A stretch of DNA of 64,000 nt from Raillietiella orientalis. Its lineage: Eukaryota. The stretch lies in assembly GCA_036172245.1 (NCBI GenBank), contig JAYWIR010000040.1, positions 310,001-374,000 on the forward strand, written 5' to 3'. Shown here piece by piece: positions 1 through 64,000 of the stretch. How positions within the stretch are numbered: the first letter of the stretch is position 1; every line of letters begins with the position of its first letter. Below the pieces are notes generated by a model that saw only the letters and a program-made list of their open reading frames with translations, ran no database searches and was not told the origin of the DNA. Position numbers and translations under genes: made by a program.

Positions 1-2400
1 CGCAAGGACGTGGCAGCGGGCCCTGACAGTGTACCCATCTCTCACTATCAGCGGTACTTGCATGCCTACCTGCGTTTGTTCCACCAGTTGACCCTCTGCA
101 TCCGTGAAGAAGGAAGACTTCCACAGTCCTTCTACGAGAGTCGGATGAGATTGTTGCCAAAAGGAGGCGACCTCACGCAGGTCGCTCAATGGAGGCCAAT
201 CTCGATCCTGAACTCGGATGCCAAGTGGTTGGCGAAGATCTGGTCCAACCGCTTAGGCAAGGTCATGTCGAGGCTCATCTCTCCGGTCCAAACGTGTGCA
301 GTCCCTGGACGTCACATGTCGGACAATGTCAAGTGTGCCCAGGCCACCGTCGGACTCAGCCAATACGTCGGCGAGAATCTGGCGCTGGTGTTCACTGACA
401 TGGAGAAGGCTTTCGACTCCATCGACCATAAGATGCTGCTGATGGTTCTGGAAAAGCTCGGACTTACGGAACACTTCAGCAACTTCGTGAGAATGGTACT
501 CCAGAACCAGTACTGTTGAATCAAAATCAAAGGCCAGGAGGCGGCAGCAATCCGGATGGAACGGGGAGTCCGGCAGGGCGATTCGTTTAGTCCTATGCTG
601 TTCGTCATCTACATGGAGGCGTTGTGGTCCTTTATCGAGAAGAGCGGACGACTGCAAGGCATAACAATAGATGGCCAGCGTCTTACTTATCTGGCATACG
701 CTGATGATCTACTCTTCTTTATCAAGGGAGAGAGAAATCAACGAGCGTTTCTTTATGTGGTAGACCTGATGGATCAAGGCCTCGGTCTAAAGAGCAACGC
801 CCATAAAAGCCAGCTCTTGCCCGTTGGAATCCTCGATCTCTCCACTCTAGCAAGGAGAGGATTCCGAACGGTGGACAAGGCCAAGTACCTGGGTGTCTAC
901 ATTGGCGACGTCTCCGCGTCGAAGCTATTGTGGACCGAGATCCTAGGGAAAACGCCCAAGGAAGCAGCCAAGTACACCCGAACGGACCTTGGAATGAAGC
1001 GAAAGGCCAACATATGGAACGAAGTACTCCTTCCAAAAGTGCTCTTCGGGGCGGCCTTCGCGAGGATAAACAAGGACACTACTAGGGAGTTCGACAAGCT
1101 GCAAAGAAAAACACTCTGGGGCCACTATCGCCCAAGAGTAAGACTGAAACCCCTGTGTCGTCCCAGGGAAGAAGGCGGTTCCGGGATGAAGTCGCTTGCA
1201 CACTCCATAGAAATCATGGATACGCGACACATCCTGGACATTGCCACTCACTGGGATGACTGGCCGTATGCGGCGCACAGGGCCTACGCGTTGTTGCTTA
1301 ACAACTCGAAAGGCCTTATGACTGCGCTGCTAGGCCGAGCAGGCAAATGGAACAAAATCGACCCCACCTGGACGAGGAAGCAACGGCTGGTGCGGAAGCA
1401 CCAAATCAAGATCGTGCCGCGAAGCAGGGAACTCTGGCAGGACGAGTCCATCCTGGTGATCCCTTGGTTGCTTCCTGTCCCGCCGGACACGAGAAGCTGG
1501 ATCTACCAGCGGTCCAGTGTTACCCTACTACAAATCCAGGAGTGGAGGCGAGGAGGCTACCTACATCAAACACGTATACTTCGGTATACAGAGATGATGT
1601 TAGGAAGGTTTACCCACAGGACCCGCGAAGTGTGGTTCAACCACAACGACTTCGCATGGTCGAGGGTAACCAGAACAAACCTCCAAAGGCTTATCAAAGA
1701 AAACGACCGTGACACCAGTGCCCTCCAGGAAGCCACCGAACGCTACGGGAGTGAACGGTTCAACCTGTTAGCGATCGGCACGACGCTCTGGAGGAGTGAC
1801 CTTCCGCCGGGCACCCAGGATGACCTCCTCATGTTTGATCACGGAGGAATCCAGAGTGGGTCCCGATTGCAGCACTTCACAGGAAGACGGGAAGACCGAG
1901 ACTGCGCAGCATGTGGAGACGACGACACGAGACTTCACGTCTTGACGTGTCCCACACTGCTGCATGACTGGCTGATCCTGAAAAGGATCATAGGACTTAC
2001 CAACAAGTCCGTTATGGAGATCCTCGCCGGGATGTTTCATGGGGATGGTAATGTTCCCTGTTACAATCCCATGGTGAGGACGACCATAGCCCTCTTCATC
2101 ACCGCCATACTTGTGCGGTGATGGAAAATGAGGAAAGCCAGGAGAGTCGCACCACCGATGGAGATCCTACAAGGGCTCTTGAAGAGGGAAATCGGCATCA
2201 GGAACTGCGGGAAGATCCACGCCTGGACGTACCGATTCATCCTGAAGAGGATCCAGGACGACGCCCGGGACCATCCAGCTGGAATTCCCCCCTGAAAAGC
2301 AGAACTCTAGTGCAACCCAAGGACCCCCAGGTGCAAAATGTTTGTATTGAGTGAATGAGAGTGCGAATGTAAATTTTGTATTTTTATAGAAAAATAAACT
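1..2400 (+). mobile_element. Tx1/L1-like non-LTR retrotransposon A, ORF2 3' part (RT + C-terminal CCHC) and 3' UTR; decayed
   Basis: ORFs 10..519 and 556..2121 are in one frame split by TGA at 517-519. RT motifs GPDS, LLPKGGD, WRPISILNSD.K, DMEKAFDSIDH, GVRQGDSFSP, YADD, KYLGV and C-terminal CAAC..DTRLHVLTC. The frame continues past a second TGA (2119-2121) to about 2295, followed by an AT-rich UTR. Confidence 0.9.
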
Positions 2401-2696
2401 TACCCCACCCCTTGTGGGACTTGGGGAAACCTGCCGAGTCGGTGAACTTGCTTCGCGGCTCAAAGTATTGTGCGCTCGACAACATAATCAGTTAATTGTG
2501 CTCGTGTGTGCCCGAAGAGGGGAAGTTTTCCAGACGAAACTACAAAAGAAGCGGCGAGGAGATCGCGGCAAAAGACCTGCAGTGGTCCCGTGCAGCAAGA
2601 CCAGCTGCCAGGATGCAGGCACCTGGAGGAGGAGTGGAGAGACCGTCGTCCCCCATGGAAGCCATGGAGGTAACGTGCGGCAACGGCGAGGCGGTG

Positions 2697-2918
2697 GCAG
2701 GCATGCCGAGGATCGCGCCCGCAGCAGGCTTTGCTGCGCCGGCGGCGGCGACGCCAAGGGTCGTGCCCGCGGCGACGACGGCGGAGGTCGTGCCCGCGGC
2801 GGCGATGCCGAGGATCGTGCCCGCGGCGGGGAAGGTTGCGCCTGCGGCGGCGATGCCGAGTGTGCCGCCCGCGGCGGCAACGGTGGCGACGTCGAGGGTT
2901 GCGCTCGCGGCGGCGGCG
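2697..2918 (+). repeat. Degenerate GC-rich coding minisatellite (about 24-30-bp unit) in ORF1 of element B
   Basis: Repeats of gcggcggcgatgccgaggatcgtgccc-like units encoding AAAMPRIVP / AAATPRVVP / AATTAEVVP. Confidence 0.8.
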
Positions 2919-4953
2919 TCCCAGGCAGAACCCGCAGGCGTCCACGCGGTTCAGGGCGAGACGCCATCTTGTTCGGCTGCGGCGTCGCAGCCCTTTTCTT
3001 ATGCGTTGGTGGCGGCTGGACAAGTGGGTGTCCACCCACCTAGAAAATTCGGAAAGCCGCTATGCGGCAAAGTCCAAAAGGTGGATCGGACAATCGTGGA
3101 TTTAGGGCCGAATGTGAAGCCCATCATTTTCAAGACTGAGCTGATCAAATTCAATAATATCAGGAAGGTGTATCTGTCCCTCGATAAAACGGATATTAAT
3201 TTTGATCGCATAAAAGCGATCATATCGGCAAATAACGGGTTCACAGTTTTTATAGACTGTGCAAATATTAAAGAGCGATTGATCCAGAAGGAGATCAATA
3301 TACAAGGGAGGATGGTTTCTGGTATTGGCAAAATGCCATACACAACCGTCTTTCTGAACGGCATCTTCATCCTCACACCGCAACTAACGGTGTAGAATTT
3401 TTGGAGCTGTATGGGGAGGTTCTGGACCTTGAATTCCAGAACTTCTCTGGAAATATATTTTCTGGCGACATGATCGCCGAGATGAAGATGAAGGAGGGAG
3501 CTGTTATACCTGGGTTCGCGTTCATTGACGAACAATCCCAGGGAATGAACGCACGCTACCGGCAACAACCGGTATTCTGCACCGGGTGCAAGCAGTTCGG
3601 CCACAGGGCCGGCATTTGCCCAACATGCCGTTGCTTCCGCTGCGGCAAAGAAGGACATCAAGTCCTAAACTGCCCGCAACCGGAGGTGGCTCCTCCTGCA
3701 AGAAGCACAGACATGCTAAATGGAGCTGTCCGGAATTCGCCAATTGCAGAAGGATTCGAGGACTCTCTCCCGTGAGAGAGGGAAACATCAAGGAGGCCGA
3801 ACAGCCTCAGAAGTTGGCAGGAAGGCCGAAAAAGACGAAGGAAGCCGTCCATGTATCGACGGACGGCTTCATTGAGGTAGGAAAGAAAGGAAATAGGAGG
3901 ATGCTCGTCAAGGAGAAAGAAACCCCTCTTAATCTAGAAGGAGCAGCGCAGGAAGGCGTAAAGATGGAGGTAGCGCAGGAACGTGCGAAAGAAGGAAACC
4001 AGGAAGCCACTCCAGTGTCGCAGGAGGACCTGCAGTCCACGGAGGAGTTGGCAACACTAGCGGAGGAAGTTAAGGAGGTGCAAAGCGGGCCTCAGCAAGA
4101 GAAAATCTTGAGAACATCTGCAATGCACACGAGAAGGTGAACCAGGTTGTGGAGGTTACCGAGCGCGAGACGCTAGAAGAACAGCTTCTCGACGTAGAGG
4201 CGAACTTCTGCGCCAAGGTCGAGATAGAAGCGCTAATTCGCAAATTGATCGCGCGAGCCGAACACTCTACGGAGGAGGCGGAAGTAACCGACCTCACCGG
4301 AACAGAGAGTGACACCGGCAGCGAGAAGCGCGCTGCTTCTTCATCGTCTGGAAGAGCACGCTCTCTCAGACAGAACCAGCTTAGGAAGGCCAAGAAATAG
4401 GTCTTCCCCTTTTATGGCCTCTTCCCTATCGACCGCCAGGAGGCTGAACATCGCCTACTGGAATGTAAACGGTGTGGTCGACCAGGGAAAAAGAAAAAGG
4501 ATTGTGCGGACCATCGCACAACAAGACATTGTGTGCCTGCAGGAGACCCACAAGATGGGTCTCGAGATTAGTCACCAAATGGAACGGCGATTCAACGGGC
4601 AGGTGTTCGTCAGCGAGGGAGAACGGAACACGCAGGGTGTGGCGGTCCTAATCAAGAACCACTTGGCCCCCACTATTCTGGAAATGTTCTGTCCCCAACC
4701 CGGAGGAATCATCGGCTTGCGACTGGCCTGGTCCGCTACTGTTCACCTCATCCTGGTGAACGTGTACGGGGAGCTGAGGCTGAAACATCGTTGTGTGGAG
4801 GCGCTGCATGCAGCACTCCGTGAAAAGGTCGCCCCCAAGGACGTCGTGATTGTTGCTGGCGATCTCAACATATTGGATGAGATCACTCATTCCCAAGAAG
4901 CCAGAGGAAGGACGGCGTATCGGCGGTTATCCGACGAGTTCGGACTGGTGTGG

Positions 4954-5047
4954 NNNNNNNNNNNNNNNNNNNNNNNNNNNNNNNNNNNNNNNNNNNNNNN
5001 NNNNNNNNNNNNNNNNNNNNNNNNNNNNNNNNNNNNNNNNNNNNNNN
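4954..5047. other. Assembly gap (N run)
   Basis: Run of n characters. Confidence 1.
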
Positions 5048-5185
5048 AAGAGAAATCTGGCAACAGATATCTTCTGCATCCAGTACGGCAATCAAAGTCG
5101 ACACACGTCTGAAGATATCGTAGATGCCTTAGAAAGGCATTATACGGACCACTTTCGACGCGGACACCTGTGTCCAGCTACGGTA

Positions 5186-8100
5186 GTAGTGCCCTAGGAG
5201 GAGGCGAACGGCGGACGCAATTGTTGTGCGCTCCGTGGATAGGCAGTTTTTTGTCTGGTGCTTCGTGTGTGTTTCGCGGTTGTTGACAGGCAGAAATGCC
5301 TGTGTACGCCGCAGTTTCAGTGAGGGAGGCGGGAAGACCGCGACTCCCAAACCAAAGGAGGTGGGATCACGCCCCACCACTACTTCTGAACCTTCCCCCA
5401 CCACTAAGGCGAGGGCCTGGAGCGCGGTGGCAGCGGCGGAAACGCCCGTTGTCGCCGCCGAAATACAATCCTACATCCAGGAGGGCTACAATCCGGCCCT
5501 CCTGTACAAGGTAGGAAATTTATATTCCCCGTTGAGGGCGCGAAAGTTCGGCAATGCCATCAAAAAGATGGGCATTGCCGACTATGAAATTCTTTGACTC
5601 TCAATACGGAGCGGTGGGCAGTTGGCGGAGCTCATCTTCAAGGATGCAGCTCTTACCCGCAAAATGCTCTGCACGCCCGTACAATTTGAAGGCAGGAATT
5701 TACTCCCCCACAAGGTGGACCACTCCATTGTGGTTCACCTAACTGGGACAACAGTGCGGATGGATGAGAACGCCATCCGCGCTGAACTTGAAAAATTCGC
5801 AAGCGTTTTCGCGATGTGGAGAAAGCCCAACACCTTCGGAGTGAATGGTGCATTTAGTGGGCGAGTAGGCGCGCGCGTGACGCTGCGAAAAAGCGTGCAG
5901 CTTCCCCACAAGCTCCAAATTGGCGACGAGTTCGTCGACATTTGGTTTGTGGGGAAACCTAAATTCTGCGGCAATTGTAAGACGTTCGGGCACCTGAAAA
6001 AGCAGGGCCCGGACGCAGTTTGCCCAACGTGCGGCGCGAAGGGCCACACCAAAGTGGTGTGCCCGATGAACGTCGCTCCAACGCCGGAACTTCCGCAAAA
6101 GAAGGAAGGGAAGGCAAAAATAGTGATAAACCCCACAAAAGGGGATCAGCCGTCGGCTTCGACAAAAGTCGCGCAGCAGTAAAGGGGCTCGGTACAGGAG
6201 CTCCCGGAAAAGACTGCCGACGAGGAAGGCTGGCAGCTGGTCACCCGTAAAGTAAAAATCGTTAAAAAAACCGCGCCCGCACCGGCGAAAGTGGTGAAGG
6301 GCAAGGGGAAGGTCGCGCCACGCCCAACAATCAAAGCGTGCAGCGTGGCCATCAAACGCGTGCCGGCGATCGATACTCGCTCCGCTGACGGATCGATGCG
6401 ACGTGACGTCACGCCAGCTGTTCAAGCCGCCGCCGCGCGAACGCCGACGCCGCGACAAAGTCGCGAGCCCAGCGTGAGCAGCGACGACCGGGACTTCAAG
6501 AAGGCGGCGGAAGAGTTGGCAGCCATGCTCCAGCAGCCTCCCAAGGCCCAGAAGAAGGCCTTGAGGCGTCCGGCTGAGGCGAAAGGACCGGAAACTTCCG
6601 AATCCGAAGCCGAATCCGGCAACGCTCCGGCTGTCGCTCTCCCGAAGCGTAAAGCGGGCCGCATGGTGGGCAACCCGCGGCGCTCCGCACCTCCACCGGC
6701 GGAGGAGGAAATGCGGTCTAACCATGACGACGGGGAGGCGATGTCCGCGAGGTCTCGCGACTCCTCGGCGGAGGCGGTCCAAGCCAAGCAGGATCCTCCA
6801 ACCACCACCACAACCACCGACGGACCACCTCCTTGCGAGGAACAGTCCGTCGCAATGGACACACAACTCCCGCCAGCTGAACAGCAGGCGGACGGTTAGC
6901 AACCATAAACACACCAACGCATGGACTCTCCTCCTGCCGACGACTGCGCGTAATCTGTTGGAACGTCAACGGGTTGCGCGACGACGGCAAGAGGAGAGAA
7001 GTGGCCGCCAGCCTGCGGGACTTCGACCTGGCGCTTCTGCAGGAGACGCATGTGCTCCACGCAGAGGCCCAGGAAATCGAACGGATCGCAGGCGGGCGGC
7101 TCATATACCAAAACGGGAGAGACCGCACCCGCGGTGTGGCTTTTATGCTCAAGCCAGCCGTCGTTAATGCGCTGCGCGACGTGCACTTCGACGGGGAAGG
7201 TCAAATCGGGCAGCCTGTCACCAAGTGGTCCGACGCGATCGACCTCGTCGTGACCAACGTGTACGCGCCCGGCACGAGCCACAGGCGCGGGGAACGCACT
7301 GCGTTCTTCGAAGGCCTGCGGCGAGATTGGCTGGCCGAAGCAGACATGCGAAAGGCGCACCTCATTACCGGGGACTTTAACGTCCGCCTGCTGGCAGGTG
7401 CGCCCGACATTCGCGCACAGCTGGTCAACGAGATGTGTGCTGCCATGCACGCGCGCAACTTGTTGGCCGGTGACGCCGGGACGGAGACGAGGATCGACCA
7501 CATGTTCCTCGACAACCACCTGTGTTCGCGGGTGGGAAATCGAGGGGCAGTGCCATCCGAACTTTCCGACCATCCCCGGCTCGTGCTAGAAATACACCTG
7601 CGCGGTAGAGGTCCACCCTCCACAGCGTGGCGTTTGCCAGGGGACTGGTTGCGCCTCGCAGGAACAGCGCAATATCTTCGCTCGTACTTACAAGGCTTCC
7701 ATCTGCAGTCGCTCGCGGACCGGGACGACTTAAAGAACTCAGTCCGCGAGTTCTGCGACCAGTTTCCCCTGAACCGTCTCCCTCCAGGTTTCGGCGAATT
7801 GCTGAGGAACGACCGGGCATACCATCACGCCCGTCTTTACTCTAGGACTCCCGACGTTGGACGCCTGGCGGAGTATAAAGCTGGGGCTGAGCGACAGACC
7901 CGGCATTCCGGTCGGCCAGCTTGCTGTACGCCCAAGGCCAAGAATGCTCAGCTCCAGCGAAAATAGACCGCATCCTGCGTGACTTTTACTTCTTCTTGTA
8001 CGCGCGTAGGACAACAGAGCGCGCCGTCGCGCAGCGCTTGCTTCCGCAAGGCGCTCCCGCGTTACAGGAGGAGCAGAAACATCAACTTGAGGAGCCTTTC

Positions 8101-8880
8101 TCGATGGCGGAGATCATCTCCGCCATCGGAAAGCTCAGAAAGAGGAAAGCACCAGGGAAAGACGGTCTGCCCGTGGAGTGCTACCAAGGCTTCGTGGCGG
8201 AGATGGCCCCCCTGGTGCATCAGCTTTGCATGCTGATCCGAGAACAAGAGCACGTCCCCAAATCGTTCCGGTCAGCTAGAGTACGTCTCCTGCCGAAAGG
8301 AGGAGACAATCGCAACGTAGGCAACTGGCGTCCCATCACAGTAGTGAATGCGGATGCGAAGTTGCTTGCCAAGCTTTGGGCTGAGCGACTGGGACGGGTG
8401 GCGGAATCCGTGGTGAGTCCGGAGCAGACATACGCTGTTCCAGGACGATCCATGGAGGCCAACCTGTTCCTCGCCAGTACATGGTGGCAGTTGCAACAAA
8501 GCGAAGACCAGGGAGGTCAGGAGAATCCTGGATTCTCCTCTGACCATGTAGGGGACGCCCTTTATGGAAGAGCCGCGCCTGGAGCCCTTGCGGTCGCAGT
8601 CGATCTGCGTAAAGCGTTCGATTTCGTCGACCAGGAACTCCTTCTGGAGCTCCTGGAACGCTTGGGATTCCCGGCCGTCTTCCGGGCTTGCCTGCGCTCC
8701 TGCTGGCGCTTCGCTCTAATAAACATCACTTTTAGCGGGCGGCACGTGTACGGCGTGCCGGTTCGGCGTGGCATAAGGCAGGGTGACAGTCTGGGCCCCT
8801 TGCTCTTCAGCATCTACTTCGAGCTGGTGCTCAGGGCATACAGGGAGACTCTGGCAACCCTGCCAAGCTCATGTCCCGGC
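5186..8880 (+). mobile_element. Tx1-like retrotransposon C (second family): 5' UTR, ORF1, APE and RT, truncated just before YADD
   Basis: ORF1 in one frame 5226-6899 with stops at 5595 and 6180 (CGNCKTFGHLKK, CPTCGAKGHTKVVC). APE WNVNG/LQETH/GDFN/SDH at 6950-7600. RT APGKDGLP, WRPITVVNADAK, DLRKAFD, GIRQGDSLGP at 8100-8880. Confidence 0.9.
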
Positions 8881-10861
8881 ATCGCCAATACAGCCGACCC
8901 CCCGCGATCGCCTCAATCTCCTGGAGGTCTGCCGCGGTGATCACGTGGATCTCCTGCAGCAGGGCCAGGTCGAACTCTCGCAAGGTGTCGGCCGTGTCTC
9001 GTCCGTTGCCGTCATCGCGCAGTTCGTTTACATTCCAACAGGCCATGCAGATCCGACGGCGACTGGCGAGCCCAGGTGTTAACCCTGGGAAAGTGGCTGT
9101 GGGGCGTCCGCCACCTTCTGGGGCGGGACGCTAGGTGGAGGACCGGGAAGTGCTGAGGGCAGCTGGCCCCTTCCTCCATTGGTGTCGGCGCCTCGGACGG
9201 ATCACCCTCAGGTGGGGTCGCACCTACCGGTTGGCCCTCCTCCATGGGGGTGGACGGCACGACGAATTCCGAGCGTGGGAGTTCCCCTCCAAGATTCACA
9301 CGCTGCTGCTGCCTTCCGGCTTCTCGCTGGTGGAGGGGAGGCGCCTCCTGGGCTTCGGGGACTTGCGTCCCGACTTCCTGGGGGTGCATCCGCGGAGTAG
9401 GATGAGCTTCCGGCCCCCAAGTCGAACTCTCCTGTGAGGACGTTTTCCACCGGATCCGGCCTTCTCACGGCCTTGCGCAAAGGATTTTCGCGCTCAGCCA
9501 GCGTGGCCGCCAGCTCCTCCGCCGTCATCGCGAACGCGGCGTCCTCGCTTTGGGCGACTTCGTCGCCCGGCTGACCCTCTGCGCAAACAGAGGGCGACTT
9601 TTCGCGCGCACCCGTCGCGGCTGGATCTTTAACAGAAGCCGTATCGCCTATGGTGGTGTCGGCGGGAACGTCAATGCGCTCCAGCGTAACCGTGCATTCT
9701 CGGAAAGTTTTTACGCGCGGCACGGATTTAGCTTTTGTTCCGGACGCCAGCTTCCCTCCTTTCTTCGGGACATGTTTGTCCTTTTTCTTTTTTTTGGCTT
9801 TGACTAGCTGCGAGCCCTCTTCTCCCTCTGCGGTTTCGGGAAGATTTTTCTCCGACGCCGCGCTTGGAGATTGGGTCATTGGCAGCTTTTCTCGGCCAAT
9901 TTCCCGGTTTTCCGATTTTTCTTTCCCCCTCGCGTTTCCCTTGCGCCTTTTTGGCGGCCGAGGGAATCGGAATGGGGCGTTTAGGGGACACACGACGGAC
10001 GTGTTCCTTCTCCCCGCACAAGTAGCACTCGATGTTTGGGCACCTCTTTCGGATGTGTCCGACCGCATCGCAGTAGCCGCAATACCGTGGCTTGCCCGCA
10101 TACCAGAGGTCTACCGGTTCTCCCGCGACCTCAAGTTTGTGGGGAAGCTTCGCACCGTCTTTTGGGGTTACACGTGCCGCGGCGAGGCCCCCGAAGTGGC
10201 GCCCGTAGCCCTCAAAGATTGTGGGCTTCGGCCACAGCGCGTGTACGTCCCCTTATTTACATAGTTCTTCTTTGACGGCAGTGCGCGTCATGCGCTTAGA
10301 TATTCCTGTCAAGTGGACCACTACCGAGTGATCCATTGACACCGAGAAGATCTTACGGCCGTCCATGATCAGCGGGGTATTTATCAGGTGATCGGCTAGG
10401 CTGATGCTCTTGCACAGCAGCTCAACGCGTTGCGCCCCGCTGAGCACGCACAGACCTTCCAGATCTTCCTCACGGATATTCGCATTTTGAAGCGCTCTGC
10501 TGAAAGAGCGCGCCGTATTACCTTCAAATAAAGGGCCTACCTTATGCACAAGCGATGGCTTGCATCCACTGGCCCGATATGCAGCTTCCTCGGCCAAGGC
10601 CTCCGCACTGGGTGCGGCGACCATTTCGCTCCAAGTCTTCGCAGGCTGCGAAGACAGTCCTGACGCTATTTCCTCCACATCTGTAGGTGGTATGGGAGGA
10701 CTCGCCCCCTTATGCCTACCTCCATTGCGGTGTCCTCTCGCAAGGCTGCCATCGGACACCGACGACCCACACTACACCTTGGAAAAAAAGGAAACGAGAA
10801 GTTCCTTTCCAGACAGTCGCTCAAGGAGCGACCAAAAAAACACGTCCACCCACAACGACAC
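8881..10861 (-). mobile_element. Tx1-like retrotransposon D (same family as C), inverted: 5' UTR, ORF1 and APE N-terminus
   Basis: ORF 10253..10759 is homologous to C ORF1 (PSLVHKVG, DHSVVVHLTG); 9208..10101 shares F...AEELAA.L; 8831..9046 reads CWNVNELRDDG...FDLALLQEIH. Confidence 0.88.
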
Positions 10862-10958
10862 AATACTATTTACCGGATTGCATCTGCTGCGCAGTTACGC
10901 AGTATAAATACACACTCCACACAACGTACATCTAGTCCTACCTTTAGTGAATTTCAAG

Positions 10959-12057
10959 ATGCCATACGCACTTTTTTTTAATTGGTGTTTTACACTCTGC
11001 AACTTCTCAGAAGATGAACTCAAGGAAATAAAAGACTGGTGCAGAAGCAACTGCTTCTTCGCGTGCGTCGGTAAATAAGTCGCAAAAATAGGGACGCCAC
11101 ATCTTCAGGGATATATTCAACTCAAAGAAACTAGGACTCTACCTCGGCTCAAACGCAAACCATTTCAAAAATCTCATTTGGAAAAAGCTAGAGGCAGTCC
11201 ACAGAGCAACATACGGTACTGCACCAAAGACAAACAAGCATGGACATACGGAAGAATAAATGACAGCAACGAACCTACAGACTACCAAGACCTAGTAAGC
11301 CCTTCAACCATAAAATACAAACTAACCATTTCAATCGTAGATTCTTCAATTAATAGAAGACGGAGCAGATGAACATTTCATCTTGAAGAACCATACCAAA
11401 TTGTATAGCAAAAACATCAACTTCGTGAAAGAATGCTTCAGATTAACACGAAGCCGAGCTCACCCTAACCCTTTAGCCAACCTACAATTGAAGGCATGGC
11501 AAATGGATATACTTCAAATTATACGACACAAACCAGACCTTCGAAAAATTCACTGGTTTTACGACCCGATAGGAGGTGTTGGCAAAACAACCATGCCCAA
11601 ATTCCTATACCTTAAAAAGGCAGCCATTTACATGCACTCACGTAAAAAGGCAGACGCCGCCCACATTTACAACGGCGAAAGGATCATCGTCGTCGACCTG
11701 ACGAGAGATAAGCAAGAACTAGTCCAATATGGCTTCATCGAGACTCTCAAAAATGGGATCATCTTCGATAGCAAATATCAAGGAAGCATAAAGTATTTTC
11801 AACCTCCACATATTCTGGTTTTCTCTAACTGGGAACCAAACTATGAAAAGATGAGTTCAGACAGATGGATAGTACGGAACATATCCACAACCAACAGTAC
11901 AGCTCTGGTTCCTTGGATGATGGATGATGGTGGTGTCATTCTCCCTTGGGCTTGCACTTCAAGCCCTAGTACAGCGCAAGCCCGCGACTCGCCAGATTCC
12001 TCATCATCCATAGTGTCACCCCTTTCCCCCTTTTTTGATGTAATAAACAAAACCTAA
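10959..12057 (+). pseudogene. rep: CRESS-virus Rep, copy 1; two exons (10959-11294, 11341-12057), about 350 aa, one in-frame stop at 11076
   Basis: RCR motifs WCFTL, PHLQG, YCTK. Walker A GGVGKT, Walker B IIVVDL, motif C VFSN, Arg finger SSDRW. The GTAAG...ACTAAC...TAG intron restores the frame. Confidence 0.93.
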
Positions 12058-12083
12058 CTTTTAGCTTTTTGTATTGCATTCAT

Positions 12084-12630
12084 TTAATATAAACCAACAT
12101 CTCTCAAGTGCTTAAACTCTATGTAGTATCTTCTCGTTATTCTGAATATGGGAAATCCTTTACTCAAAGTTCCGTTCTTTGGACAGATACCTGACTGACA
12201 ACCCAACTTCAAATCATCAGGAATATCCACACCTGACATATGCTTCAACACATGCATCCTGTGGAAATGCACACGACACAAAGTTTCTCCATCCAAAGTA
12301 GAGCCTTGCCAACTATCTATCCAAGGGAAACGCCTATATCTATACAGATTTCCTTTTTCCTCATAACGCGTTTCACGGATATAACCTTTAGAATAGAACC
12401 TCAATCCACGAACGCCAAAGTAACGATCAAAGCAACCAGAAGTTTCAGCGTGACCGGCTATCCGCTCGTCTACCTTACTATAAGGCATTCCAGTTAAGCT
12501 TTCAAAAAAATTGGCCCTGGTTAGGACTTTGATACAACATGTTCCGATAAGACACTTTCATTCCGAACTCTTCACCCATGTTGCCAATTGTTAAACCCAA
12601 AGACAAGGGCTCTACTTTCACAGACAGAGT
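12084..12630 (-). pseudogene. cap: CRESS-virus capsid, C-terminal half, copy 1
   Basis: ORF 12084..12488 plus upstream KVEPLSLGLTIGNM..MKVSYRNMLYQS align with the full-length Arg-rich protein at 24490-25421; convergent with rep. Confidence 0.8.
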
Positions 12631-12646
12631 TTTGCATGTCAGCGAA

Positions 12647-12681
12647 ATGCAATCTGGGTAATACTATTTACCAGATTGCAT
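12647..12681 (-). promoter_or_regulatory. Intact rolling-circle origin stem-loop with nonanucleotide TAGTATTAC (copy 2)
   Basis: Perfect 11-bp stem atgcaatctgg (12647-12657) / ccagattgcat (12671-12681) with a 13-nt loop; GTAATACTA at 12658-12666 reads TAGTATTAC on the minus strand. TATAAATA at 12701. Confidence 0.95.
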
Positions 12682-12761
12682 CTTCTGCGCAGTTCCCAAC
12701 TATAAATACCAACAAGCGGACAACCAAAGCCAAGTCTTACTTACTCAGAATTACCAGAAAG

Positions 12762-13471
12762 ATGCCATACGCACTCTTCTTTAATTGGTGTTTCACACTC
12801 CGCAATTTTACAGAAGATGACTAACAAGAAATCAAAGCATTTTGCCGTGCGAACTGTTTCTTCGCATGCATTGGAAGAGAAGTGGCAAAAACAGGCACGC
12901 CACATCTCCAAGGATATTTCCAACTCAAGGAACCGAGAACTATGCCAGGATTAAAACGCAAGACTTTTCAAAAAAGCCATCTTGAAAAAGCCAGAGGCAG
13001 TCCACAGAGCAGCTTGAGGTACTGCACTAAGGAAGACAAACAAGCATGGACGTTCGGTCGCATCCACGACACCAACGAACCGACGGACTACCAAGACCTG
13101 GTAAGCCAATCCTTTTCACCACTATATCTAATCATTATCTCCATTAGATATTACAACTAATAGAAGATGGAGCGCACGAGCATTTCATATTGAAAAATCA
13201 TACCAAATTTTATTATAAAAATATTAATTTTATAAAGAAATGCTTCAGAATTACCAGAAACAGAGCACACCCAAACCCACTAGCCAAACTCCAACTTAGA
13301 AGCTGGCAAATGGATGTACTGAAATTAATATGACACAGCCCTGACAACCGAAAAATCCACTAGTTCTTCGACCCAATCGGAGGGATCGGCAAAACAACAA
13401 TGGCCAAATATCTCTTCCTTAAAAAGGGAGCTATATATATGCACAGCTGCAAATAGGCAGATGCTGCACAC
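12762..13471 (+). pseudogene. rep: CRESS-virus Rep, copy 2; 3'-truncated after Walker A; intron 13101-13147
   Basis: MPYALFFNWCFTL, PHLQGY, YCTK, GGIGKT. Several stops (e.g. 13331, 13361) and frameshifts. Confidence 0.92.
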
Positions 13472-15635
13472 TTCCCGGTCGAACAGTGGAGGCCAACCTG
13501 TTCCTCGCCAGCACCTTTTGGCAGTTGCAACAACGCGAGGCTCAGCTAGGTCGGGAGAGTCCTGGACTCTCTACTGACCAAGGGGAGGGAAGAATAAGAG
13601 AAGCAGCGCTGGGAGCCCTTGCGGTCGCAGTCGATTTGCATAAAGCTTTCGATTGCGTCGACCAGGAATCCCTGGAGCTACTGGAACGCACGGGATTTCC
13701 GGCCGTCTTCCTGGCCTAACTGCGCTCCTGCTGGCGCTTCGCGTTTATCAACATTAATTTCAGCAGCCAGCACGTGTACGGCGTGCCGGTTAGTCGCGGC
13801 ATCCGGCAGGGAAACAGCTTCAGCCCCCTACTCTTCAGCATCTACTCTGAGTTGATGTTGAGGGCATACAGGGAGACTTTGACAACCCTGCCGAGCTCAT
13901 ATCCCGGCACGCCTGCCGTGTCGGCCTATGCCTACGACCTTATGCTCCTGCATCGCGGGTCCACCCCGGCATTGGCGCTCGAAGATTGCTTCGAGTTGCT
14001 TCGCCGTGGGAGGGGCCTCGAGATGAACTCGACGAAGTCGTCGTTGATACATACCGAAACGTCGCGGGCAGGACGGTCGGACTGAATCCGATTGCGGATC
14101 CCCACGGGTGAGTACATCAAGTACCTTGGCGTTCCGTTGGGGGACTTCTCATTGCAGAAGCCTGTTCCGACCGTCTCCAAAAGGTGGAGTTCGCGATCGG
14201 TCCATTCCGGGACGGATATTTTTATTTGCAGGAACGGGCCGCGGTGTGGAATGCCTTTGCAGCCTCCCTCCTTCGCCCCCTACTTCTTGTGTGCCCCACC
14301 CCTCCCCAAATTCGGAAAAGGACAAGAGGCCTCATTAGAAAAGCCCTCTGGGGCAACCGGAGGCCCCGCGTCCGGCTTAAAGACTTGTGCTCTCCACGCA
14401 GTGACGGTGGATTTGGTCTCCTGACCTTGAAGCGCGTGAAGCGTCAGCTCCAAATTAGCAAACATGCCCTTGTGGCAAAATATTGGACAGCGCCATGGTG
14501 TGCGCCCACACGACTCCTCGCCTACAGGGCAACCGGCTGCAACGGATTGAACTCAATCCTAGTAGCCAACGACTGTAGACTGAACATTGCGGATTTCCGC
14601 TACGGGACTTGGTGGCCCTAGTAAGGAGCAGCCGGTGGATCTCCTGCAGCCCCGGAAACTTGTCTACCTGGCTCCAGGAGTCCGTTTCCGCGTGGGCAAA
14701 AATCAACGGCTCCAGTGGTGTGGAATTCTCCAGCTTCCGTCGAGGCAGCAACGCTGGCCAGCTCCTGCGGGAGATTGTTTCCAAGCCACAAAAGCTTTTG
14801 TGGGCCTCGTTCACCCCCCTTGCCCCCGTGCTGCCCTCCCTTATAGAAGCCAGGGACAGCCAAGAGGAGGCATCGTATGAAGTGTCCTGCCTCATCAGAG
14901 GTAGGAAAAAACTGATGAAAGCGTGGACGTCCCGGGAACTAGCGGACGCTACAACCCCGAGTGTCCCGCCAAATGGAATTGTGCGCTGGGGCGAGCTGCT
15001 CGGCATGCCTTTGGAGGAGAAGTGGCCCCCGGCGTATTGGGACAGTGGCACTCTAGCTTTGGATTGGCAGGAGACGGCGCTGCTTGTGCTCCATTGGGTC
15101 TTTTAAGCAGAGCACGCCTGTCTCACTGGACATTGGAGAGATTGGATGCCCATTGTGCAGAGTGCGAGAAAAGGGAGACCTTCCCCGTTTAATAATCGAG
15201 TGTTGCCCTCCGCTTCATGTGGGATCGACTCTCGTCGGCCCTAAACTAACTGGTGGGCGACCCTAAAAATATTTTTCGTCGCCTCCTGATGCGGAACTCC
15301 CTGCCAGGTGCCGCGTGTGTTGCAATTCTCTGCTGCATACGGAGAATATTGGACAAGTGGAACGCATGAATAACAGGCCGCAGTAGTCGGAATGCCATCC
15401 ACTGGGCAATCTCCATGGATAGCTTCCCGTTTGAGCCGGCTAAGTAACATTCTGCCAGCACTTGTTTCTATGCAGAACCAGATGCAGTGGCCCCCGCACG
15501 GCTTACTGTGATCCTTTCCCTTCCTTCCCCCCCTAAATATTGTCCTCCAAGCTTTTTCTTTTTTTTTGTTTTTTTCTTTTCCCGTCCCCTTCGCCAGTAG
15601 AGAGGACCTTACCGGCATACTGGTCGGAAAGCTCA
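13472..15635 (+). mobile_element. Tx1-like retrotransposon E (family C), 5'-truncated RT, C-terminus and 3' UTR
   Basis: PGRTVEANLFLAST, DLHKAFD, GIRQGNSFSP, YAYDL (degenerate YADD), KYLGVP, GGFGL, CAEC..RET. T-rich UTR after the stop at about 15511. Confidence 0.88.
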
Positions 15636-15831
15636 AGTGCATAAAACAGTATGAACAATGTGTTCTGATTGGAACACAAGTACAGACGTTAGGACTATAT
15701 TATAAAATAGATAATACCTAGAGTATTGCTCCAATTTTAATGCACGCAACAAATTTGCTAAGCTAATTGCCTGCTCCCTATACGTATGCATCCAGGAACA
15801 ATTCACATTATCTTCATCTGAAGATGAACTA
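15636..15831 (-). pseudogene. cap: CRESS-virus capsid middle fragment (continuation of the copy 3 cap)
   Basis: DEDNVNCSWMHTY..LLRALKLEQYSRYY aligns with DGDHVNCSWMFTY..LLKKLDLAEFAKRY in the copy 4 cap. Confidence 0.78.
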
Positions 15832-18800
15832 TGCCAAGGGCGCCGCAAACGAGGCACGTGAAGACTGCGGGCCTTGTGTTGAACTTCCGGACTCGTGGGA
15901 TGAAGAGGACGACCTCTCCAGAGCGGCTGCCAGTCCCGCGACGACTCCCGCACGAGCTGGTAGCTCCGCTAGTGCCCCGCCACCCGAAGAAACCTCAACG
16001 CAAGCTGGCTCCCTGCTGGATGAAGAATGTGTGGTTGTACCCGATGCTTCAAGCCCGATAGCCGTGCTATCGCCGACGTCGGTGGGATTAGACCCCGTCT
16101 CCATCAAGGATGAGCCACCTGCGCCACCTCAACCTGTGGAGCGCGCACTCGACTACCACAAGCTGAGCCCGGAACTCGAAGAGTTTGTGTATCGTAGTGC
16201 AAGCCCCCCTATAGTGGAAAGCGTAGGAGTTCGCTAACTGTGTGGCTCCAGCCACTCAACCCTCACAGTGGCGTCACCATCGCAAATTGGGTTAGACATG
16301 TTAGGCCAGCTCTCTCCGGAGGAAACAATCACAGTGGTTGTCCCCTGTTCTCCACCCTCGCCCCCCACCGTCCACCCTGCATACGTCCGCTTACTGGAGA
16401 AAGGAGTCGCGAAGGGAAAGGGGCTGCGCCGGAGAAGCCTCCATCGGGAAAAAACAGGAACCAACGACGGCGGGAAGAAACTCTCGTTCGAAGACCCCGT
16501 AGTAAGTCCTAATTCTAAGCAAACAAAATCGCAACGAGAAGGCCGTGCTCGGCCGATAACACTCGACCCCGCACCCTTGGTGCCGCGAACGTCCGATTGC
16601 GTAAACTCCACTCTAACGCAAGACGCCGTACTGATAGTGCATTACCCTGCGCCAAATTGTCTAGCCTGCCCGCTACCGAGGTGCAGATGGAGCACCTCGA
16701 CACACCAAACCAAAAGCACGGTTGGATCACTGAAGCGCCACATTAGGACGTCCCACTGGATCCCTGTACAAGACGCGCACCTGGTGTGCAGAAAATGCGA
16801 CGTGCAAATCCCTAACCCAGTTTGGCGCCATCGATGTGCGCCGAGAATCACTCCGATCGTGCCATCTGCCCCACTTCTATGTCCGGAACGGAACTGTGGG
16901 CAAAGCTTCTACAATAAGAAAGCCTTGGCGAACCACACCCGCTGACACGACGCCATCAACAGGACCTCGGAGAGAACATACACGCGCGGGCTTCGGGTCC
17001 AGCAAACGGCTGAGAACGCGTGTCGAATCGATCCGCGGCCGAGCTCCCCTGAGTTATACGCAGGGGAAACTGTTCCTCCGATATATCCCGATCAGGCGAG
17101 CGAATGGCGCACGGTCCCCCACTCACAGCTGCTTAGCAGCCTTCAAGGTGCGAATGCCGGTGGGAAATTTACAGAACTGATCTGTCAGATATACTCCAGG
17201 AACACCACCCGGATTGCCACCAAAGAGGGGCTCTCAGCACCCATTGCCCTCGAAAGAGGGGTCAAGCAAGGTTGCCCCTGTCGGGCTTGCTGTTCAATAT
17301 CACACTAGAGCCTCTCTGTGTGTGTATCAAGAGCCAGGTGCCCAAAGCCAATGTATTGGCGTACGCGGATAACTTAGTCATCCTAACAAAGGATGCAGAG
17401 GAGCTTTAAAAAGCACTCGACTGTGCCAGCGCAATGGCCTCTCGACTTGGGCTGTCGATCAACGCCAGGAAGTGTGCATCGTTCCAATACGACCCGGGTA
17501 CTCCAAGAACTGTTGGACGCCAGCGATTCCGAGTGTCGGGTGAGCTCTTGCCCGCCCTCACGGACGTTGGCATCTACAGCTACTTGGGGAAACCAGTCGG
17601 CTTCGATGCCATCCACAGCGATGCGCTTGAAGCCGACATCCGGTCCAGCATTGTCACAATTTTGGAGGCACCACTAGCTCCGTGGCAAACGCTGGACGCT
17701 CTAAAAACGTTTATTTTCCCATCCTTCGTCCACCGCATGCGGATGGGCTCTAAGCCCAGGAGCTTCTGGAGTGGTTTGGATGAGGTGATTAAAAAAGCAT
17801 TGAAGGAAGACATCCTTCCGTTGACCCGGGCCTCTTCCAAAGAGTACCTCTACGGGTCTCAGAGATATGGTGGTCTAGGGTTGATGATCCTTGCCGAGGA
17901 GGCCGACATCATGGCCGTTGATTCAGCTTTTAAAATGCTGACATGCCCTGACCTGGCCATAAGAGAGATGGCTTGGGCCTCTCTCAATGAAACCGTCCGG
18001 AGGAAAGTGCGCCAGCAACCGTCTGACGCCTTGATATCTGGCTATATCAGCGGAGACATCGACCCACCCTTCCATCATCAGTCGGGAGATCTCACCGACT
18101 ATTGGTCGAGAGCTCGCGAAGCCTCGAAGAAGCTTGACCTACAGTGGTCCATCCGAGCAAACCAAGTCTCCATCAAACTATCTAACAGGACACTCCGACA
18201 GAATGATCGGAAAATAATAGCCCGGTCCATTCGGGGCCTAAAGAGGCTCCAGAGAAGCAACGTGTTGAGAAGCAAGCCGGACCACGGCCGTATCATGGAT
18301 TGCGTGGCCCTTCACCCAGCTTCCATGGCCTTTTTACATAGGCCCGAGCTCATTCGACACAGCAATTGGAAGTTTATCCATAGAGCTCGCCTTAATCAAA
18401 TGTTCCTTAACGGTAATCGGAAGCGACCAGGCTTCCACGAGGCCCGTAGGCACTGTCCGTATCCGAAGGAAACATTATCCCACGTGCTATGTCATTGCAC
18501 CAAGCATCTTGGAACGTCGATCACAGCTAGGCATAATGCCGTCCTAGGCATGCTGGAGCATTCTGCCCGACCGAAATGGGGCCACTTCTCGGTCGATAGG
18601 ACAGACCTATCCATCGATAGCAGCCTGCGACCTGATATCGTCGCATCAGATGGACAACACATGATCATCGTGGACGTGTGCATCCCCTTCGAGAACCGGA
18701 AGCAGGCGATGGATGCAGCGAGAACACATAAGATCAGCAAATATACCGACATCCGCAGGAAGTACGAAGAACAGGGCTACAACGTCAAAGTTGAGGCCTT

Positions 18801-19494
18801 TGTGATCGGATCGTTAGGCAGTTCGCACCCGAAGAACGACTCGGTCCTAAGCTACCTGGGTCTGAGCAGCCACGAAATAAAGGCGATTCGCCCTAAGCTC
18901 GTGTGCTCTGTGATCCGGGCAGCCAGGAATATCTACGCCGAACATGTCTCATCTGAGTCAGCCGAGCGTAGTATAGCCCCGACCGTACCATGGTGCCGTG
19001 CGGCTTTTCAAGACCTGATCCAGTTATAAAAAACAGCCTGTAAGACTGAGTCCTCGAAAAGCAAAAGTCGACTGCTTAGGATCAAGAAGACCCTTTACCT
19101 ACCCTTGTGCCATGTGCCTCGAGTCCGCACCGTGCGAGAAATAAAAGGCAAATATCGCCTGGGAGAATCGCGCGGTCGGACTTCGTACCCTTCTGTCCCA
19201 CAAGCGAAAGCTCAGGAACTGCTCGCGATCACACGATCGGCAAGAGCAACGGAAACACCTCCCTTTTTTGTAAATCTCGGCCACGTAGGAATAAAGGCAA
19301 GTTCTTGCCCAGTCGAACTACGTGGCCGAGACTTCAAGACATATGTCTTTTTCCCCTCAGACAAGATCAGAGCTACGCTGGTCCTTTGTGTACTCTCAGT
19401 CACTGTACAGAACGAATTGTGCGAGCATCGTGCCCGTTGTACTCAATTCTTTGTAAATCAGGGTTACAATAAAAGTTACTTATATAAAGTTAAA
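15832..19494 (+). mobile_element. RLE-type (NeSL/Utopia-like, R2 superclade) non-LTR retrotransposon, internally deleted
   Basis: N-terminal zinc fingers (CPLPRC..LKRHIRTSH, CRKC..HRC, CPERNCGQSF..LANH). RT remnant GVKQGCP..YADNL at 17250-17400. ORF 17434..19029 carries YLGKP, GGLGL, WKFIHRARLN, ETLSHVLCHC, RHN, RPDIV, IVDVCIPFE, K..KY. AATAAA at about 19468. Confidence 0.88.
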
Positions 19495-19746
19495 TATAGT
19501 CCTTTCTGACGCAAAATGCACAGCTCCACCAGCTTCCACACGCTCAACTAACACACGCAAGGAACGACCTACTCTCCAACGAGGGTTTTTAATTAATTTG
19601 ACATTACGACGACGCCTATTCCAACGATGACGATGCTTAAAGGTACCATAACGCGAGCACAATCTGGTCAACCGTGGACGCTTTAATATTCTCGAACCAG
19701 ACACGCCTTTCCTTTTCTGAGCAGCAGACCGACGTGCTGTTGCCAT
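19495..19746 (-). pseudogene. cap: CRESS-virus capsid N-terminus (Arg-rich arm), copy 3
   Basis: MATARRSAAQKRKGV..YGTFKHRHRWNRRRR..NPRWRVGRSLRV, homologous to the copy 4 N-terminus; divergent from origin and rep. Confidence 0.85.
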
Positions 19747-19984
19747 TCGGCTACTAGATAGCCTACTGAAGATTTTTCTTAATCCCCCTCCCTTTCATAC
19801 TCCAGCTGGTGGCCCACGTCTAACCGACTTTCAAAGCCTTTCACGAGGTCCGGTTTCACCAGACACCCACTTCTGGAAATCTTATCGCTTTTCCGCGTTT
19901 TTAAGTCTTCCACAACCGCGGACAATAGCCAGACACTAAAAATAAATTTACTTGCATAATTTTCCACGGTGTCGGATGATTACT

Positions 19985-20053
19985 GCGTAATCTGAGTAAT
20001 ACAGACCAGATTGCACTCAGCAAAAAATGCTGCGCAGTTAGTCAGTATATAAA
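19985..20053. promoter_or_regulatory. Degenerate origin stem-loop (minus-strand nonamer CTGTATTAC) and rep promoter, copy 3
   Basis: Arms gcgtaatctg (19985-19994) / cagattgcac (20007-20016) with 2 mismatches, GTAATACAG at 19996-20004, ctgcgcag at 20030, TATATAAA at 20046. Confidence 0.8.
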
Positions 20054-20117
20054 CCACCTACAGCATCCGGACCGCAGTCTCTTCCAGTGAATTACCTACA
20101 GTGAATTAATCTCCAAA

Positions 20118-21175
20118 ATGACTTCACCATGCACTACACTTCAAATGGTGCCTCACCCTATGCAAATACACTGAGGAGGACTTCAAGACCATAAAGCACT
20201 TGTACCGCTCCAACTGCTCCTTCGCCTGCATCGGAAGGGAAACCGCAGACAGTGGAGCCCCTCACCTACAGGACTACATGGAGTTCAAAGAACCAAGAAC
20301 CATGCCGGGATTACGCCACAAACCTTTTCATAAGACACCCTTAGAAAAAGCCAAAGGCCCTCCACAGAGCAACATAAGGTAATGCACGAAGCAGGATACA
20401 GATGTATGGACTTTCGGGGCCATCAACGAACAGCCAGAAGCAAAATCTTATCAAGAACAAGTAAGTTTACCTCGAACATAACTACTACTCTACTAACTCC
20501 TTTCTAGATCCTACAACTTATAGAAAGTGGAGCAGATGAGCTCTACATCCTCAAGCATCACACCCAATTTTATTCAAAAAATATAAACTTTACCAAAGAG
20601 TGCTTCCGATTCTCCAGAACACGTAAACACACCAACCCCCTAGCCGGACTCCAACTCAAACAATGGCAGATGCAAATTATAAATCTCATCTGACACCAGC
20701 CCCATAAAAGAAAAATCTACTGATACTTCCACAAGGTTGGAAACACTGGCAAAACGACGATGGCCAAGTTCCTCTTTCTCAAAAAAGACGCCATATATAT
20801 GCACAGCTGCAAAAAAGCTGATGCCGCTCACATATATAATGGTGAGCGTATAATAGTATTCGATTTCACAAAAGACAACATGGAGCACATACAGTACGGC
20901 TTCAGTGAACCCCTAAAAAATGGAATCATCTTTGATTCCAAATATCAAGGAAGTATCAAATACTTCCGAAATCCCCATATTACAGCATTCGCCAACTGGG
21001 AGCCAGATTACAGCAAGCTCTCTAGAGATAGGTGGATTGTTCATAACATCTCCGCTAGTCTCAGCAAGACCAACTGGCAAGTAGGAGAGGAAGGAGACAT
21101 CCTCCCATGGTCTCTATCTTCAAGCTCTAGTCCAGATAGAGACCCTGATTCGCCTGCCTTCTCCCAACAAACTTT
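20118..21175 (+). pseudogene. rep: CRESS-virus Rep, copy 3; near full length, decayed; intron 20461-20507
   Basis: WCLTL, PHLQD, *CTK, GNTGKT, IIVFDF, AFAN, SRDRW; GTAAGT..TACTAAC..TAG intron. Confidence 0.92.
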
Positions 21176-21189
21176 GAGTAACGGAATAG

Positions 21190-21607
21190 GATATTCCGTA
21201 CTTCGTCCTGCAGATCCAGACGGTTATTGTCTTGCTTCGCCATTCTTCGCTTGTTTACACCATCACAGAATTCCAGATGATTGGAAATCCTCAAGAACAG
21301 TGCTTATCCCAAAACCAGGATCATCCGACCTCCTAAACATCTCGCAATTCCAACCTATTTCAATTTCCAATACGATAAAGTTTTTTCAAAAATCGTCGCT
21401 TGTCGATTGCGATCGTGGATTATCAGAAATGGCATATTAGGTCCCCACCAAAAAAGTTTTATCCCATTCGACGGTGCTCGAACAAAACTTTATCCTCGCT
21501 TCGTCCATCGAGCATTCAAGAGTTCATCATAAAGATTTAGCAATTGTATGGATTGATATAAAAGATGTGTTCATATCTATTCCGCATAGCTTAATACTAA
21601 ATTCTCT
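21190..21607 (+). mobile_element. Short RT fragment of an RLE-clade (R2/NeSL-like) retrotransposon
   Basis: DPDG, IPDDWKSSRTVLIPK, FQPISISNT, HQKSFIPFDG, LAIVWIDIKDVFISIPH across frames. Confidence 0.75.
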
Positions 21608-22830
21608 ATCCTCGCCGTCGCCCTGAACCTTTTAGTCGTTTTCCGTCGGGATCTCGGAGCTGGCCTTCGCCTTGGTGGCGGAAGTTACCTCCTTCGCTGC
21701 AGCTAGTGCTGGTAGCTTTCTCCTTTTCTTTGACGCGCGCTTTCTCGCGTTTCGGGCGGACGTGACACGGACTAAATAGTGGGGGCACACCCGACTACTG
21801 TATCCCGTTTCCTTGCACTTCTGGCACTCCACGTTCGGACACCTCATCTTGAAGTGTACAACACTGCTGCAGCAGCCGCAGAACCTCGGTTTCCCCACGT
21901 ACCACACGTCAATGGATTCACTGTTACGCACAGTTTGTAGGGAAACTTGCAGCCTCCGCGAACCGTGACTCGCGTTGCAGCGAGACCTCCCAGCATACCA
22001 TCGTAATCTACGAACCAAGTGGGCTTACCCCACAGCGCATTTTTTTTTTCTTTTTTTTAATAAAAGCCCCGGCTCACCCGGATGAAAAAACCCACAGCGC
22101 TTATACGGTTGCAAATTTATCAACTTCGTTCCGGACAGACTCCTTCGTCATGCGGAACGTTATACCGGTCAGTTGAATGATTACCGACCGGTCCTGTGTT
22201 ACCGGGAGAAGCCTCCGACTTCCCATCAGTACAGGGGTTCTCAGGAGTCTCTGCACAAGAGTTGCCTCCTGCAGATTACCTCCACGAATTGACCGCCGCT
22301 TCCTATGGACATAGCCAGAAGCTCCTCTTTAACGCCCACCTCGCATCGCTTGCGAGAAGGCACGCGCGCTGTCTGGAGAATGCAGCCCACCTACCTTAAA
22401 TAGGAGGGGTGGGTTATACTCCTCCTCCAGGTGGGCACGCATCTCCGCCATACCAGCAGGCGTAGGTGCGACAGCCACGGCTTTCCAAGCCTTGGGTGGG
22501 GCCGGGGACGCATCAGTGGGCTCCACTTCCATCTCCTCCGTTGGCGATGAGGTCATCGCCTCCAGTTCTCCACTGGTTGTGGTGTCAGGCATTGCTGCCT
22601 AAACCAGCACCGACAACATACACAAACGCAGGAAAACGGAAACTCAGGAACGACCATAGAACACGTCCGCTCGGGGCTCCGGATTCTCAACGACTGGGAC
22701 CCCATGAAGGCTGCGGTCCGCGAGTACTGCGAGCTCCGCTTGAAACGCCTGCTCCCCGAATTTGGAGTTTCCACCTAGATACGCGAGGGGTATTAAACTC
22801 TGCAAAACGTGGTAAGAGACCCTACTAATG
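21608..22830 (-). mobile_element. Tx1-like retrotransposon F (family C): 5' UTR and ORF1, 3'-truncated
   Basis: 22329..22592 (EEEYNPPLLFKVG) and 21632..22018 (DVWYVGKPRFCGCC..CQKCKETG) are homologous to C ORF1. Confidence 0.85.
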
Positions 22831-22844
22831 GCCACTACAACACC

Positions 22845-23910
22845 GGACCTGCCGAGACGCCGGGTCGCAGACAAGCGTGACTCCTCGGCAGTCAAAATGG
22901 ATGGGGGGAAAAACAAAAAGTAAAAATAAAGAAAACCAAAAAAAAACATACTTTCAAGGATTAGGAAGGGTTCACTGTTCATTGGGAGGACGGAGCATCC
23001 TTTGAAGGATGCCCTCGAGGTCCTTCAGCTCCTGTCCCAGCTGACGTCATCCCGCCACTCTCTCTATAAAGCGAACAGCATAATGGATGACATCCATGTC
23101 GCTTGCATCAACTTAGTCGTGGGCATCACTCCAGACCGTCACCATCCCTCGGATGCAGCAGTGCTGCCGGGGCTCCAGCTAGTCACAGGGCATCCTGAAC
23201 GAGGAGAAGCCGAAAAACGTCTCTGGGCTGACTGCCCACCGGGATCCGTAGCGAGGAACCAAGACGCTCCCAGAGAGGTCGAAGGGCAGCAAAATCAACA
23301 ATAAGGTGGGAAAGGGTTCCATTCCGCTCCACGCACCTGATGCAGTGAAGATTCACTCGACCCCGCGTCCAGTGATGGCGGCGTGCGTTGCAGGGTAGAC
23401 CCCAATGCAACAGGAGAAGCGCCGAGTCCTGCCACTTCAGGGGCAAGGATCCTCGAACCGTTTGAAACCGGTGGCCACTTCAGGTCATCCATCGGGATGC
23501 CGAGCAGCTCGCCCTATCTCAGTAATCCTCGCGGGACGACACTTCGGGTCATGGCGTCGGCCAACTGTCCCATGTCCAACCGCTCATCTTCTCTCTGCGG
23601 CAGGAGAATTGCCACCTAGGCATGCGGCTGCTGGGGAGCGCTCTCCACGGGAAGGGCATCGCCGTAGCTAGGGGGTCGTCTCTGCCCATGTGCTCCTCGC
23701 GGGACACTGCGGTATCTTCCGCAGAGTGCAGCGAGAGTTGGCGCCGCGTTGCAGGCAGTTCCACATCTCGTGGTTCCTCTCATTTAGCTTCGCCCACGTG
23801 CCAGTAGTCTCCTCCAGCCATGTGGTGGAGTTGGCCGGACTGCAGACCATCCAGCCGTTCTCCTTAGTTATGATGGCTATGCTTCCAAGAAGGCCGCATC
23901 TGCAGATCTG
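22845..23910 (-). mobile_element. Tx1-like retrotransposon G (family C): ORF2 C-terminus and 3' UTR
   Basis: PLKWQDSALLLLHWGLPCNAR..CIRC..TLSHLIVD; T-rich UTR on the minus strand at 22900-22970. Confidence 0.85.
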
Positions 23911-24002
23911 TCGAAAACCCAACGCTCGACAGCCCCTGCAGGAGACAATCAAGAAGCCGCGGAAGTTTCAGTGGGCTTCCTTGACCCCCTCTGCCAACCC
24001 CC

Positions 24003-24490
24003 TATAACCCCGTTGGTGGAACGGGGAAAACAATCATGGCGAAATTCCTTTATCCGAAAAAGGGTGCCATTTACATGCACTCATGCAGGAAAGCAGACGC
24101 CGCCCATATATACAACGGAGAACGTATCATCGTAGTTGTCTTCACCAGAGACACACAAGAGACTGTCCAGTATGGCTTCATCGAAACTCTCAAAAATGGA
24201 ATCATATTCGATTCCAAATACCAAGCTTCCATAAAATACTTTCAAACGCACACATCATCGTTTTCTGCAACTGAGAACCAAACTACGACAAAATGAGCAA
24301 CGACAGATGGACAGTCAGGAATATTTCCAAAAATGATGCCAACAGACTCACTTCTTGGATGATGGATGAAGACGGTGCCATTCTCCCTTGGGATTGCACT
24401 TCAAGCCCTAGTACAGCGTAAGCCCGCGACTCGCCTGAGTCGTATCCTTCCACATTGTCACCTCCCTCCTTTTTTTTGATGAAATAAACA
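24003..24490 (+). pseudogene. rep: CRESS-virus Rep helicase half, copy 4
   Basis: YNPVGGTGKT..HSCRKADAAHIYNGERII..LKNGIIFDSKY; 3' end closely matches copy 1. Confidence 0.9.
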
Positions 24491-25421
24491 CTTATCTCAC
24501 ATATCTCATTTTTTATTTGTATAAGCCTGTCTATTAGGTGTTTGAATACAACATAGTACTTGTGGGTTACTCTGTATATCGGAAACCCGTTTGTCATTCG
24601 CCCGTTCTTTGGACGAATTCCTGCTTGGCAACGTTCCTTCAACTCGTCTGGGATATCTACACCAGACATATGTTTCATGATATGCACACGGTTGAACCAA
24701 ACATTCCCGTCTGTTTCATAATCCAGCGTATTCCCATCACTACACTCTATCCAAGGACATCGCCACGATCCAACACAACACCGTCTACCGACACTCTCTT
24801 CGTCAAGTATGCTCCTCAAACCACGTACACCAAAATAACGAGCAAAACAACCAGACGTCTCTTCGTGCCCCCCCCTATCACAGCTTCCACATGATCATAA
24901 GGTTTTCCATACATTGATGTGAAATGCTCGCCCTGAGGCGCAGATTGATACAACATATTCCTGTATGACACTTTCATGCTAAACTGTTCCGCCATATTCC
25001 CTGTTGTCAAACCCAAAGACATGGGCTCCACCTTTGTCGCGCAACCCTTTATCTTCACATATCTATAGCGCTTTGCAAATTCTGCTAGATCTAACTTTTT
25101 TAACAAAGCACGTATTCGAACATAAAATTCCAAATATGTGAACATCCAACTACAATTCACATGGTCGCCGTCTGCTACACGTAGCGAAGAATAATTAGAT
25201 GCTCCCTGCGTCATATCCCTCACAACTACTCGCAAACAACGACCTACACGCCAATTAGGATTTCTCTATATCCTAGGTCGATGGCGACGCAAATTCCAAC
25301 GGCGCCTCCTTTTGAACGTGCTATATCCTCTAGGACGACGCGATAAACGACGCCGCTTCACGCCATACGACGATCCAACACGTTTCCTCTTACGCGAGTG
25401 AACCGCACGAGGTGTTGCCAT
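24490..25421 (-). pseudogene. cap: CRESS-virus capsid, full length (about 300 aa), one stop and frameshifts, copy 4
   Basis: ATG at 25421 gives MATPRAVHSRKRKRV..FKRRRRWNLRR; continues as ORFs 24816..25235 and 24283..24819; C-terminus YYVVFKHL matches copy 1 YYIEFKHL. Confidence 0.85.
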
Positions 25422-26289
25422 TCCGCTGCTTGACAGCGTACTTTGCCAACGTGCTGTCTTCCTTCAAGAACAATAGGAGCAGCAACTAGCGAGCATTCTG
25501 GGCAGTGCCCTACCTCGTCCGAGGCAGGAGAAAACCGCTGAAGGCATGGACGACTCCGGAGTTAACGGACGCCGCTACCCCGAGCGTCCCATCTAACGGA
25601 CTTGTGCGCTCGGGAGAGCTGCTCGGCATACATCCAGAAAAGGTGAAGTGGCCCCCAGAGTGCAGGGATAGTCAAACCTTGACCCTGGAATGACAGGAGA
25701 CGGCGCTGCTAGTGTTCCATTGGGGACTCCTTTGCAAAGCACGCCTCTTCCATTGGACATCAGGGACGGTGCATGCCAATTGTGCAGGGTGCGGGAACAT
25801 GAGACCTTCCCCCACCTTATCATAGAGTGTCGCCTTCCGACTCATTAGGGATCGACTGTCGGCGATCTTGAAAATTACCGGGAGCGACCCGAAGGACATT
25901 TTCCGTTGCTTCCAGATGCAGGACGCCTGTCAGCAGCCGCGTGCGGCAGTTCTCTGCGTGGGATCCTGGCAAAATGGATTGCGTCCAAGAGAGGACATAA
26001 CAGCCGGAACGCCAACCACTGGAAGGCTCTCAACATTGAGAAAGCTTCCCGATGCTCTCGGCTAACATCACTACGTCCGCAAATTGTGTGCATCCTGAAC
26101 AGGAGGCAGAGAACCACTCCGAGCGAACAGTGATCCCTTCCAGCCCTCCCTTCCCCAAAAACATTTCCCTCCTTCGGTAGCGGCGCGTCCAGATAGGCAG
26201 AATCACGTGTTCTGCCAGCACTAATTCAACAAAACGAGACCTTTTTATAAAACCTTAATTAAAAAATTTCATAAATAACCCGGCATATT

Positions 26290-26570
26290 CGGCTAATACA
26301 TACCGGAGAGTGACCAGCATTACAGGCGTTTTTCGCCAACCAAACAAGATGCTCCAGACTGCCAGACCTGGCGCTCAGCTCTCGCCCAGTATTCTGCACA
26401 CCGGCTGACATCCGCGTCTCGAAAACGTGCGCGCATGCAGGAAGGTCCTGCTGTTGGCCACGCCTTCTCTAACGCCACGTGGATGCCTTCGCAAGGGAAA
26501 CCGTCCGCAGAACTCGCGGACCGATCTGTTTAGATTATCCCAGTCCGCGAGCAAGAGCGGACGGGTGTTT
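26290..26570 (-). mobile_element. Inverted Tx1-like ORF2 fragment (APE-RT linker)
   Basis: LADWDNLNRSVREFCGRFPL..HARTFSR matches element C LADRDDLKNSVREFCDQFPL..HARLYSR. Confidence 0.75.
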
Positions 26571-26574
26571 ACTT

Positions 26575-29500
26575 CGCTCGTGCGCCGGTTGCGGTTTTTC
26601 GCTTTTCTGATGTGCCAGTGGATTCGTTGGTGGCTAGGCAGGAATGCCTGACCACCACTAGTGATACAGAGGGGGCAAAGTCTCTGTAGCCCCAGAATCA
26701 ATGGATGTGGGGGCAAACGCCCCCACAGAAGCGTCTCCCTCGTTAGGGAGGAGCTGGAGTTCCGTGGCTGCGGCGCCATCGCCGGCGGCTGCGGCTGAGC
26801 TTAAGGCTTAACTGGAGGAGGAGTACAATCCCCGCTTCTCTATAAATTAGACAACCTGTATAAGTTTGAGTGCGCGCGGTTTCTCGGAAGCGATGCACTC
26901 TCTGCAAGTTCCGCAGGGGGAGCTCTTGGCGATGACCATCAGGAGCGGTGGACAGTACGTTGAGGTGATTTGCAAAGAAGCAAGTCTTGCCCAGCGTCTG
27001 CTCCGTACACCTGTTCCTTTGGGGAATCGCCGGCTCCTCCCCATCACGGAGGATAGATACATCGTGATCCACCTCCTCGGTATAACCTTTCGGATGGCCG
27101 AAGAGGCTGTCCGAAAGGAATTACTAAAATTTGGCACCGTGCACGCGCTGTGGAAAAAGCCGATTCCGTTTTGGGAATATGACGTTCTCAATTGCGGTCT
27201 GGCTACCGCGCGAATCACGGTCCGCGAGGGTTGCTCCTTACCAAACAAGCTGGAGGTCAACGGCGAGTCCGCTGACATTTGGTATGTTGGTAATCCGCAT
27301 TTCTGCGGGCATTGCAGCACGTCAGGTCACCTGAAAAAAAGGTGCCCCCACTTGCAGTGCAAGCAATGCAAGCAACCCGGGCACTTCCGGTGTGCCCGCA
27401 AAATCAAGTACGCGTCGCGTCCGCAGGGAATGCGAAGCGCACGGCGAAGAAATTAAGTTTTAGTAGCGCAAGCGCGAGCCGCCGCTAAGCAAAAAGCTAT
27501 CGTGCCCCAGGTGAAGGTCAGCTCCGAGATCCCGTCGGAAAACGCGGCCAAGGTCGAGGAGAACGGCCAGGAACCTGGATGGCAGGTAGTGCACTCCAGG
27601 AGGCCGAAAAACCTCAAGGTACAAAAAAAAAAAAATACCGCGAAACGCAGGGAGAATTTGCCGCGTCGCGAAAAAATGAAACGCATTCCTGCGGTCGAAC
27701 AGAGAGGCAAAAATGAACTCGTTACTGCCGACTGTCAGCCCTCCGGGAATGTGATCACGGAGGATATCGACCCGGTGGTGGCGTCCGTCGTTGAGCGCAT
27801 ACTCGATGACGTCGCTTTTGAGCGAGCGGCGGAGGAGCTCGCTGCGTCCCTGCAGCGACCCTCCAAAGCCGCGAAAAAGGCCTTAAGGGATCCGAACTCC
27901 AAGAAGAAATCCGAGAATTCGGAATGCGATGCGGAGGCGGAAAACAGCCTGCGGCATCGCGGTCCCCTGCCCGAAGCCATGTCGCATGACGAAGGTTACC
28001 CGCAAGCTTATCTCCTTCCAAAAGGGAGATAACCCGGGGAAGCGAGGGTGCGAAGAACGTGAGGAACTCCCGAGACTCGTCCAACGAAATGACCCCACGC
28101 TGCGACACCGGATGGATGGAAGCGACCATGACCGGATCGTGTTCGAGGTACGACTACGCGTCAGGGGTCCCCCGTCTAATGCGTGGCATTTGTAAGCGGA
28201 CTGGCTGAACCTGCCAGAGGCCGCGGAACATATACGCGGATTCATACGAAGATTCACCATTCATACGCACCAGGACTGGGATCGCCTCAAGAGCTCGGTC
28301 CGGTAGTTTTGCGACCAGTTCCCTCTGCATCGCCTGCCTGCGGGGTTCGGGAAAAGGCGTCCGTAACGAGACCGTATTTACACTCTCGACATTACGCGCG
28401 AACTCCAGACGTATGCAGGCTAGCAGAATACTGTGCAGGAGACGAGAGGCAGACCTGGCAATCCGGGTCGGCCAGCTTGCTGGACGACCAGGGCTCGGAG
28501 CACTCGACTCTCTCACAGGTAAAAGGATTATTGAAAAAGTTCTACTCTTCCCTGTACGGGCGAGCGCCTCTGGAACGGGATGTCGCGCGACATCTGCTTC
28601 CAAAAGGCGCTTGCGCCATCGGGGAGTAGATGGAAAGCCTCGACGATCCTTTCACGATGGGCGAGAAAATCTCCGTCATCGGAAAGCTTAAGAGGCGCAA
28701 GGATCCAGAGGAGGACGGCCTGCCCTCTGAGTTTTTTCAACGCTTCGCGGAAGAGTTGACTACCTTTGTACTCCATTTGACGAACTTGATCCGAGACGAA
28801 GGCGATGTTCCCACCTCGCTCCGTCAGCCAGGATGAGACTCCTTCCCAAGGGAGGAGACCTCCGTAAGTTAAGCAACTGGCGTCCGATTATGATTGCGAA
28901 CACAAACGCCAAGTTGCTCGCCGGTCTATGGGCTGCGAAACTGCGACAGGTGGCCGTTATCATAATTAGCCCGGAGCAGACTTACGCTGTTCCCGGGCGA
29001 AGTACGGAGGCCAACCTGTTCTTCGCGAGCACATGATTCCATGTGCAGGGGAGTAATGAAATGAAGGGACGATCAGTAGACAACCCAGCTTTGGGGATGT
29101 CAGCCGTACAGGGAATGGGCACCCAGGTGGGGAAGGCAGCCCTTGCAATCGCAGTCGATCTCCACAACAACAGGAAGAGGGTTCAGGATACCATCACATA
29201 GGCAAAGAACTGGATGTTGGTGCGAAGCAGCAGAATGGGGTACTCTCATACTCTCAGGGACTGTTATACCAAAGATGGGAAGCACCAAGGATGATGCAAG
29301 GACTCCCGTCTTATCTTCATCCAGGTTTCTTCCCCTGAAGTGGCTTCCCCTGTTGCATTGGGGACTACCCTGCAACGCTCGCTTCCACCGGACGAGTAAA
29401 GCCCGTGTGCCAGGTGCGGGGAGCGGGAATCCCTATCCCTTGTTGACTGTGCTGTCCTCCGACTCCTGGTAACGTCTTGGGACTACCCTGGGGATACCGG

Positions 29501-29900
29501 TAGGCATCACCCCCAGAGACGTTTTACGGCTTCTCCTCGTGAGGGACGCCCTGCAGCCAGATGCAGCCCTGGCAGCACTCTGCTGCATCCGTGGCATCGT
29601 GGCGGATTGGAGTGAAGCCAAGGACCAACACCAAGTGAGGGACGACTTCCGGTATGCTGTTCGCTTCCTGGTGAGAGCAACCGGATTGCCCCGGCTGAGT
29701 GGAATGCAGGACCTCGAAGGCATCCTGCGAAGGATGGACCCTCCAATCGGTGGTCCGTGATCCCTTCCCCTCCCTCCAAGCTTTTTGTTTTTCCTTACTA
29801 TTTTAAAATCCAGTTATCCCTTTTCCTTTGCTACTCCACAATGATGCTTTATTTTCTGATCTGTTTGTCCTCCTTCGCCCTCCTTTTCCGACACGAGGAC
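26575..29900 (+). mobile_element. Tx1-like retrotransposon I (family C), end to end but with large internal deletions
   Basis: ORF1 at about 26644-28000 (CGHCSTSGHLKKRC); APE end SDH at about 28120; RT start to AVDLH at 29165; C-terminus LHWGLPCNAR..RMDPPIGGP stop at 29760; T-rich UTR. Confidence 0.85.
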
Positions 29901-31310
29901 CATTGGCCAGTTACTTTAGAGTTTGCAGGACTCTGAGGAGGTCGAGTTTCATACTTGGCGTGGGCCATTCTTTGGTATGTTTACTGTAGAAAAAGTTTCA
30001 ACAGATTTCCAAACTTCACTTTGAACAAAGATACGAGCTCTTGCAGGTACTGTTGTAGGGGATGTTCCGTAGCCTCATTATGAAAGCATTCTTCCTTTAG
30101 ATAAGATACATTCTTTTAGCAGTCACCGGGTGGAGACAAATAGACACGGCCGCTCTCGATGCTGTCTCCAAAGCCAGAAGGGAGAAGCTATGGAGAATTC
30201 TAAAGACGTTATTCTCTGACTGAGACCTGCAGGTGGTTCTCACACTGAGCTCTGCAAGCTGAGCATAGGAAGCAGCAGACTTGGTAAGCTTACTAATAGT
30301 ATATATGAATGGTTGTTTTGAATTCCCGGATCCGAATTCTCCATTTGAAAAGCGCTTCTTTGCAACTGCTTATCCCAAGCAATCTTTCCCCTCGTAAGCT
30401 TGGAATCTGAGCTTGTCGAGCTCTGCCCCGGAGAAAAACTTCTACGGTGAACACAGAACTTCAAGAACTGACAGAAATCAGTTTTGGAAATGTTGTACAT
30501 GTGTTACTCTTGCATGCATGATCCTTGCAATGCTCCTCGCAATGTATTATTTGAATGGAAAACGTAGAGTGGAGTGGAGCAAAATTTCAAAATCCAAACG
30601 AATCAAATCTAAAACTGAACTCAGCTGTAAAAAGCAAAGTCATCTTTGGTATCTGCAGTTTGCATTACAATAGATTGTTTACAAGAATCTGACAAATGAA
30701 AACGTAATGCTGTTTCTGATGTAGTTCTTGTCTGCTTGATACATCGCAAATGTTTCCAAAGAGAATGTCGGCCGCATATGATTTCTGAGGCCAAATGCAA
30801 CAAGATTCTCTGGTTCCAATTATCTATATCACATTCCACGAACAGTAATTTGTAAGCATTTTTGTGAATGTAAAACGGAAGCTCTTAAAGTATGAAATGA
30901 CACACCAAGTTGCTAAATACTTCAATATCAAATGAAGTCGTGTCGTAGTTTTGTCTCACATTACTCAAATTTGGAAATGCAATGGCAAACGTGTCCCCTA
31001 AAGTGGAGATTTGGGGAAACATACAGAAAGGCAATACTATGAACCAGGTATGTTTCAGTATACGCCAAACAAAAATCTTTTCTTCAATATAAACTCTTCT
31101 GCAATAGGCATGATAGGGCAGTCAAATAAATGTGGAAACAATCCACTTGAGTGTAGGTCAATCCGTTCTTTTTCTCACAATGGAGTTCATTATTGAGTCT
31201 GTACTTTCAAGCTAAGGCAATAAAAGTGTGCAAAGCATTTCACTCAACGTGGAAATCACCATGTTTCCTTATTTACGTACACGACACTCGAAGACAACGC
31301 CTTTCGGCTT

Positions 31311-33781
31311 TTAGACCCGAAGACTCCTTCGAACAACCCAGATAAACTGAAATTTTCCTAAACCATCACTTCGGATAAGTTACTTTTCTTCAACGCATTG
31401 TATACCCTATTTTCTTTTTGACAGCAATGCTGTGATTTCCTTAATAAGAATGAAGGCATTTACAAAACTACTAGTAGTAAATCCAGTCATCATTATCTAA
31501 AACCATAATCCAAACAACCAAAAAGTGCAATAGAAGGTTTAGGTATTTGATCAGGCAAATAAATAAATGGCATGAATAGTCGGATAAATGCAAACAAGTA
31601 ACCAAAAACAAGAGCAAAATAAACTGAAACGGCAAAGTTCAAGAAAATCACAAACGAATTACCTGCGAATAATTTTGAAACAAGTAGATCCTATCTGTGT
31701 CTTCCGATGACAATTCGACCTTACACTTAATAACTGTTTTAGTGATGTACCACCGAAGCAGATACAGTTTGTAATAAGTTGCGCCTTGAATAGGGAGGAC
31801 TAAAAAAGGTTGTGAATGCATCATAAAGCCCTTTCTTCTTGAAAAGAAATTACACCATGCTCACTCTCCGCGCAATATTCTCAATCAGTTTACAAATAGT
31901 TCTGAACTGCTGCTTGAGGATGAGAGTCCAAGATTTTATGATTCCGAAAACATAAATGCCTCAGAAGTTTAGACCCTTAAAGATAGGCAACATAAAAACT
32001 TTTATCAAGAGTGCTTGTCCCACCTAGGTTTCCTTTCATGTGCTTGGGATTGCTTCTAATATCATTTTCGCACCAAACCATTATTCACTTATTCAAGGAA
32101 GCTAGTTACTTCACATATTTACAAAGATATGAAAATTATTCAGCACCAGATTTCGGAGCACCTGGATTCATATTCCACATATTTAGAAAACAACTTACAA
32201 AATGCAATAAGAAAAGCGATGTCCAAAAATTTGGATAATTCTGACATACATGTACAAAGTTGCAATTGCCATTCCACTAGAACTTGAACTGTTACGCGAA
32301 TTTCGTGAACATACATTTCTAAATAAGTGTGTACAGCACCTGCTATACAGCCAAAGCAATTTCTGCAAAATCTCTGTCGAACTGAGCCTTTAATAGACTG
32401 TCTGGATCTTAAGTATCATATTGAAAAAAAAATTCAGATTTTTATTAAAATGCATATTAAAGTGCCTTTTTAATATACATTTTCATAAAAATCGGTTCAT
32501 TAAACATGAAAGAAAACTTAAGATTCCACCTGTATTCCGATAACGGACTAAGTTCAAAGATAACGACGATCAAGGGAACAGGCATTTTGGCAGATTCCAT
32601 TTCACAAGAACTATTTCTGCAGCTTTTGACAATTTGCATGCGGATTACAAAAAATTACAAGCACCAACTATCGTGAACATCGATACAAAAGTATTTTATG
32701 CATCAATACAGAATGTGCAATTTCATAAATCAAGAGTTGGTTTGAAAATCTCTGCATCACAACTAGGAATCGACGAGAGCACTGTAAATAGTCCGAATAG
32801 TTCTTAATTCCTTGTACACCTTGCACACTTGCACTTAAAAGATTGCTCATATGTTTTAGCCATGCTGCCCTCTTCCACAGGCATCAGGCACTCGATCTGC
32901 ACCACAGCAGTTTTATACTCTTCACTACACGTCTAATCAAATTCATATGAACTTACTGAATTTTTATGATGAACGCATAAAACACACCGAGTACCTGGTT
33001 TCAAGAATGTGCATTCATGAGCAGACCATGCAGACCTTCAGTAAGTGATTTTTTTTTCCAGCACCAACTCAAATTGCATTTATAATATAATGCAAGTTAT
33101 CAAACAGAAGTTCATATTTCAGTGATATGTATTCACAATTCAAATGAAATTAAAAAACGAACTCAGAGATATATTCAATATTTCAACTTCCTTTTTGTTG
33201 GGCACACATGAAAATTAAAGTTAGACTAGATCAGATCCAAGACTGATGGCGTTCATACATTATTGAAAACAGTATAAATCATAATCAATCAAACCTTTTA
33301 ACAAACAGGTAAAAAGTTAACATTCCAACTATTAAAAATGGTAACAATTACACTCATTTCCATGAATCTCTGGACAACCACAAAAGGACCAGGCACATGA
33401 CCAAAGAATGGAAAGTCCACAGTTTATAGAACATTGAAAACTAGGGCAAGACATCCTATTCGAAGATCGCATGTTTTACACTAAGGACATCACTTTCCTT
33501 AGTGAATGCATATATTCACCAAATGAAGGTGCATGGAACAAATTCCTAAAAATCTGAGAATGCTCCAAATCATGCAACACAACGAAAACTAATGGACTAC
33601 CTACTGAAAAGGTGACATTGGCTAGTTAACTTTTGCCAAAGTACTTGCTGATACACTACCAAATATGCTACTTAAATTCATGTAAAGAAACGGATGCAAG
33701 CCATAAGTTCAACAACAACCTGTAGTAGTAGCCACAGACCTCACTGTAGGTAATGCAACAATCCAGTACAGACTCAGGATT
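31311..33781 (-). CDS. Possible 3' exons of an unidentified host gene
   Basis: Four AG/GT-bounded segments (33781-33720, 33035-32995, 31799-31663, 31346-31311) splice in phase to NPESVLDCCITYSEVCGYYYRSAWSAHECTFLKPVLPIQGATYYKLYLLRWY..FIWVVRRSLRV*. No homologue recognised and one donor is weak. Confidence 0.3.
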
Positions 33782-36700
33782 CTGAAAAATGAAATGTTAT
33801 TCTACTTCAAATGCCATACGACATGCAAACACACAACCCGCACATAGTTGTATTCAGCAACTGTGAGTCTGATTTCTCAAAACTCAGCAACAAAACTCAC
33901 TTTTGAAGCTGCTCAGATATAAATGCAAATATTGTAGCAGTCGAGGAAACCAAAACACTGATTTTCAAACATGGATCATAAACTTATGAAACTCAAGTGT
34001 ATTACAGAACTATAATCAAATCACAAATACTTTACCACACAAGGAAAAGAAATAGTTGACGCACACAAGTTTGAGGCAACAGTGCTATATGGCCCATACT
34101 ACATTTGCTACAATAGATAAATCATTCACTAAGAGATGGTACACTACCAGCAACTTTCTTCAAAAAAAGTGAATGAATAAACACTGAGTAACACATAATT
34201 TCCAAAAACAACTCAAGTGAGTGATTAAACAGTTAAGTATGTAAGCCACTGCAAAATGTAGGACACACTTTAAGAGTGCTCCCACCTGCATTTGATATCA
34301 ACTCCTTTACATCCAAACGAAAAACACATTTGTTGAAAAAATAGCACTAAAATATTTTATGCAAGTCATGGTTCCACAAATATTATAATGAAGTCATTAT
34401 GGACAAGCAACTGGATATGCACATCATTCAGTATTCTCATAAAATAAGTGAAAAAAATTCAAAATCAAAAACAGAATGTGTAATTCATTCTTAAATTAAT
34501 TTCACACTTCAATCTACTCATTAAATCATGTCACTGAAATCTTGGACTCGAAAGCTGAAAAGATGTTGATGTGGATGAAATATCTGACTATAAGGAAAGG
34601 GCCCATTCATCAAACATGAAAAGCACGATGATTCATAATCAAACCTATAGAGAACACTTTGGAAACGAAAGTTAATGGTTATACACTAGAATAAGCAACC
34701 AACGTATGAACAGCAATATTCCACTTACAGAGTCCACATGTAAATATACTTAAGATACAATACCAAAAAAAGATATTTTGACTTAAATTCCATCATAATT
34801 ACATAATATCACACAAACAATGAAAATGAATGACACGGCATTTGGGATTCTAGAGCTTAATTACTTTGTTACTTGAAATTCATAACAATTTTACTAATGC
34901 ATTCTCAAAGGTAACATAGCATAGAGCAGTTCCATGAATGCAAAATATCCGAATTACGTCGACCAGAAACTAAAAACTAGTATAAACTTAATTACCATGA
35001 AACAGTTGAATAACAATCCTGCAATCATCATGCAAAAAGATTTTGATTCAATCCATCGCAATAATTGGAGAACATTGGAACGAAGAATGAAACAAACATC
35101 TATAAAGAAACAAAAGCAAATCTAATGCATTCCATCAGCCACTACATCCTTCACAAGCATTCACTGTTACAGAAACTACATCCAATCTATGGTACTTCAT
35201 CAAAATCTTTTCCTTAAAAGGATATACCAAGATGATCATTAACTAGCAAAATTATTCAATTCTTGATGGCACTACTAATGATAGTTATCTCCACAGGTTT
35301 TGGAAACCATAATTTGGAAAACAATACATGTAATCATAACTGAAGAATTGTGTAATTCATTATGATTGACATAATTGTAAGAAAGTGCAAAAAAGAAACG
35401 ATATAATAATCTGAAATATCTAACAAAACTCCCAGATTCTCACAAGAATGCAAATTTTTAAATCAAACTGAAACCATCCCACTTTAGCGACACATTGAAG
35501 TTTGAGACAATGCAAGCTATTTTCCCCAAATGATAAATGCCAAAAGAAGAAAAAATATCCCAACATTAGCAATGCAAATAGTAACGATAAAAAATTACTT
35601 ACCAACCTCTAACAAACGTAATTCATCTCATGTAGTCTTGAATATTCTATCTCACATCATAAATGCATGGAAAGTACACAAAAATAGGAAGCTCTTGGCA
35701 GGAATAATAAATCTGTTGTAGAAAATTCAGTTCATGCACAGAAGATATCACAGATACATTGCAAATTCACTTTACAGCTGACATATCACATCTTTATGAA
35801 GAACTACAGAAATGTTTGTACTCTGCTAGATACCTATAACTACAATACACCTCTCATACTTTCAATAAGATTTCCTAAAATCGAGCTTTGGTGCAATTCT
35901 TTTGTGCTTTATTAAAAAGACAGAATCTATTCCGGGTACCCGCGCCCGAGATGATAAGCAAAAGAACGAGCACGCAACACTTATACATTACACAATATTT
36001 TTGTGGAGAAATTTCCATCAGAAATGTACTCGAAAACATGTTCAACTTTTAACCTGTAGGAAAAAAATACCGGATTCCATTGATATACGCTAAATTGTGG
36101 GATTCTAAACCAACCTCAGATATCACGTATAGCTTTTGAATTAAAACATGGAAATTAATATCCATCCCAATGATTTCTGAATCTGGAATTTACATCTATT
36201 TTCTAAAAACATTATGAGCTATAGATTTCACAATTGAAAGAACGCAGAGATCACATTCACATACCATTGAATGCTGGGTTCCTATACCACTACGTTACAT
36301 GAGTGTAATGCCACGTGCTCCAAAGAAATCCGCATGGCACTACAGAAATACCACTTTCGATCGTCTCTACTGTCACTGGCACTACATTCTTTGAAATGGT
36401 TAAGCAATCTCATTTGCTTTGCAATACTTTACTTCAGTGTACTCTTAAATTGTACAATCAATTCAGAAGATGAGGAATCATAAGCTAGATTTTTCTCTGA
36501 ATTTGCAAAGTGCAGTTTCACGTTCGTTTTTCTATGTTCCACTTCAACAGATCGAATGCGAGTGGAATATTGTGACGACTTGGAAGTGATACATGTAGGT
36601 TGTAATGGTTATAATAATTATGAATAATTGTAATTTCACGTGTTCAAGGTGCTCCTACTGTTGCATCTCTGTATCAAAAGGAAGTGTAAGCATGTGAACG

Positions 36701-37676
36701 ACTACAGAAATATCAGCAATCTTGAAACTCCTTGGTATTATGATCATTCATCATGACATATACGAAGTGTTCACTTCGTAGAGCTGCACTTTTAGTAACT
36801 TATACTAAGTTTATTCAAATTAATATCTGAATCACATTAGTAGGAAAATTCTTTCACCGCAATAATGTCGGCTGTAGAGGTGAATCACACACACAAAAAA
36901 AAATTCCGTTCCATCTTCGAAAACAAAAGTGAAGTGAAGATGGTGGATACTGGGAAAATCAACTTCCCTGGACACATCCTAATCGAAAACATTGGTTAAT
37001 GTTTTGAATATTCTGTAATTCATGTGTTTTTTACTCAAATGGAAAATAACCCTATGGTCAGGCGAAAGTAGCGGACTATGCAGAACACTTTTCTGTTCTA
37101 ATCTCAGCTAGTGAAATGAAACACTTCTGTTCGCATGATTTCTGTTTTGATTGCCTCAGATTTTACAATAATTCCATGTAACAAATACAGCCTGCAACTT
37201 CCTTCAATCGATATTTTTTTCCCCCCGTTTGCTCTCCTCCCTCAGGGAATATCGCAGCTGTTTCCTTCAACAAACTGCGATATTTCCCAAAGAAGAAATA
37301 GCTTGGAAAGCTTGATGGCCAACAAATATGAAATGAATGAAAACGAATAGAACTCAAAAAACCTAGCAGGCAGACTGTTGTTTGTACACGAGCTAGCTTT
37401 CGGCCAGAGGAGTGAGAAGGAGGTCTGAACATATCACAAAAATGGCACGAGTTGCAGATTTCCTATGGACGAGCGTAAAACCCATCAAGACGAATCCTAG
37501 CAATTCCTACCCCTTCTCCTGGAGTTTGATATCAGAATTGAGAAACTTTGGAGTGTTTACTAGTGGGAATGTGTCGTGTGTAGTGATTTCTTAAGCTAGG
37601 AGCAATTTTGTCATGTAACCTTCTCGTATTTAAAAGTCGTCCTGTTAAGAGTACTCTTTTGAAGTACAGACGGCGG

Positions 37677-37717
37677 ACAAGCATGTTATCGGACGAGTGG
37701 TCCGATAACATGCTTGT
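37677..37717. repeat. Perfect 18-bp inverted repeat, 5-nt loop
   Basis: acaagcatgttatcggac-gagtg-gtccgataacatgcttgt. Confidence 0.95.
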
Positions 37718-39003
37718 AGTTGTGTGAAAGGGAAGCCCTTAAATAACGCAGGGCTTGGAATGTGACTTGCATGCTCTTTCCCGTTTGCCACCTTCCGCTC
37801 GCTCACTCTCCTACCTCATGACGGTTTGGATCCTACCGTCAGCTCACTATCAAGCACCAAGACATCTTGCCGATTTTTCTACCAGCCAGTGTTTGTGATA
37901 TCAGATGTACAATCCCGTGTATCTTCCCTTTAACAAAACCTGGTGGAATTTCTAACGTTTTTTTTCTTATAACGGTCAGACGTATCTTCGTTGAAATCAA
38001 AAAGTCTCAGTTTTATTCTTGAATACTTTCTATGAAAAGCTTTTGAAATCATTTGAAAGTGTAAAAAGTTTGTTAAAGACATGGCTGAGTGAGGCTCAAG
38101 TTAGTGATGCATGTTGTGTGGCATTCTTAAAGTAGGTGAGCAGTTCTTGCAATGCCCGCATTAACTTGAATGTGGATTACCTGATATCCTTGCCTCTCCC
38201 ATAGTATGAACATGAGATTTCAAACATTGCAATAGAAGGATCACATGCCTTCGTATCGAAAAGGAACGGCCAGCTGAAAAGATGCAGACTGCAATTCATC
38301 TTCTGTAATGCTCCATACCTGGAAACTGACATCTACCCTTTGCAACTGACATTGCAAATAGCTCACGACCCAATTGAATCAAAAAACGAGGGAAACCGTT
38401 AATTTTGACATTTGAGCTTACTTGGAATTTCAAATTTCATTCTGACACGGGCTTTCTTGCCTGTCCGTTCCAAACACGAAAGTTTTATCGTTGAGATGAT
38501 TCTGCTGTGTTCGTTCGGTCTTTTCGAGATCACCACTTCTTAATAGAAAGCATGCAAAATGCTCAACCGCTACAAGCGATTGCAACATAATGCAACCCTA
38601 CACTTTTAATTGAGATTCCGAAGCAAACATCTGCTTTTTACGCAAAAACGAATCCTGTTGTGTCTCCCAAAACACGCCCTAAAATTTTCTGGAACCTCCA
38701 GCACTGCGTGCTAAAGAAAAAACGGATTTGATCTCAATTATAACCTACCAATAAAAACGCTTTTCGATTGCAACTGGATGTTTTATTACATTAATCCATG
38801 CCAAAATTGTTGCGCAATTTCAATTACATATCACATACATGGATTATTTGGGGATGATGACTGGGCTAGGGAGAGATGAAAACAATCAAATATACTGCAG
38901 AGAACGGCTAATACTTGCTGGCCAGTTGAGCATGGTCATGCGGGATCGACAAGATCCTGCATGTCACCTTAACACTTGCAAATCGGCGAACTGACTTGCC
39001 AAG

Positions 39004-42000
39004 TCAAACAAAAAACTGGAAGAAACGCGAATGGCTCACGTTTCCTGTGTCACACTGGGAACCAGTCTGCATACACTTCTTATCACAGGAAAAAAATCGC
39101 TTCCTTTTAAATGTCCTTCTAATCCATGTTGTGCAATGGGGGTCGGCAAAAACACAAAACTTCAGCAAATAAAACACAATACAAAATACGAAGCTCATCA
39201 GGAAAAAAAGGGAAATGCAATGAGGCACTGCAAGAAAGCACATACAAAGGGAATCTAACTTGCTGCGGGATTCCGGGAAAACTGCTCCTCTGAGAGAATG
39301 CTTGGAAATGGCAGCCCCCAAAGTCCAGTGGACAACTTTGCCTCCGTCCACCGTATTTGGAGTCGAAATGAGATGATCATAAGTAAAAGGCAACTTTATG
39401 CCTTGGTGCAGGAAAGTCTGCAACCAGGCAGACTTAAAGCACTGATAACGGAAACGATCCTGATCGGCATGAGGGTACAAATTGGCAGCATAACGTGAAG
39501 AGAGCTCCTTCCATTCTGTTCCGCAAAATCTTTGGGCCGTCTCGCGGAACTGCTTATAAGCATATGCTCCTTCGAGACCAAAAACATCATACATCGAGTA
39601 CCAGATTTCCGAAAATCCATAAAAAGTCATTTCTTCGAAACTAATGGCGGGGAGCTCTTGGACATTGAGGGTGCACTCGTGGGGATCACACGTGATAGAG
39701 GGGTCACGAAAATAAAGTAATTCGTGGGTGAGATTTTGGCACTCTTCCCAAGATCCAGTGCCGATGAAATTGACGGGCAACTGATAACTAGGAATACTGA
39801 CTAGATGAGAGATTTTTTTCAATTGCTTGTACCCAAAGGTAACGTTCTCACGCATGTTCTTTGGGTGGCAAGGGTCACCAACAATGAAACTTTCGTTCCT
39901 GTCCCTTATGGATCCAAAGTAGATTAAAAAATGGGCATGGAATTTGAAACGTACTTGTTTTGCCGGAGATGGCGCAAAAGGAGCTGTAAGAAATAATGCT
40001 CTAGTTTTTCGTTGGCTCCAAAACCAAGGAAAGTATCTACGTATACTTTATACCGATGCCTGCTCTCTGGATTCTTGGGAAGCAAGCATATTTCCATTGG
40101 CGTCAGATCTTCATTCATCATCTTCGGGGGTACTTCGAAAGCAATTTGAACAGAAGCACCACCCATATCAATGATGCCGACTGTATCACTGTTGACTGAT
40201 GAACGAGACTTCTTGTTTGAGAATTTGCCTGGAACAATAAGTACCACCAATGCAGCAAAGTAGTTAATGAAAACAAAAACTCCCATCTTTAGAACTGAGT
40301 TCTTGGGGTACAACTGGCTTCCACAAAACCGAGTGCGTTAAACTGTAGTAAAGCTCTTCGCATTTTAAACTTGCAATTTTTGAAATACCATAATAAAAAA
40401 AAAGAAACTTTGCAACCAATGACTGGATGTGATGGATCATTTTTTGACTGTAGAATAAGGACATAGATTACAATCGCGTAATAGCGTTCCAGTTCTTCCA
40501 TGAAAGTAACGATTCGACTTGCTGTAATATTGGATATGATGACACAATTTTGAATTATTATTTTTTGCTGCAGTTACCCAGATTACATTTAATCTGGATT
40601 GTTGACCTTTGAAGTGCAACATTCATTTAGGTTAAAATACAAATATTGAAGTGTAATCTGGATAACTGCAACAAAAATTAAATATTCTCATTAAAATACA
40701 AATATTTCACTTTAAAAGTTTCAATAACTTCAAAAGTATTTGAAGCTTTATATTGTATCCTCAGTGCTTTCAATCCTTTATGGAAAAGTGTACTAAAAAA
40801 TAATCGATTAATGTCCAGAAACATAATTGTATACTATTAATATCCCATTCAAAGACCTCAAGTGGACATACTTGTTACAATATAATGTCAAAAACATATG
40901 ATCAGGGAACATGAATTAATCATTAATGAATTTAACTTATGGTGGTAATTTTGACCTAACCCCAAAAGCTATCACCATAAAACAATAAGCAGTAACATTG
41001 TTTGGAATGCAAAATTAAAAATTCATGTAAAAGTAAAATTAAGTAAATGCAAAATTACAATTAGATTAATAATAACTGAAAGGTATGTATCAGATCGGAT
41101 ACAGCACAAATTTATGTATCTGATTTTGAAAGAAGAAATAGCTCGTTTTATTGTTTTGCTCAAAAATAAAGTAAAAAGTGCATCTAAACAAAACAAACCC
41201 ACTAATGAAGACATGTTAAAAGTAAACAATCAGAAATAAGCTGAAGTTTTAGAAAACATTTGAATTAATAAATTCTAAGAAACAAAAACATGTTTTTGTA
41301 CTATCATTTGTTCCTACACAAATATGCTGTTTATTTATGGCAGGGGAAGCTCCAAACAGAACTCAAGTTGGACGAATTAGATTTCAGCAAAGGTTTATTG
41401 CAAACATAACAGATAAGAGAACTAAAAGACTGAAGTGAATTTCTTGACCAAGATTCATGCATCAAAGTAAACTGCATACATATTTTGGAATAAAATAACA
41501 TTCATGCATGAATGAAAATAAAACAGCATTCTCAAGACATTGCATCAGCAGCAGCTTAACTTAAATTAAATTTCTGTAGTAATTTCTACCTGAGGAGTTC
41601 GTACATTCTGTGAAATTATGACATGGGAATAATAATGGTAATACAGTTTACATTTTATTGATGCACCTAGTACCTTCAAACCTTACAAAAGTAATTCTTT
41701 GTTTACTGACAATAATGGCAATCAAATGTTACCATTATTGTCAGTATTACCCAATGTTTGCTTTCTTATATTAGAATTTTAACCTGCTTTTTTTTATTAG
41801 GAAGACTTCGATATTCAAAAATGTCATTCATTTAACTTAATTATCTGCTTACTCACAAATAAATTACATGATTATGCAAATAAACATACATTTCAAGGAT
41901 CATGCATTTCAGCTTCTACATAGCTATCACATTAAAACATATAAATGAATGCAACAATCATTTATATCCCTGATACAAGTAGCTTTCATAAAAAAAAAAA

Positions 42001-43195
42001 AAAAATAAGAAAAATGCAATGAAAGAAAATACAGTGCACTTCAAACAAGTCTGTAATTAAAGTGGGCAATGCATCAGTATTACAAGTAACACAAAAGTGG
42101 TACAAACCTAAACCATAATTCACAGCCACCCATTGAAATAGCCCTTCTTGTTTCCCAGTAATAACTTCAATATTTTCTGGAGCAACATGAAAATTAAATT
42201 CATCTTTTATACCTCTCCATAGAACATCTAAGATTGCAGTCTGGGATCTGCAAGGGCACATTTAAGCATACTTTATTAAATGATACAAATAAGACCAGCA
42301 ATTGAAGAACAAAGACTTACACAGTGTTAAGTAACCTCATTCCAGCAGTTGCCAAAATATACACAGGAGTTGAAGAATGCTGGTCTTGAGGAATATTCTG
42401 TTCAGCAAACTTTAATAATGGTCTAATATGATTCATGGCTTCACTTGGCTCATGATAATAAGTAGATAAACCTAACAGAATACATAATTGAAGCAAGTTT
42501 CTTAGGTCACACAATTACAATAATTAAAAGCTCCAGAAGCCTTCAAGAAAGCTTACGAAAAAAGCAAACTGTAACACAAAAAATGCAATGAATCCTACTT
42601 TACTTACTTTTAAACCCTTTATCTATTTTACTTATTAACCCTACATTGTTCTGAACTGGTTTTGAAATACATTTATAACTTTTCAATATCTAGTATAAAC
42701 AAAAGCAAGAAAATGATATCTAGTAACCTGTTATGATCTAGTTACTTTTTTTGCAAAATATTCAAGCATTCCTGAAAAGTACTCTTTACCTGGTTTTACT
42801 TTACTAACTAAGGGTACATTGTTTTCATCTGTAACAGGTGAAATTTCAAACAATTCATCATTTGTTTGTTCTTTAATATAATACTTATAAAGATAGATTC
42901 TGCTACCACTACTTCCTGCATCTATAACTATGGTATAATAATAATCTAAAATAAGCAAAAGGAAAACACAATAACTCCGACAAAAATTCCAAATGACAAT
43001 TTCAAACTATACAAGCAAAAAGTTTTAAGTTTCAAAAGTAATCTAAGATGACATACCATTAACAAAAATGTTATTCAACATAATAAGGCCTAATACTAGC
43101 ATTACAACTACTAAAAAAGTTCCATATAATCGGAACATCTTGTTTTTATGCTGGAAATCAACTGTTACTGGACACAAAGCTCTGTGTACATCCAT
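39004..43195 (-). CDS. GDA1/CD39-family nucleoside diphosphatase (ENTPD4/7, mig-23-like), two transmembrane ends, 6 exons
   Basis: Exons 43195-43057, 42945-42790, 42471-42321, 42247-42108, 40228-39955 and 39904-39004 splice in frame with GT-AG. Apyrase regions IDAGSSGSR, ATAGMRLL, GKQEG..W..VNY, DMGGASVQI, WTLGA. Hydrophobic N- and C-terminal helices. Confidence 0.92.
40561..40677. repeat. MITE-like imperfect inverted repeat in NTPDase intron 4
   Basis: tttttgctgcagttacccagattaca ... tgtaatctggataactgcaacaaaaa: about 26-bp arms with 2 mismatches. Confidence 0.65.
41704..41746. repeat. 15-bp perfect inverted repeat in NTPDase intron 4
   Basis: tactgacaataatgg / ccattattgtcagta with a 13-nt loop. 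Confidence 0.85.
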
Positions 43196-46100
43196 GGCAG
43201 TTTACCGTCGCTAATAAATTCTGGTTGCAAAGAATGCCTGGTTTTGAAGTACATGCTTGATACATGATCTTACTTAGTATCCTTACACACCCATTGTTGC
43301 AAAACTCAATATAATCTGGAAGTGAACTTCATTATAATACATTAACTGTAGAAAACAAATACATGGTTCTCTAATCTTTTTTATTACTTTTAACATCATA
43401 AACATTCAAAACGAATATTTCACAATCCAAGCAACTCCTTTTCCATGCCAGATTTTCCTTTGGCTCCACTTTTAAGGCTAGTGTGCAGGTAAACTTCAAC
43501 TTTAAGAGCGATTGCATGATTTTACACATACTCATTCTACCATAAGCGCGGCCTATAAGCCCAATTACTTTATCCTCTACACATTCTTATTTCACCTAAA
43601 TAAAATTCTGCTTATTCTGCTCTCTAGATTTTCGAGTCCAGTCATCACAGGCAGGCACGATAATGTAGCCAGAATTTGGGGCATTATCACTAAACAAACA
43701 AATACACATAACGAAATTTAATCTACCACAAGCGAGTTTTCGGAATGGCACACAAGATTGGGAAGAAAAAAACGAATCGAAAAGTGCCGAAACTGAATGA
43801 AACCTCCGGTAATCACACTATTTTGAAAATAACAGATTCATTTCGCAATGAAAATGCACATATTCAAAGAATGAAAACGCTTCCACACGCCGGCTATGTT
43901 TGGAGTTGCATTTTCTTAATGAGGACAATTTTCCTAACAGTTTTCACATTTTATAAGATGTTTGCAACCTTTCAAAAAACGGGTATGGTTTTTGTAAACA
44001 ATCTGGAGTATATGAGCGCACTTACGTTTAAAACAAAAAAACAATCCATTTACTTTCTAAATTGCAGGCTTTGGGAAGCAAAACTGAAAAAGTTTCTTGA
44101 TCTTCCAGCTAGTCCTATGGGGGGAAGGGGGAGGGGCGGGGGGGTTACCACTGAATTACTTTTAAATTGATTTACTTTTTTTTTGCCCCGCTTTCATGTC
44201 CACAAAACCCAAACACTATTCCTACGCTTGACGGCAGGACGTCAGACGGAACTTACAAGCAAAGTAACCCTTTGGTGACAAAACAGATTTTCAGGAATGC
44301 CTTCTGATTGTAAAACACACTAAGAATACTTCTAAGTTTGAGCATACACTGTACAACTCCACTTTCAAGGCCTTCAGAAATAAGGAAAGCTGCTTGAATG
44401 TAGACGGTCATGCACGGGGAAAGATCACAGCATGTTCACTGGTGCCGATAGATTTCAGGCTCTTTTACTCCGGTGGTGTGAGGTCAACCTCCTCTTCCTT
44501 CTTTTTTATTCCTCTTCTCGATGCACCTTCATACATAACATTTGTCAAATGTTTGACTGATTAATTTTGCGTTACACACATCCCGTTTTAAATACGTAAC
44601 AGGACTGCTGGCGGAGAGAGTGCTGCAGAAATCTAGGAGAAATACCGACGTCTTGAGGCCTTGAGTAGCATGTGCTAGGAAAATGCCTCACTTGCACGTG
44701 TAAGCTGGCTTCCTCATAGCATTGCAGTTTAAGGAAACTTTTCGATACACTTCAGGTGCCTGAACCATGAGATGAGGTTTCTGAAGAAGCATTTCATTCG
44801 TGATGTCTGGAGGAATGGCCTGTATTTCGAGGAGTAGTGTGCCTAATTTTGCTTAGTTTGGTCAGTCTTTCAGGTTGACTAACCAACATCAGGACACTTT
44901 CGAGCACAGTCTCTCCCTGAATCTAGATTACCAGCGTTCATTGTAAAAGACAACTTCAGAATTGCATTCAAAACAATGAGGACAAACACAGAAAACACAA
45001 ATAAAATATGCACGTCAGACATATCAATTATTCCGTAATTCCCTAACTTTCACGATGTAAGATTCGATTCTTCAATGGCTGTGAGCACTTTACTCAAAAG
45101 CATTTTGCACCGAGTTCCTTTAGCTTTTGCTCAATAGTAGTCGTAGTAGTCAATAGTCAGTGCTTTGCCTGTCGAATGGAAAACCACAAACAATACCAAT
45201 GGTATATCTCTTTAGGAATTGAAATGCTGTTTAAGAATGCATATTTGTTTCAGATAATGACTTTTTTGATCTCTGAACAGTATTGTGGATCCATCCCATC
45301 AAGGATTGAGAACGAAACATTGGAAAAGCAGAAAAGAGGATTATTGATGATGTTCTGACATAAGTACTTCTGAGGCTAAGCTTTACTATTTTCTTTGCAC
45401 TTTAGGTCAAAACTGTGTTTCGAGAGAGTATTCTCTGAATTGGGGAGAAATGTGGAAGAAGAAAAAACAAGAAACACACTCATCTGTTTTTTGATTTTTG
45501 TTCACAGAATAAGGGAATGGAAACACTGGTAAAATAGGGGAATTCCATAATTAGGGAGATGATTTATAATCCTGTATTGAAAAGGAAAAAATCAAAGCTT
45601 CTACTTCCAGCTTTTTTTTTTTTCGGGCTTCTGTTTTTTGGTTCTCTAAGTACTTTCATGATTCGCCTGCTAGCTCACGAAGCTCTTTAACACTGTTCCG
45701 CGCCACCCGCGGGTGCGTGTAGTAAGTCTCCAAGTTAGGGAGTACCCCGGGAGGGAAACACTTTATGAATGTAAGATAGGCTCCAGAGAAAAAGGTCCGT
45801 TGCTCATATGCTTGGGAGGGGACCCTGAATGGAACCCTCCATCCTGATTATCTCTTAAAGGAACCTCTTCCTTATTCTCTCCAGAGTGTCCCTCGAGGAG
45901 CGGCTCCAGTGCTTCTTCTCCGAAAGGAACCCGCAAGGATTTGCTCTTGGAACTTCTCCGGAAGGAACACGCAAGGGAACTTGTCATTGTTACTCCTCCG
46001 AGGAGAACCCCGGAGGGACGCTTTCAAAATTTCTCTGAAGGATCGCTCCCGAAGGGAGCAGAGCACTTCTCCACACTCTAATGAGGTATTAATCCACTAG

Positions 46101-46399
46101 CTCCATGGTACGAGATGGAAGGGATTCCTTCCGAGGAATGGGGAGACGAGTCCATTTGCACAACCGAAGGGGAACACAGAAAGGAACCGACTCCTTGATT
46201 CTGATTCTTGGAAGGACCCCGGAGAGGCAACTTCCAATCCTGGCCACTTATCGGGGGTATTCGCTTTGATAAAAGCTGAAAATTCAGCTTTTATCAGTGC
46301 TGCACCCACTTCTCCGAAGCCGATCCTTTATTTTCACCCAGTCACTCCGGGGTGTTTATTGTAAAAACAATATTTATAAAAAACGCAGTCATATAAAAT

Positions 46400-46735
46400 A
46401 TAAAATGTCTTTCTTCGTATTGGTTTTACAACTGTCGGAAATGCCTCGGAGGCCCTGCTTCTCGTAAGCAGCTCCCCGATGAGGTCCTCACAGAAGAAGT
46501 GGCTGAAGAAGTAAACAAAAACAAATAACACACATGAAAGTTCAGTTGAAAATTGTATGGGGGGAAGGAAAGGGATCAGATTTCTTTCTGGAGTCAGCAT
46601 CCTCTGGAGGAGGTGTTCGAACGACCTCTTTCGGCGTGGTTTCTCGTCACCACGATCCCGCGACAACAGCGCACAGGGCTGCGAGGGAATCTGCAGGCGA
46701 CAGCGAGTCCCGCGCGAAGAGGCACCGCAACACCT
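46400..46735 (-). mobile_element. Tx1-like 3' end, inverted
   Basis: LLQRM.. followed by tgatccctttccttcccccc and a T-rich tract on the minus strand, the family's 3' signature. Confidence 0.6.
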
Positions 46736-46739
46736 CTCT

Positions 46740-48170
46740 GCCGTTGTCCATCTTCGCAGTTCCCATCCTCCGCTCCCTGCTTTTTGTTTGCCCCGTCCCC
46801 CCCCAGTTGAAGAAACGGACGAAGGACCTCCTCCGTATCAACCTGTGGGGCAACGGGAGGCCCCGAGTCCCGTTGAAGGACTTGTGTGCTCCACGTCGGG
46901 ATGGAGGTCTCGGCCTCCTGACACTGGAACGAATGGAGATCCAGCTGCGATGGCTCACCATGGCCATCACGGCGAAGTTATGCAGCACCCCTTGGTGTGT
47001 TCCGGCCCACCTCCTTGCCAGCCGTGTATCCGGGACGCAAGGTCTCGCGTCTTATCTTCTGTGCCGTGGCCGGAAGATCAAAAGATGCGGCCTTCTCCTT
47101 GGAAGCATGGCCACGCTGGCTACGGAGAACGGCTGGATGGTCTGCAGTCCGGCCAACTCCACCGCATGGCTGGAGGAGACTACTGGCACGTGGGCGAAGC
47201 TAAATGAGAGGAACCACGAGATGTGGAACTGCCTGCAACGCGGCGCCAACTCTCGCTTCACACTGCGGAAGATACCGCAGTGTCCCGCGAGGAGCACATG
47301 GGCAGAGACGACCCCCTAGCTACGGCGATGCCCTTCCCGTGGAGAGCGCTCCCCAGCAGCCGCATGCCTAGGTGGCAATTCTCCTGCCGCAGAGAGAAGA
47401 TGAGCGGTTGGACATGGGACAGTTGGCCGACGCCATGACCCGAAGTGTCGTCCCGCGAGGATTACTGAGATAGGGCGAGCTGCTCGGCATCCCGACGGAT
47501 GACCTGAAGTGGCCACCGGTTTCAAACGGTTCGAGGATCCTTGCCCCTGAAGTGGCAGGACTCGGCGCTTCTCCTGTTGCATTGGGGTCTACCCTGCAAC
47601 GCACGCCGCCATCACTGGACGCGGGGTCGAGTGAATCCTCACTGAATCAGGTGCGTGGAGCGGAATGGAATCCCTTTCCCACCTTATTGTTGATTGTGCT
47701 GCCCTTCGACCTCTCTGGGAGCGTCTTGGTTCCTCCCTACGGATCCCGGTGAGCAGCCAGACCAGAGACGTTTTTCGGCTTCTCTTCGTGCAGGATTCCC
47801 TGCGACCAGCCGCAGCCCTGGCAGCAATCTGCTGCATCCAAGGGATTGTGACGTGTTGTAGCGAAGTAAGAAGACCGAACCGCGAGAGGGATGCCGTCGA
47901 ACTTGCAGTCCTCTACCTGCGGATAGCGACCAGATGGCCCCATCTGGGAAATATATGGATGGACCTCGGGAGCATCCTGAAAAGGATGGACCCTCCTCCC
48001 AGTGGACAGTGATCGCTTCCCCGCCCTCCCAAATCTCTTATTTTTTCTGTTTTATTTTTCTTTTTGTTTTTTCCTCCACCCCCTTCCGCTACCGAGGGGA
48101 GTCGCGCCGGTCTGTGTACCGGCGACCCGGCAGGTCCTGTTATTTCTCACCTGCGCCGGGGCGTTTATTC
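46740..48170 (+). mobile_element. Tx1-like retrotransposon J, ORF2 C-terminus and 3' UTR
   Basis: LWGNGRPRVPLKDLCAPRRDGGLGL, W..SALLLLHWGLPCNAR, RMDPPPSGQ stop at 48012; T-rich UTR. Confidence 0.88.
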
Positions 48171-48179
48171 CTAAACTAT

Positions 48180-49270
48180 CCAGGAACAGAGTTCCCGGAC
48201 AAAGGACACAGAAGAAACGAAGGGGGGGATACCCGAAACGCCGGTTGGTAAACAGGAAGTCAGAAACGGGAGGGAGGAAACCACAAATACACATATAAAA
48301 AATATAAATAAAGATATGGGGAGAGTAGGGGACAGTAGGGGTCTTTGGTTTCGGCCGTTCCTTTCCTTCAGAACCGGCGGTGGATGCCGGCGATCTCGCT
48401 CCCTCTGGAAGATGGGTTCACTCGGAAGACGACGACATGTTCGCGCTGGCTATTCCGGTGGGCTGATGAAGAATGGCCAGCTCCTCCAACTCTCGGTGGG
48501 TCTTGTCGATGGCGTGGGTGCAACAGACCGTTGCGATGACAGCACCTAACGACAGGCTGCCTGGCGTGAAGAAGCGGCGCATAAAGTCTCTTGCGGTGTC
48601 CCCCTGGTGCTGGAGAGCTGAGGCCAGCCTCCGCCACAGTCCTTGGAGGACACCGCAGTCCAGGAGCAGGTGCGGGAGCGTTTCCACTTCCCCGCACCGC
48701 TTATAGTTCGGGTAGACGACTTCCCCGGAAACACGATTCGTCCGCTGGTTGTAGTGAAAACCCCAATGCACCAGCATGATGACGTCCTGTTTCCAGTTTA
48801 GAGGGAACACGGAAGTGTTCAAACAGGACGGAGGGACCACAAGTTCTTCGGGGGGCAGTTGTGTTGGCCGTAGTGGGGCCTAGTACCACGAATTATAGAG
48901 ACTTTATAATAAACGCCCCGGCGTGACCGGGTGGCAACTGCCTTTGTCCATCGGGAATGGGAGGGGCTCAGCACAGCGTTCCCAGACACTCAAAGGACAA
49001 CAACGCAATCCAGCAACAGGTGCGGGAATCTTTCTTTTTCCCGGCACCAGACACAGTCTGGAAGCTGCACTCCCTCTTGTCCAGTGGTGGACTCGTGCGT
49101 TGCATGGGATCGTCCCGTGCAACAACTGCAATACCGAGTCCTGCCACTTCAGGGAAAGTTTGGAGCTGTCCACAAATACAGTCTCTGCCTCCGTCAATCC
49201 TTTATGGGTATTCGATCCAGCAACGCTTGGTACCACTCGCGGAGTCTGTAGCCACATGACCTCCAACTTA
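48180..49270 (-). mobile_element. Two further inverted Tx1-like C-terminal fragments
   Basis: 48418..48840 (PLNWKQDVIMLVHWG..RCGEVETLPHLLLDC) and 48904..49266 (SLKWQDSVLQLLHGTIPCNARVHHWTRG). Confidence 0.78.
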
Positions 49271-52200
49271 CAAGGAAGTCATGAGTTCATGGCGAAATAA
49301 ACCAAATAGATAGTGATAATAATTATGGAATCGGAATTTGAAAAAGAGAAAACAGTGACAACTTTAAGGCAATCTGGTCATTTATATGAATTAATACATC
49401 AGGTGGCTTTCTAGACTACTTTACTCCTTTAGCTCTACCTTCAGTCTTATCACTCATTCTCTTGTAGGCAAGGATGAACGTTAATGCTCGTAAGAACTGT
49501 TTACTTTCTCGCCTGATCAGTGGGAGCGTTTAGATCCATAGTGATGCTATCACAAGGATGTACGGAAAGAGTGAAAGATGAGTTGGAAATGAGTGAGTGA
49601 AATGTGAGCATGCTGAAGGAAAATCACGTTATGCCACACCCATTAAGACTCGTCAACTCTAAGTTTATCATTTGCTTCATTGCATGACAAAAAGTATAGT
49701 GCTTCATATGGGGAATAATAAATCACTTAAGAATCATGAATTATTTACTATAGCTTCCAATCGTTGAAGTGAAAATCTTCGCCTTTGGTATGATAATAAA
49801 AAATTTAAGTGTGCTTAATTATTGTTTTGGTCTTTGCAATCAGAAATCTCGGTTCGACTTTATTATGTGAAATCCATGGATCGCTGATTGCTTCTTAGTG
49901 AAGATACGAATCGAGTAAAAGAAAGTGCTAAACAGGTACAGTTGTTATGTGTTTTCGGAGGAAGGAGAGTGAATGGAGATTTTTCCTTGAACCACCCTGA
50001 AAAAAAAGAAAGAAAGAAAGAAAAACAAGCAAACAAAAACAGAAGAAAAAGGGAATTTTCGTTCTTTTTAAGAAGAGCGAATCCATGATGCAACTGGAAT
50101 GGATAATGGAAGATAGCAAACTTCAGAAATAGACAACGACTCAAAAAACATTGCTGCCAAGTATTGCAAATGAGAGAGCAATTTGAAGTTTAGGGATACA
50201 TCCAGCCATATGCCATCAAAACTGAGTGGGTGAGTGGATAATAAAGTCACACATCCAAATTCTGATCCATTTCGCTGGCGCATGATGTAGGAAATCCATA
50301 ATGGATGTGTACAAATGTAAAAACGTATAGTTCAAGAGACCGAAAGTGGTGTTCATCGTGTGGTGTTCGATTTTTGCTCTTGCCGTATATGTGCCTATTG
50401 CTCTGATCGGATCATCATACTTATTTAGACTAAATTTGCTGATACTTATTTCGACGCAGTTAAATGCCTGAATCCTCAATTAAACAAACCACAAGGCACC
50501 TACTGGCTGTTACCGATAACTAACTTGAATGCCCTTGCAAACAAGAAAAACTGGGAAGGAGAAAATCTGATGCCTCTTGCCAACTTGCATTTTTTCTTCA
50601 CAGGTTTCTTTAGGATCCTCGAACTCGGTCTAGACGTTCAACTTCAGGTGTTTCAACGAAATCGATATCTTGTTTTAACGCAATCGCGGAATATTGAGGG
50701 CATGGTAATACATTACACAACGGCTATTGACTTTGATCATAAGAAGCAGCCCATTAACTGGTTTAACTTTCAATATTATTGACATTTGGTCCATTGGTTG
50801 CATTCAGTGCTGTTTATTCATTTTATAAGTCCGGAGTTCTTTATTGCTCCCAATTTTCTGAAGCTGAGCAGCAAAACTTGAAAAGTTTATGCTTTTCAGA
50901 TATTGCAATCTGATCGAAAAGTCGAATTTTATGTTCAGTAAATGTTGTTTTCCATTCCAGGAAAGGTAAAAAAAAAAAAAATCCTATAAACTCGTGAAAA
51001 TTGAAATCTCTCAATTGCATCTCTCAGCGTAGCATCAGCATTGGGATCACCGTGACTATTTGGAGATTTTCAGAGCATTTTCAGCGCATACGTTTATGTG
51101 CACATCAAGGTAACATGAGGTCACCTGTCTGCTGTGACCGCACCTTCTTTGTCTCCGCGTGTTTACAGGGCGCACTCTTCGCCGTTACCACTGAACCCCA
51201 AGTTGGAAAAGAGGATTCGTTTGCCTGGCTGAATCGTGGATTTTAACATTTAAGCATCGAGCGAAAGAAAACGAATCGAGGCAACAGCAGTCAGTGAAAA
51301 TTGAGAGAGAATAGCCGAACACTAAAAAACACATCGGAAAGTAGTTTTCAGGAAGTTGCTTCAGCCAACTACAAGAACAAGGATGCTCACAGAGGAATGG
51401 GAAATCTCATTTCACCAACTTTTCCCCGCAGCTGATGAGAGTTTCAAGCGAAAATGAGAGGAAACCCCATCACTCATACGGCAGAACCGCCTGAACCGCT
51501 CTTCTGAGAAGTTCCCTTTGATGTCCCTTTGAATCAACTTTGAACACCCCTTTACCTAACACTTAATGAAGTCCTGTAAAGGTTTCATTTCTTTTGGTGA
51601 ATTATTAAGACATGACTGTTATGTGAATTTGAAACGGTTTCATTTTTTTACGCAGAAGCTGACAGCAGTACTCAGAATTGGGTAAGCTGAGCTCTATGAC
51701 CGGTGAACACTGTTCTTGCTGTTATCAGCAGCCATCTCGGGACTGCGGAACACATGCCGCACGCTGCCTGCAGACAAAGATCAGCAGGCAAACATAAAAA
51801 TACGAGAACGTAGAACGCACTTTTCAATAGGAGAGCGTTAATGGTGAGCTGCTATAAAGTACTACTGAAGAAAAGAATATGAGCAATCACAATTTGGATG
51901 TCACAGTTAATTTCGATAGTAACGAGAGTATCATAGATAAACAGATTCCACCGCCTGAAAACTGTAATGGCTTGCTTGCACCTTTTTGGCTTCACACAGG
52001 CTCCTGAGCAGTATGCTAATGGTAATGTCCATCATGAACTTTTGTTCTACTGACTATCGATTTGTATCCCCCCCTCCCTTTTTTTTTCAATCACGTAATG
52101 AAAGGGTTATCAAAGGTTAATAAAACGCCTGAGGTAAAAAAAAAAAAAAAGGCATTATCAAACAAAGCGATAAAACGTTGTGTGCTGTCTGTTTTGTCAA

Positions 52201-55200
52201 GTGTCGTAATTATTTTTTTTGAAATGCTTTCCAAATGAATTATGCAACAAACAAAGAGCTTTTAGATGAAAAACAAGATGAATTCAATACATCGCCACTT
52301 TAAAAAACTAACACTACCAACTGATTCTGCGAAATAGACACGTCCCTTGCCAATTTAGGCTTTCAAAGCCAGCGGCGGCCCCTAGCACGTTAGAGGCTTC
52401 CCTTTTGGTGCAAACTGCATCGAGGACTCCTGCTAGGACTGTGCATTTTTGTTTCTTCCTAGATACCTTCCTAGATATTAGATAGGAAAAAATCTGCCTG
52501 CAAGCTGACATACAATGAAAGAAAGATTAAACATCAATCTGAAGGTATCGGTTAACTAAAAGCATCAGATCGAAGCAAACTTCCTTTTTTTTAAGAAAGA
52601 ATGTGTGCGTAAAATCCACCTGCAAGCATCCAGGATAACTTCTTGGAGACATTGCTGGTTCATATGCACCGGGAGCAACGAAACGCACACGCAACTGGTT
52701 GAATTGGTAACTTTCCACGAAAACGGAAACAGATTCCTGGGTGATAAGCAATCCTGGGAGAAGTGTTGGCTAGGGGCAGGGAAGCCGAATCCTTCCTGCA
52801 CCAGCTAGTGGATCGTGCTACATTCCGCGAAGTGTTAGAAGCTTCCGGGATGTCGTTTATGCCCCGAGTGGACAGCCCTAGGGATGTTCCGAAGCGCCTC
52901 TTGGAATGCAATAGCACTCGTCGCGGCGATCGCAGCCTTGCTGCTGCCTCTGACGCACGAAATGCTGCCGAAAGGGGACAGAACGATGGGAACGGCATAT
53001 TGACTCCGGTGACCTCCTTCCTGAGAATAACGGGATGCTCCCATCTGGTGGAATTGAAGGATCTGGCCAGCATCTTGTACATAATGCAGAGAACGCGCGG
53101 AACAACCTGTTCTCCCTCCCTCGAACACACGAATTGCTGCATTTTTTTATTTTCATTTCCCCCCCCCCCTCTCCCCTCCCCGGTGTTTACGGAGGGTCCT
53201 CTCTGGGTAGCCTGCTGGTTATCAGGAACGTCTCCAGGACGTTTTGGACTTTATTGGGACCTAGAATCCCACTTCGAATTACTTCTTCTGTGTTGTGAAT
53301 GTTTCGTTGGATTTTTTTCTCGCGTCCATAGAGGTTCCAGAGTTGCAAGGTGCAAAAAAAGACACACCCACAAACCCACACATAATAGGTGTTGCATAAC
53401 GGTTTCTTATATCCAAAAGTGTCGTCACGTTATCGCCAGATGTTGTAGTTGCACTTACGAGATACACTCAGTATTTACTCTTACGTTCCCATTGAGCTGC
53501 AAATCGCGACTGATGCACACATACGGGATTCAAGAGAATCCAAAGTTGCAATCGCAGTTCCAGAGAAAATTCCTGACTTCGCCGCCTCGGAAACCCTAAA
53601 CGAAAACCAGTTTCCCGCTACGGGAGTGATGATTGTACAGGTGGTTACTGTACACGAGTCTGTTGGCTTGGTTGGAGCAACAAACTCGAATGCGTGATAT
53701 CCACTCGAGTGTGTTTGAACTTTTCGATGAGAAGCAAAGAGCATGTTCCACATTCCCTCACTCTCAACTGCGCAGCAGATCAGAATCCTCGCACCCTGGT
53801 TTTGTCGGTTCCCAAAAAGAGTTCTGCAATCCCGTGTTCGGATTGATGAGAAGTTCCGAAGGAAGCTGGATGCAAATGCGATATGGACACTTGGGATCGA
53901 AACTGTTCCCCTATTCGGATGTACGGCATAATCAATCACTTGACGACCGGAGTTTCGAAGTCAAAGATCGAAATTCTCGTCAACTATGGAAATTACTTTC
54001 GTATGGAGTAAGCAAAACCTGGAAGGAATTTCCATGATTTGTGCGGCATACACATTTTCAGGAAACGAAAAAAGATCTCAGAATATCCACTGGATTGTCT
54101 GATTCGAAAATGAAACTATTTGCAGTGCACTACAATTGGGAATAAATTGCTAGAAAGAAGCGTGTATGTAGGAGTTGACTGCATTAACATAGCAAGCAGG
54201 AGCACAATGTAAAACACTCTTCCTAAAGCATCAGGTTTTGAAAAAAGTACCCCCATTTTGGTTCCCCCCCCCCCTTTTTTTTTTGTGGCATCCATGCATG
54301 TACAACACCTTTTCGGGCTACGAATTCGTGCAGAATTGGATACAAAAAAAGAAAAAAAATCCTCAAGGCAATGACTTTGGCTTGCGTACAACCAAACCAC
54401 AAGCGAACAGATGCGAACGCAGACACCCAGCATCGCGGCAAGAGCCCTGCTGAAAGAGCTATTGAAATTTTTCAAAACAGAAATCTGCACTTTTTCGACT
54501 GGACATGTAAGCGAATGAAAACTGCGAAGCGATACTATTATTATTATTATTATTTCCGCTTTGTGTTGCCCAAACCTCAACACAGCTGGAAAAGATGAGA
54601 AACAAGGAAGGACACTGAAAACAGGAATTTCCTGGTGGAAGAAAGGCACGCGGAGGTCCGAACACGGCGGTCCCTCTGCACGCTGGGCAGTGGCATCTGC
54701 CACGCGAGGAACGTCCGGCCGCTTGCGGGACGCAGCATTTCGCGTTGGTGACTTCACCAACGCATCCTTCTCCGTGCAATCTTTCCCTGCTTCTGTGCCG
54801 AGCTACGCATCTCGTGCGTGCATGCTGATCCGAGCGACGGAACGCCCCTCCAGAGATGCACTCCTGGCTTGTGAATTGCAGCACGCTTTCTGTTTGAGAT
54901 CGTTACTCCCTTTCCTCATTTGTAAATCCTCGTCTTTACTCAGCCATCTGCTTCCGGTGTGCTCCCTCTACCGTCTCTGAGGCACCACGCTATCCTTTAC
55001 AACTCGTAAAACCCGGCTGCAGAGAGCACATACTACACTGTTACCGTTCGTCCTTTTTTTAAAGACATCTGCTGCATTTTCAATAAATCTTTTTCATACA
55101 GCGGCCGCTCTAGACCTTTTGGTGCTCTTGGATCTACGCCACTGCAATGCCAGGGTTTCAGTCTTTATTACTAGGCCGTTCCAAAATGTCAGCATGCATA

Positions 55201-56670
55201 TTTGTCTTCATGAACACGCACATTTCTAGACAAGCAAATGATGATTATTTTAAACAACACTGATTCGAAAAGACTCATTAAGTTAATGATGGACTAATTC
55301 AAAGAAAACCAAGCGAGCTTTCCAAAAAATTCTGAACAAAAGAATCCTTAAAACACCAAATTTAGTAATATAAAGAACGGAAGCATAGTAACTAAGGTCC
55401 TCTTGGAGGATGATAAAGGGTCAATGTGCTTACCTTTCCTTTTCAGAATACTGATCTGCTTTTCTGTTGCTGGGCTCATTTTCAAATCGTGAAAAAATAA
55501 AAAAAAAAAGGTTCAAATGAAATAAGACTCTGTGGATCTACTCTGGGTTGTTTCTCAATCTTGAATGCTTCGTCTATCTTTCATACATATTCATGCCTTA
55601 GAAATCAATGTTTTTCTCATTGAGAAATGATGGCGCCAATAATATTCCTTTTTTAAAAAAAAAGAAAAAGAGAGAGAGAGAGAGAGTGAGAGAAAGAGAA
55701 TTCCAACTTTTGAACATCTCTCTAACTTAAGAGAAACCTCCCAGCATAATGAATCGTAGAAGGAACACATCCCAAAGAAGAAGATTTTCGGAATGCTGTT
55801 CAGAAGGACGATTAACGAATGGCACCATACGTTCTCCATGACGAATTTGCATTCGCTATCACAGTGGAGCTGTCGAGACTGCGGCCACGGCATGCCATAT
55901 GCTAATGGTTTACATCCAGCAGATACCACCTTCCAAGTCCACGATGATTTTCCCTCGGTTAAATCTTATCATCAAGCATCAGCTTCTTATCCTCACGCGA
56001 ATTGCGCTCTTGTCCAATTCGCGTGATCGCTCGCTGCACACTTGCCACACTTGAAGCACGGAGATGTGCTTCTCGACAGGATCCGAACTCGCGAATCCAA
56101 CGAGGAGGCGCACAGATTGAATCACCGCGTGTGTGCGCAGGAACTGCGCGGACTTATGCTGGCACCTCCAAGACCAAAGCAATGAAGAAACATTGCAGTA
56201 CAAAGGTTTGGCTTTCAAGTGAATGCATGTATTTACAGTGACAAGGAATGGACAATTCTCTCTGGCAGCTCGAAGGAACACAGTGCACGAGGAAAGAAGA
56301 TTTCTTGTGGTGCATCTTCAAACCCCGCACGATTTCAAGCACTGCCAGGTCCGTCGACTGCTGCCCCGCGGATGCTCCGATCAACTCCAATGGTTTTCTG
56401 GCTCAGCAGGTATGTCTTATCCAAAAGGAAAATCAAGACATTTCCTCATTCTATCTTGGCACTTATGGGGTCAAAGCAAATGACTCGTAGCTCGTCTCCA
56501 TAATCACAGACCAGACCACCTGTCACGGCGACAATATTGTTTATTGCTGTTTTCGCATCTCTCTGACCCAGCTTTAAATACCGGACGGGCTGAGCAGTTA
56601 TCACATCCCATAAAATAAGAGATCCCTGGAAGCGAAAAACACTGACGAAAATTGCGCACTGGATTCCAAT

Positions 56671-59600
56671 TTACTCACTCGAAACACACATATTGATTTC
56701 ACGCACGATTGCCGGTACGCAAACTAGCCTGCCAGTACACAGTACTTTACTTTTTCGTATATCAAACTGTGAAGGTAAGAGTGCAAATAAGAAAGAATCA
56801 TTGACTGAGCAAAGACGACAACAGGTAGCAAATTCATGGATGTCTTTCACTTTGCTTTTTCTCATTCTTTCTTATTTCTGTGTACTGAATCGCGACAAAG
56901 TACAAAGCTCGAACCGTAACGTTCCGTACTAGAAGGAAAGCCACAGTCAATCCGAAGGCATTCAAATCTTTGTAACCTGTTTGCTGGTTGCAAGAATGGT
57001 GCTGGAAAGCATCGTAATCGACACTGGAAACGAATAGTCCTATAAAATGGTGCACAGTGTTTTGAGATGATGCGTCAAGGAGATTCCTTACCAGGGAAAT
57101 AGAATTCAGCAAATGGCCGTGGCATCGTTCCCAGATACATATTCGGTTCGGGATTCCCAGACTAATGACATAACTTTCAGAATACGTCAGCAGCATAACG
57201 CAACCATCATGAGCGTGCACTGCATAAAGACAGGTTCCCGATTCCAGGTCCCAGGCGCAGAGAAGACCGTTTTGGGATCCACTGCCCATGAAAGATGTAT
57301 CTTGTTTGTCGAGAAACATGCTGGAGATAGGGCTGCGATGACCATGGAGTATAGCAGATCGAGACCCATCTAACCTATGCAACTAGTGGAAGAGTTCTGT
57401 GAGTGTATAACTTCGCATGGATGTCCATTAGCTGATTGTCCATTTCAGGGATGCAGCCGACTTAATAAACCGAGCTCGCATGTCCGCGTATTCACGTAAC
57501 CAAATGACTCTGACAAGGTGGTAAACAGGGAAGAACGGTGACAACTCTTCCACATTGCCTTCGCCATTCTTCTACGTAATTTCGAGATAATAGGTTTCAA
57601 ATTTTTCCCTATCTAGTTACAGGGAACGCAAACTTAAGACCAAGCGACCGCTTGGGAAACCCTACTGATACTCAGAAAGGATGATCCGTGTTAGGACTCG
57701 CTTAGGTGAGGCATAATGGAAAGCACAGCATTTTCAAACTTAGGCGTCGTTTGATGGAGAGGCATATCTGATATGCCCAATTGATTTGCATAAACAATTA
57801 CTAATTAGCGAGAAATGAATTCAAGAATCATTTTTTTTTTTTTTTTTGGCTTTCCGTCGGTGGATGTTTCACACACCCCGCCCCCATCTTTTCTACACTG
57901 ATTCTCAGAGTAAGCTGGAAGTCAGTATATAAAAAGTTATGGAGCATTCAGACATCATGACAGAAACTTGACGTCAATGCACTTCAATTAGAATTCATGA
58001 CCTGATACGTAACTCGACATCTGAAAGGCAAAAGCCAAAAAAAGATGCACGAATGTAAGCAAGTTCAAAAGAATCAAACGAAAACACAGACTGATGGTAT
58101 CCAAAACACACTGAGCAGATACCGGGTTGAAACACACACATCAAAAACACAATGTGATCAGAAGAGAAAAATTTCACAGTCAGTTGTCGTAGCAAACTCG
58201 AATACAAATTGTGGAAACAAAAACAAAAGAGATAGTCAGCAAAAGGATCTTATTGCTTAATTAACGAAACCATCAAACATCACGTATCCAGCTTGATTTC
58301 TACCTCCAGCTAGCAAATTTGGGGAGGTCGCCGAAAATGAACGCTTTTTTTGCCTAAAGAGCCTCGAACGCATCAAATGTAGCAAAAAAAAAAAAAAAAG
58401 AATGACAATCAAACTGCAAGATTACAGGCAAAACACAGACAACACAAAAAATCCGATTAACCAATTTAAGCTGCAGATGGCTCTTCCAAAGCTACAGTCT
58501 CCAAAGATCTCACTCTAGAAGAATCGGACAGATAGGCGTCAACTCAAGTCGATGAAATCCAGGACACATACCAATTAAGTAAGCAGAAAGAAAGAGAGGA
58601 AAATAAGATCATGAACTTTCGGTCCCATTTCTTCTTCTGCCACCACAATCGAGGATGGAAATCATTACTTGATAAATGGTGCAGTGCGTGATCCCAACAG
58701 GAGATACGCATCAAGGGGCTTACTCATGAGATTTGCGGAATCAATGACTGTACACATGCGTTGATGATCGCAGTGAGTAATTGATAAAGCATTATCAAAA
58801 TCATTTACGTATAATCGAAGCAAAAGATTGCTAATTACACGGGAAAGGAAAAGGATTGTCTCCAGTTTTTTCAGAAGTCTTGCAAATGATAACCGTTCCG
58901 CTGCCTTCGACAGTCACGAAAAGCTACTTTTTCCCCACATCCAAGCGTCTTAAGTATGCCAAATTTACATCGAACTAATGATTTTTGCGCCGCTAGAAGA
59001 TTTCGTCTTGCATCAAGGAGCAAGAGGAAATTTTCAAAAAGAAATAAAAAATAAAAAAAAAACTGTGGTTTTTTTGCTTACAAATAACGTATGAAAACCC
59101 GAACTTTTAGATTATAAGCGTATCTCGTAGTTTTGGTAGCTCCTTCCTTGTGAAACTTTATGTTCCATTCATTCAGCGGGCTTTCAAATGACAATTTATA
59201 AAGCACAAAGAGGAAGTACTACATTCAAAAATCAAATTCAGAAATGGTCTCACTTGGATTGTGTGATCCTGGCTTCCTGTCACTATGTGATCGCCTTCAA
59301 AGGCCAAGACTGTTATTGGCTGGAAATGAGCCTCCCTGCTCCACAGCTTGTTGACAACGTGTACGTACACCTCGTTGTTTTCTTCGACAGGAAAAAAAAC
59401 AAAACTACAGTGAAACACTGCTCACGGGCACATACACTACACATACACACACTCACAAGTACACAGTTTGGGATGTCCGAAACACTTCAATCACACTGAA
59501 TCAAGGAAAAAAGCAACAAGGCAACACCAAAAACGGAAATACCAACTGGTAAATTTATCCCACCACAAAAAAAAAGGGGGGGGGGGATTTTTTGTTTAGG

Positions 59601-59882
59601 TCTCTTTAGCACCTACGAAAAAATCTTTGTTTAGCAGGGGTAGCTATCATCAGTACTCTTTTGATCAGCAGGGATCAAACAAAACATGAGAACAGAAACA
59701 TTGAAAAATATAAAAATTGCACTCTGATCGTGCTTTGGTCGATTACCTTCTGCCTGAAGACACCGTAGAATCCTGAAGAATTCAATACTGCCATTTAATC
59801 TCACCGAGACAATCACTTCGTTCTTCTTACGCAGAGCAATGATTCCATTCGAAACTTCAGGAGCACAATCTTCATTGATACC
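56671..59882 (-). CDS. SCAP: SREBP cleavage-activating protein-like, C-terminal WD40 exons (partial gene)
   Basis: Exons about 59882-59747 (EVSNGIIAL..IVSVRLNGSIEFF), 59381-59254 (AHFQPITVL..IVTGSQDHTIQ) and 57382-57092 (LHGHRSPISSMFLD..SGSQNG.LCAWDL..AHDG.V..L..VISLG..ICIWER) follow the SCAP WD40 motif order. The last exon (about 56850-56671) and upstream exons are uncertain. Confidence 0.8.
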
Positions 59883-62800
59883 CTAAAAGGTACACACCTA
59901 TTAGAATACGAAATCATGCAAAGCACGAGATACATGCTTCATTCTTTCGCTTCTTGGAAACTTTGGTTCAAGCAGCCGTGAAGCAAATCTGAATCCCTCA
60001 GGAGAACATTACGGTACTGCTTTCATGGATATTTTCGAATCACGAAATATTGTCGACAAATTAACCCGTGGACATTCTGTTCGATCGCTATTTCAATTTT
60101 CCAGCGAACGTCTGCATGGGAAATCAATTACAGTTGCCTCCGTGCCATTAGGCTCCTCAGTCTATGTACTGCACTTCCTATCATTCTGGAGTTTATTGCT
60201 TGCTCCTCCGTTGGATCCCGCGTGATTCGGAAAGCAGTTCTGCATTGGCAGCTTGTATATAGACATTCAAGTCGTTACGTGGGGGGGCACTCTCTACGGT
60301 TCCATGAAGCATTAGAGCGCCAAAGAAAAGAACTCTCCAAAGGCAACCTTGAACACTGAGTGAGGCGAGAAAAACGGAAGCGTGAGACGATGCTTCACAA
60401 CCCTCCCACCATTCTCAACAAGAAAAGCCAATTCAGCTTCCAGGGTACAGAGACACATCCTGTAGGTTGCGAGAGGACGTTACACATTCCGCTCAAAGCT
60501 AATCCCGGTCAGAAAAATTCTTGCAAAGTCATCTTCACGTACTTTTCCGCTGAGTTTCCGGGGGTAACAGCGGAACTGCGAAGAGCGCAATAGATGAATG
60601 TGTTTTGTGCACTAGTGTCCAGCCACTGAAACGGAATCAACCGTTGTCCGATCACACAGAATTCGGTCGAGCACTCTGCACGAAACACTTGAAACTATCT
60701 GATACCCCTCAGCATAATTAAGCACAATCGTTTTTCCATTTTCATTTTTTGAAAGCCTAAAGAACCTTCGCGCTCTTCCAAGGTTTGTTCTTTTCACCCC
60801 GCGATACCCCTCTTCCTCATGGAGCACATTTTCAATCCGAAAATTCAAACTCCGTCCCACAGTGGGCTCGGCAATACGTCGAAAAAATCGAAGGAATTTG
60901 TTTTTGTTACTCCTCTGAAGCTCCTTTTTCGGAAACCATGCAACTGACGGACAGAGCAGAACGAGACTCGCAATCTGACGGTGTTGAGAGGGAAACACAA
61001 AATGAATTTTCAGAGCTTTACAAGCGAAGAATCTCAACCATTTGGACACGTAAGTAACTGTGAAGAATTTATACGGGCACGACAACTGGGAGCGAACGCT
61101 TCTATCGTGCTAAGAGCGATCCGAGTTGCAAAAAAAAAATATATGTAGGACATCGCCAAATGGCTGCTCCATGGCGATCAAAAGCATGAAATTGGCCCAG
61201 AAACGACAGAAAACCGGTCCAGAGGAGACACAGAAACACCACAGACGAATGCACTTTTATTCATGAAACGACGAAAGGATGGAACCGATCACGCTGTTGT
61301 AATCATGCAATCGAAGCAAAATGGCTATTGAACGACTGATTAAAGCAAACTGAAGAAAGGTATCGAACTTAGCCTGGAGGAAAAGAGATCAGATTTTGAT
61401 CTGAAGTTGGAAGGGCACTTTCTTGTAATGAGCAAAACACCTAATTTGACCTGCGATATCAAACATTACAAAGCCTTCAAAGTAGAAAGTTGCGAAGACT
61501 CAACCAACACTGGAATGCCCTCCCCCCCCCCTCTCCAAAAGTTGAAACTTCACCTGATCTACTATCAAAGTAAATCAATGATAATGAAAGTACGAAACCG
61601 AATTCTGTATCTGAATTCGTTTAGCAATTCCACATCCTCCAACACACCATACCAAAGTCTGCAAATAGGAACCATACATGCATCACAAAATCCTTCGGTC
61701 GAAAGTATTAATATTTTATACTCAATCAGTACCTGTTGGAGAGCACACAGACTTTCCATCAGAACTCGATAAAATTCGAGCATAGATTTTCGCTAGAAGT
61801 TCCTTCTAGACAGGTGCTTAAGCACTTGGGTTTCGCGGTAAGTGCACACCTGGGTTTCGAACAGATCTAGAGAAGAGCCGAAGCCTCCTTACAGCCATCG
61901 AATGCCAAGTGCTGGTCCGTCAGAGGGAAATTGTAAGACGCACTAAAACACCCATATGATTTGCTACTCCCTCCAACGTTGTCACACACGAAAATATGTA
62001 ACTTATAAAAGTGCTTCAACCACGCACTCGGTGTCTTCAGGAAACGTATCAGAAAGTTTTGTAACAAAACTCCAAATCATTGCAGCCGATTTAGATTTTG
62101 CAAAATTTGGACGAACGTTTTTTTGGGTGGCTGTTACGCAACCAAAGGCAAGCGAGGACAAACGAGTTGCAATCTGAAGTCTCCGTTCTCCGACTTCAAG
62201 AAAATTACGAGAGCGGCGATCAACACCGTCTTCGCACAACACATGGAATATGCGAAAGGAACGAACGCCCTCACTGCCCTGTGACAACAGAAACTTCCGT
62301 GAATACTAAAGTGCGTGTTGCAGGAGAGAACAAGGAAAAATAAATTACTACCAGTGAAGCAGAAACCCCTTTTGTGCTTTCTCCAGAGGAAACCGGTCAC
62401 CAAAGCTTGTTCTTCTGAGAATAAACCTCCCTGACGAAGAAGAACGTGTCTGAGGGTAGCACTCTTTGATGACATCGGCAAAGGATGATCACGTTGAAAA
62501 CGACCGAGACACGTTAGCTAAGCCGACATGTTAAGGTAACCATTCCTCGGGAGATGAAAAATCGTAGAAGATCTGCCAACTTAGTTTCTATAAGAAACTT
62601 CCAGACGACTTCAAAAAAAAAAAAAAGATTCCTTCCTCACATGATATGACGCCCAGTGATGCACTGGTTGGATTACCAAGAAGTGTGAGGGATACTGATC
62701 GAACACCCAGGAAAACTGTACGAAACTACAATAAAATGCAAGGATTAAAAAAGAAGAAGAAACCAATAACATTAGAGCACACAAATCAAGCTGTGGCTAT

Positions 62801-64000
62801 TCACTCAGGTAGGACTACTGGTTTCCCAAAAATGACACCAAAGAGAAGGAAACACCGCTTAACAGAGCACATTTGGACGCATTCGGACGAATCTTACAAG
62901 AAATCAGCTTCAAACATCAGACGCCTCAGCGAATTAGCACGCGAAGAACAATTTTTGCATTTATCCCCCTGCATTTAGGTGAACCCTTCCTCCTCCCCTT
63001 ATTTTCAGTCCAGATTTAGCATTCGAAATTAGGAAGGTTTTCGAGAGTCACTTTGCTTCTTATGACGTACACTCCTTTTCTATGGCCTCTCCGACATTTA
63101 CTGCTTCTTCTAAGTCCTTCGAGAGCATCTCTAACGCACAGAGCAATCTACAGGAAAAAAGCAAATAACCTCACTGCACTTGTCTCCATAGCCGAGAGCC
63201 TGCTAGAGTAGATTCGATCCACTGAGGGCCCTAGCAATGCAGCCACCTAATAAGCAGTTTCTTTCACAGATCATTTCTAAATTTCTAAGTGACCCCTTTC
63301 GCGACAAAGTTCGGCCAGGACACCGGCTCCGCATAGTGCTAAGAAGCAATGAGACTTGGTCGAGCAAGGAAACACCGGGCACGTTCTTTTGCATAACCTC
63401 GAATGAGACCGCAACAGAACTGCACACTCGCGCTCGCAACATTTTCCTGAATTCAAAAGCAGAACCGATGATGGAGAAATGTCACGAAGCGAATGCTTAA
63501 GAACAATTAGCAACTAAATTCAGATCCCGGTGGTGGCAGCAGCATAACTTTCTTTGATGTTTTCCTTTGGGACAGTGGTTTTTCGGATAGAGAGGGAAGG
63601 GAAACCAGAAAAAGGAGGAGGCAAAGGAATGATAAGGGTGATTGCAAGAACAGAAGGAAAGGTGAATGGACTTCATTGTGAACAGTGTGATTGTACTTCA
63701 GTGGGAAGGCGCAGTGAAGGGAAAGGAAAGATCAGATCTTCCGCATCACGAGAAATCATCCGAGTTACGCCACTAGGGCTGCTTTCTGTTATCCACCTAC
63801 AATTACGAGAGGTACTATTCCATTCACGAACATGAAAACCGTTTTCGTATTCGTGAAAGCCTGAGGACAAGCAGTCGTCCAGGAGCGGCGTGAGAAAACG
63901 GTTTGAGGAGAAACCTGGACTACTTCTTTCCTGAAAACAACAGCAAACCACGTGTTTTTCGTCATGGGCACCGACGTCGGCACAAATGCATCACACCCGA

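What the first reader, a model, noticed from the sequence alone, without database searches (positions are those of the whole stretch)
1..30400. A 30-kb spacer-free 'trap' locus that repeatedly captured a ssDNA virus among retrotransposon fragments
Seen: essentially every base to about 29.9 kb belongs to a retrotransposon or viral fragment, butted or nested, in both orientations. Four diverged copies of one CRESS virus are present, all with rep on + and cap on -. The boundary to ordinary host DNA is sharp. Known: non-retroviral endogenous viral elements concentrate in TE-dense small-RNA (piRNA) clusters in arthropods. Inference: the locus is an insertion hot spot or heritable archive of invaders, and possibly a source of antiviral/anti-TE small RNA. 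The shared viral orientation is suggestive only (3-4 events).
Basis: partly seen in the sequence, partly recalled or inferred. Interest (0 to 1): 0.8.

Follow-up and report, generated by a model that had tools for sequence, protein, structure and literature searches.

The report
Virus fossils in a retrotransposon island
A 30-kb pile of broken retrotransposons in an animal genome holds four decayed pieces of a previously unseen small circular DNA virus; the pieces came from separately evolved viruses, but whether the site works as an antiviral small-RNA archive could not be tested.

Summary
Bases 1 to about 29,800 are a G+C-rich nest of non-LTR retrotransposon fragments. Direct evidence covers 83% of it. 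It borders A+T-rich host DNA sharply.

It holds four pseudogenised genome pieces of one new CRESS-DNA virus lineage, about 5.9 kb in all:
- A: 10862-12633
- B: 12634-13471
- C: 19483-21170, probably with cap fragment E at 15696-15822, split off by an R2-like insertion
- D: 24003-25445

All have rep on the + strand. Cap is present in A, C/E and D but not in B.

New results:
- The copies differ mostly at synonymous sites (dN/dS about 0.07-0.11, pS 0.62-0.97). They diverged as viruses, not by duplication within the locus.
- They entered as DNA: a 46-47-nt rep intron, the ori hairpins and both genes are kept.
- A's left end lies exactly at the canonical Rep nick site (TAGTATT|AC).

"Repeated capture" is therefore supported, although one complex integration from a mixed infection is not excluded. 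The piRNA-cluster reading is untested: no genome is held and no sequencing run was listed. The arthropod host is not established either.

Verdict: a new member of a known kind (viral fossils in transposon-dense loci), of moderate interest.

The parts
1..2118 (+). LINE fragment: reverse transcriptase and C-terminal CCHC region. It runs off the left end of the window.
   Evidence: RVT_1 E 7.6e-13 and 6.7e-12; tblastn to LINE ORF2 proteins at 1-1326; intact 533-aa frame
3272..5109 (+). LINE fragment: ORF1-like zinc knuckle and APE endonuclease. It holds the 94-N assembly gap at 4954-5047.
   Evidence: zf-CCHC and Exo_endo_phos E 3.7e-13; gap
5598..8937 (+). LINE: ORF1-like region, APE endonuclease, and reverse transcriptase cut off inside RT.
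   Evidence: Exo_endo_phos E 5.7e-16, RVT_1 E 5.2e-17; paralogs at 26.9-29.2 kb
8855..10861 (-). LINE 5' part on the minus strand: about 90-base leader, ORF1-like region, and the first ~80 residues of the endonuclease. Its 5' end abuts viral copy A.
   Evidence: Inverted paralogs of 5598-6113 and 6887-7111; zf-CCHC
10862..12633 (+). Viral copy A. It starts at the Rep nick site (right half of the ori hairpin). rep exon 1 is 10959-11294 with one stop at 11076, the intron is 11295-11340, and exon 2 is 11341-12054. The cap C-terminal two thirds lie on the - strand at 12087-12633 with one frameshift.
   Evidence: Viral_Rep E 3.3e-11; tblastn E 6e-47
12634..13471 (+). Viral copy B: about 15-20 bases of intergenic DNA, the whole ori hairpin at 12647-12681 (nonamer TAGTATTAC on the - strand at 12658-12666), and rep up to just past Walker A. 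The intron is 13101-13147. There are four stops.
   Evidence: Viral_Rep E 3.8e-13; hairpin -11.2 kcal/mol, z -6.7, 0 of 200 shuffles fold as well
13472..15543 (+). 5'-truncated LINE (mid-RT to the ORF2 C-terminal zinc motif) butted against copy B.
   Evidence: 80.6% identical to 8438-8886; RVT_1; paralog of 25448-26165 and 46753-47316
15696..15822 (-). Cap fragment E (about residues 86-130 of cap). Probably the other half of copy C's cap.
   Evidence: BLASTP to D's cap E 3e-10; nucleotide test reached by 5 of 300 shuffles, and no similarity beyond 15822
15823..19482 (+). R2-like retrotransposon with restriction-like endonuclease: N-terminal zinc-finger region 16238-16945, RT, and a 539-aa intact frame 17410-19026. 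It probably splits cap of copy C/E.
   Evidence: Solved R2 proteins E 7e-18 to 5e-12; Atlas R2 and RT clusters 0.96-0.98
19483..21170 (+). Viral copy C: cap N-terminal ~85 residues on the - strand (ATG at 19746), a 242-base intergenic region, a decayed ori hairpin at 19989-20012, and rep nearly whole. The intron is 20461-20507. There are three stops. A + strand RT fragment cuts it off.
   Evidence: Viral_Rep E 1.4e-8; tblastn E 1.5e-40
21170..22544 (.). Two LINE fragments: an RT N-terminal piece on + (21170-21623) and an ORF1-like piece on - (21632-22544).
   Evidence: RT motif read by eye; paralogs of 5598-6065 and 10256-10687
22842..23940 (.). Repeat of unknown class, an inverted copy of 47075-48140.
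   Evidence: 86.9% identity over 1078 bases, with parts 97-100% identical at protein level
24003..25445 (+). Viral copy D: rep from Walker A to its end (two stops, two 1-base deletions), the whole cap on the - strand (ATG about 25421, arginine-rich N-terminus, at least one stop and one frameshift), and about 25 bases of intergenic DNA.
   Evidence: tblastn E 4e-23
25448..29189 (.). LINE fragments: ORF2 C-terminal piece on + (25448-26165), an endonuclease piece on - (26353-26551), and ORF1-like/APE/RT on + (26851-29189).
29329..29813 (.). The last repeat fragment of the island. The composition boundary to host DNA follows at about 29.8-30.6 kb.
   Evidence: 71% identical to 47567-48058; G+C profile

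Best explanation
The region is a transposon island: a nest of non-LTR retrotransposon fragments (APE-type LINEs plus one R2-like element) in an A+T-rich animal genome. Genome pieces of a new CRESS-DNA virus lineage became fixed in it and then decayed.

The virus (inferred):
- A circle of about 2.3 kb.
- A spliced rep of about 350 codons, with HUH nuclease and SF3 helicase domains.
- A cap of about 300 codons on the opposite strand, with an arginine-rich N-terminus.
- An ori hairpin whose TAGTATTAC nonamer lies on the cap-sense strand.

Shown:
- The four copies come from genomes that had diverged under purifying selection, so there were at least three or four distinct viral donors.
- They entered as DNA, not as retro-copied mRNA.
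- One end is exactly the Rep nick site, so at least that piece derived from a nicked rolling-circle form.

Inferred:
- Integration was by end joining, or by LINE-linked repair at breaks, in an insertion-tolerant region.
- Later LINE and R2-like insertions cut and separated the copies.
- Nothing requires the locus to have a function. Passive accumulation in a transposon graveyard suffices.
For: - Viral identity. Pfam Viral_Rep hits in A, B and C (E 3e-11, 4e-13, 1e-8). 7546 Rep relatives at E<=0.001 among 1.84 billion representatives, the best 150 at 33-47% identity. Solved circovirus-type Rep nucleases at E 5e-10 to 1e-5. Motifs CFTL, HLQGY, YCTK and GGVGKT read.
- Hairpin. -11.2 kcal/mol, z -6.7.
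- Separate lineages. rep pN 0.11-0.27, pS 0.62-0.97, dN/dS 0.07-0.11 where computable. Cap A against D: pN 0.20-0.30, pS 0.67-0.77, with third-position excess only in the true frame.
- DNA origin. The GTAAG...CTAAC-like...TAG interval of 46, 47 and 47 bases restores the frame in all three copies that hold it. It is 48-61% different between copies. Relatives' proteins align straight across it.
- Nick site. A and B are identical through TAAATAGTATT and unrelated after it. The chance that any of 8 ends falls on that one position of about 2300 is roughly 0.4% (my arithmetic).
- Pseudogenes. 1, 4, 3 and 2 stops in rep of A, B, C and D, plus frameshifts in D.
- Nesting. C's cap ends and E's cap begins at adjoining codons of D's cap, on either side of the R2-like element.
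Against: - No reads or whole genome were available, so germline status, contiguity across the junctions and genome-wide density are unverified. One assembly gap lies at 4954-5047.
- A and B are joined directly. The same orientation of all four copies fits one complex integration as well as repeated ones.
- Decay differs only modestly between copies. 4 of the 5 stops in A plus B lie in B's 215 of 706 codons, one-sided about 0.03 (my arithmetic).
- The E-C link rests on a short, 45%-identical stretch. BLASTP also extended weakly into 15823-15929, which would imply overlap rather than abutment. The nucleotide test did not support that extension.
- Cap has no detectable relative and its fold could not be modelled.
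Confidence: 0.6

Rival explanations
1. The island is a small-RNA (piRNA) source locus. Its long transcript is processed into guides against the LINEs and against the CRESS virus. Successive captures of diverging viral lineages were kept because each added new specificity, so the locus is a heritable archive.
For: - The architecture matches what is described for such clusters: dense, nested, fragmentary transposons with viral pieces among them. Sources: ter Horst et al. preprint 10.1101/396382, passages; abstract starts of 10.1101/127498, PMC5497376 and PMC7161354.
- 81% of the TE evidence and all four rep pieces share one strand.
- The copies differ by 25-34% in DNA, too far to stand in for each other as guides (inference).
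Against: - No expression or small-RNA data exist for it here (one search listed no run).
- The orientation bias is not significant: 12 of 16, about 0.08.
- The host lineage is unresolved, so a cluster-type piRNA pathway cannot be assumed.
- Passive accumulation predicts the same anatomy.
Confidence: 0.25
2. There was one integration event. A chimeric linear multimer, built by illegitimate recombination or template switching among co-infecting related viruses, entered once. LINE and R2-like insertions then pushed its parts apart.
For: - A and B are joined directly at a non-homologous junction near 12633, cap interior to about 15-20 bases before the ori hairpin.
- All pieces have the same polarity, as copy-choice would give.
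- B, the LINE at 13472-15543 and E lie in a row with no host DNA between them.
Against: - It needs three or four viruses with saturated synonymous divergence in one cell at one time.
- Stop density differs between A and B (about 0.03 one-sided).
- D lies 3 kb further on, behind other transposon fragments.
Confidence: 0.2
3. The mechanism was LINE-mediated capture. A LINE reverse transcriptase reached the 5' end of its RNA during target-primed reverse transcription. It then jumped onto the 3'-OH end of Rep-nicked linear virion DNA and copied it, making a LINE-virus chimera.
For: - On the + strand the junction at 10861/10862 reads antisense LINE up to its 5' leader, then the complement of the virion strand starting from its 3'-terminal base at the nick. 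This is the polarity the model predicts.
- End-to-end template jumping by R2 and LINE reverse transcriptases is established (recalled, not read here).
Against: - Only one junction of eight fits.
- The LINE's true 5' terminus is not known.
- That LINE lacks its 3' half, which target-primed synthesis should have made first.
- Simple end joining of a nicked, broken replicative form gives the same junction, with a 50% prior for the orientation.
Confidence: 0.15
4. One old viral insertion was duplicated inside the locus and the copies then drifted apart.
For: The copies lie close together in one orientation, and the DNA identities of 66-75% are compatible with age.
Against: - Neutral drift would spread differences evenly over codon positions. 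Observed counts are, for example, 39/20/93 (A-B) and 80/59/169 (A-C), with dN/dS about 0.07-0.11.
- The copies share no flanks and have different end points.
Confidence: 0.03
5. The island is an assembly artefact or contamination: free viral reads mis-joined to repeats.
For: The region is repeat-rich, has one N gap at 4954-5047, and no reads were available to check it.
Against: - All four copies carry stops or frameshifts and are truncated at different points.
- Four diverged versions sit in one contig, and the junctions lie in uninterrupted sequence away from the gap.
Confidence: 0.05

Closest known systems
Endogenous viral elements in transposon-dense piRNA clusters of mosquitoes and other arthropods (ter Horst et al. 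10.1101/396382, passages read; Whitfield et al. 10.1101/127498, Palatini et al. PMC5497376 and PMC7161354, abstract starts only)
   Same: Several viral fragments lie among nested, fragmentary retrotransposons in a gene-poor block, with a predominant orientation.
   Different: - Those cases are mostly RNA-virus fragments beside LTR elements, with small RNAs demonstrated.
- Here the virus is a ssDNA virus and the neighbours are non-LTR elements.
- The host lineage is unresolved and no small-RNA evidence exists.
Endogenous circovirus- and cyclovirus-like elements of invertebrates (Liu et al. 2011 PMC3198968, passages; Dennis et al. 2018 PMC6069186, passages; Metegnier et al. 2015 PMC4573495, passages)
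   Same: - Rep-derived pseudogenes of CRESS viruses in animal genomes.
- Many copies per genome, attributed to multiple invasions by similar viruses (about sixty copies in salmon louse and Varroa, per Liu et al.).
   Different: - Here four copies lie within 15 kb, with cap, ori hairpin and intron preserved.
- Independent origin is shown by codon-position analysis, not by unlike flanks.
- One end is at the nick site.
- In the passages I read, those papers do not mention clustering in transposon nests or ori junctions. The terms 'stem-loop', 'retrotransposon' and 'tandem' had 0 occurrences in PMC6069186, and 'stem-loop' had 0 in PMC4573495 and PMC3198968.
Circoviridae, cyclovirus-type (type II) genome plan (recalled from ICTV and Rosario et al.; not read here)
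   Same: A small ambisense circle with rep and cap diverging from an ori hairpin, the nonamer on the cap-sense strand, a spliced rep, and an arginine-rich cap N-terminus.
   Different: - The Rep helicase half is only 33-47% identical to the best 150 of 7546 relatives.
- Cap has no detectable relative.
- The inferred size of about 2.3 kb and cap of about 300 residues are larger than typical circoviruses.
- The nonamer reads TAGTATTAC, the circovirus form, but on the cap strand.
Geminivirus-related DNA in Nicotiana genomes (Bejarano et al. 1996, recalled; not held; mentioned in Martin et al. 2011 PMC3187698, passages)
   Same: Integrated pieces of a rolling-circle ssDNA virus. As I recall, the integrated units end at the ori nick.
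   Different: - That case is a plant host, with tandem amplification of one or two integrations.
- Here the donors are diverged lineages in a transposon nest.
- The nick-site detail for Nicotiana is from memory only.
R2 retrotransposons (solved R2 proteins 9nl2, 9nl3, 9dou, 8gh6, 8ibw matched)
   Same: An N-terminal zinc-finger region, RT, and a C-terminal CCHC plus restriction-like endonuclease region in a single ORF.
   Different: It is not in a 28S rRNA gene. No rRNA or any other Rfam family is found in the window, and the element sits in a viral cap gene.

Membership tests
CRESS-DNA virus Rep (HUH nuclease + SF3 helicase) | HUH nuclease domain with motifs I, II (HxQ) and III (YxxK) | tested here: met
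   Pfam Viral_Rep above the curated cut-off in A, B and C (43.7, 49.9 and 35.3 bits against 26). Solved Rep nucleases at E 5e-10 to 1e-5. CFTL, HLQGY and YCTK read.
CRESS-DNA virus Rep (HUH nuclease + SF3 helicase) | SF3 helicase with Walker A and B and motif C | tested here: met
   7546 relatives at E<=0.001, aligned over the helicase. GGVGKT, IIVVD and FSNW read. Pfam RNA_helicase is only sub-threshold (17.4 bits against 21.5).
CRESS-DNA virus genome | Ori hairpin with nonamer NANTATTAC in the loop, between the 5' ends of rep and cap | tested here: met
   B has an 11-bp stem with loop TAAATAGTATTAC, -11.2 kcal/mol, z -6.7. C has a decayed version, z -1.5.
CRESS-DNA virus genome | Capsid gene encoding a jelly-roll protein | tested here: inconclusive
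   In favour: opposite-strand ORF, arginine-rich N-terminus and purifying selection. Against: no Pfam, PDB or IMG/VR relative and a fold model with mean pLDDT 35.
Circoviridae (family membership) | Rep groups with circoviruses or cycloviruses in a phylogeny, and genome of 1.7-2.1 kb | tested here: inconclusive
   No named references were available for a tree. Identity to any representative is at most 47%. The inferred genome of about 2.3 kb is larger.
Endogenous viral element | Disabled viral genes joined to host or transposon DNA in one molecule | tested here: met
   Stops and frameshifts in all four copies. Junctions to LINE fragments at 10861/10862, 13471/13472, about 21170 and about 25445.
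Endogenous viral element | Germline presence and vertical inheritance | not testable with these tools
   No genome is held and no run was listed.
piRNA cluster | Production of 24-32-nt small RNAs with 1U bias from a long precursor | not testable with these tools
   No run was listed.
piRNA cluster | Dense, nested, fragmentary transposon content | tested here: met
   83% evidenced coverage, with fragments of at least 13 elements.
piRNA cluster | Strong common orientation (uni-strand type) | tested here: inconclusive
   8 elements on +, 4 on -, 1 unknown, plus 4 viral copies on +. That is 12 of 16, two-sided about 0.08 (my grouping and arithmetic).
R2-clade retrotransposon | Single ORF with N-terminal zinc fingers, RT, and C-terminal CCHC plus restriction-like endonuclease | tested here: met
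   Solved R2 proteins at E 7e-18 to 5e-12, covering the RT/thumb and C-terminal regions. Weak zf-C2H2. Motifs read by eye.
R2-clade retrotransposon | Site-specific insertion in 28S rDNA | tested here: not met
   No Rfam family reaches gathering score anywhere in the window.
APE-type non-LTR retrotransposon (LINE) | Exo_endo_phos endonuclease followed by RVT_1 in one reading direction | tested here: met
   6881-7963 and 7891-8937; also 4288-5109 and 28121-29189.

The most novel reading that the evidence does not exclude
The island is a heritable, strand-biased archive that recorded successive lineages of one evolving ssDNA virus. Each capture was retained because the earlier ones, 25-34% different in DNA, no longer matched the circulating virus. 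It would work like a slow, eukaryotic, transposon-based counterpart of spacer acquisition. Entry would be favoured by chemistry at the viral origin: Rep-nicked linear genomes joined to LINE ends, with integrated copies that still carry a nickable hairpin.
Probability: 0.15. Interest if true: 0.8.

Novelty: new member of a known kind. Interest (0 to 1): 0.45.

Why it matters
Viral fossils clustered in transposon-dense loci are well documented for RNA viruses in mosquitoes. For ssDNA viruses they are mostly reported as scattered Rep fragments.

What this locus adds:
- A clean example in which independence of the captures can be shown from the sequence alone, by codon-position analysis.
- Evidence on the route of entry: DNA, with the intron and ori kept, and one end exactly at the Rep nick.
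- The genome plan of an otherwise unknown CRESS virus lineage: spliced rep, a long cap, and the nonamer on the cap strand.

If small RNAs from the island were found, it would extend the EVE-piRNA archive idea to ssDNA viruses and to non-LTR-based clusters. Without that, it is a well-preserved but ordinary transposon graveyard with viral fossils.

Tried and rejected
**Resources that were not available**
- Whole genome: none is held, so no genome-wide Rep or Cap count was possible.
- Sequencing runs: none was listed for 10801-20800.
- Earlier findings of this scan: nothing by place, sequence or words.
- Cluster look-up for names of Rep relatives: switched off.
- Bejarano et al. 1996: not held.

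**Searches for relatives that found nothing close**
- Word-based homolog search for the Rep helicase half: none at E<=0.001 among 169 candidates. The exhaustive HMMER search then found 7546 relatives.
- Close relatives of the virus: none in IMG/VR or in metagenome contigs.
- A wider profile found 13 IMG/VR contigs at 29-44% identity. None holds a cap relative; all tblastn E-values were >=0.88.
- Cap: no PDB match and no Pfam match at E<=10. The Atlas look-up did not complete three times.
- Cap fold from a two-row alignment: mean pLDDT 35, too poor for a fold search, so none was run.
- LINE relatives are only 23-31% identical, apart from one short match at 40% over 10% of the query, so the LINE clades were not named.

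**Annotation attempts that added little**
- Six-frame chunks sent to Pfam were rejected because of stops. I used stop-to-stop ORFs instead. Of the 188 ORFs of 55-94 aa, 150 were scanned. The last 38 (24696-30670) were not sent. The 150 added only one Viral_Rep hit and one weak RVT_1 hit.
- Rfam: no family in the window.
- CpG depletion as a clock: uninformative, with CpG o/e 0.69-1.14 in the viral copies and 0.85-1.12 in the transposons.

**Ideas I withdrew**
- D does not end at the ori. The apparent left stem arm at 25493-25501 lies inside a LINE ORF2 C-terminal fragment homologous to 14828-15333.
- B and D are not halves of one copy. Their 44 shared codons have pS 0.975.
- C and D are not halves of one copy. 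They overlap by about 120 codons at pS 0.87.

Full report
**1. What is there**

The window has two compositional halves. Every 2-kb bin up to 30 kb has G+C of 0.45-0.62. The next 16 kb have 0.31-0.42. In 200-base steps the fall is from 0.56 at 29.6 kb to 0.36 at 30.6 kb, and the last repeat homology ends at 29813. To the right lie ordinary genes:
- A GDA1/CD39-type nucleoside phosphatase at 39007-40337 (-).
- A SCAP-like WD40 exon at 56837-57382 (-).
- A second, smaller G+C-rich transposon patch at about 45.7-49.2 kb.

The left edge of the island is outside the window. A 94-N assembly gap lies at 4954-5047.

**2. The transposons**

Pfam finds RVT_1 and Exo_endo_phos domains and zinc knuckles in stop-to-stop ORFs of 95 aa or more (125 ORFs scanned). 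Of the 188 ORFs of 55-94 aa, 150 were scanned and added almost nothing. The last 38 were not sent.

Thirty-one distant LINE ORF2 proteins (23-31% identity, apart from one short match at 40% over 10% of the query) hit eight places in the island by tblastn, seven on + and one on -. A protein-level self-comparison shows that the ORF1-like, endonuclease, RT and C-terminal parts recur as diverged paralogs in both orientations.

The 539-aa intact frame at 17410-19026 matches solved R2 retrotransposon proteins (E 7e-18 to 5e-12). With the zinc-finger ORF at 16238-16945 it forms an R2-like element of about 3.7 kb. No rRNA or other Rfam family is present.

Adding everything up, 83% of 1-29,900 carries direct evidence: 5,868 bases viral and 19,024 bases transposon. 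The 17 remaining stretches are short and mostly G+C-rich. TE evidence lies on + for 15.2 kb and on - for 3.5 kb.

**3. The virus**

Rep relatives from an exhaustive HMMER search (7546 at E<=0.001, the best 150 at 33-47% identity) were used for tblastn. I took the full-length ones among the first 60 hits; their number was not printed. They mark exactly four places, all on + and all between 10.8 and 24.4 kb.

Reading the frames gives a typical CRESS Rep:
- CFTL, HLQGY and YCTK motifs in the nuclease domain. This domain has Pfam Viral_Rep hits and matches solved circovirus-type Rep nucleases at E 5e-10 to 1e-5.
- GGVGKT and following motifs in the helicase domain.

Between the two domains the frame shifts in A, B and C. 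The shift is bridged by an interval that starts GTAAG, holds a CTAAC-like box and ends TAG. It is 46, 47 and 47 bases long, and its removal restores the frame in all three copies. Relatives' proteins align straight across it. It is 48-61% different between copies, far more than the exons. I read it as a spliceosomal intron. The one host intron I could read, in the ENTPD-like gene, is about 50 bases (by eye).

On the opposite strand lies a second gene with an arginine-rich N-terminus. It has no detectable relatives. By position and by its selection signature it is the capsid gene.

Upstream of rep, copy B has a perfect hairpin: an 11-bp stem with loop TAAATAGTATTAC, -11.2 kcal/mol, z -6.7, and 0 of 200 shuffles fold as well. 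Copy C has a decayed version. The canonical nonamer lies on the cap-sense strand. As I recall the classification, this is the cyclovirus-type (type II) plan. The inferred genome is about 2.3 kb.

**4. The copies**

- **A (10862-12633):** from the ori loop through the whole rep (one stop) to two thirds of cap (one frameshift).
- **B (12634-13471):** about 15-20 bases of intergenic DNA, the whole hairpin, and rep up to just past Walker A (four stops). A 5'-truncated LINE is butted on at 13472.
- **C (19483-21170):** the first ~85 codons of cap, a 242-base intergenic region, the hairpin, and almost all of rep (three stops). An RT fragment cuts it off.
- **D (24003-25445):** rep from Walker A onward (two stops, two 1-base deletions), the whole cap, and 25 bases beyond its start codon.
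- **E (15696-15822, - strand):** a fifth piece that matches cap residues about 86-130 (BLASTP E 3e-10).

C's cap stops matching D's cap at D-ORF residue 29-30. E's conserved match starts at residue 31. The two lie on either side of the R2-like element. I therefore take E and C as one copy split by that element, at about 65% confidence. BLASTP also extended weakly into 15823-15929, but the nucleotide test gives no support for that: 44 and 151 of 300 shuffles reach the score.

**5. Separate captures or duplicates?**

DNA identities are 66-75%. In the rep frame the differences fall mainly on third positions:
- A-B: 39/20/93
- A-C: 80/59/169
- A-D: 19/24/56
- B-C: 55/42/114
- C-D: 25/37/70

pN is 0.11-0.27 and pS is 0.62-0.97. 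dN/dS is 0.07-0.11 where synonymous sites are not saturated. Cap (A against D) gives pN 0.20-0.30 and pS 0.67-0.77, and the third-position excess vanishes in the two wrong frames.

The copies therefore diverged while the genes were under selection, that is, as viruses. Duplication within the locus followed by drift is excluded. B and D, and C and D, overlap with saturated synonymous differences, so they are not halves of one copy.

**6. How they entered**

The intron, the hairpin, the intergenic DNA and both genes are kept. This rules out retro-copying of a spliced or single-gene mRNA.

A's left end is exact. On the cap-sense strand A and B are identical through ...GG TAAATAGTATT. B then continues with AC and the other stem arm, while A continues with unrelated DNA, matching 2 of the next 9 bases. 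As established for circo-, nano- and geminiviruses (recalled), this is the Rep cleavage position between bases 7 and 8 of the nonamer. With eight viral ends and about 2300 positions, a chance hit has a probability of roughly 0.4% (my arithmetic).

The DNA joined to it is the 5' end of a minus-strand LINE. The polarity is what a reverse-transcriptase jump from the LINE RNA's 5' end onto the 3'-OH end of nicked virion DNA would give. Plain end joining gives the same junction, and the other seven ends are at ordinary positions.

I first thought that D's right end also lay at the ori. That was wrong: the apparent stem arm lies inside a LINE fragment homologous to 14828-15333.

**7. One event or several?**

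A and B are joined directly at a non-homologous point. B, a LINE and E follow one another without host DNA. All pieces share one polarity. A single chimeric multimer from a mixed infection, later split by insertions, is therefore possible.

Against it:
- It needs three or four viruses with saturated synonymous divergence together at one time.
- Decay is uneven: rep stops are 1, 4, 3 and 2 in A, B, C and D. 4 of the 5 stops of A plus B lie in B's 215 of 706 codons, about 0.03 one-sided (my arithmetic).

I put about 0.6 on at least two separate events.

**8. Function**

The anatomy matches what the literature describes for EVE-bearing piRNA clusters (passages; abstract starts). It equally matches a passive transposon graveyard.
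- The orientation bias (12 of 16 elements) is not significant.
- No sequencing run could be listed and no genome is held.
- The host is not shown to be an arthropod.

The small-RNA reading stays an untested rival, at about 0.25.

**9. Comparison and novelty**

Multi-copy CRESS Rep fossils from repeated invasions are known in invertebrates (Liu et al. 2011; Dennis et al. 2018; Metegnier et al. 2015). Viral fossils in transposon-rich small-RNA loci are known in arthropods.

What is new here:
- The virus lineage. No close relative was found in 1.84 billion representatives, IMG/VR or JGI metagenomes.
- The tight clustering of diverged lineages, with proof of independence from sequence alone.
- The retained intron and ori.
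- The nick-site junction.

My full-text searches for the nick-site and retrotransposon combination found nothing relevant. This covers the held open-access library only.

Verdict: a new member of a known kind; interest 0.45.

Noticed in passing
window 15823-19482: An R2-clade retrotransposon with a 539-aa intact frame sits outside any rRNA gene, apparently inside a viral capsid gene. Its 3' end has no poly(A), and no 28S-like target follows.
   Followed up: partly
window 13331/13361 and 20691/20721: Two of copy B's four rep stops fall in the same two codons as two of copy C's three stops, although the copies are independent lineages. This looks like recurrent hits at stop-prone codons, but it was not tested statistically beyond a rough estimate.
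   Followed up: partly
window 8855-9112: A + strand LINE cut off inside RT meets a - strand LINE cut off just inside its endonuclease. Both are 3'-truncated, which ordinary target-primed insertion does not produce. This suggests deletion or rearrangement inside the island.
   Followed up: no
window 22842-23909 and 47075-48140: An unclassified repeat is present once in the island and once, inverted, in the small transposon patch at 45.7-49.2 kb. Identity is 87% overall, with stretches 97-100% identical at protein level, so it was recently active or recently converted.
   Followed up: partly
window 39007-40337 (-): A host GDA1/CD39 (ENTPD-like) gene has very long exons and one intron of about 50 bases. 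Its best named relative is a Hydra protein at only 38% identity, so the host lineage is poorly represented in the protein collection.
   Followed up: partly
window 2703-2914: A G+C-rich tandem repeat (periods 27, 36 and 48) lies inside the presumed ORF1 region of a LINE.
   Followed up: no
window 1-30000 against 30401-46000: CpG observed/expected is 0.85-1.12 in the transposons but 0.62 in the adjoining host DNA. The island is either young or not subject to the CpG decay seen next door.
   Followed up: no
L001-L013 (IMG/VR): In 8 of the 13 distantly related viral contigs a NANTATTAC nonamer is present. In 7 of those 8 it lies on the strand opposite rep, as in this virus.
   Followed up: partly
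P0001 (representative library): The top-scoring Rep relative carries two tandem copies of the helicase half in one 354-aa protein. This inflated its score; it is not a closer relative.
   Followed up: no

What the first reader, a model, noticed from the sequence alone, without database searches (positions are those of the whole stretch)
10840..10910. Viral copy 1 begins exactly at the Rep nick site and is fused to a retrotransposon 5' end
Seen: copy 2 reads ..gGT|AATACTATTTACCAGATTGCAT, and copy 1 reads ..acgacac|AATACTATTTACCGGATTGCAT. Homology stops at 10862, i.e. TAGTATT^AC on the minus strand. The flank is the 5' UTR of minus-strand element D. Known: CRESS Reps nick at TAGTATT^AC and leave a 3'-OH on TAGTATT, and non-LTR RTs can jump from a template's 5' end onto a free 3' end. 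Inference: D's cDNA (plus strand, made left to right) ran off its RNA and jumped onto the nicked viral ssDNA 3' end. The retained intron and TATA box show the template was not spliced mRNA. Rep-catalysed strand transfer is the alternative. Either would be a specific mechanism for DNA-virus endogenisation.
Basis: partly seen in the sequence, partly recalled or inferred. Interest (0 to 1): 0.9.

Follow-up and report, generated by a model that had tools for sequence, protein, structure and literature searches.

The report
Endogenous cyclovirus-like array ending at Rep nick
A decayed circular-DNA virus copy in a eukaryotic chromosome starts exactly where the virus's own replication enzyme cuts its DNA and is fused there to the front end of a LINE retrotransposon, which hints at, but does not prove, how such viruses get into genomes.

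Summary
Copy 1 and copy 2 align from 10862/12660 and not one base further left. That point is the complement of TAGTATT^AC, the only hairpin-borne nonamer in the window (minus strand, 12658-12666). Copy 1 is exactly one unit, 1798 nt from nick to nick, and runs straight into copy 2.

The left flank is the 5' region of a minus-strand APE-type LINE, element D. The polarity fits a reverse-transcriptase jump onto the viral 3'-OH.

- D's true 5' end cannot be located. It has 118 nt of 5' UTR against 193 and 249 nt in two paralogs, and no significant alignment to them.
- D has no 3' end, and no target-site duplication was found.
- Copies 1 and 2 are different viral lineages (pN/pS 0.17-0.19). The array is a hetero-tandem in register at the origin, not a rolling-circle concatemer of one genome.
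- Only 1 of 6 viral boundaries lies at the nick.

No reads or whole genome were available.

Odds: a Rep-nicked end was the joining end, about 0.8. LINE RT template jump about 0.4. End-joining of a nick-derived end about 0.3.

The parts
10862..12659 (-). Viral copy 1: one whole unit (1798 nt) of a cyclovirus-like CRESS genome, from nick to nick. The virion strand is the window's minus strand, and its 3' end (…TAGTATT) is at 10862.
   Evidence: Rep domain PF02407 E 3.6e-15.
10862..10883 (-). Half origin of copy 1: the loop part 3' of the nick plus the right arm (CCGGATTGCAT on the plus strand). The left arm is absent.
10959..12057 (+). Rep of copy 1: exon 1 at 10959-11294 (one in-frame stop), apparent 46-nt intron at 11295-11340 (GT..AG), exon 2 at 11341-12057 (open, 238 aa, Walker A GGVGKTT).
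   Evidence: 7546 database relatives at E<=1e-3.
12084..12590 (-). Second viral ORF (putative capsid, no family assigned), with one frameshift. It is 54% identical over 120 aa to the copy 4 ORF.
   Evidence: No Pfam hit and no PDB sequence hit.
12647..12681 (-). Complete origin hairpin with an 11-bp stem. Nonamer TAGTATTAC at 12658-12666 on the minus strand. Inferred nick between 12660 and 12659.
12660..13471 (-). Viral copy 2: 812 nt of a different viral lineage, starting at the nick position and in register with copy 1. Rep has 4 in-frame stops.
8887..10861 (-). LINE D: 5' UTR (10861-10744), ORF1, and the first part of the APE endonuclease. It is cut off on its 3' side at about 8887-8892.
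   Evidence: EN fragment matches Exo_endo_phos weakly, E 0.02.
5100..8886 (+). LINE C: ORF1, EN (6881-7966) and RT (7891-8886). Cut off on its 3' side and lying tail to tail with D.
13472..15333 (+). LINE E: 5'-truncated within RT and joined to copy 2 with a possible 2-nt TT overlap. It is 80.6% identical to C 8438-8886.
19985..21300 (-). Viral copy 3 (a third lineage): origin with both arms, Rep with stops. Its boundaries are not at the nick.
24007..25034 (-). Viral copy 4 (a fourth lineage): C-terminal half of Rep plus the second ORF. It ends 42 nt short of the nick equivalent.
22830..22854 (-). Head-to-tail LINE joint: the 3' end of K (…CGGCAGGTCCGG, 22843-22854) directly followed by the 5' start of G. 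A second such joint, J|F, lies at 26439-26451 on the plus strand.

Best explanation
The left end of the viral array is the free 3'-OH end (…TAGTATT) that the virus's own Rep leaves when it nicks the origin. A linear, virion-sense viral DNA entered the chromosome by that end.

[quoted passage not shown] The most likely route is a template jump. A LINE reverse transcriptase copying D RNA reached, or nearly reached, the RNA's 5' end. It then continued on the 3' end of the nicked viral strand. This is how LINE enzymes make U6-L1 and MINE-type chimeras and jump onto the cleaved target strand in normal integration. The enzyme copied one full unit (10862-12659) and went on into a second, different viral genome (12660-13471).

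Shown:
- the position of the break
- the polarity
- the unit length
- the identity of the flank as a LINE 5' region
- that the viral template was DNA-derived, since promoter, half origin and intron are kept
- that the two viral units are different lineages

Inferred:
- that Rep made the end, by analogy with circovirus Rep nicking between nonamer positions 7 and 8 (ICTV profile, PMC5656780, passages read)
- that an RT, rather than a ligation, made the joint
For: 1. The break is exactly at the nick equivalent. Chance is 0.0006-0.010 depending on tolerance and on counting 1 or 6 boundaries.
2. Copy 1 is exactly one unit from nick to nick (1798 nt). It is followed at the next nick position by a genome of another lineage: pN/pS 0.19 (CI 0.12-0.27) in exon 1 and 0.17 (0.11-0.25) in exon 2, against 1.2-4.1 in the two control frames. 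The 51 origin-proximal nt are 44/51 identical while synonymous sites differ at 0.62-0.76. So unit-length molecules with ends at the nick were the building blocks.
3. The flank is a LINE read from its 5' side on the virion-sense strand, with all of ORF1 and 118 nt of UTR. A random break in a roughly 5.7-kb LINE falls in the first 250 nt with the right strand at about 0.02.
4. The same window holds two LINE 3'-end|5'-start head-to-tail joints of the same polarity (K|G, J|F). F and G are separate lineages (ORF1 pN/pS 0.42). Such joints are what end-to-end jumping produces.
5. At 3 of 3 firmly typed LINE/virus boundaries (D, E, K) the LINE's 5' side faces the virus. Two more (J, Q) probably do.
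6. Literature:
   - Non-LTR RTs jump templates after adding 1-2 untemplated nt, and the paper states generally that RTs copy both RNA and DNA templates (PMC8857657, passages).
   - The TPRT model includes a jump from mRNA onto target DNA (PMC2881922, passage).
   - Double jumps give tripartite chimeras (PMC2104539, passages).
Against: - It is one junction. Only 1 of 6 viral boundaries in the window is at the nick.
- D's real 5' end is unknown. Its UTR is 75-131 nt shorter than those of F and G, and it does not align to C, F or G above shuffles (scores 31, 20, 20 against shuffle means 22-23, sd 4).
- D lacks its whole 3' part, and no target-site duplication was found. The hallmark of a chimeric retrocopy is therefore missing.
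- My own idea of a 450-nt duplication flanking D plus virus failed. C/E pN/pS is 0.39, CI 0.26-0.58, not about 1.
- The seam at 12659|12660 is perfect, with no extra bases. That is more typical of Rep joining or recombination than of an RT that adds untemplated bases.
- Copy 2 carries 4 stops in 221 Rep codons against 1 in 350 for copy 1 (Fisher p = 0.077). This is a weak hint that the two units differ in age.
Confidence: 0.4

Rival explanations
1. End-joining of a nick-derived end. A double-stranded replicative form, or a Rep-made hetero-multimer, was broken at the Rep nick, for example by fork run-off at the nick. Cellular NHEJ or alt-EJ then ligated it to a chromosomal break that happened to lie in the 5' UTR of a resident LINE in this LINE-rich region. 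No reverse transcriptase was involved.
For: The break is at the nick. The region from 1 to 30 kb is mostly LINE fragments in both orientations, so a LINE neighbour is expected. D is truncated on its 3' side, and the C|D and copy 2|E joints look like plain illegitimate joints, with a possible 2-nt overlap at 13469-13470. The general view is that non-retroviral DNA viruses integrate by non-homologous recombination (PMC2987831, passages).
Against: It needs the coincidence that the host break lay in the first roughly 120 nt upstream of a LINE ORF1, on the strand that matches RT polarity (about 0.02). It does not explain why LINE 5' sides face the virus at the other typed boundaries.
Confidence: 0.3
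2. Coincidence. A longer integrated array was later cut by an unrelated deletion or TE insertion whose edge happens to fall at the nick position. A break in the loop of the origin palindrome would be a variant of this.
For: The locus is old and scrambled. The other five viral boundaries are at arbitrary positions. If hairpin loops are fragile, the exact position has about 1 chance in 14 within the 13-nt loop.
Against: An exact hit has probability 0.0006 per boundary, or 0.003-0.01 over six. The nick is 2 nt from the loop edge, not at the palindrome centre. No viral sequence lies anywhere left of 10862 in the window.
Confidence: 0.12
3. Rep-catalysed strand transfer, a rolling-circle-transposition-like integration. 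Rep itself joined viral DNA to host DNA, or joined an incoming genome to a resident origin.
For: Unit-length copy 1 has both ends at the nick position. The origin is perfectly regenerated at the copy 1|copy 2 seam between two different lineages. All 4 viral copies have the same orientation within 15 kb (P = 0.125). This would suit repeated Rep-dependent entry at one locus. AAV Rep-dependent integration needs a Rep binding site and nick site in the target (PMC2944168, abstract in a search listing only).
Against: At 10861|10862 the virion-strand joint reads TAGTATT|GT, not TAGTATT|AC. Rep would have had to be linked to a host 5' end made at a non-cognate site. No left hairpin arm lies left of copy 1, as insertion into a resident origin would leave.
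Confidence: 0.08
4. Assembly artefact: a false join between a LINE and viral sequence.
For: No reads could be laid. There is an assembly gap at 4954-5047.
Against: The viral copies carry stops and frameshifts at different places and are interleaved with LINE fragments at several points, so they are chromosomal. A false join would be expected inside shared repeat sequence, not at the exact edge of homology.
Confidence: 0.05

Closest known systems
LINE template-switch chimeric retrocopies (U6-L1 in mammals; MINE and tripartite chimeras in Magnaporthe; PMC2104539, passages read)
   Same: A second nucleic acid is joined by its natural 3' end directly to the 5' side of a LINE, in the same strand orientation. 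Serial jumps are known.
   Different: Here the captured molecule is viral single-stranded DNA, not a cellular RNA. The LINE part lacks its 3' end and no flanking direct repeats were found. The LINE is near full length at its 5' side rather than randomly truncated.
Endogenous circoviral elements arranged as tandem full genomes in cyprinid fish, and carnivore elements flanked by non-LTR retrotransposons (Dennis et al. preprint, 10.1101/207399, passages read)
   Same: Whole circovirid-like genomes lie in tandem in a host chromosome, in association with non-LTR elements.
   Different: That work proposes copying of the element along with retroelements after integration. No nick-site junction is described in the passages found ('nick' 0 occurrences). 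Here the tandem units are different viral lineages.
Genus Cyclovirus, family Circoviridae (ICTV profile PMC5656780)
   Same: - Genome of 1.8 kb (the profile gives a range of 1.7-2.1 kb).
- Two ORFs in opposite sense.
- Nonamer TAGTATTAC at a hairpin apex on the strand of the non-Rep ORF.
- Very short gap between the ORF 3' ends (26 nt, 12058-12083).
- Intron in rep.
   Different: The second ORF matches no capsid family. The best Rep relatives in the 1.84-billion-protein library are 33-47% identical in the helicase half. No phylogeny was made.
Geminivirus-related DNA in Nicotiana genomes (recalled; Bejarano et al. 1996 is not held)
   Same: From recall only: integrated repeats of a Rep-encoding ssDNA virus whose homology is said to end at the origin nick.
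   Different: A plant virus, with no LINE fusion reported as far as I recall. I could not check the claim. The reviews I read mention the integration but not the nick.
AAV Rep-dependent integration at AAVS1 (PMC2944168, abstract in a search listing only)
   Same: An HUH Rep and its nick site determine where viral and host DNA join.
   Different: That system needs a Rep binding site and nick site in the host target. The host side here shows none.

Membership tests
Cressdnaviricota (CRESS-DNA virus) genome | HUH Rep endonuclease domain | tested here: met
   PF02407 Viral_Rep E 3.6e-15, 56 bits against a cut-off of 26, on exon 1 read with X at the stop. HLQGY and YCTK are seen in the translation.
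Cressdnaviricota (CRESS-DNA virus) genome | Superfamily 3 helicase with Walker A | tested here: met
   GGVGKTT in exon 2. 4326 library proteins at E<=1e-10. Pfam RNA_helicase is only 17.4 bits, below the 21.5 cut-off.
Cressdnaviricota (CRESS-DNA virus) genome | Origin hairpin with nonamer at the apex | tested here: met
   11-bp stem, TAGTATTAC in the loop, -13.3 kcal/mol, z -5.9.
Genus Cyclovirus | Origin nonamer on the strand of the capsid ORF, opposite to rep | tested here: met
   Nonamer on the minus strand and rep on the plus strand. Among 80 distant IMG/VR relatives, 25 have it on the rep strand, 22 opposite and 33 had none found.
Genus Cyclovirus | Circovirid capsid protein | tested here: not met
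   No Pfam family at E<=1 for either copy of the second ORF and no PDB sequence match at E<=1. No structure was predicted.
Genus Cyclovirus | Rep groups with cycloviruses in a phylogeny | not tested
APE-type non-LTR retrotransposon (element D) | ORF1, APE endonuclease and RT in one orientation | tested here: inconclusive
   D's ORF1 and the first roughly 85 aa of EN are collinear with LINE C. The D EN fragment matches Exo_endo_phos at E 0.02, below threshold. RT is absent because D is cut at about 8887. C itself has EN at E 5.7e-16 and RT at E 5.2e-17.
LINE template-switch chimera | Captured molecule joined by its natural 3' end, same orientation, directly to the LINE | tested here: met
   Virion-strand 3' end at the nick, with no identifiable filler.
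LINE template-switch chimera | LINE part runs to its 3' end, and the whole chimera is flanked by target-site duplications | tested here: not met
   D ends inside EN at about 8887. The candidate 450-nt flanking repeat C/E has pN/pS 0.39 and is not a duplication made at insertion.
Rep-mediated joining | Joint regenerates TAGTATT|AC | tested here: not met
   10861|10862 reads TAGTATT|GT on the virion strand. The feature is met only at the internal seam 12659|12660.

The most novel reading that the evidence does not exclude
Rep-linearised, unit-length virion strands from a mixed infection were copied one after another, end to end, by a LINE reverse transcriptase that had just finished a LINE RNA. 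This would be a specific and general route by which single-stranded DNA viruses with no RNA genome stage are written into chromosomes. It would naturally build in-register tandem arrays of different viruses with one end at the Rep nick.
Probability: 0.25. Interest if true: 0.85.

Novelty: new variant of a known kind. Interest (0 to 1): 0.55.

Why it matters
How CRESS-DNA viruses become endogenous is not known. The papers I could read give only 'non-homologous recombination or retroelements' in general terms (PMC2987831; 10.1101/207399). My searches found no paper that combines endogenous cressdnaviruses, nicking site and junction (0 papers).

A junction that joins the natural Rep-made 3' end of a unit-length genome to a LINE 5' region is base-level evidence that a replication intermediate was the substrate. 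It turns the question into a testable one: census the breakpoints genome-wide, and test RT jumping onto a TAGTATT-3'OH end.

The hetero-tandem finding also matters for dating. Divergence between tandem copies here is mostly viral evolution, not decay since integration.

Tried and rejected
1. Single composite insertion of D plus virus into a LINE 'CE', flanked by a 450-nt duplication (8438-8886 against 13472-13913, 80.6%). Rejected. pN/pS is 0.39 (CI 0.26-0.58) in the RT frame against 0.96 and 1.35 in the control frames. C's missing 3' part is not found after E.
2. Copies 1 and 2 as a rolling-circle concatemer of one genome, or a duplication made after integration. Rejected by pN/pS 0.17-0.19.
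3. Copies 3 and 4 as one unit split by a G+K insertion. Not supported. K2P is 0.47 and pN/pS 0.31.
4. Locating D's 5' terminus from paralogs C, F and G. MAFFT alignments were ambiguous and local alignments were not above shuffles. An apparent shared GTTGT start motif and a GGACGTGTT..GGTCG motif give conflicting registers.
5. A templated origin for the 13-16 nt next to the junction. No other copy in the window at up to 3 mismatches.
6. Twin priming of one LINE RNA giving D (inverted 5' part) and E (3' part) with virus caught between. The geometry fits, but D and E share no region, so it cannot be tested. D's ORF1 is nearer to F than to C, while E's RT is nearest to C.
7. Close exogenous relatives for comparing origins. 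The word search found none. IMG/VR relatives are at most 44% identical. The exact loop motif hit one unrelated 8.9-kb contig.
8. Whole genome not held. Sequencing runs: none was listed, and no RNA holder was listed. Earlier findings of this scan: none. The listing of cluster members switched off. Bejarano 1996 not held.
9. Q (21453-21620) as an RT fragment. Only RVT_1 at E 0.072, and no similarity to C's ORF2.
Full report
WHAT IS THERE

The window is eukaryotic. No genome is held for it. The first 30 kb is a mosaic of APE-type LINE fragments in both orientations. EN and RT domains are at 6881-8940, and RT is also at 520-2121 and 13720-14085.

Four fragments of a small Rep-encoding circular-DNA virus are embedded in this mosaic, all with rep on the plus strand:
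- copy 1, 10862-12659
- copy 2, 12660-13471
- copy 3, about 19985-21300
- copy 4, 24007-25034

Exon 1 of rep (10959-11294) matches Viral_Rep at E 3.6e-15. Exon 2 (11341-12057, open, 238 aa) carries the Walker A motif and has 7546 relatives at E<=1e-3 in the 1.84-billion-protein library. The best relatives are 33-47% identical. A 46-nt GT..AG stretch (11295-11340) separates the two exons, and copy 2 has a 47-nt counterpart. No RNA evidence exists for the intron.

A second ORF lies on the minus strand (12084-12590). It is conserved between copies 1 and 4 at 54% over 120 aa, E 3e-42. It matches no family.

The architecture is that of the genus Cyclovirus as given in the ICTV profile (PMC5656780, passages). 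It is 1.8 kb, the origin is on the strand of the non-Rep ORF, rep has an intron, and the 3' intergenic gap is short. I do not file it as a member, because the capsid feature was not met and no phylogeny was made.

THE OBSERVATION

Copy 2 has the complete origin: an 11-bp stem at 12647-12657/12671-12681, a 13-nt loop, -13.3 kcal/mol and z -5.9. TAGTATTAC lies on the minus strand at 12658-12666. It is the only exact match and the only nonamer in a hairpin in the window. Circovirus Rep nicks between nonamer positions 7 and 8 (PMC5656780). Here that falls between plus-strand 12659 and 12660.

The homology of copy 1 to copy 2 starts at exactly 10862 = 12660. To the left, 2 of 11 bases agree. Copy 3 also has GT and a left arm before AATAC. 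Copy 1 therefore begins at the complement of T7 and keeps only the right arm.

A random break would hit this position with probability 0.0006 for one boundary. Over six boundaries it is 0.003, or 0.01 within 1 nt. Reads could not be consulted.

THE FLANK

On the minus strand, 10642->8873 is collinear at protein level with ORF1 and the start of EN of plus-strand LINE C, 5409->7123. It also matches two further ORF1 copies: F (plus, ATG 26644) and G (minus, ATG 22592). The motif that precedes ORF1 in C, F and G (GGCAG.AATGCCTG) is recognisable in D at 10750-10741, with the ATG changed.

D therefore keeps all of ORF1 and 118 nt upstream of it.

Whether 10861 is the true 5' end is not settled. F and G have 193 and 249 nt between their ATG and the point where a preceding LINE's 3' end abuts them. 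Local alignments of D's UTR to C, F and G are no better than shuffles. D is also cut off at about 8887 inside EN, tail to tail with the 3'-truncated LINE C.

NEW FACTS THAT CHANGE THE PICTURE

(a) Copy 1 is exactly one unit, 1798 nt from nick position to nick position. It continues without a break into copy 2.

(b) Copies 1 and 2 are not two turns of one genome.
- Their differences are concentrated at synonymous sites. Exon 1 has pS 0.62, pN 0.115 and pN/pS 0.19 (bootstrap 0.12-0.27). Exon 2 has pN/pS 0.17 (0.11-0.25). The two wrong frames give 1.2-4.1.
- The first 51 nt from the nick are 44/51 identical.
- So the divergence (74.5% identity, K2P 0.31) arose in replicating entities that needed Rep and the origin.
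- The ICTV species threshold is 80% genome-wide. Over the 803-812 nt they share (about 45% of a unit), the two copies are 74.5% identical, below that figure.
- The same holds for copies 1/4, 1/3 and 3/4 (pN/pS 0.25-0.31).
- The locus therefore holds four viral lineages in the same orientation. Copies 1 and 2 form a hetero-tandem in perfect register at the origin.

(c) My attempt to show that D plus virus is one insertion framed by a 450-nt duplication of a LINE failed. C 8438-8886 and E 13472-13913 are 80.6% identical, but their pN/pS is 0.39 (0.26-0.58), not about 1.

(d) Pattern of neighbours.
- At the three firmly typed virus/LINE boundaries (D at 10861, E at 13472, K at about 24006) it is the LINE's 5' side that faces the virus. 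J at 25441 and Q at about 21453 probably do the same. With 3 of 3 this is only a weak pattern (P = 0.125).
- The window also has two LINE-to-LINE head-to-tail joints, K|G at 22842/22841 and J|F at 26450/26451. The upstream element ends at the same 3' terminus as a solo copy, M at 48139.

MECHANISM

On the virion-sense (minus) strand the order is: viral DNA ending in …TAGTATT, then D in sense from its 5' UTR. That is the product expected if plus-strand cDNA of D, growing left to right, passed from D RNA onto the 3' end of a nicked virion strand. It is equally expected if the viral 3'-OH primed second-strand synthesis on D cDNA.

The literature fits this. Non-LTR RTs jump between templates after adding 1-2 bases, and the paper states generally that RTs copy both RNA and DNA templates (PMC8857657). 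The standard integration model includes a jump from the mRNA onto target DNA (PMC2881922). LINE chimeras with a captured molecule joined by its natural 3' end are known, including double jumps (PMC2104539). The unit-length copy 1 followed by a different genome starting at its own nick is what serial end-to-end copying of separate linear strands would give.

Several things count against it:
- the missing D 3' end and the missing target duplication
- the unproven D 5' end
- the perfectly clean seam at 12659|12660, which suits Rep joining or recombination better
- a weak hint that copy 2 is more decayed than copy 1 (4 stops in 221 codons against 1 in 350, p = 0.077)

A Rep-made hetero-multimer with a free 3'-OH, joined to the chromosome by ordinary end-joining, explains the viral side just as well. 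It needs only a roughly 2% coincidence on the LINE side.

Rep-catalysed transfer does not fit the host joint, which reads TAGTATT|GT rather than |AC.

I put the general claim that a Rep-nicked end was the recombining end at about 0.8. Within the whole space:

| Explanation | Odds |
|---|---|
| RT template jump | 0.4 |
| End-joining of a nick-derived end | 0.3 |
| Coincidence | 0.12 |
| Rep-catalysed transfer | 0.08 |
| Assembly artefact | 0.05 |

COMPARISON WITH WHAT IS KNOWN, AND NOVELTY

Tandem whole-genome circoviral elements, and circoviral elements flanked by non-LTR sequences, have been described (10.1101/207399, passages). In the passages found there is no mention of a nick-site end.

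An origin-nick end for integrated geminiviral DNA in tobacco is something I recall but could not check. The two papers I searched that mention that integration do not contain the word nick.

One full-text search for endogenous + cressdnavir + nicking site + integrat + junction returned 0 papers. Supplements were not consulted.

I rate this a new variant of known kinds (endogenous CRESS element, LINE template-switch chimera). It is a single-case observation with base-level precision, and a mechanism that is plausible but unproven.

Noticed in passing
window 26460-26564 and 22692-22765, against 7699-7794 and 28273-28360: The 5' UTRs of LINEs F and G contain a 75-90-nt stretch that is the reverse complement of the ORF2 linker between EN and RT. 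It is 75% identical to C's and 68.5% to F's own ORF2. It includes a CTCGCGGAC…GTCCGCGAG inverted repeat. This could be a long-range RNA pairing or an ancient 5' inversion fixed in the family.
   Followed up: partly
window 22842/22841 (minus) and 26450/26451 (plus): There are two head-to-tail LINE joints. The upstream element ends at the family's 3' terminus (…GGCAGGTCCKG, as in solo copy M at 48139) and the next element's 5' UTR follows directly. F and G are separate lineages (ORF1 pN/pS 0.42), so the joints seem to have arisen independently, or the dimer is itself the mobile unit.
   Followed up: partly
window 19522-19767 and 25197-25442; also 15696-15821 and 25050-25175: Shared segments (50% and 40% identical at protein level by tblastx) lie just left of copy 3's origin and just right of copy 4's second ORF. 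A related piece lies after LINE E. They may be extra viral sequence between the second ORF and the origin in those lineages, or another repeat. No Pfam match.
   Followed up: partly
window 16000-19985: A long plus-strand ORF (17410-19029, 539 aa) and its neighbours have no Pfam family and no paralog in the window. ORF 16238-16945 gives weak C2H2 zinc-finger hints. The nature of this region is unknown.
   Followed up: no
window 4954-5047: An assembly gap of 94 N lies just upstream of LINE C's 5' region, so C's 5' end cannot be read.
   Followed up: no
protein P0002 (representative library): The best database relative of the Rep helicase half (E 3.4e-67, 354 aa) contains two near-identical helicase segments in tandem. 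It looks like a gene model drawn over a tandem endogenous copy in some other genome. Its source could not be looked up.
   Followed up: no
window 30000-46000: Base composition drops from 48-62% GC in the LINE/virus region (1-30 kb) to 31-42% GC. This is a sharp change of sequence type that I did not examine.
   Followed up: no
window 22842-23909 against 47075-48140: LINE fragments K and M are 87% identical overall by blastn, but a 600-nt part differs at only 2-3% of sites. That suggests a recent copy or a gene conversion between the two loci.
   Followed up: no

What the first reader, a model, noticed from the sequence alone, without database searches (positions are those of the whole stretch)
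10862..25440. Reconstructable CRESS-DNA virus of about 2.4 kb with an unusual combination of traits
Seen: overlapping pieces give origin, rep (about 350 aa, spliced), a short 3' intergenic region with AATAAA, cap (about 300 aa, Arg-rich arm) and about 250 nt back to the origin. The nonamer is on the cap strand. Known: that ambisense layout with a rep intron is cyclovirus-like, but the helicase signature (W.YDP.GG.GKT, K.AD..H.Y, YG.IE.LKNG....KY, VFSN..P....S.DRW) resembles nanovirus/alphasatellite-type Reps rather than Circoviridae. Inference: an unclassified lineage, and germ-line copies identify this animal as its host.
Basis: partly seen in the sequence, partly recalled or inferred. Interest (0 to 1): 0.8.

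Follow-up and report, generated by a model that had tools for sequence, protein, structure and literature searches.

The report
Decayed CRESS-virus insertions, several lineages
A stretch of this eukaryote's chromosome holds broken, head-to-tail remnants of several related small circular DNA viruses, cut up by jumping genes; they tie a virus group so far known only from environmental samples to a host lineage, but the kind of finding is familiar.

Summary
Window 10862-25443 carries five same-orientation fragments of CRESS-DNA virus genomes: stem-loop origin with TAGTATTAC on the Cap strand, Rep of 112+238 aa split by a 46-47 nt GT..AG intron, 26-nt 3' spacer, Arg-rich Cap of about 300 aa. All are pseudogenes, and LINE copies separate the three blocks they form.

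Two parts of the interpretation need correcting.

1. The pieces are not overlapping copies of one virus. They differ two to four times more at third codon positions than at first or second, so they diverged as functional viruses. There are at least three lineages, and any "reconstruction" would be a chimera.

2. The trait combination is not unusual. All five named relatives among the best 120 profile hits belong to Anicreviridae (Mulpavirales, the order of Nanoviridae). Two classified genomes of that family and a third described in print have the same Cap-strand nonamer layout.

The window Reps are more distant from the named genera (27-41% identity) than those genera are from each other (38-53%). 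This points to an undescribed lineage in or beside Anicreviridae.

The left end of the array lies exactly at the Rep nick site.

The Cap fold could not be tested (pLDDT 34.5), and no close exogenous relative was found.

The parts
10862..12659 (+). Fragment A, a 1798-nt unit. It runs from the right half of the origin loop through a TATA-like box (10903-10911), Rep exon 1 (10959-11294), the intron (11295-11340), Rep exon 2 (11341-12057), the 26-nt spacer and the 3' two-thirds of Cap on the minus strand (12087-12633), to about 25 nt of left intergenic region, the left stem arm and the first loop bases. Lesions: one in-frame stop in Rep exon 1 (11076-11078), one frameshift in Cap within an A/T run near 12505-12515, and about 0.6 kb missing (Cap N-terminal third plus most of the Cap-side intergenic region).
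12649..12679 (-). Origin stem-loop spanning the A/B junction. The stem is 10-11 bp and the loop holds TAGTATTAC (12658-12666, minus strand). The canonical nick between T7 (12660) and A8 (12659) is recalled knowledge of HUH Reps, not tested here.
12660..13474 (+). Fragment B, lying head-to-tail after A. It holds the origin right half, Rep exon 1 (12762-13100), the intron (13101-13147) and the first 109 codons of exon 2 (13148-13474). It has four in-frame stops and is cut off by a 5'-truncated LINE.
13475..15695 (+). LINE-derived spacer. Its RT part is 81% identical to 8453-8886, and a further part is 74% identical to 25504-25957.
15696..15830 (-). Fragment E, a middle piece of Cap (about residues 84-128 on fragment D's numbering). 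In Cap coordinates it abuts the Cap piece of fragment C to within a few codons, so E and C are one Cap gene split by a LINE.
15831..19482 (+). Retrotransposon inserted into that Cap gene. It has a zinc-finger-like ORF (16238-16942) and an open 539-aa ORF (17410-19026). The C-terminal CCHC motif and the restriction-like endonuclease motif look R2-like, but that reading is recalled. Pfam found no family for the 539-aa ORF, and for 16238-16942 only a zf-C2H2 match below the gathering score (E 0.014).
19483..21170 (+). Fragment C. It holds the Cap N-terminal arm on the minus strand (Met at 19746, running down to 19483), an intergenic region, a degenerate stem-loop (about 19985-20020), Rep exon 1 (20128-20460), the intron (20461-20507) and exon 2 (20508 to about 21165). 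It has three in-frame stops, and no in-frame start codon at the position where A and B start. Its right end is cut off by LINE sequence.
21171..23984 (.). LINE-derived spacer. It holds a gag-like CCHC ORF on the minus strand (21632-22598). 22842-23909 is 87% identical to 47075-48140 in reverse orientation.
23985..25443 (+). Fragment D. It holds Rep from the Walker A box to the end (24003 to about 24478; in-frame stops and one frameshift) and the whole Cap on the minus strand (25421 down to about 24524). Cap has one in-frame stop at 25266-25268 and one frameshift in a C/G run near 24868-24875, and the stop codon found at this position in A is absent. The fragment is cut off about 22 nt upstream of the Cap start by LINE sequence.
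33630..33891 (+). Possible sixth, much more decayed Rep helicase trace. Two collinear weak HMM hits (HMM positions 201-229 and 271-290; i-E 0.22 and 0.023) have the spacing expected for a continuous helicase.

Best explanation
The locus is a cluster of endogenous viral elements: DNA copies of circular Rep-encoding ssDNA virus genomes of about 2.4 kb that entered a chromosome of this eukaryote's ancestors and have since decayed.

The source viruses had these features:
- an ambisense layout, with Rep on one strand and an Arg-rich Cap on the other;
- a rolling-circle origin (a stem-loop with TAGTATTAC on the Cap-sense strand);
- a Rep mRNA that needed removal of a 46-47 nt spliceosomal intron between the HUH nuclease domain and the SF3 helicase.

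Their nearest classified relatives are Anicreviridae (order Mulpavirales), but they are more distant from the named genera than those genera are from one another.

The fragments come from at least three different virus lineages (A, B, C; D is nearest to A), not from one insertion that was later copied. Entry was as DNA, because the intron, both genes and the origin are present. One array end sits exactly at the Rep nick site, which suggests (inference) that a Rep-nicked linear replication product was captured. LINE retrotransposons later inserted into and between the fragments.
For: Virus identity:
- PF02407 matches.
- 7546 library proteins match Rep exon 2 at E <= 0.001, the best full-length ones at 1e-36 and 35-46% identity.
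- Walker A, Walker B and motif C positions are invariant in the alignment with 15 relatives.
- The origin stem-loop is strong.

Family:
- Of the best 120 profile hits, 8 carry a name from a source; 5 of these name a virus, and all 5 are Anicreviridae. The other three are generic 'hypothetical protein' labels.
- In the HUH-domain tree the three window copies form one clade (SH-aLRT 100). That clade sits inside an 8-row set with Ketkevirus and Pekavirus (SH-aLRT 96).
- The helicase data do not reject that grouping (AU p 0.41).

Different viruses:
- The share of sites that differ at codon positions 1/2/3 is 0.18/0.09/0.39 and 0.21/0.11/0.46 for A-B, 0.28/0.20-0.24/0.58 for A-C, 0.13/0.13/0.44 for A-D, and 0.32/0.24/0.54 for Cap A-D.
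- pN is 0.11-0.26 against pS 0.62-1.03.
- The introns are only 52-58% identical, while the first 50 nt of the origin are 88% identical.

Decay:
- In-frame stops, frameshifts and truncations occur in every fragment.

Chromosomal context:
- The spacers between fragments are LINE copies with paralogues elsewhere in the window.
- There is no N run between the fragments and the ENTPDase-like and WD40 exons.

Nick-site end:
- A-to-B homology starts at 10862 = 12660, the base that pairs with T7 of the nonamer, and the bases upstream do not align.
Against: - No outgroup families were available, so the family boundary is untested.
- In the helicase tree the window clade sits in the half without named Anicreviridae (split support 82) and is sister to the unnamed P0054.
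- Window-to-named identities (27-41% HUH, 30-38% helicase) are below the inter-genus range (43-53% and 38-47%).
- Cap has no detectable relative. Its predicted structure is unusable (pLDDT 34.5), so 'capsid' rests on position, size, the basic arm and codon-position bias.
- Third-position bias would also arise if the element spread within genomes as a selected mobile element.
- Whether the host is an animal rests on weak clues: an ENTPD7-like exon whose nearest ESM clusters are mostly chordate, and LINE content.
- The nick-site claim holds for one boundary only. The A/B switch between viruses could lie at A's deletion junction near 12630-12636 instead.
Confidence: 0.82

Rival explanations
1. 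One virus integrated once, possibly as a concatemer. The fragments are later local duplicates that decayed neutrally, so together they give one virus genome.
For: - All five fragments have the same orientation, and A and B lie head-to-tail.
- The fragments overlap so as to cover one genome map.
Against: - Neutral decay changes the three codon positions alike. Here third positions differ 2.4 to 4.3 times more often than second positions in every pair, in Rep and in Cap.
- Synonymous sites are near saturation, while pN is 0.11-0.26.
- Pairwise distances are unequal: A-B 74%, A-D 74%, A-C 64% nucleotide identity.
Confidence: 0.06
2. The element is not, or not only, a virus. It is a Rep-encoding element that multiplies within the genome, with the HUH Rep cutting and joining at the origin as in rolling-circle transposons. 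Diverged copies then pile up in a transposon-rich region.
For: - One fragment end lies exactly at the nick site, and fragment A spans nick to nick.
- The fragments lie in a nest of LINEs.
- Lineages of mobile elements also diverge under purifying selection.
- Eukaryotic HUH Rep transposons exist (PMC10288648; title and abstract seen in the listing).
Against: - A second gene with a basic N-terminal arm was kept under selection.
- The architecture and nonamer match free circular genomes of 2.1-2.3 kb from viromes.
- The other fragment ends are set by LINE insertions, not by nick sites.
- Copy number in the genome could not be measured, because no genome is held.
Confidence: 0.08
3. The source is a cyclovirus-like member of Circoviridae whose helicase merely looks odd.
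For: - The layout is type II with TAGTATTAC on the Cap strand, and Rep is spliced.
- The nuclease domain hits circovirus Rep structures at 7e-13 to 5e-11, better than nanovirus ones at 1.5e-4 to 2.2e-4.
Against: - Rep exon 2 gives no hit to the 314-aa PCV2 Rep chain at E <= 1, although exon 1 finds that same chain.
- No Circoviridae name appears among the best 120 profile hits.
- The Anicreviridae Rep P0187 shows the same PDB pattern.
- The Cap pieces have no Pfam match at E <= 0.01. That the Pfam library includes the circovirus capsid family is recalled, not checked.
Confidence: 0.03
4. Free viral DNA contaminated the assembly or was misjoined to host sequence.
For: None beyond the general risk. 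A 94-base N run lies at 4954-5047, outside the region.
Against: - Every fragment is broken by in-frame stops or frameshifts.
- One Cap gene is split by a 3.65-kb retrotransposon.
- The spacers have paralogues elsewhere in the window.
Confidence: 0.01

Closest known systems
Anicreviridae (Cressdnaviricota; Arfiviricetes; Mulpavirales), e.g. [quoted passage not shown]
   Same: - They are the nearest named Reps, and the HUH domain nests among them.
- Genomes are 2.1-2.3 kb, ambisense, with the nonamer stem-loop on the strand opposite Rep (L001, L016; Tentweb spider virus: 2127 nt, TAGTATTAC, type II, PMC6186406 Table 3).
- The pattern against solved structures is the same.
   Different: - Identity to the named genera is only 27-41% (HUH) and 30-38% (helicase), against 38-53% among those genera.
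- Rep is unspliced in L001 and L016 but carries a 46-47 nt intron here.
- Cap shows no similarity to any ORF of the 80 related contigs.
- These are chromosomal, decayed copies, not free genomes.
Cyclovirus (Circoviridae)
   Same: - Type II layout with TAGTATTAC on the Cap strand.
- Rep introns occur in some members (recalled).
- Arg-rich Cap arm.
   Different: - The helicase is unrelated at the sequence-search level.
- The Walker A box reads GG.GKT rather than the circovirus G..G.GKS type (the circovirus motif is recalled).
- The genome is larger (about 2.4 kb against 1.7-2.1 kb, recalled).
- The Cap pieces have no Pfam match.
Nanoviridae / Alphasatellitidae
   Same: - Same order for Nanoviridae.
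- The motif positions are conserved across relatives.
   Different: - Those are plant agents with about 1-kb one-gene components (recalled). Here Rep and Cap lie on one contiguous unit (fragment A).
- The nuclease domain matches nanovirus structures far less well than circovirus ones.
Endogenous CRESS-virus elements in eukaryote genomes
   Same: Rep-derived pseudogenes in chromosomes have been used to infer hosts. PMC7493932, PMC9615429 and PMC10193959 were seen as titles and abstracts in the listing. PMC6186406 was seen as passages.
   Different: - This cluster covers the whole genome map: both genes, the intron and the origin.
- It mixes several diverged lineages in one orientation.
- It has one end at the nick site.
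- I did not read those papers in full, so I cannot say whether such clusters are already described.

Membership tests
Cressdnaviricota (CRESS-DNA viruses) | Rep with an HUH nuclease domain (motifs I-III) fused to an SF3 helicase (Walker A, Walker B, motif C) | tested here: met
   PF02407 at E 3.6e-15 and 2e-16. Motifs CFTLCN, PHLQGY and YCTK, and GGVGKT, IIVVDL and VFSN, are read in fragment A. G78, G81, K82, D119 and N163 are invariant with 15 relatives. 7546 library hits.
Cressdnaviricota (CRESS-DNA viruses) | Stem-loop origin with a NANTATTAC-type nonamer in the loop | tested here: met
   TAGTATTAC at 12658-12666 (minus strand), the only exact match in the window. The stem-loop folds at -13.1 kcal/mol, z -5.9.
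Cressdnaviricota (CRESS-DNA viruses) | Capsid protein with a jelly-roll fold | tested here: inconclusive
   The AlphaFold2 model of the Cap read-through (X at each break) with the window's own copies as alignment has mean pLDDT 34.5 and pTM 0.18, so it was not searched against fold libraries. Indirect support: a basic arm with 22 of 51 R/K and codon-position bias.
Anicreviridae | Rep groups with the family's members in a phylogeny | tested here: inconclusive
   HUH tree: the window clade lies inside a set with Ketkevirus and Pekavirus (SH-aLRT 96). Helicase tree: the clade lies outside the half with named members (split support 82), but AU p 0.41 does not reject the grouping. No other families were in the trees. 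Identities fall below the inter-genus range. I did not see the ICTV demarcation criteria.
Anicreviridae | Genome of about 2-2.3 kb, ambisense, with the nonamer on the strand opposite Rep. This is as seen in three members, not an official criterion. | tested here: met
   L001 (2237 nt) and L016 (2257 nt). Tentweb spider virus: 2127 nt, type II. The window unit is about 2.4 kb with the same layout.
Circoviridae (Cyclovirus) | Rep helicase and whole Rep related to circovirus or cyclovirus Reps | tested here: not met
   Exon 2 does not match the full-length PCV2 Rep chain 7lar at E <= 1, whereas exon 1 does at 4.9e-11. None of the 5 virus-named hits is Circoviridae.
Circoviridae (Cyclovirus) | Cap of the circovirus capsid family | tested here: not met
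   No Pfam family at E <= 0.01 for five Cap pieces.
Nanoviridae / Alphasatellitidae | Multipartite or satellite components of about 1 kb with one gene each (recalled) | tested here: not met
   Rep and Cap lie tail to tail, 26 nt apart, on one contiguous fragment in both A and D.
Endogenous viral element | Viral sequence embedded in host chromosomal DNA and no longer coding | tested here: met
   In-frame stops and frameshifts occur in all fragments. LINE insertions lie within and between them. Eukaryotic exons lie on the same gap-free stretch.

The most novel reading that the evidence does not exclude
The cluster records repeated capture of different related viruses at one chromosomal site, in one orientation. 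Two routes are possible. In one, the viral Rep acts at its own nick site, producing Rep-nicked linear products or Rep-joined hetero-multimers. In the other, incoming circular replicative forms recombine with an EVE already resident at the site, a Campbell-type insertion. Such a site could then serve as a small-RNA-producing memory locus against this virus group. Either route would be a defined integration mechanism for CRESS viruses in animals, and it would give a host for an orphan lineage at or beyond the edge of Anicreviridae.
Probability: 0.2. Interest if true: 0.7.

Novelty: new member of a known kind. Interest (0 to 1): 0.45.

Why it matters
- Anicreviridae and the many unnamed Reps around it are known from viromes only. 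One review table lists their hosts merely as 'Invertebrates, Vertebrates' (PMC11945456, passage seen).
- Chromosomal copies that carry a spliceosomal intron, a TATA-like box and AATAAA signals show that viruses of this lineage replicated in nuclei of this eukaryote's ancestors. They did so more than once and as several lineages.
- The finding also warns against treating clustered EVE fragments as parts of one genome.
- The nick-site boundary and the uniform orientation give a testable lead on how CRESS DNA enters chromosomes.

Tried and rejected
Searches for close relatives:
- A word-indexed protein search with Rep exon 2 gave no hit. The same search with the Cap alignment also gave none.
- Single-protein scans for Rep found nothing in viral contigs or metagenome contigs.
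- Single-protein scans for Cap found nothing in viral contigs or metagenome contigs.
- The Cap alignment was too variable for a pattern scan.

Cap:
- tblastn of five Cap pieces against 80 related viral contigs gave nothing better than E 0.099.
- The ESM Atlas gave no usable hit for the Cap C-part.
- The Cap structure prediction had pLDDT 34.5, so no fold search was made.

Sequencing runs and genome:
- No public run was listed for 10700-13600 and no RNA holder was listed. Read laying was therefore not used, and expression, splicing and circular forms remain unexamined.
- No whole genome is held, so copy number is unknown.

Rep introns in relatives:
- My script flagged 18 of 69 contigs as having a non-contiguous Rep. 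Inspection showed that several of these are artefacts of contig wrap-around or of my stop count, so I make no claim on intron frequency.

Host clues:
- The WD40 exon gave a sub-threshold SCAP Pfam hit (51 bits against a cut-off of 100). PDB hits were only generic WD40 proteins, so I dropped the SCAP label.
- Host introns in that gene are 0.4-1.8 kb, so the 46-47 nt viral intron does not mirror them.

Other:
- A second AU test on the wider Anicreviridae set did not finish.
- Earlier findings of the scan: nothing on record.

Full report
**What is there**

A six-frame reading of 9-27.5 kb, a repeat search and tblastn of the pieces against the window show five fragments of one kind of small ambisense genome. 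All have Rep on the plus strand.

- A: 10862-12659
- B: 12660-13474
- E: 15696-15830
- C: 19483 to about 21170
- D: 23985-25443

An HMM made from 15 database Reps, with no window sequence in it, finds the four Rep-bearing fragments (A, B, C, D) at i-E 4e-68 to 3e-10. It also finds two weak collinear hits at 33630-33891, which may be a sixth, older trace.

**Anatomy**

In fragment A the order of features is as follows.

| Feature | Coordinates | Source |
|---|---|---|
| Right half of the origin loop | from 10862 | |
| Two CGCAGT repeats and a TATA-like box | box at 10903-10911 | |
| Rep exon 1 (112 codons; PF02407 at E 3.6e-15) | 10959-11294 | |
| Intron, 46 nt | 11295-11340 | |
| Rep exon 2 (238 codons, open) | 11341-12057 | |
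| AATAAA | 12042-12047 | |
| Spacer, 26 nt | 12058-12083 | |
| Cap 3' two-thirds, minus strand | 12087-12633 | |

Evidence that the intron is real:
- A, B and C all have GTAAG at the start, CTAAC or CTAAT about 15-20 nt before a terminal TAG, and lengths of 46, 47 and 47 nt.
- The interior is only 52-58% identical between copies.
- The external HMM runs without a gap from exon 1 (to position 116) into exon 2 (from position 112-115).

Other features:
- Fragment D gives the whole Cap of about 298 residues when read with X at its stop and its frameshift. 22 of its first 51 residues are R or K.
- Fragment C gives the Cap start (19746), about 240 nt of intergenic region and a degraded stem-loop.
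- The A/B junction holds the intact stem-loop, with a stem of 10-11 bp (-13.1 kcal/mol, z -5.9). Its loop carries the window's only exact TAGTATTAC, on the Cap-sense strand.

**State of the copies**

Every fragment is broken.

- A: one in-frame stop in Rep exon 1, one frameshift in Cap, and about 0.6 kb missing (the Cap N-terminal third plus most of the Cap-side intergenic region).
- B: four in-frame stops, and cut off after codon 109 of exon 2.
- C: three in-frame stops and no in-frame start codon at the position where A and B start.
- D: lacks the 5' half of Rep. Rep has in-frame stops and a frameshift. Cap has one in-frame stop and one frameshift.

The spacers between fragments are LINE sequences with paralogues elsewhere in the window. 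Further LINE ORFs with APE and RT domains lie at 520-8937.

In Cap coordinates E and the Cap piece of C abut to within a few codons. They are therefore one Cap gene split by the 3.65-kb retrotransposon at 15831-19482.

No N run lies between the fragments and the ENTPDase-like exon (39007-40047) or the WD40 exons (56446-59421). These are chromosomal insertions of some age, not free virus.

**The fragments are different viruses**

If the copies were duplicates of one insertion, they would differ equally at the three codon positions. They do not.

| Pair and region | Share differing, position 1 | Position 2 | Position 3 |
|---|---|---|---|
| A-B, Rep exon 1 | 0.18 | 0.09 | 0.39 |
| A-B, Rep exon 2 | 0.21 | 0.11 | 0.46 |
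| A-C, Rep exons 1 and 2 | 0.28 | 0.20-0.24 | 0.58 |
| A-D, Rep exon 2 | 0.13 | 0.13 | 0.44 |
| C-D, Rep exon 2 | 0.14 | 0.20 | 0.57 |
| A-D, Cap C-part | 0.32 | 0.24 | 0.54 |

- Nei-Gojobori proportions are pN 0.11-0.26 against pS 0.62-1.03, so synonymous sites are at or near saturation.
- Most of the divergence therefore arose while both genes were functional, which means in replicating viruses.
- Protein identity between A and C is 55% in the nuclease domain and 69% in the helicase part. That is about the spread seen between genera of the nearest family.
I did not build one.

**How the DNA got in (inference)**

- The intron, both genes and the origin are all present. This excludes reverse transcription of an mRNA and points to capture of viral DNA.
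- Homology between A and B begins exactly at 10862 = 12660, the base that pairs with T7 of TAGTATT/AC. The upstream bases do not align.
- HUH Reps cut between positions 7 and 8 of the nonamer (established knowledge, recalled). The left end of the array is therefore the 3'-OH end of a Rep-nicked virion-sense strand. A random break would fall on that bond about once in 2400.
- Only this one boundary can be assigned to the nick. The change from virus A to virus B could instead lie at A's deletion junction near 12630-12636.
- All five fragments point the same way. That fits a head-to-tail multimer later broken up by LINEs, or successive insertions by recombination with a resident copy. I could not tell these apart.

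**Relatives**

- An exhaustive HMMER search with Rep exon 2 found 7546 proteins at E <= 0.001.
- The best hit, P0001, is a protein with two helicase repeats that one source labels as from a bacterial MAG. Its score is the sum of two stretches at 40% identity.
- The next hits are ordinary full-length Reps at 1e-36 and 35-46% identity.
- A profile search listed 120 proteins, 8 of which carry a source name. The 5 names that identify a virus are all Anicreviridae, from five genera. The family belongs to Mulpavirales together with Nanoviridae, Metaxyviridae and Amesuviridae. This explains the 'nanovirus-like' helicase signature.
- In the nuclease-domain tree (80 rows) the window copies form one clade (SH-aLRT 100). 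That clade lies inside an 8-row set with Ketkevirus and Pekavirus (96) and inside a 17-row group holding all five named genera.
- In the helicase tree (98 rows) the window clade (98) is sister to the unnamed P0054 (94). It lies in the half without named members, but that split has support of only 82.
- An AU test does not reject the nuclease-tree grouping on the helicase data (p 0.41). There is thus no evidence that this Rep is a chimera.
- Against solved structures, the nuclease domain matches circovirus Reps (7e-13 to 5e-11) better than nanovirus ones (1.5e-4 to 2.2e-4). The helicase does not match PCV2 Rep at all. The Anicreviridae Rep P0187 behaves the same way.

**The trait combination is normal for this group**

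- L001 and L016 encode the Rakkovirus and Otevirus Reps at 100% identity. Both carry the nonamer stem-loop on the strand opposite Rep.
- Among 80 related IMG/VR contigs, the stem-loop is opposite Rep in 30, on the Rep strand in 20, and was not found by my script in 30.

What does differ:
- The window lineage is more distant from the named genera (27-41% nuclease, 30-38% helicase) than those genera are from each other (43-53% and 38-47%).
- Rep is unspliced in L001 and L016 but carries a very short intron here.
- Cap has no detectable relative.

**What stays open**

- Family membership needs reference sequences of the other families, which I could not obtain.
- The Cap fold is untested.
- Expression, small RNAs, circular forms and copy number could not be examined.
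- The host is a eukaryote with long introns, an ENTPD7-like gene and LINEs. 'Animal' is likely but rests on weak clues.

**Verdict**

This is a real and well-preserved cluster of endogenous CRESS-virus fragments from an undescribed lineage in or beside Anicreviridae. It is a new member of a known kind. The cluster has two features worth following up: several virus lineages at one site in one orientation, and one array end at the Rep nick site.

Noticed in passing
window 33630-33891 (+), perhaps from 33453: Two collinear weak matches to the Rep helicase HMM (positions 201-229 and 271-290; i-E 0.22 and 0.023), plus weak tblastn matches. They lie in AT-rich sequence 8 kb beyond the cluster and may be a much older Rep remnant.
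   Followed up: partly
window 15831-19482 (+): A retrotransposon with an open 539-aa ORF (17410-19026). Its C-terminus has a CCHC motif followed by an RPD...D..E-type endonuclease motif, which looks R2-like (recalled). Pfam finds no family in this ORF. The element is less decayed than the Cap gene it splits.
   Followed up: partly
window 520-8937, 9208-10771 (-), 21632-22598 (-), 26851-28029 (+): A nest of LINE fragments. APE and RT domains are found by Pfam. Three copies of a gag-like ORF with CCHC knuckles lie in both orientations. The GC content is 52-62%, against 31-42% in the genic part of the window (30-44 kb).
   Followed up: partly
protein P0001 (database hit, not in the window): The best library hit to the Rep helicase is a 354-aa protein with two tandem helicase copies on a 3.9-kb contig, labelled by one source as from a Methylococcales MAG. 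It looks like another tandem CRESS remnant, possibly mis-binned eukaryotic or viral DNA.
   Followed up: no
window 39007-40047 (-) and 56446-59421 (-): Host genes: a 347-codon GDA1/CD39 (ENTPD7-like) exon, and a WD40-repeat gene with introns of about 0.4 and 1.8 kb.
   Followed up: partly
window 4954-5047: A run of 94 N, the only assembly gap in the window. It lies inside LINE sequence, 5.8 kb left of the cluster.
   Followed up: no

Follow-up and report, generated by a model that had tools for sequence, protein, structure and literature searches.

The route by which CRESS-DNA viruses of the circovirus kind enter animal germ lines is unsettled, and reviews have proposed the end joining of viral DNA (PMC3205384). 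The locus described here raises this question in a particular form. In a 64,000-nucleotide stretch of the Raillietiella orientalis genome, analysed as a whole and hereafter called the window, a decayed 1.44-kb piece of a cyclovirus-like CRESS virus (viral copy 4, 23999 to 25440 or 25442) lies inside a fragment of a non-LTR retrotransposon (H), and it has to be asked whether this piece came there as RNA or as DNA. The features concerned are collected in Table 1.

Table 1. Positions in the window of viral copy 4, its host element and the features compared with them.
Feature	Position	Strand	Remarks
Element E, uninterrupted reference	13468..15640	+	3' limit approximate; RVT_1 match 13720-14082; RT and ORF2 homology
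Predicted capsid core promoter, viral copy 3	19765..19799	-	Motif scan; TATGAAAG 19799-19792; TTCAGT with A(+1) at 19767
Element M, different family	22842..23909	-	Abuts H head-to-head; 87-92% identical to 48140-47075
H, left part (C-terminal ORF2 region, E-like non-LTR retrotransposon)	23899..23998	+	5'-truncated at about 23899-23912
Left duplication copy CTCTGCCAAC	23989..23998
CCC(C)	23999..24002		Aligns with neither viral copies 1-3 (Walker-A region read) nor E
Rep C-terminal half, decayed	24003..24485	+	Walker A YNPVGGTGKT... to C-terminus; at least one frameshift near 24250-24365
Convergent polyadenylation hexamers	24483..24517		AATAAA + at 24483-24488; AATAAA - at 24512-24517
Capsid-like gene	24520..25421	-	Arginine-rich N-terminus; ATG 25421-25419; in-frame stop 25268-25266; frameshift further on
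5-bp hairpin CGCTG-CTTGA-CAGCG	25424..25438		In predicted capsid 5' leader
Right duplication copy CTTTGCCAAC	25441..25450		First two bases readable as viral too
H, right part	25441..26220	+	Runs into 3' region; exact 3' end not fixed

Viral copy 4 carries the helicase half of a Rep gene on the plus strand and a complete capsid-like gene on the minus strand. With the Rep helicase ORF of copy 1 as tblastn query, residues 74-203 were aligned at 24003-24365 (58%) and residues 157-232 at 24251-24478 in another frame, and the fragment gives a weak match to the Pfam family RNA_helicase (E 0.022). The Walker A motif GxGKT was found in all viral copies, the Pfam match of the helicase being below the cut-off, and the HUH endonuclease domain is known from copies 2 and 3, whose Rep N-terminal domains match Viral_Rep (PF02407) with E values of 3.8e-13 and 1.4e-8, respectively. 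A stem of at least 9 bp (z -3.6) carries the nonanucleotide TAGTATTAC in its loop (12658-12666, minus strand). Judged by these Rep domains and this origin stem-loop, the insert is derived from a CRESS-DNA virus of circovirus/cyclovirus type. Its capsid-like gene shares 52-54% amino-acid identity with the capsid-like ORF of copy 1; since no relative of the capsid-like ORF was found in Pfam or among 1.84 billion representatives, and no usable match in the Atlas, it owes its name to its position, its strand and the composition of its N-terminus. No Rep relative was retrieved by the Rep helicase ORF in a word-indexed protein search, by the Rep ORF and a three-row Rep alignment in IMG/VR, by the same alignment in metagenome contigs or by Rep among PDB sequences.

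The organisation resembles that of cycloviruses (Circoviridae) by the ambisense Rep and cap genes, the stem-loop with the nonanucleotide on the capsid-sense strand, the Viral_Rep matches of copies 2 and 3 and a short putative Rep intron, which is retained in copies 1-3 and belongs to a region that copy 4 does not have. In cycloviruses the cap gene is on the virion strand and a Rep intron is often present; we know of no capsid-sense intron. The searches returned no Rep or cap relatives, and the helicase matches Pfam weakly. Cyclovirus-derived elements have been reported in mites and in an ant (PMC6069186).

The neighbouring viral copies look DNA-derived. Copies 1 and 2 form a tandem array of greater than unit length that starts exactly at the Rep nick site, which is a signature of a DNA route. 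The putative Rep intron kept in copies 1-3 points to DNA as well, as does the extent of copy 3, which takes in the origin and the two predicted promoters. An integration of copy 4 mediated by Rep was considered and rejected, neither of its ends being at or near the nonanucleotide: the seven matches to TAGTATTAC with at most one mismatch in the window all fall outside 23999-25442, as expected from the initial annotation, which had described the insert as lacking an origin. The idea that copies 2 and 4 are reciprocal products of one ancestral composite was also dropped, the structures at the two loci being different.

The initial annotation had placed copy 4 inside a retrotransposon, and this is borne out by both flanks. 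The left flank (23899-23995) aligns with E at 14727-14824 (67/98 identical, score 34, against a mean of 9.1, an sd of 1.3 and a maximum of 17 in 200 shuffles) and the right flank (25443-25724) with E at 14820-15098 (204/283), the right part reaching 73.5% over 25504-25957 (E 14881-15333). The two flanks are therefore collinear on E, overlapping there by five bases (14820-14824), and the repeat that borders the insert is present once in the uninterrupted element, whose empty site is at about 14815-14833 (CCCCCCTTGCCCCCGTGCTG). Translated separately, they read in one frame as ...WASLTPSAN and FANVLSSF..., against WASFTPLAPVLPSL in E, so that removal of the insert restores the ORF2 reading, as had been claimed; the translation of the left part gives ...KKPRKFQWASLTPSAN, against ...SKPQKLLWASFTPLAP in E. 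The comparison relies on a single reference element at about 70% identity. Had the flanks come from different subfamilies, a possibility raised with the initial claim, they would not be expected to resemble E equally; identity is 68.4% on the left and 68.9% over the first 120 nt on the right, and neither flank aligns with the other family (M and M') across the same stretch, so that they do not look like different subfamilies. The exact 22-nt right-flank pattern, used as a probe for other copies of H, had no occurrence in metagenome contigs.

H itself covers only the region downstream of the reverse transcriptase, and its 5' end, about 90-100 bp upstream of the insert, stands head-to-head with M. 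The reverse transcriptase of E is 73% identical to that of element B, which also has an Exo_endo_phos match; through E and B, H is assigned as a fragment of a non-LTR retrotransposon with an APE endonuclease and a reverse transcriptase. APE-type endonuclease and RVT_1 matches are present in several neighbouring element copies, so that retrotransposon machinery is plentiful nearby, a point in favour of the RNA route proposed below. M and M' are the sole local family with a 3' end that can be fixed, and it ends without a poly(A) tail, the 3' flanks of the two copies having no motif in common. The boundaries of E, M' and the other resident elements are too eroded or nested for their duplications, or a length typical of the family, to be fixed. 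At two junctions, 13468 and about 21160-21270, viral Rep-sense sequence lies directly upstream of 5'-truncated plus-strand retroelements. Repeats are rearranged here into a dense mosaic, which includes an N gap (4954-5047), and the insert, like the sequence on either side of it, is old and diverged.

A target-site duplication of 10 bp had been proposed around the insert. The two 10-mers are indeed found at the positions given in Table 1 and match at 9/10 bases; the length has to be stated as 8-10 bp, because the CT at 25441-25442 with which the right copy starts also continues the homology with viral copy 3 and these 2 nt are thus common to the repeat and the virus. At a fixed register, a match of at least 9/10 occurs by chance at 625 of 8,936,642 positions (7e-5), and at the offset of 1452 such matches occur at 2 of 62,539 positions, one of them being this pair. 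The concern that TGCCAAC might be native viral sequence was not confirmed, for in copy 3 it is not viral at that end; TTGCCA does occur at the capsid start codon, 22 nt into the insert. Two other resemblances were set aside. The sequence TTTGCCAAC is the reverse complement of Walker-A coding bases of copy 1 (11578-11586), which was judged a coincidence as it is in the wrong place in copy 4 and has the wrong polarity for priming, and the GTTG start shared by the duplication and the 3' flank of M was dropped, M' having no GTTG and only two such 3' ends being available in the window.

The ends of the insert are of unequal character. At the left, the CCC(C) is possibly non-templated filler, and a 7-bp hairpin just inside this end (24008-24026) was given no weight, its fold energy not exceeding that of shuffles (z -0.5). 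No run of six or more A or T was found at either end and no poly(A) lies beside the duplication, in agreement with the initial annotation. The two AATAAA of Table 1 are the only AATAAA or ATTAAA within the insert, so that the left end, which would be the 3' end of a capsid-sense RNA and shows no recognisable signal, is about 490 nt beyond the sole capsid-sense AATAAA. At the right, the viral homology of copy 4 ends at 25442: on the minus strand, ungapped, copies 3 and 4 match at 26/33 bases inward from this position and at 1/10 just outside.

This right boundary coincides with the capsid transcription start predicted by promoter motifs. In copy 3, which is an independent copy, the TATA-like box TATGAAAG stands at -32 and the predicted +1 is 21 nt upstream of the capsid ATG (19746-19744); base 25442 corresponds to the A(+1) of the initiator-like TTCAGT. 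The initial annotation had noted that the insert starts about 19 nt upstream of the cap ATG, which is the exact distance from the ATG to 25440, and had called for the start of cap transcription to be mapped; a predicted +1 does fall on the matching base, by motif scan only, in one diverged copy (64% identical) and with a TATA-like box having one mismatch. The two boundary bases being common to the host repeat, the viral end could also be 25440, that is +3. Over 128,000 strand-positions the composite promoter motif has 27 distinct occurrences (2.1e-4), three of them in copy 3; one of the three is the expected Rep promoter (TATATAAA at -30), whose +1 at 20076 precedes the Rep ATG by 43 nt. By an arithmetic estimate, a random breakpoint in a genome of about 2.1 kb would fall within 2 nt of the predicted +1 in about 0.2% of cases, or perhaps 1-3% if the several landmarks examined are allowed for. 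In the predicted leader, the hairpin of copy 4 has a counterpart in copy 3 (GGCTA-CTAGA-TAGCC, 19749-19763), with two of five stem pairs changed on both sides and pairing kept.

The sequence itself shows the insertion, its duplication, the collinear flanks and the agreement of one end with a promoter-predicted +1; an RNA template, a retrotransposon enzyme and an order of nicks are what we infer. The duplication of 8-10 bp, with flanks collinear on E, is the signature of staggered nicks, and the end at the predicted +1 favours a capsid-sense transcript over a single-stranded DNA fragment, which has no reason to stop there. The reading that we favour, tentatively and at somewhat less than an even chance, is the target-primed reverse transcription of a read-through capsid-sense viral RNA by non-LTR retrotransposon enzymes acting in trans. 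The plus strand of an old copy of H would have been nicked after ...TGCCAAC, and DNA synthesis would have started from the 3'-OH with a read-through capsid transcript lacking poly(A) as its template, a few untemplated C having perhaps been added first. Synthesis would then have reached the 5' end of the RNA at the predicted +1, 21 nt before the capsid ATG, a second nick in the other strand, 8-10 nt away, would have produced the flanking duplication, and the insert would later have decayed. On this reading the RNA must have been read-through and unpolyadenylated, because the sole capsid-sense AATAAA is well inside the left end. As the 3' end of M and M' is without poly(A), priming by such an enzyme does not have to take place on poly(A). 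R2-type enzymes are able to initiate at RNA ends of other kinds and to insert bases without a template, and two bases shared at the junction on the RNA 5' side, with 3-4 possible filler bases at the priming side, are within the range for such insertions. Retrotransposons without poly(A) tails usually copy their own RNA only, which counts against this route, as do the absence of poly(A), the internal AATAAA on both strands and the DNA-route signature of the neighbouring array. Of the earlier suggestion that a cap-sense transcript or ssDNA was inserted by retrotransposon machinery, the transcript is the part that gains, whereas the machinery stays putative in view of the missing poly(A), the read-through of about 490 nt and the DNA-route signatures in other copies. 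Copy 4 also keeps the native ambisense Rep/cap arrangement, a further point against RNA that is read in the literature as a sign of genomic-DNA origin (PMC3205384).

Repair at a staggered break, offered as a fallback by the initial annotation, stays a serious rival and the main one, though we regard it as less likely than the reading by RNA. A sub-genomic linear piece of the double-stranded replicative form would have been end-joined into a break whose overhangs of 8-10 nt were filled in; the break could have come from a retrotransposon endonuclease in an aborted attempt or from another nuclease. The ambisense genes, the two internal AATAAA and the lack of poly(A) would all follow, one junction offers a 2-nt microhomology and the other 3-4 bases that may be filler, and DNA-route integration is seen next door in the array starting at the Rep nick site and in copy 3 with its origin and both promoters. 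However, end joining usually leaves small deletions and blunt or microhomology joints, not a flanking duplication of 8-10 bp such as is present here, and the viral end at the predicted capsid +1 would be left to a coincidence of the frequency estimated above. End joining has been proposed in reviews for circovirus and parvovirus elements (PMC3205384) and for hepadnaviruses (PMC2946954), and, as far as these sources describe it, the capture of AAV vectors, hepadnaviral linear DNA and organelle DNA shares with copy 4 a sub-genomic fragment without origin, short microhomology and possible filler. Conversely, no obvious target-site duplications were found at the flanks of endogenous viral elements surveyed in A. 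vulgare (PMC4231630).

Two further rivals involve a switch of templates. It is improbable that the insert arose by a template switch during the retrotransposition of H itself, the reverse transcriptase jumping, in second (plus) strand synthesis of a new, 5'-truncated copy, to a capsid-sense viral RNA, copying it to its 5' end and returning to the H cDNA 8-10 nt behind, so that the repeat would be a re-priming slip. Reverse transcriptases such as those of R2 and L1 jump at template ends, and such a switch would account for an insert that stops at the predicted 5' terminus of the RNA, the missing poly(A), the 2-nt overlap at the return junction and the short distance of about 90-100 bp to the truncated 5' end of H. 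The viral sequence upstream of the retroelements at 13468 and about 21160-21270 points the same way, but the arrival of retroelements in viral DNA would explain these junctions just as well. Two jumps are required, the first from internal to internal, where a simple insertion needs fewer steps, and the template-switch chimeras known to us sit at the 5' end of the element and never return to the first template. A switch of a host polymerase, of MMBIR/FoSTeS type, is decidedly improbable: the nascent plus strand at a fork stalled in H would have copied 1.44 kb of the abundant capsid-sense virion ssDNA circle and returned 8-10 nt behind. As TAGTATTAC is on the minus strand, the virion strand is capsid-sense and so of the polarity required of a template for the plus strand; copying from a circle would call for neither ends nor an origin nor poly(A), and the two bases shared at the return junction fit. 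Against it, the switch-back at the predicted transcription start is unexplained, the departure junction is without microhomology and inserts of such size are uncommon by that route. That no insertion took place, the repeat being a chance match or the locus an assembly chimera, is hardly credible. The mosaic of repeats, the N gap and the single reference at about 70% identity would allow it, but the chance per register is very low, the flanks on both sides follow E in a single frame, overlapping by 5 bases, and an assembler is unlikely to misjoin sequences so old and diverged.

The favoured route by RNA is best compared with the bornavirus- and filovirus-like elements of mammals, for which LINE-mediated endogenisation of viral mRNA is described (PMC2987831, PMC3205384). 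As here, a short target-site duplication is present, one end is at a transcript boundary and the machinery acts in trans; those elements, however, come from RNA viruses, are tailed by poly(A) at the 3' end and extend no further than the mRNA, whereas copy 4 has a DNA-genome origin and no poly(A), and extends about 490 nt past AATAAA into antisense Rep. Endogenous circoviral elements, embedded in LINE-1 in carnivores and forming tandem genomes in cyprinids, likewise associate CRESS sequence with LINE-type elements in animal genomes and have the tandem copy in common with our locus (PMC6372831). In the accounts consulted the carnivore fusion to LINE-1 is an association drawn from repeat annotation, and neither a junction nor a duplication is given; most vertebrate elements consist of rep only, whereas the junctions are base-resolved here and a whole capsid-like gene is present.

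As a CRESS insert, copy 4 thus combines junctions resolved to the base with a clean duplication, and one of its ends is on the predicted start of capsid transcription; within the same 15 kb the neighbouring array starting at the Rep nick site provides a contrasting case of the DNA route. A search of the literature in full text returned no paper describing either signature. With confidence falling a little short of even, we propose that a cyclovirus-like virus with a DNA genome was endogenised here through RNA, by a read-through capsid-sense transcript without poly(A). A non-LTR retrotransposon would have reverse-transcribed it as far as its exact start, beginning at a 3' end that was internal or trimmed, and would have inserted the copy into another retrotransposon with a target-site duplication of 8-10 bp, whereas the sister copies at the locus would have arrived as DNA, by way of rolling circles cut at the Rep nick site. 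Copy 4 would then give a concrete and testable case of the retrotransposon-mediated entry of a DNA virus.

The insertion of copy 4, a decayed CRESS virus piece of about 1.44 kb, into the 5'-truncated non-LTR retrotransposon fragment H is taken here to be real, as is the duplication flanking it. The flanking 10-mers lie where the initial annotation had placed them and are identical at nine of ten positions, a match whose empirical rate at fixed register in the window is 7e-5. Against E, an uninterrupted relative of H (13468 to about 15640, plus strand) and, at about 70% identity, the sole reference element over the insertion site, the left flank (23899-23995) aligns to 14727-14824 (67/98; score 34, highest shuffle score 17) and the right flank (25443-25724) to 14820-15098 (204/283). 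The two alignments share 5 bases on E, in the same frame and at equal identity, and E reads TTGCC...GTGCTG at the empty site. Both flanks are thus of one retrotransposon kind and do not appear to belong to different subfamilies, and the family of M' and the minus-strand element M (22842-23909; 87-92% identical to 47075-48140) gave no alignment to either flank over the insertion-site stretch. Nor is TGCCAAC native viral sequence at the right end, where copy 3, the only other viral copy covering this region, reads CTGAAGATT. The duplication measures 8-10 bp, depending on whether the CT at 25441-25442 is assigned to host or virus. H is itself a fragment whose 5' end, at about 23899-23912, abuts M, of a different family, so the insert lies 90-100 bp from the truncated start of its host element.

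Viral sequence in copy 4 runs from about 24003 to 25440/2, preceded by CCC(C) (23999-24002), which matches nothing and may be filler. On the plus strand Rep is present from the Walker-A motif through the C-terminus, and on the minus strand lies the capsid-like gene (ATG 25421-25419); both convergent AATAAA signals are included as well (24483, plus; 24512-24517, minus). Both genes are dead, Rep through at least one frameshift and the capsid-like gene through an in-frame stop (25268-25266) and a frameshift.

The window is animal DNA, with host gene fragments in its AT-rich half (see table), for which eukaryotic ENTPD families are the nearest Atlas clusters. Its first 30 kb are GC-rich and consist of a mosaic of pieces from non-LTR retrotransposons (zinc-knuckle ORF1, APE-type endonuclease, RVT_1), among which four copies of a small circular Rep-encoding virus are interspersed; an N gap occupies 4954-5047. 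Non-LTR elements are normally 5'-truncated, and the 3' cut-off of two facing retroelements (8882-10800) is unusual and points to rearrangement. The open 539-codon frame, with a CCHC-like motif (HCPYPKETLSHVLCHC) and a PD…D/E-x-K-like stretch, resembles the C-terminal portion of a non-LTR element carrying a restriction-like endonuclease.

Coordinates of viral, retroelement and host features in the window
Feature	Position	Strand	Remarks
Viral copy 1	10862-12640
Viral copy 2	12640-13468
Viral copy 3	about 19498-21160
Putative Rep intron (GT...AG, 46-47 nt)	11295-11340, 13101-13147, 20461-20507		Copies 1-3, between endonuclease and helicase halves; sequence reading
Capsid-like fragment, very divergent	15696-15926	-	32% amino-acid identity to copy 4; just past E 3' end
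Retroelement B	5532-8937	+	3' side cut off; faces related minus-strand copy
B-related retroelement	10516-8882	-	3' side cut off; faces B
Open 539-codon frame	17410-19026	+	Pfam: no match
GDA1/CD39 (ENTPD-like) exons	39007-40337	-	Pfam match; host gene fragment, AT-rich half
WD40 beta-propeller piece	56837-57382	-	Pfam match; host gene fragment, AT-rich half

The viral copies share 64-74% DNA identity. The Rep N-domain matches Pfam Viral_Rep (E 3.8e-13 and 1.4e-8), the helicase half has a Walker-A motif, and the opposite strand carries an arginine-rich ORF, named capsid-like on its position and composition. The capsid-sense (minus) strand carries TAGTATTAC in the loop of the origin stem-loop, at 12658-12666. 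We take this layout (ambisense genes, intron, origin) to be cyclovirus-like, following the ICTV description. No relatives of Rep were found in word-indexed proteins, IMG/VR, metagenome contigs or PDB, and the capsid-like ORF gave no usable Atlas match and no relative among 1.84 billion representatives. Copies 3 and 4 each have a 5-bp hairpin (19749-19763 and 25424-25438) that ends 3 nt before the capsid ATG. In two of its five stem pairs both partners differ between the copies and pairing is retained (GGCTA/TAGCC vs CGCTG/CAGCG); it may be a conserved capsid-leader element.

Copies 1-3 keep the putative Rep intron and therefore do not derive from spliced mRNA. Copies 1 and 2 are homologous from 10862 onward. 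This base corresponds to 12660, which falls exactly on the T7/A8 junction of TAGTATTAC (minus strand), where Rep nicks the nonanucleotide; copy 1 is devoid of the left arm of the origin stem. The array has the appearance of a rolling-circle intermediate that entered the chromosome as DNA; its two units are only 74% identical (815 nt). At their junction (12505-12672) the capsid-like gene runs, from about residue 73, directly into the origin stem-loop, and about 450 nt present in copy 3 are absent (capsid N-terminus, leader, part of the intergenic region); either the molecule was sub-genomic and defective, or the stretch was deleted later. Copy 2 stops within the Rep helicase (…KADAAH) at 13466-13470, where E begins from the RT motif …PGR(S/T)(M/V)EANLFLAS. 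This virus/5'-truncated-retroelement junction has the same orientation as that of copy 3 with a plus-strand retroelement at about 21160-21270, where a single 238-codon open frame (20724-21437) leads from Rep helicase into reverse-transcriptase-like sequence (IPDDWKSSRTVLIPKPG).

The window was scanned for a TATA-like consensus (TATAWAAR, allowing one mismatch, with its first base between -34 and -28) combined with an initiator (BBCABW); of 128,000 strand-positions, 27 different ones qualify as +1. Three of them fall in copy 3, which spans the origin and both predicted promoters, and one of the three lies inside Rep. The predicted Rep-side start has TATATAAA at -30 and +1 at 20076, with the Rep ATG following 43 nt downstream. 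The capsid start, a motif prediction from this one diverged copy that keeps the capsid upstream region, has TATGAAAG at -32, TTCAGT and +1 at 19767 (minus), 21 nt upstream of the ATG. In an ungapped comparison, copies 3 and 4 match at 26/33 bases inward from this +1 and at 1/10 outside, so the viral end of copy 4 coincides with the predicted first base of capsid mRNA, 25442, or lies two bases inside it if CT is assigned to the flanking duplication. Random breakage of a genome of roughly 2.1 kb would put an end within 2 nt of the predicted +1 about 0.2% of the time.

The initial annotation had proposed either a capsid-sense transcript or ssDNA as the inserted molecule. An RNA template explains the coincidence with the predicted start, which an ssDNA or dsDNA fragment leaves unexplained, and the duplication argues for staggered nicks, as made by retrotransposon endonucleases. 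Our leading, still tentative reading is target-primed reverse transcription of capsid-sense RNA. Capture of viral DNA at a staggered break is rather unlikely but a serious competitor, as copies 1-3 look DNA-derived and no poly(A) is present at the left end of copy 4. That end lies about 490 nt beyond the capsid-sense AATAAA, in antisense Rep, so an RNA template would be a read-through, unpolyadenylated one. M and M', the sole resident family with a fixable 3' end, end without a poly(A) tail, which makes priming without poly(A) conceivable; retrotransposons of this type normally copy only their own RNA. By our estimate, duplication and start-site coincidence jointly outweigh the strong DNA-route prior and the missing poly(A), by a margin that is not large. 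Template switching during H's own retrotransposition would account for the RNA 5' end and for the closeness of the insert to the 5' end of H, and is improbable; replicative template switching on virion ssDNA is slightly more so, and artefact or chance very improbable.

In work on viral fossils, target-site duplications are taken as a retrotransposition signature (PMC2987831, PMC4231630, PMC3205384); the A. vulgare EVE survey reports no obvious ones at its EVE flanks (PMC4231630). Endogenisation of RNA viruses by LINEs, leaving duplications and poly(A), is established in mammals (PMC2987831, PMC3205384); unlike these inserts, copy 4 carries no poly(A). Related elements are described as embedded in and amplified with LINE-1 in carnivores (circoviral) and as tandem circoviral genomes in cyprinid fish (PMC6372831), and as cyclovirus-derived in mites and an ant (PMC6069186). 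Full-text literature searches brought up no description of a CRESS insert whose target-site duplication is resolved or whose end lies at a transcription start. Lacking the defining poly(A), copy 4 does not qualify as a processed insert of the poly(A) type, and it may nonetheless function in the same way.
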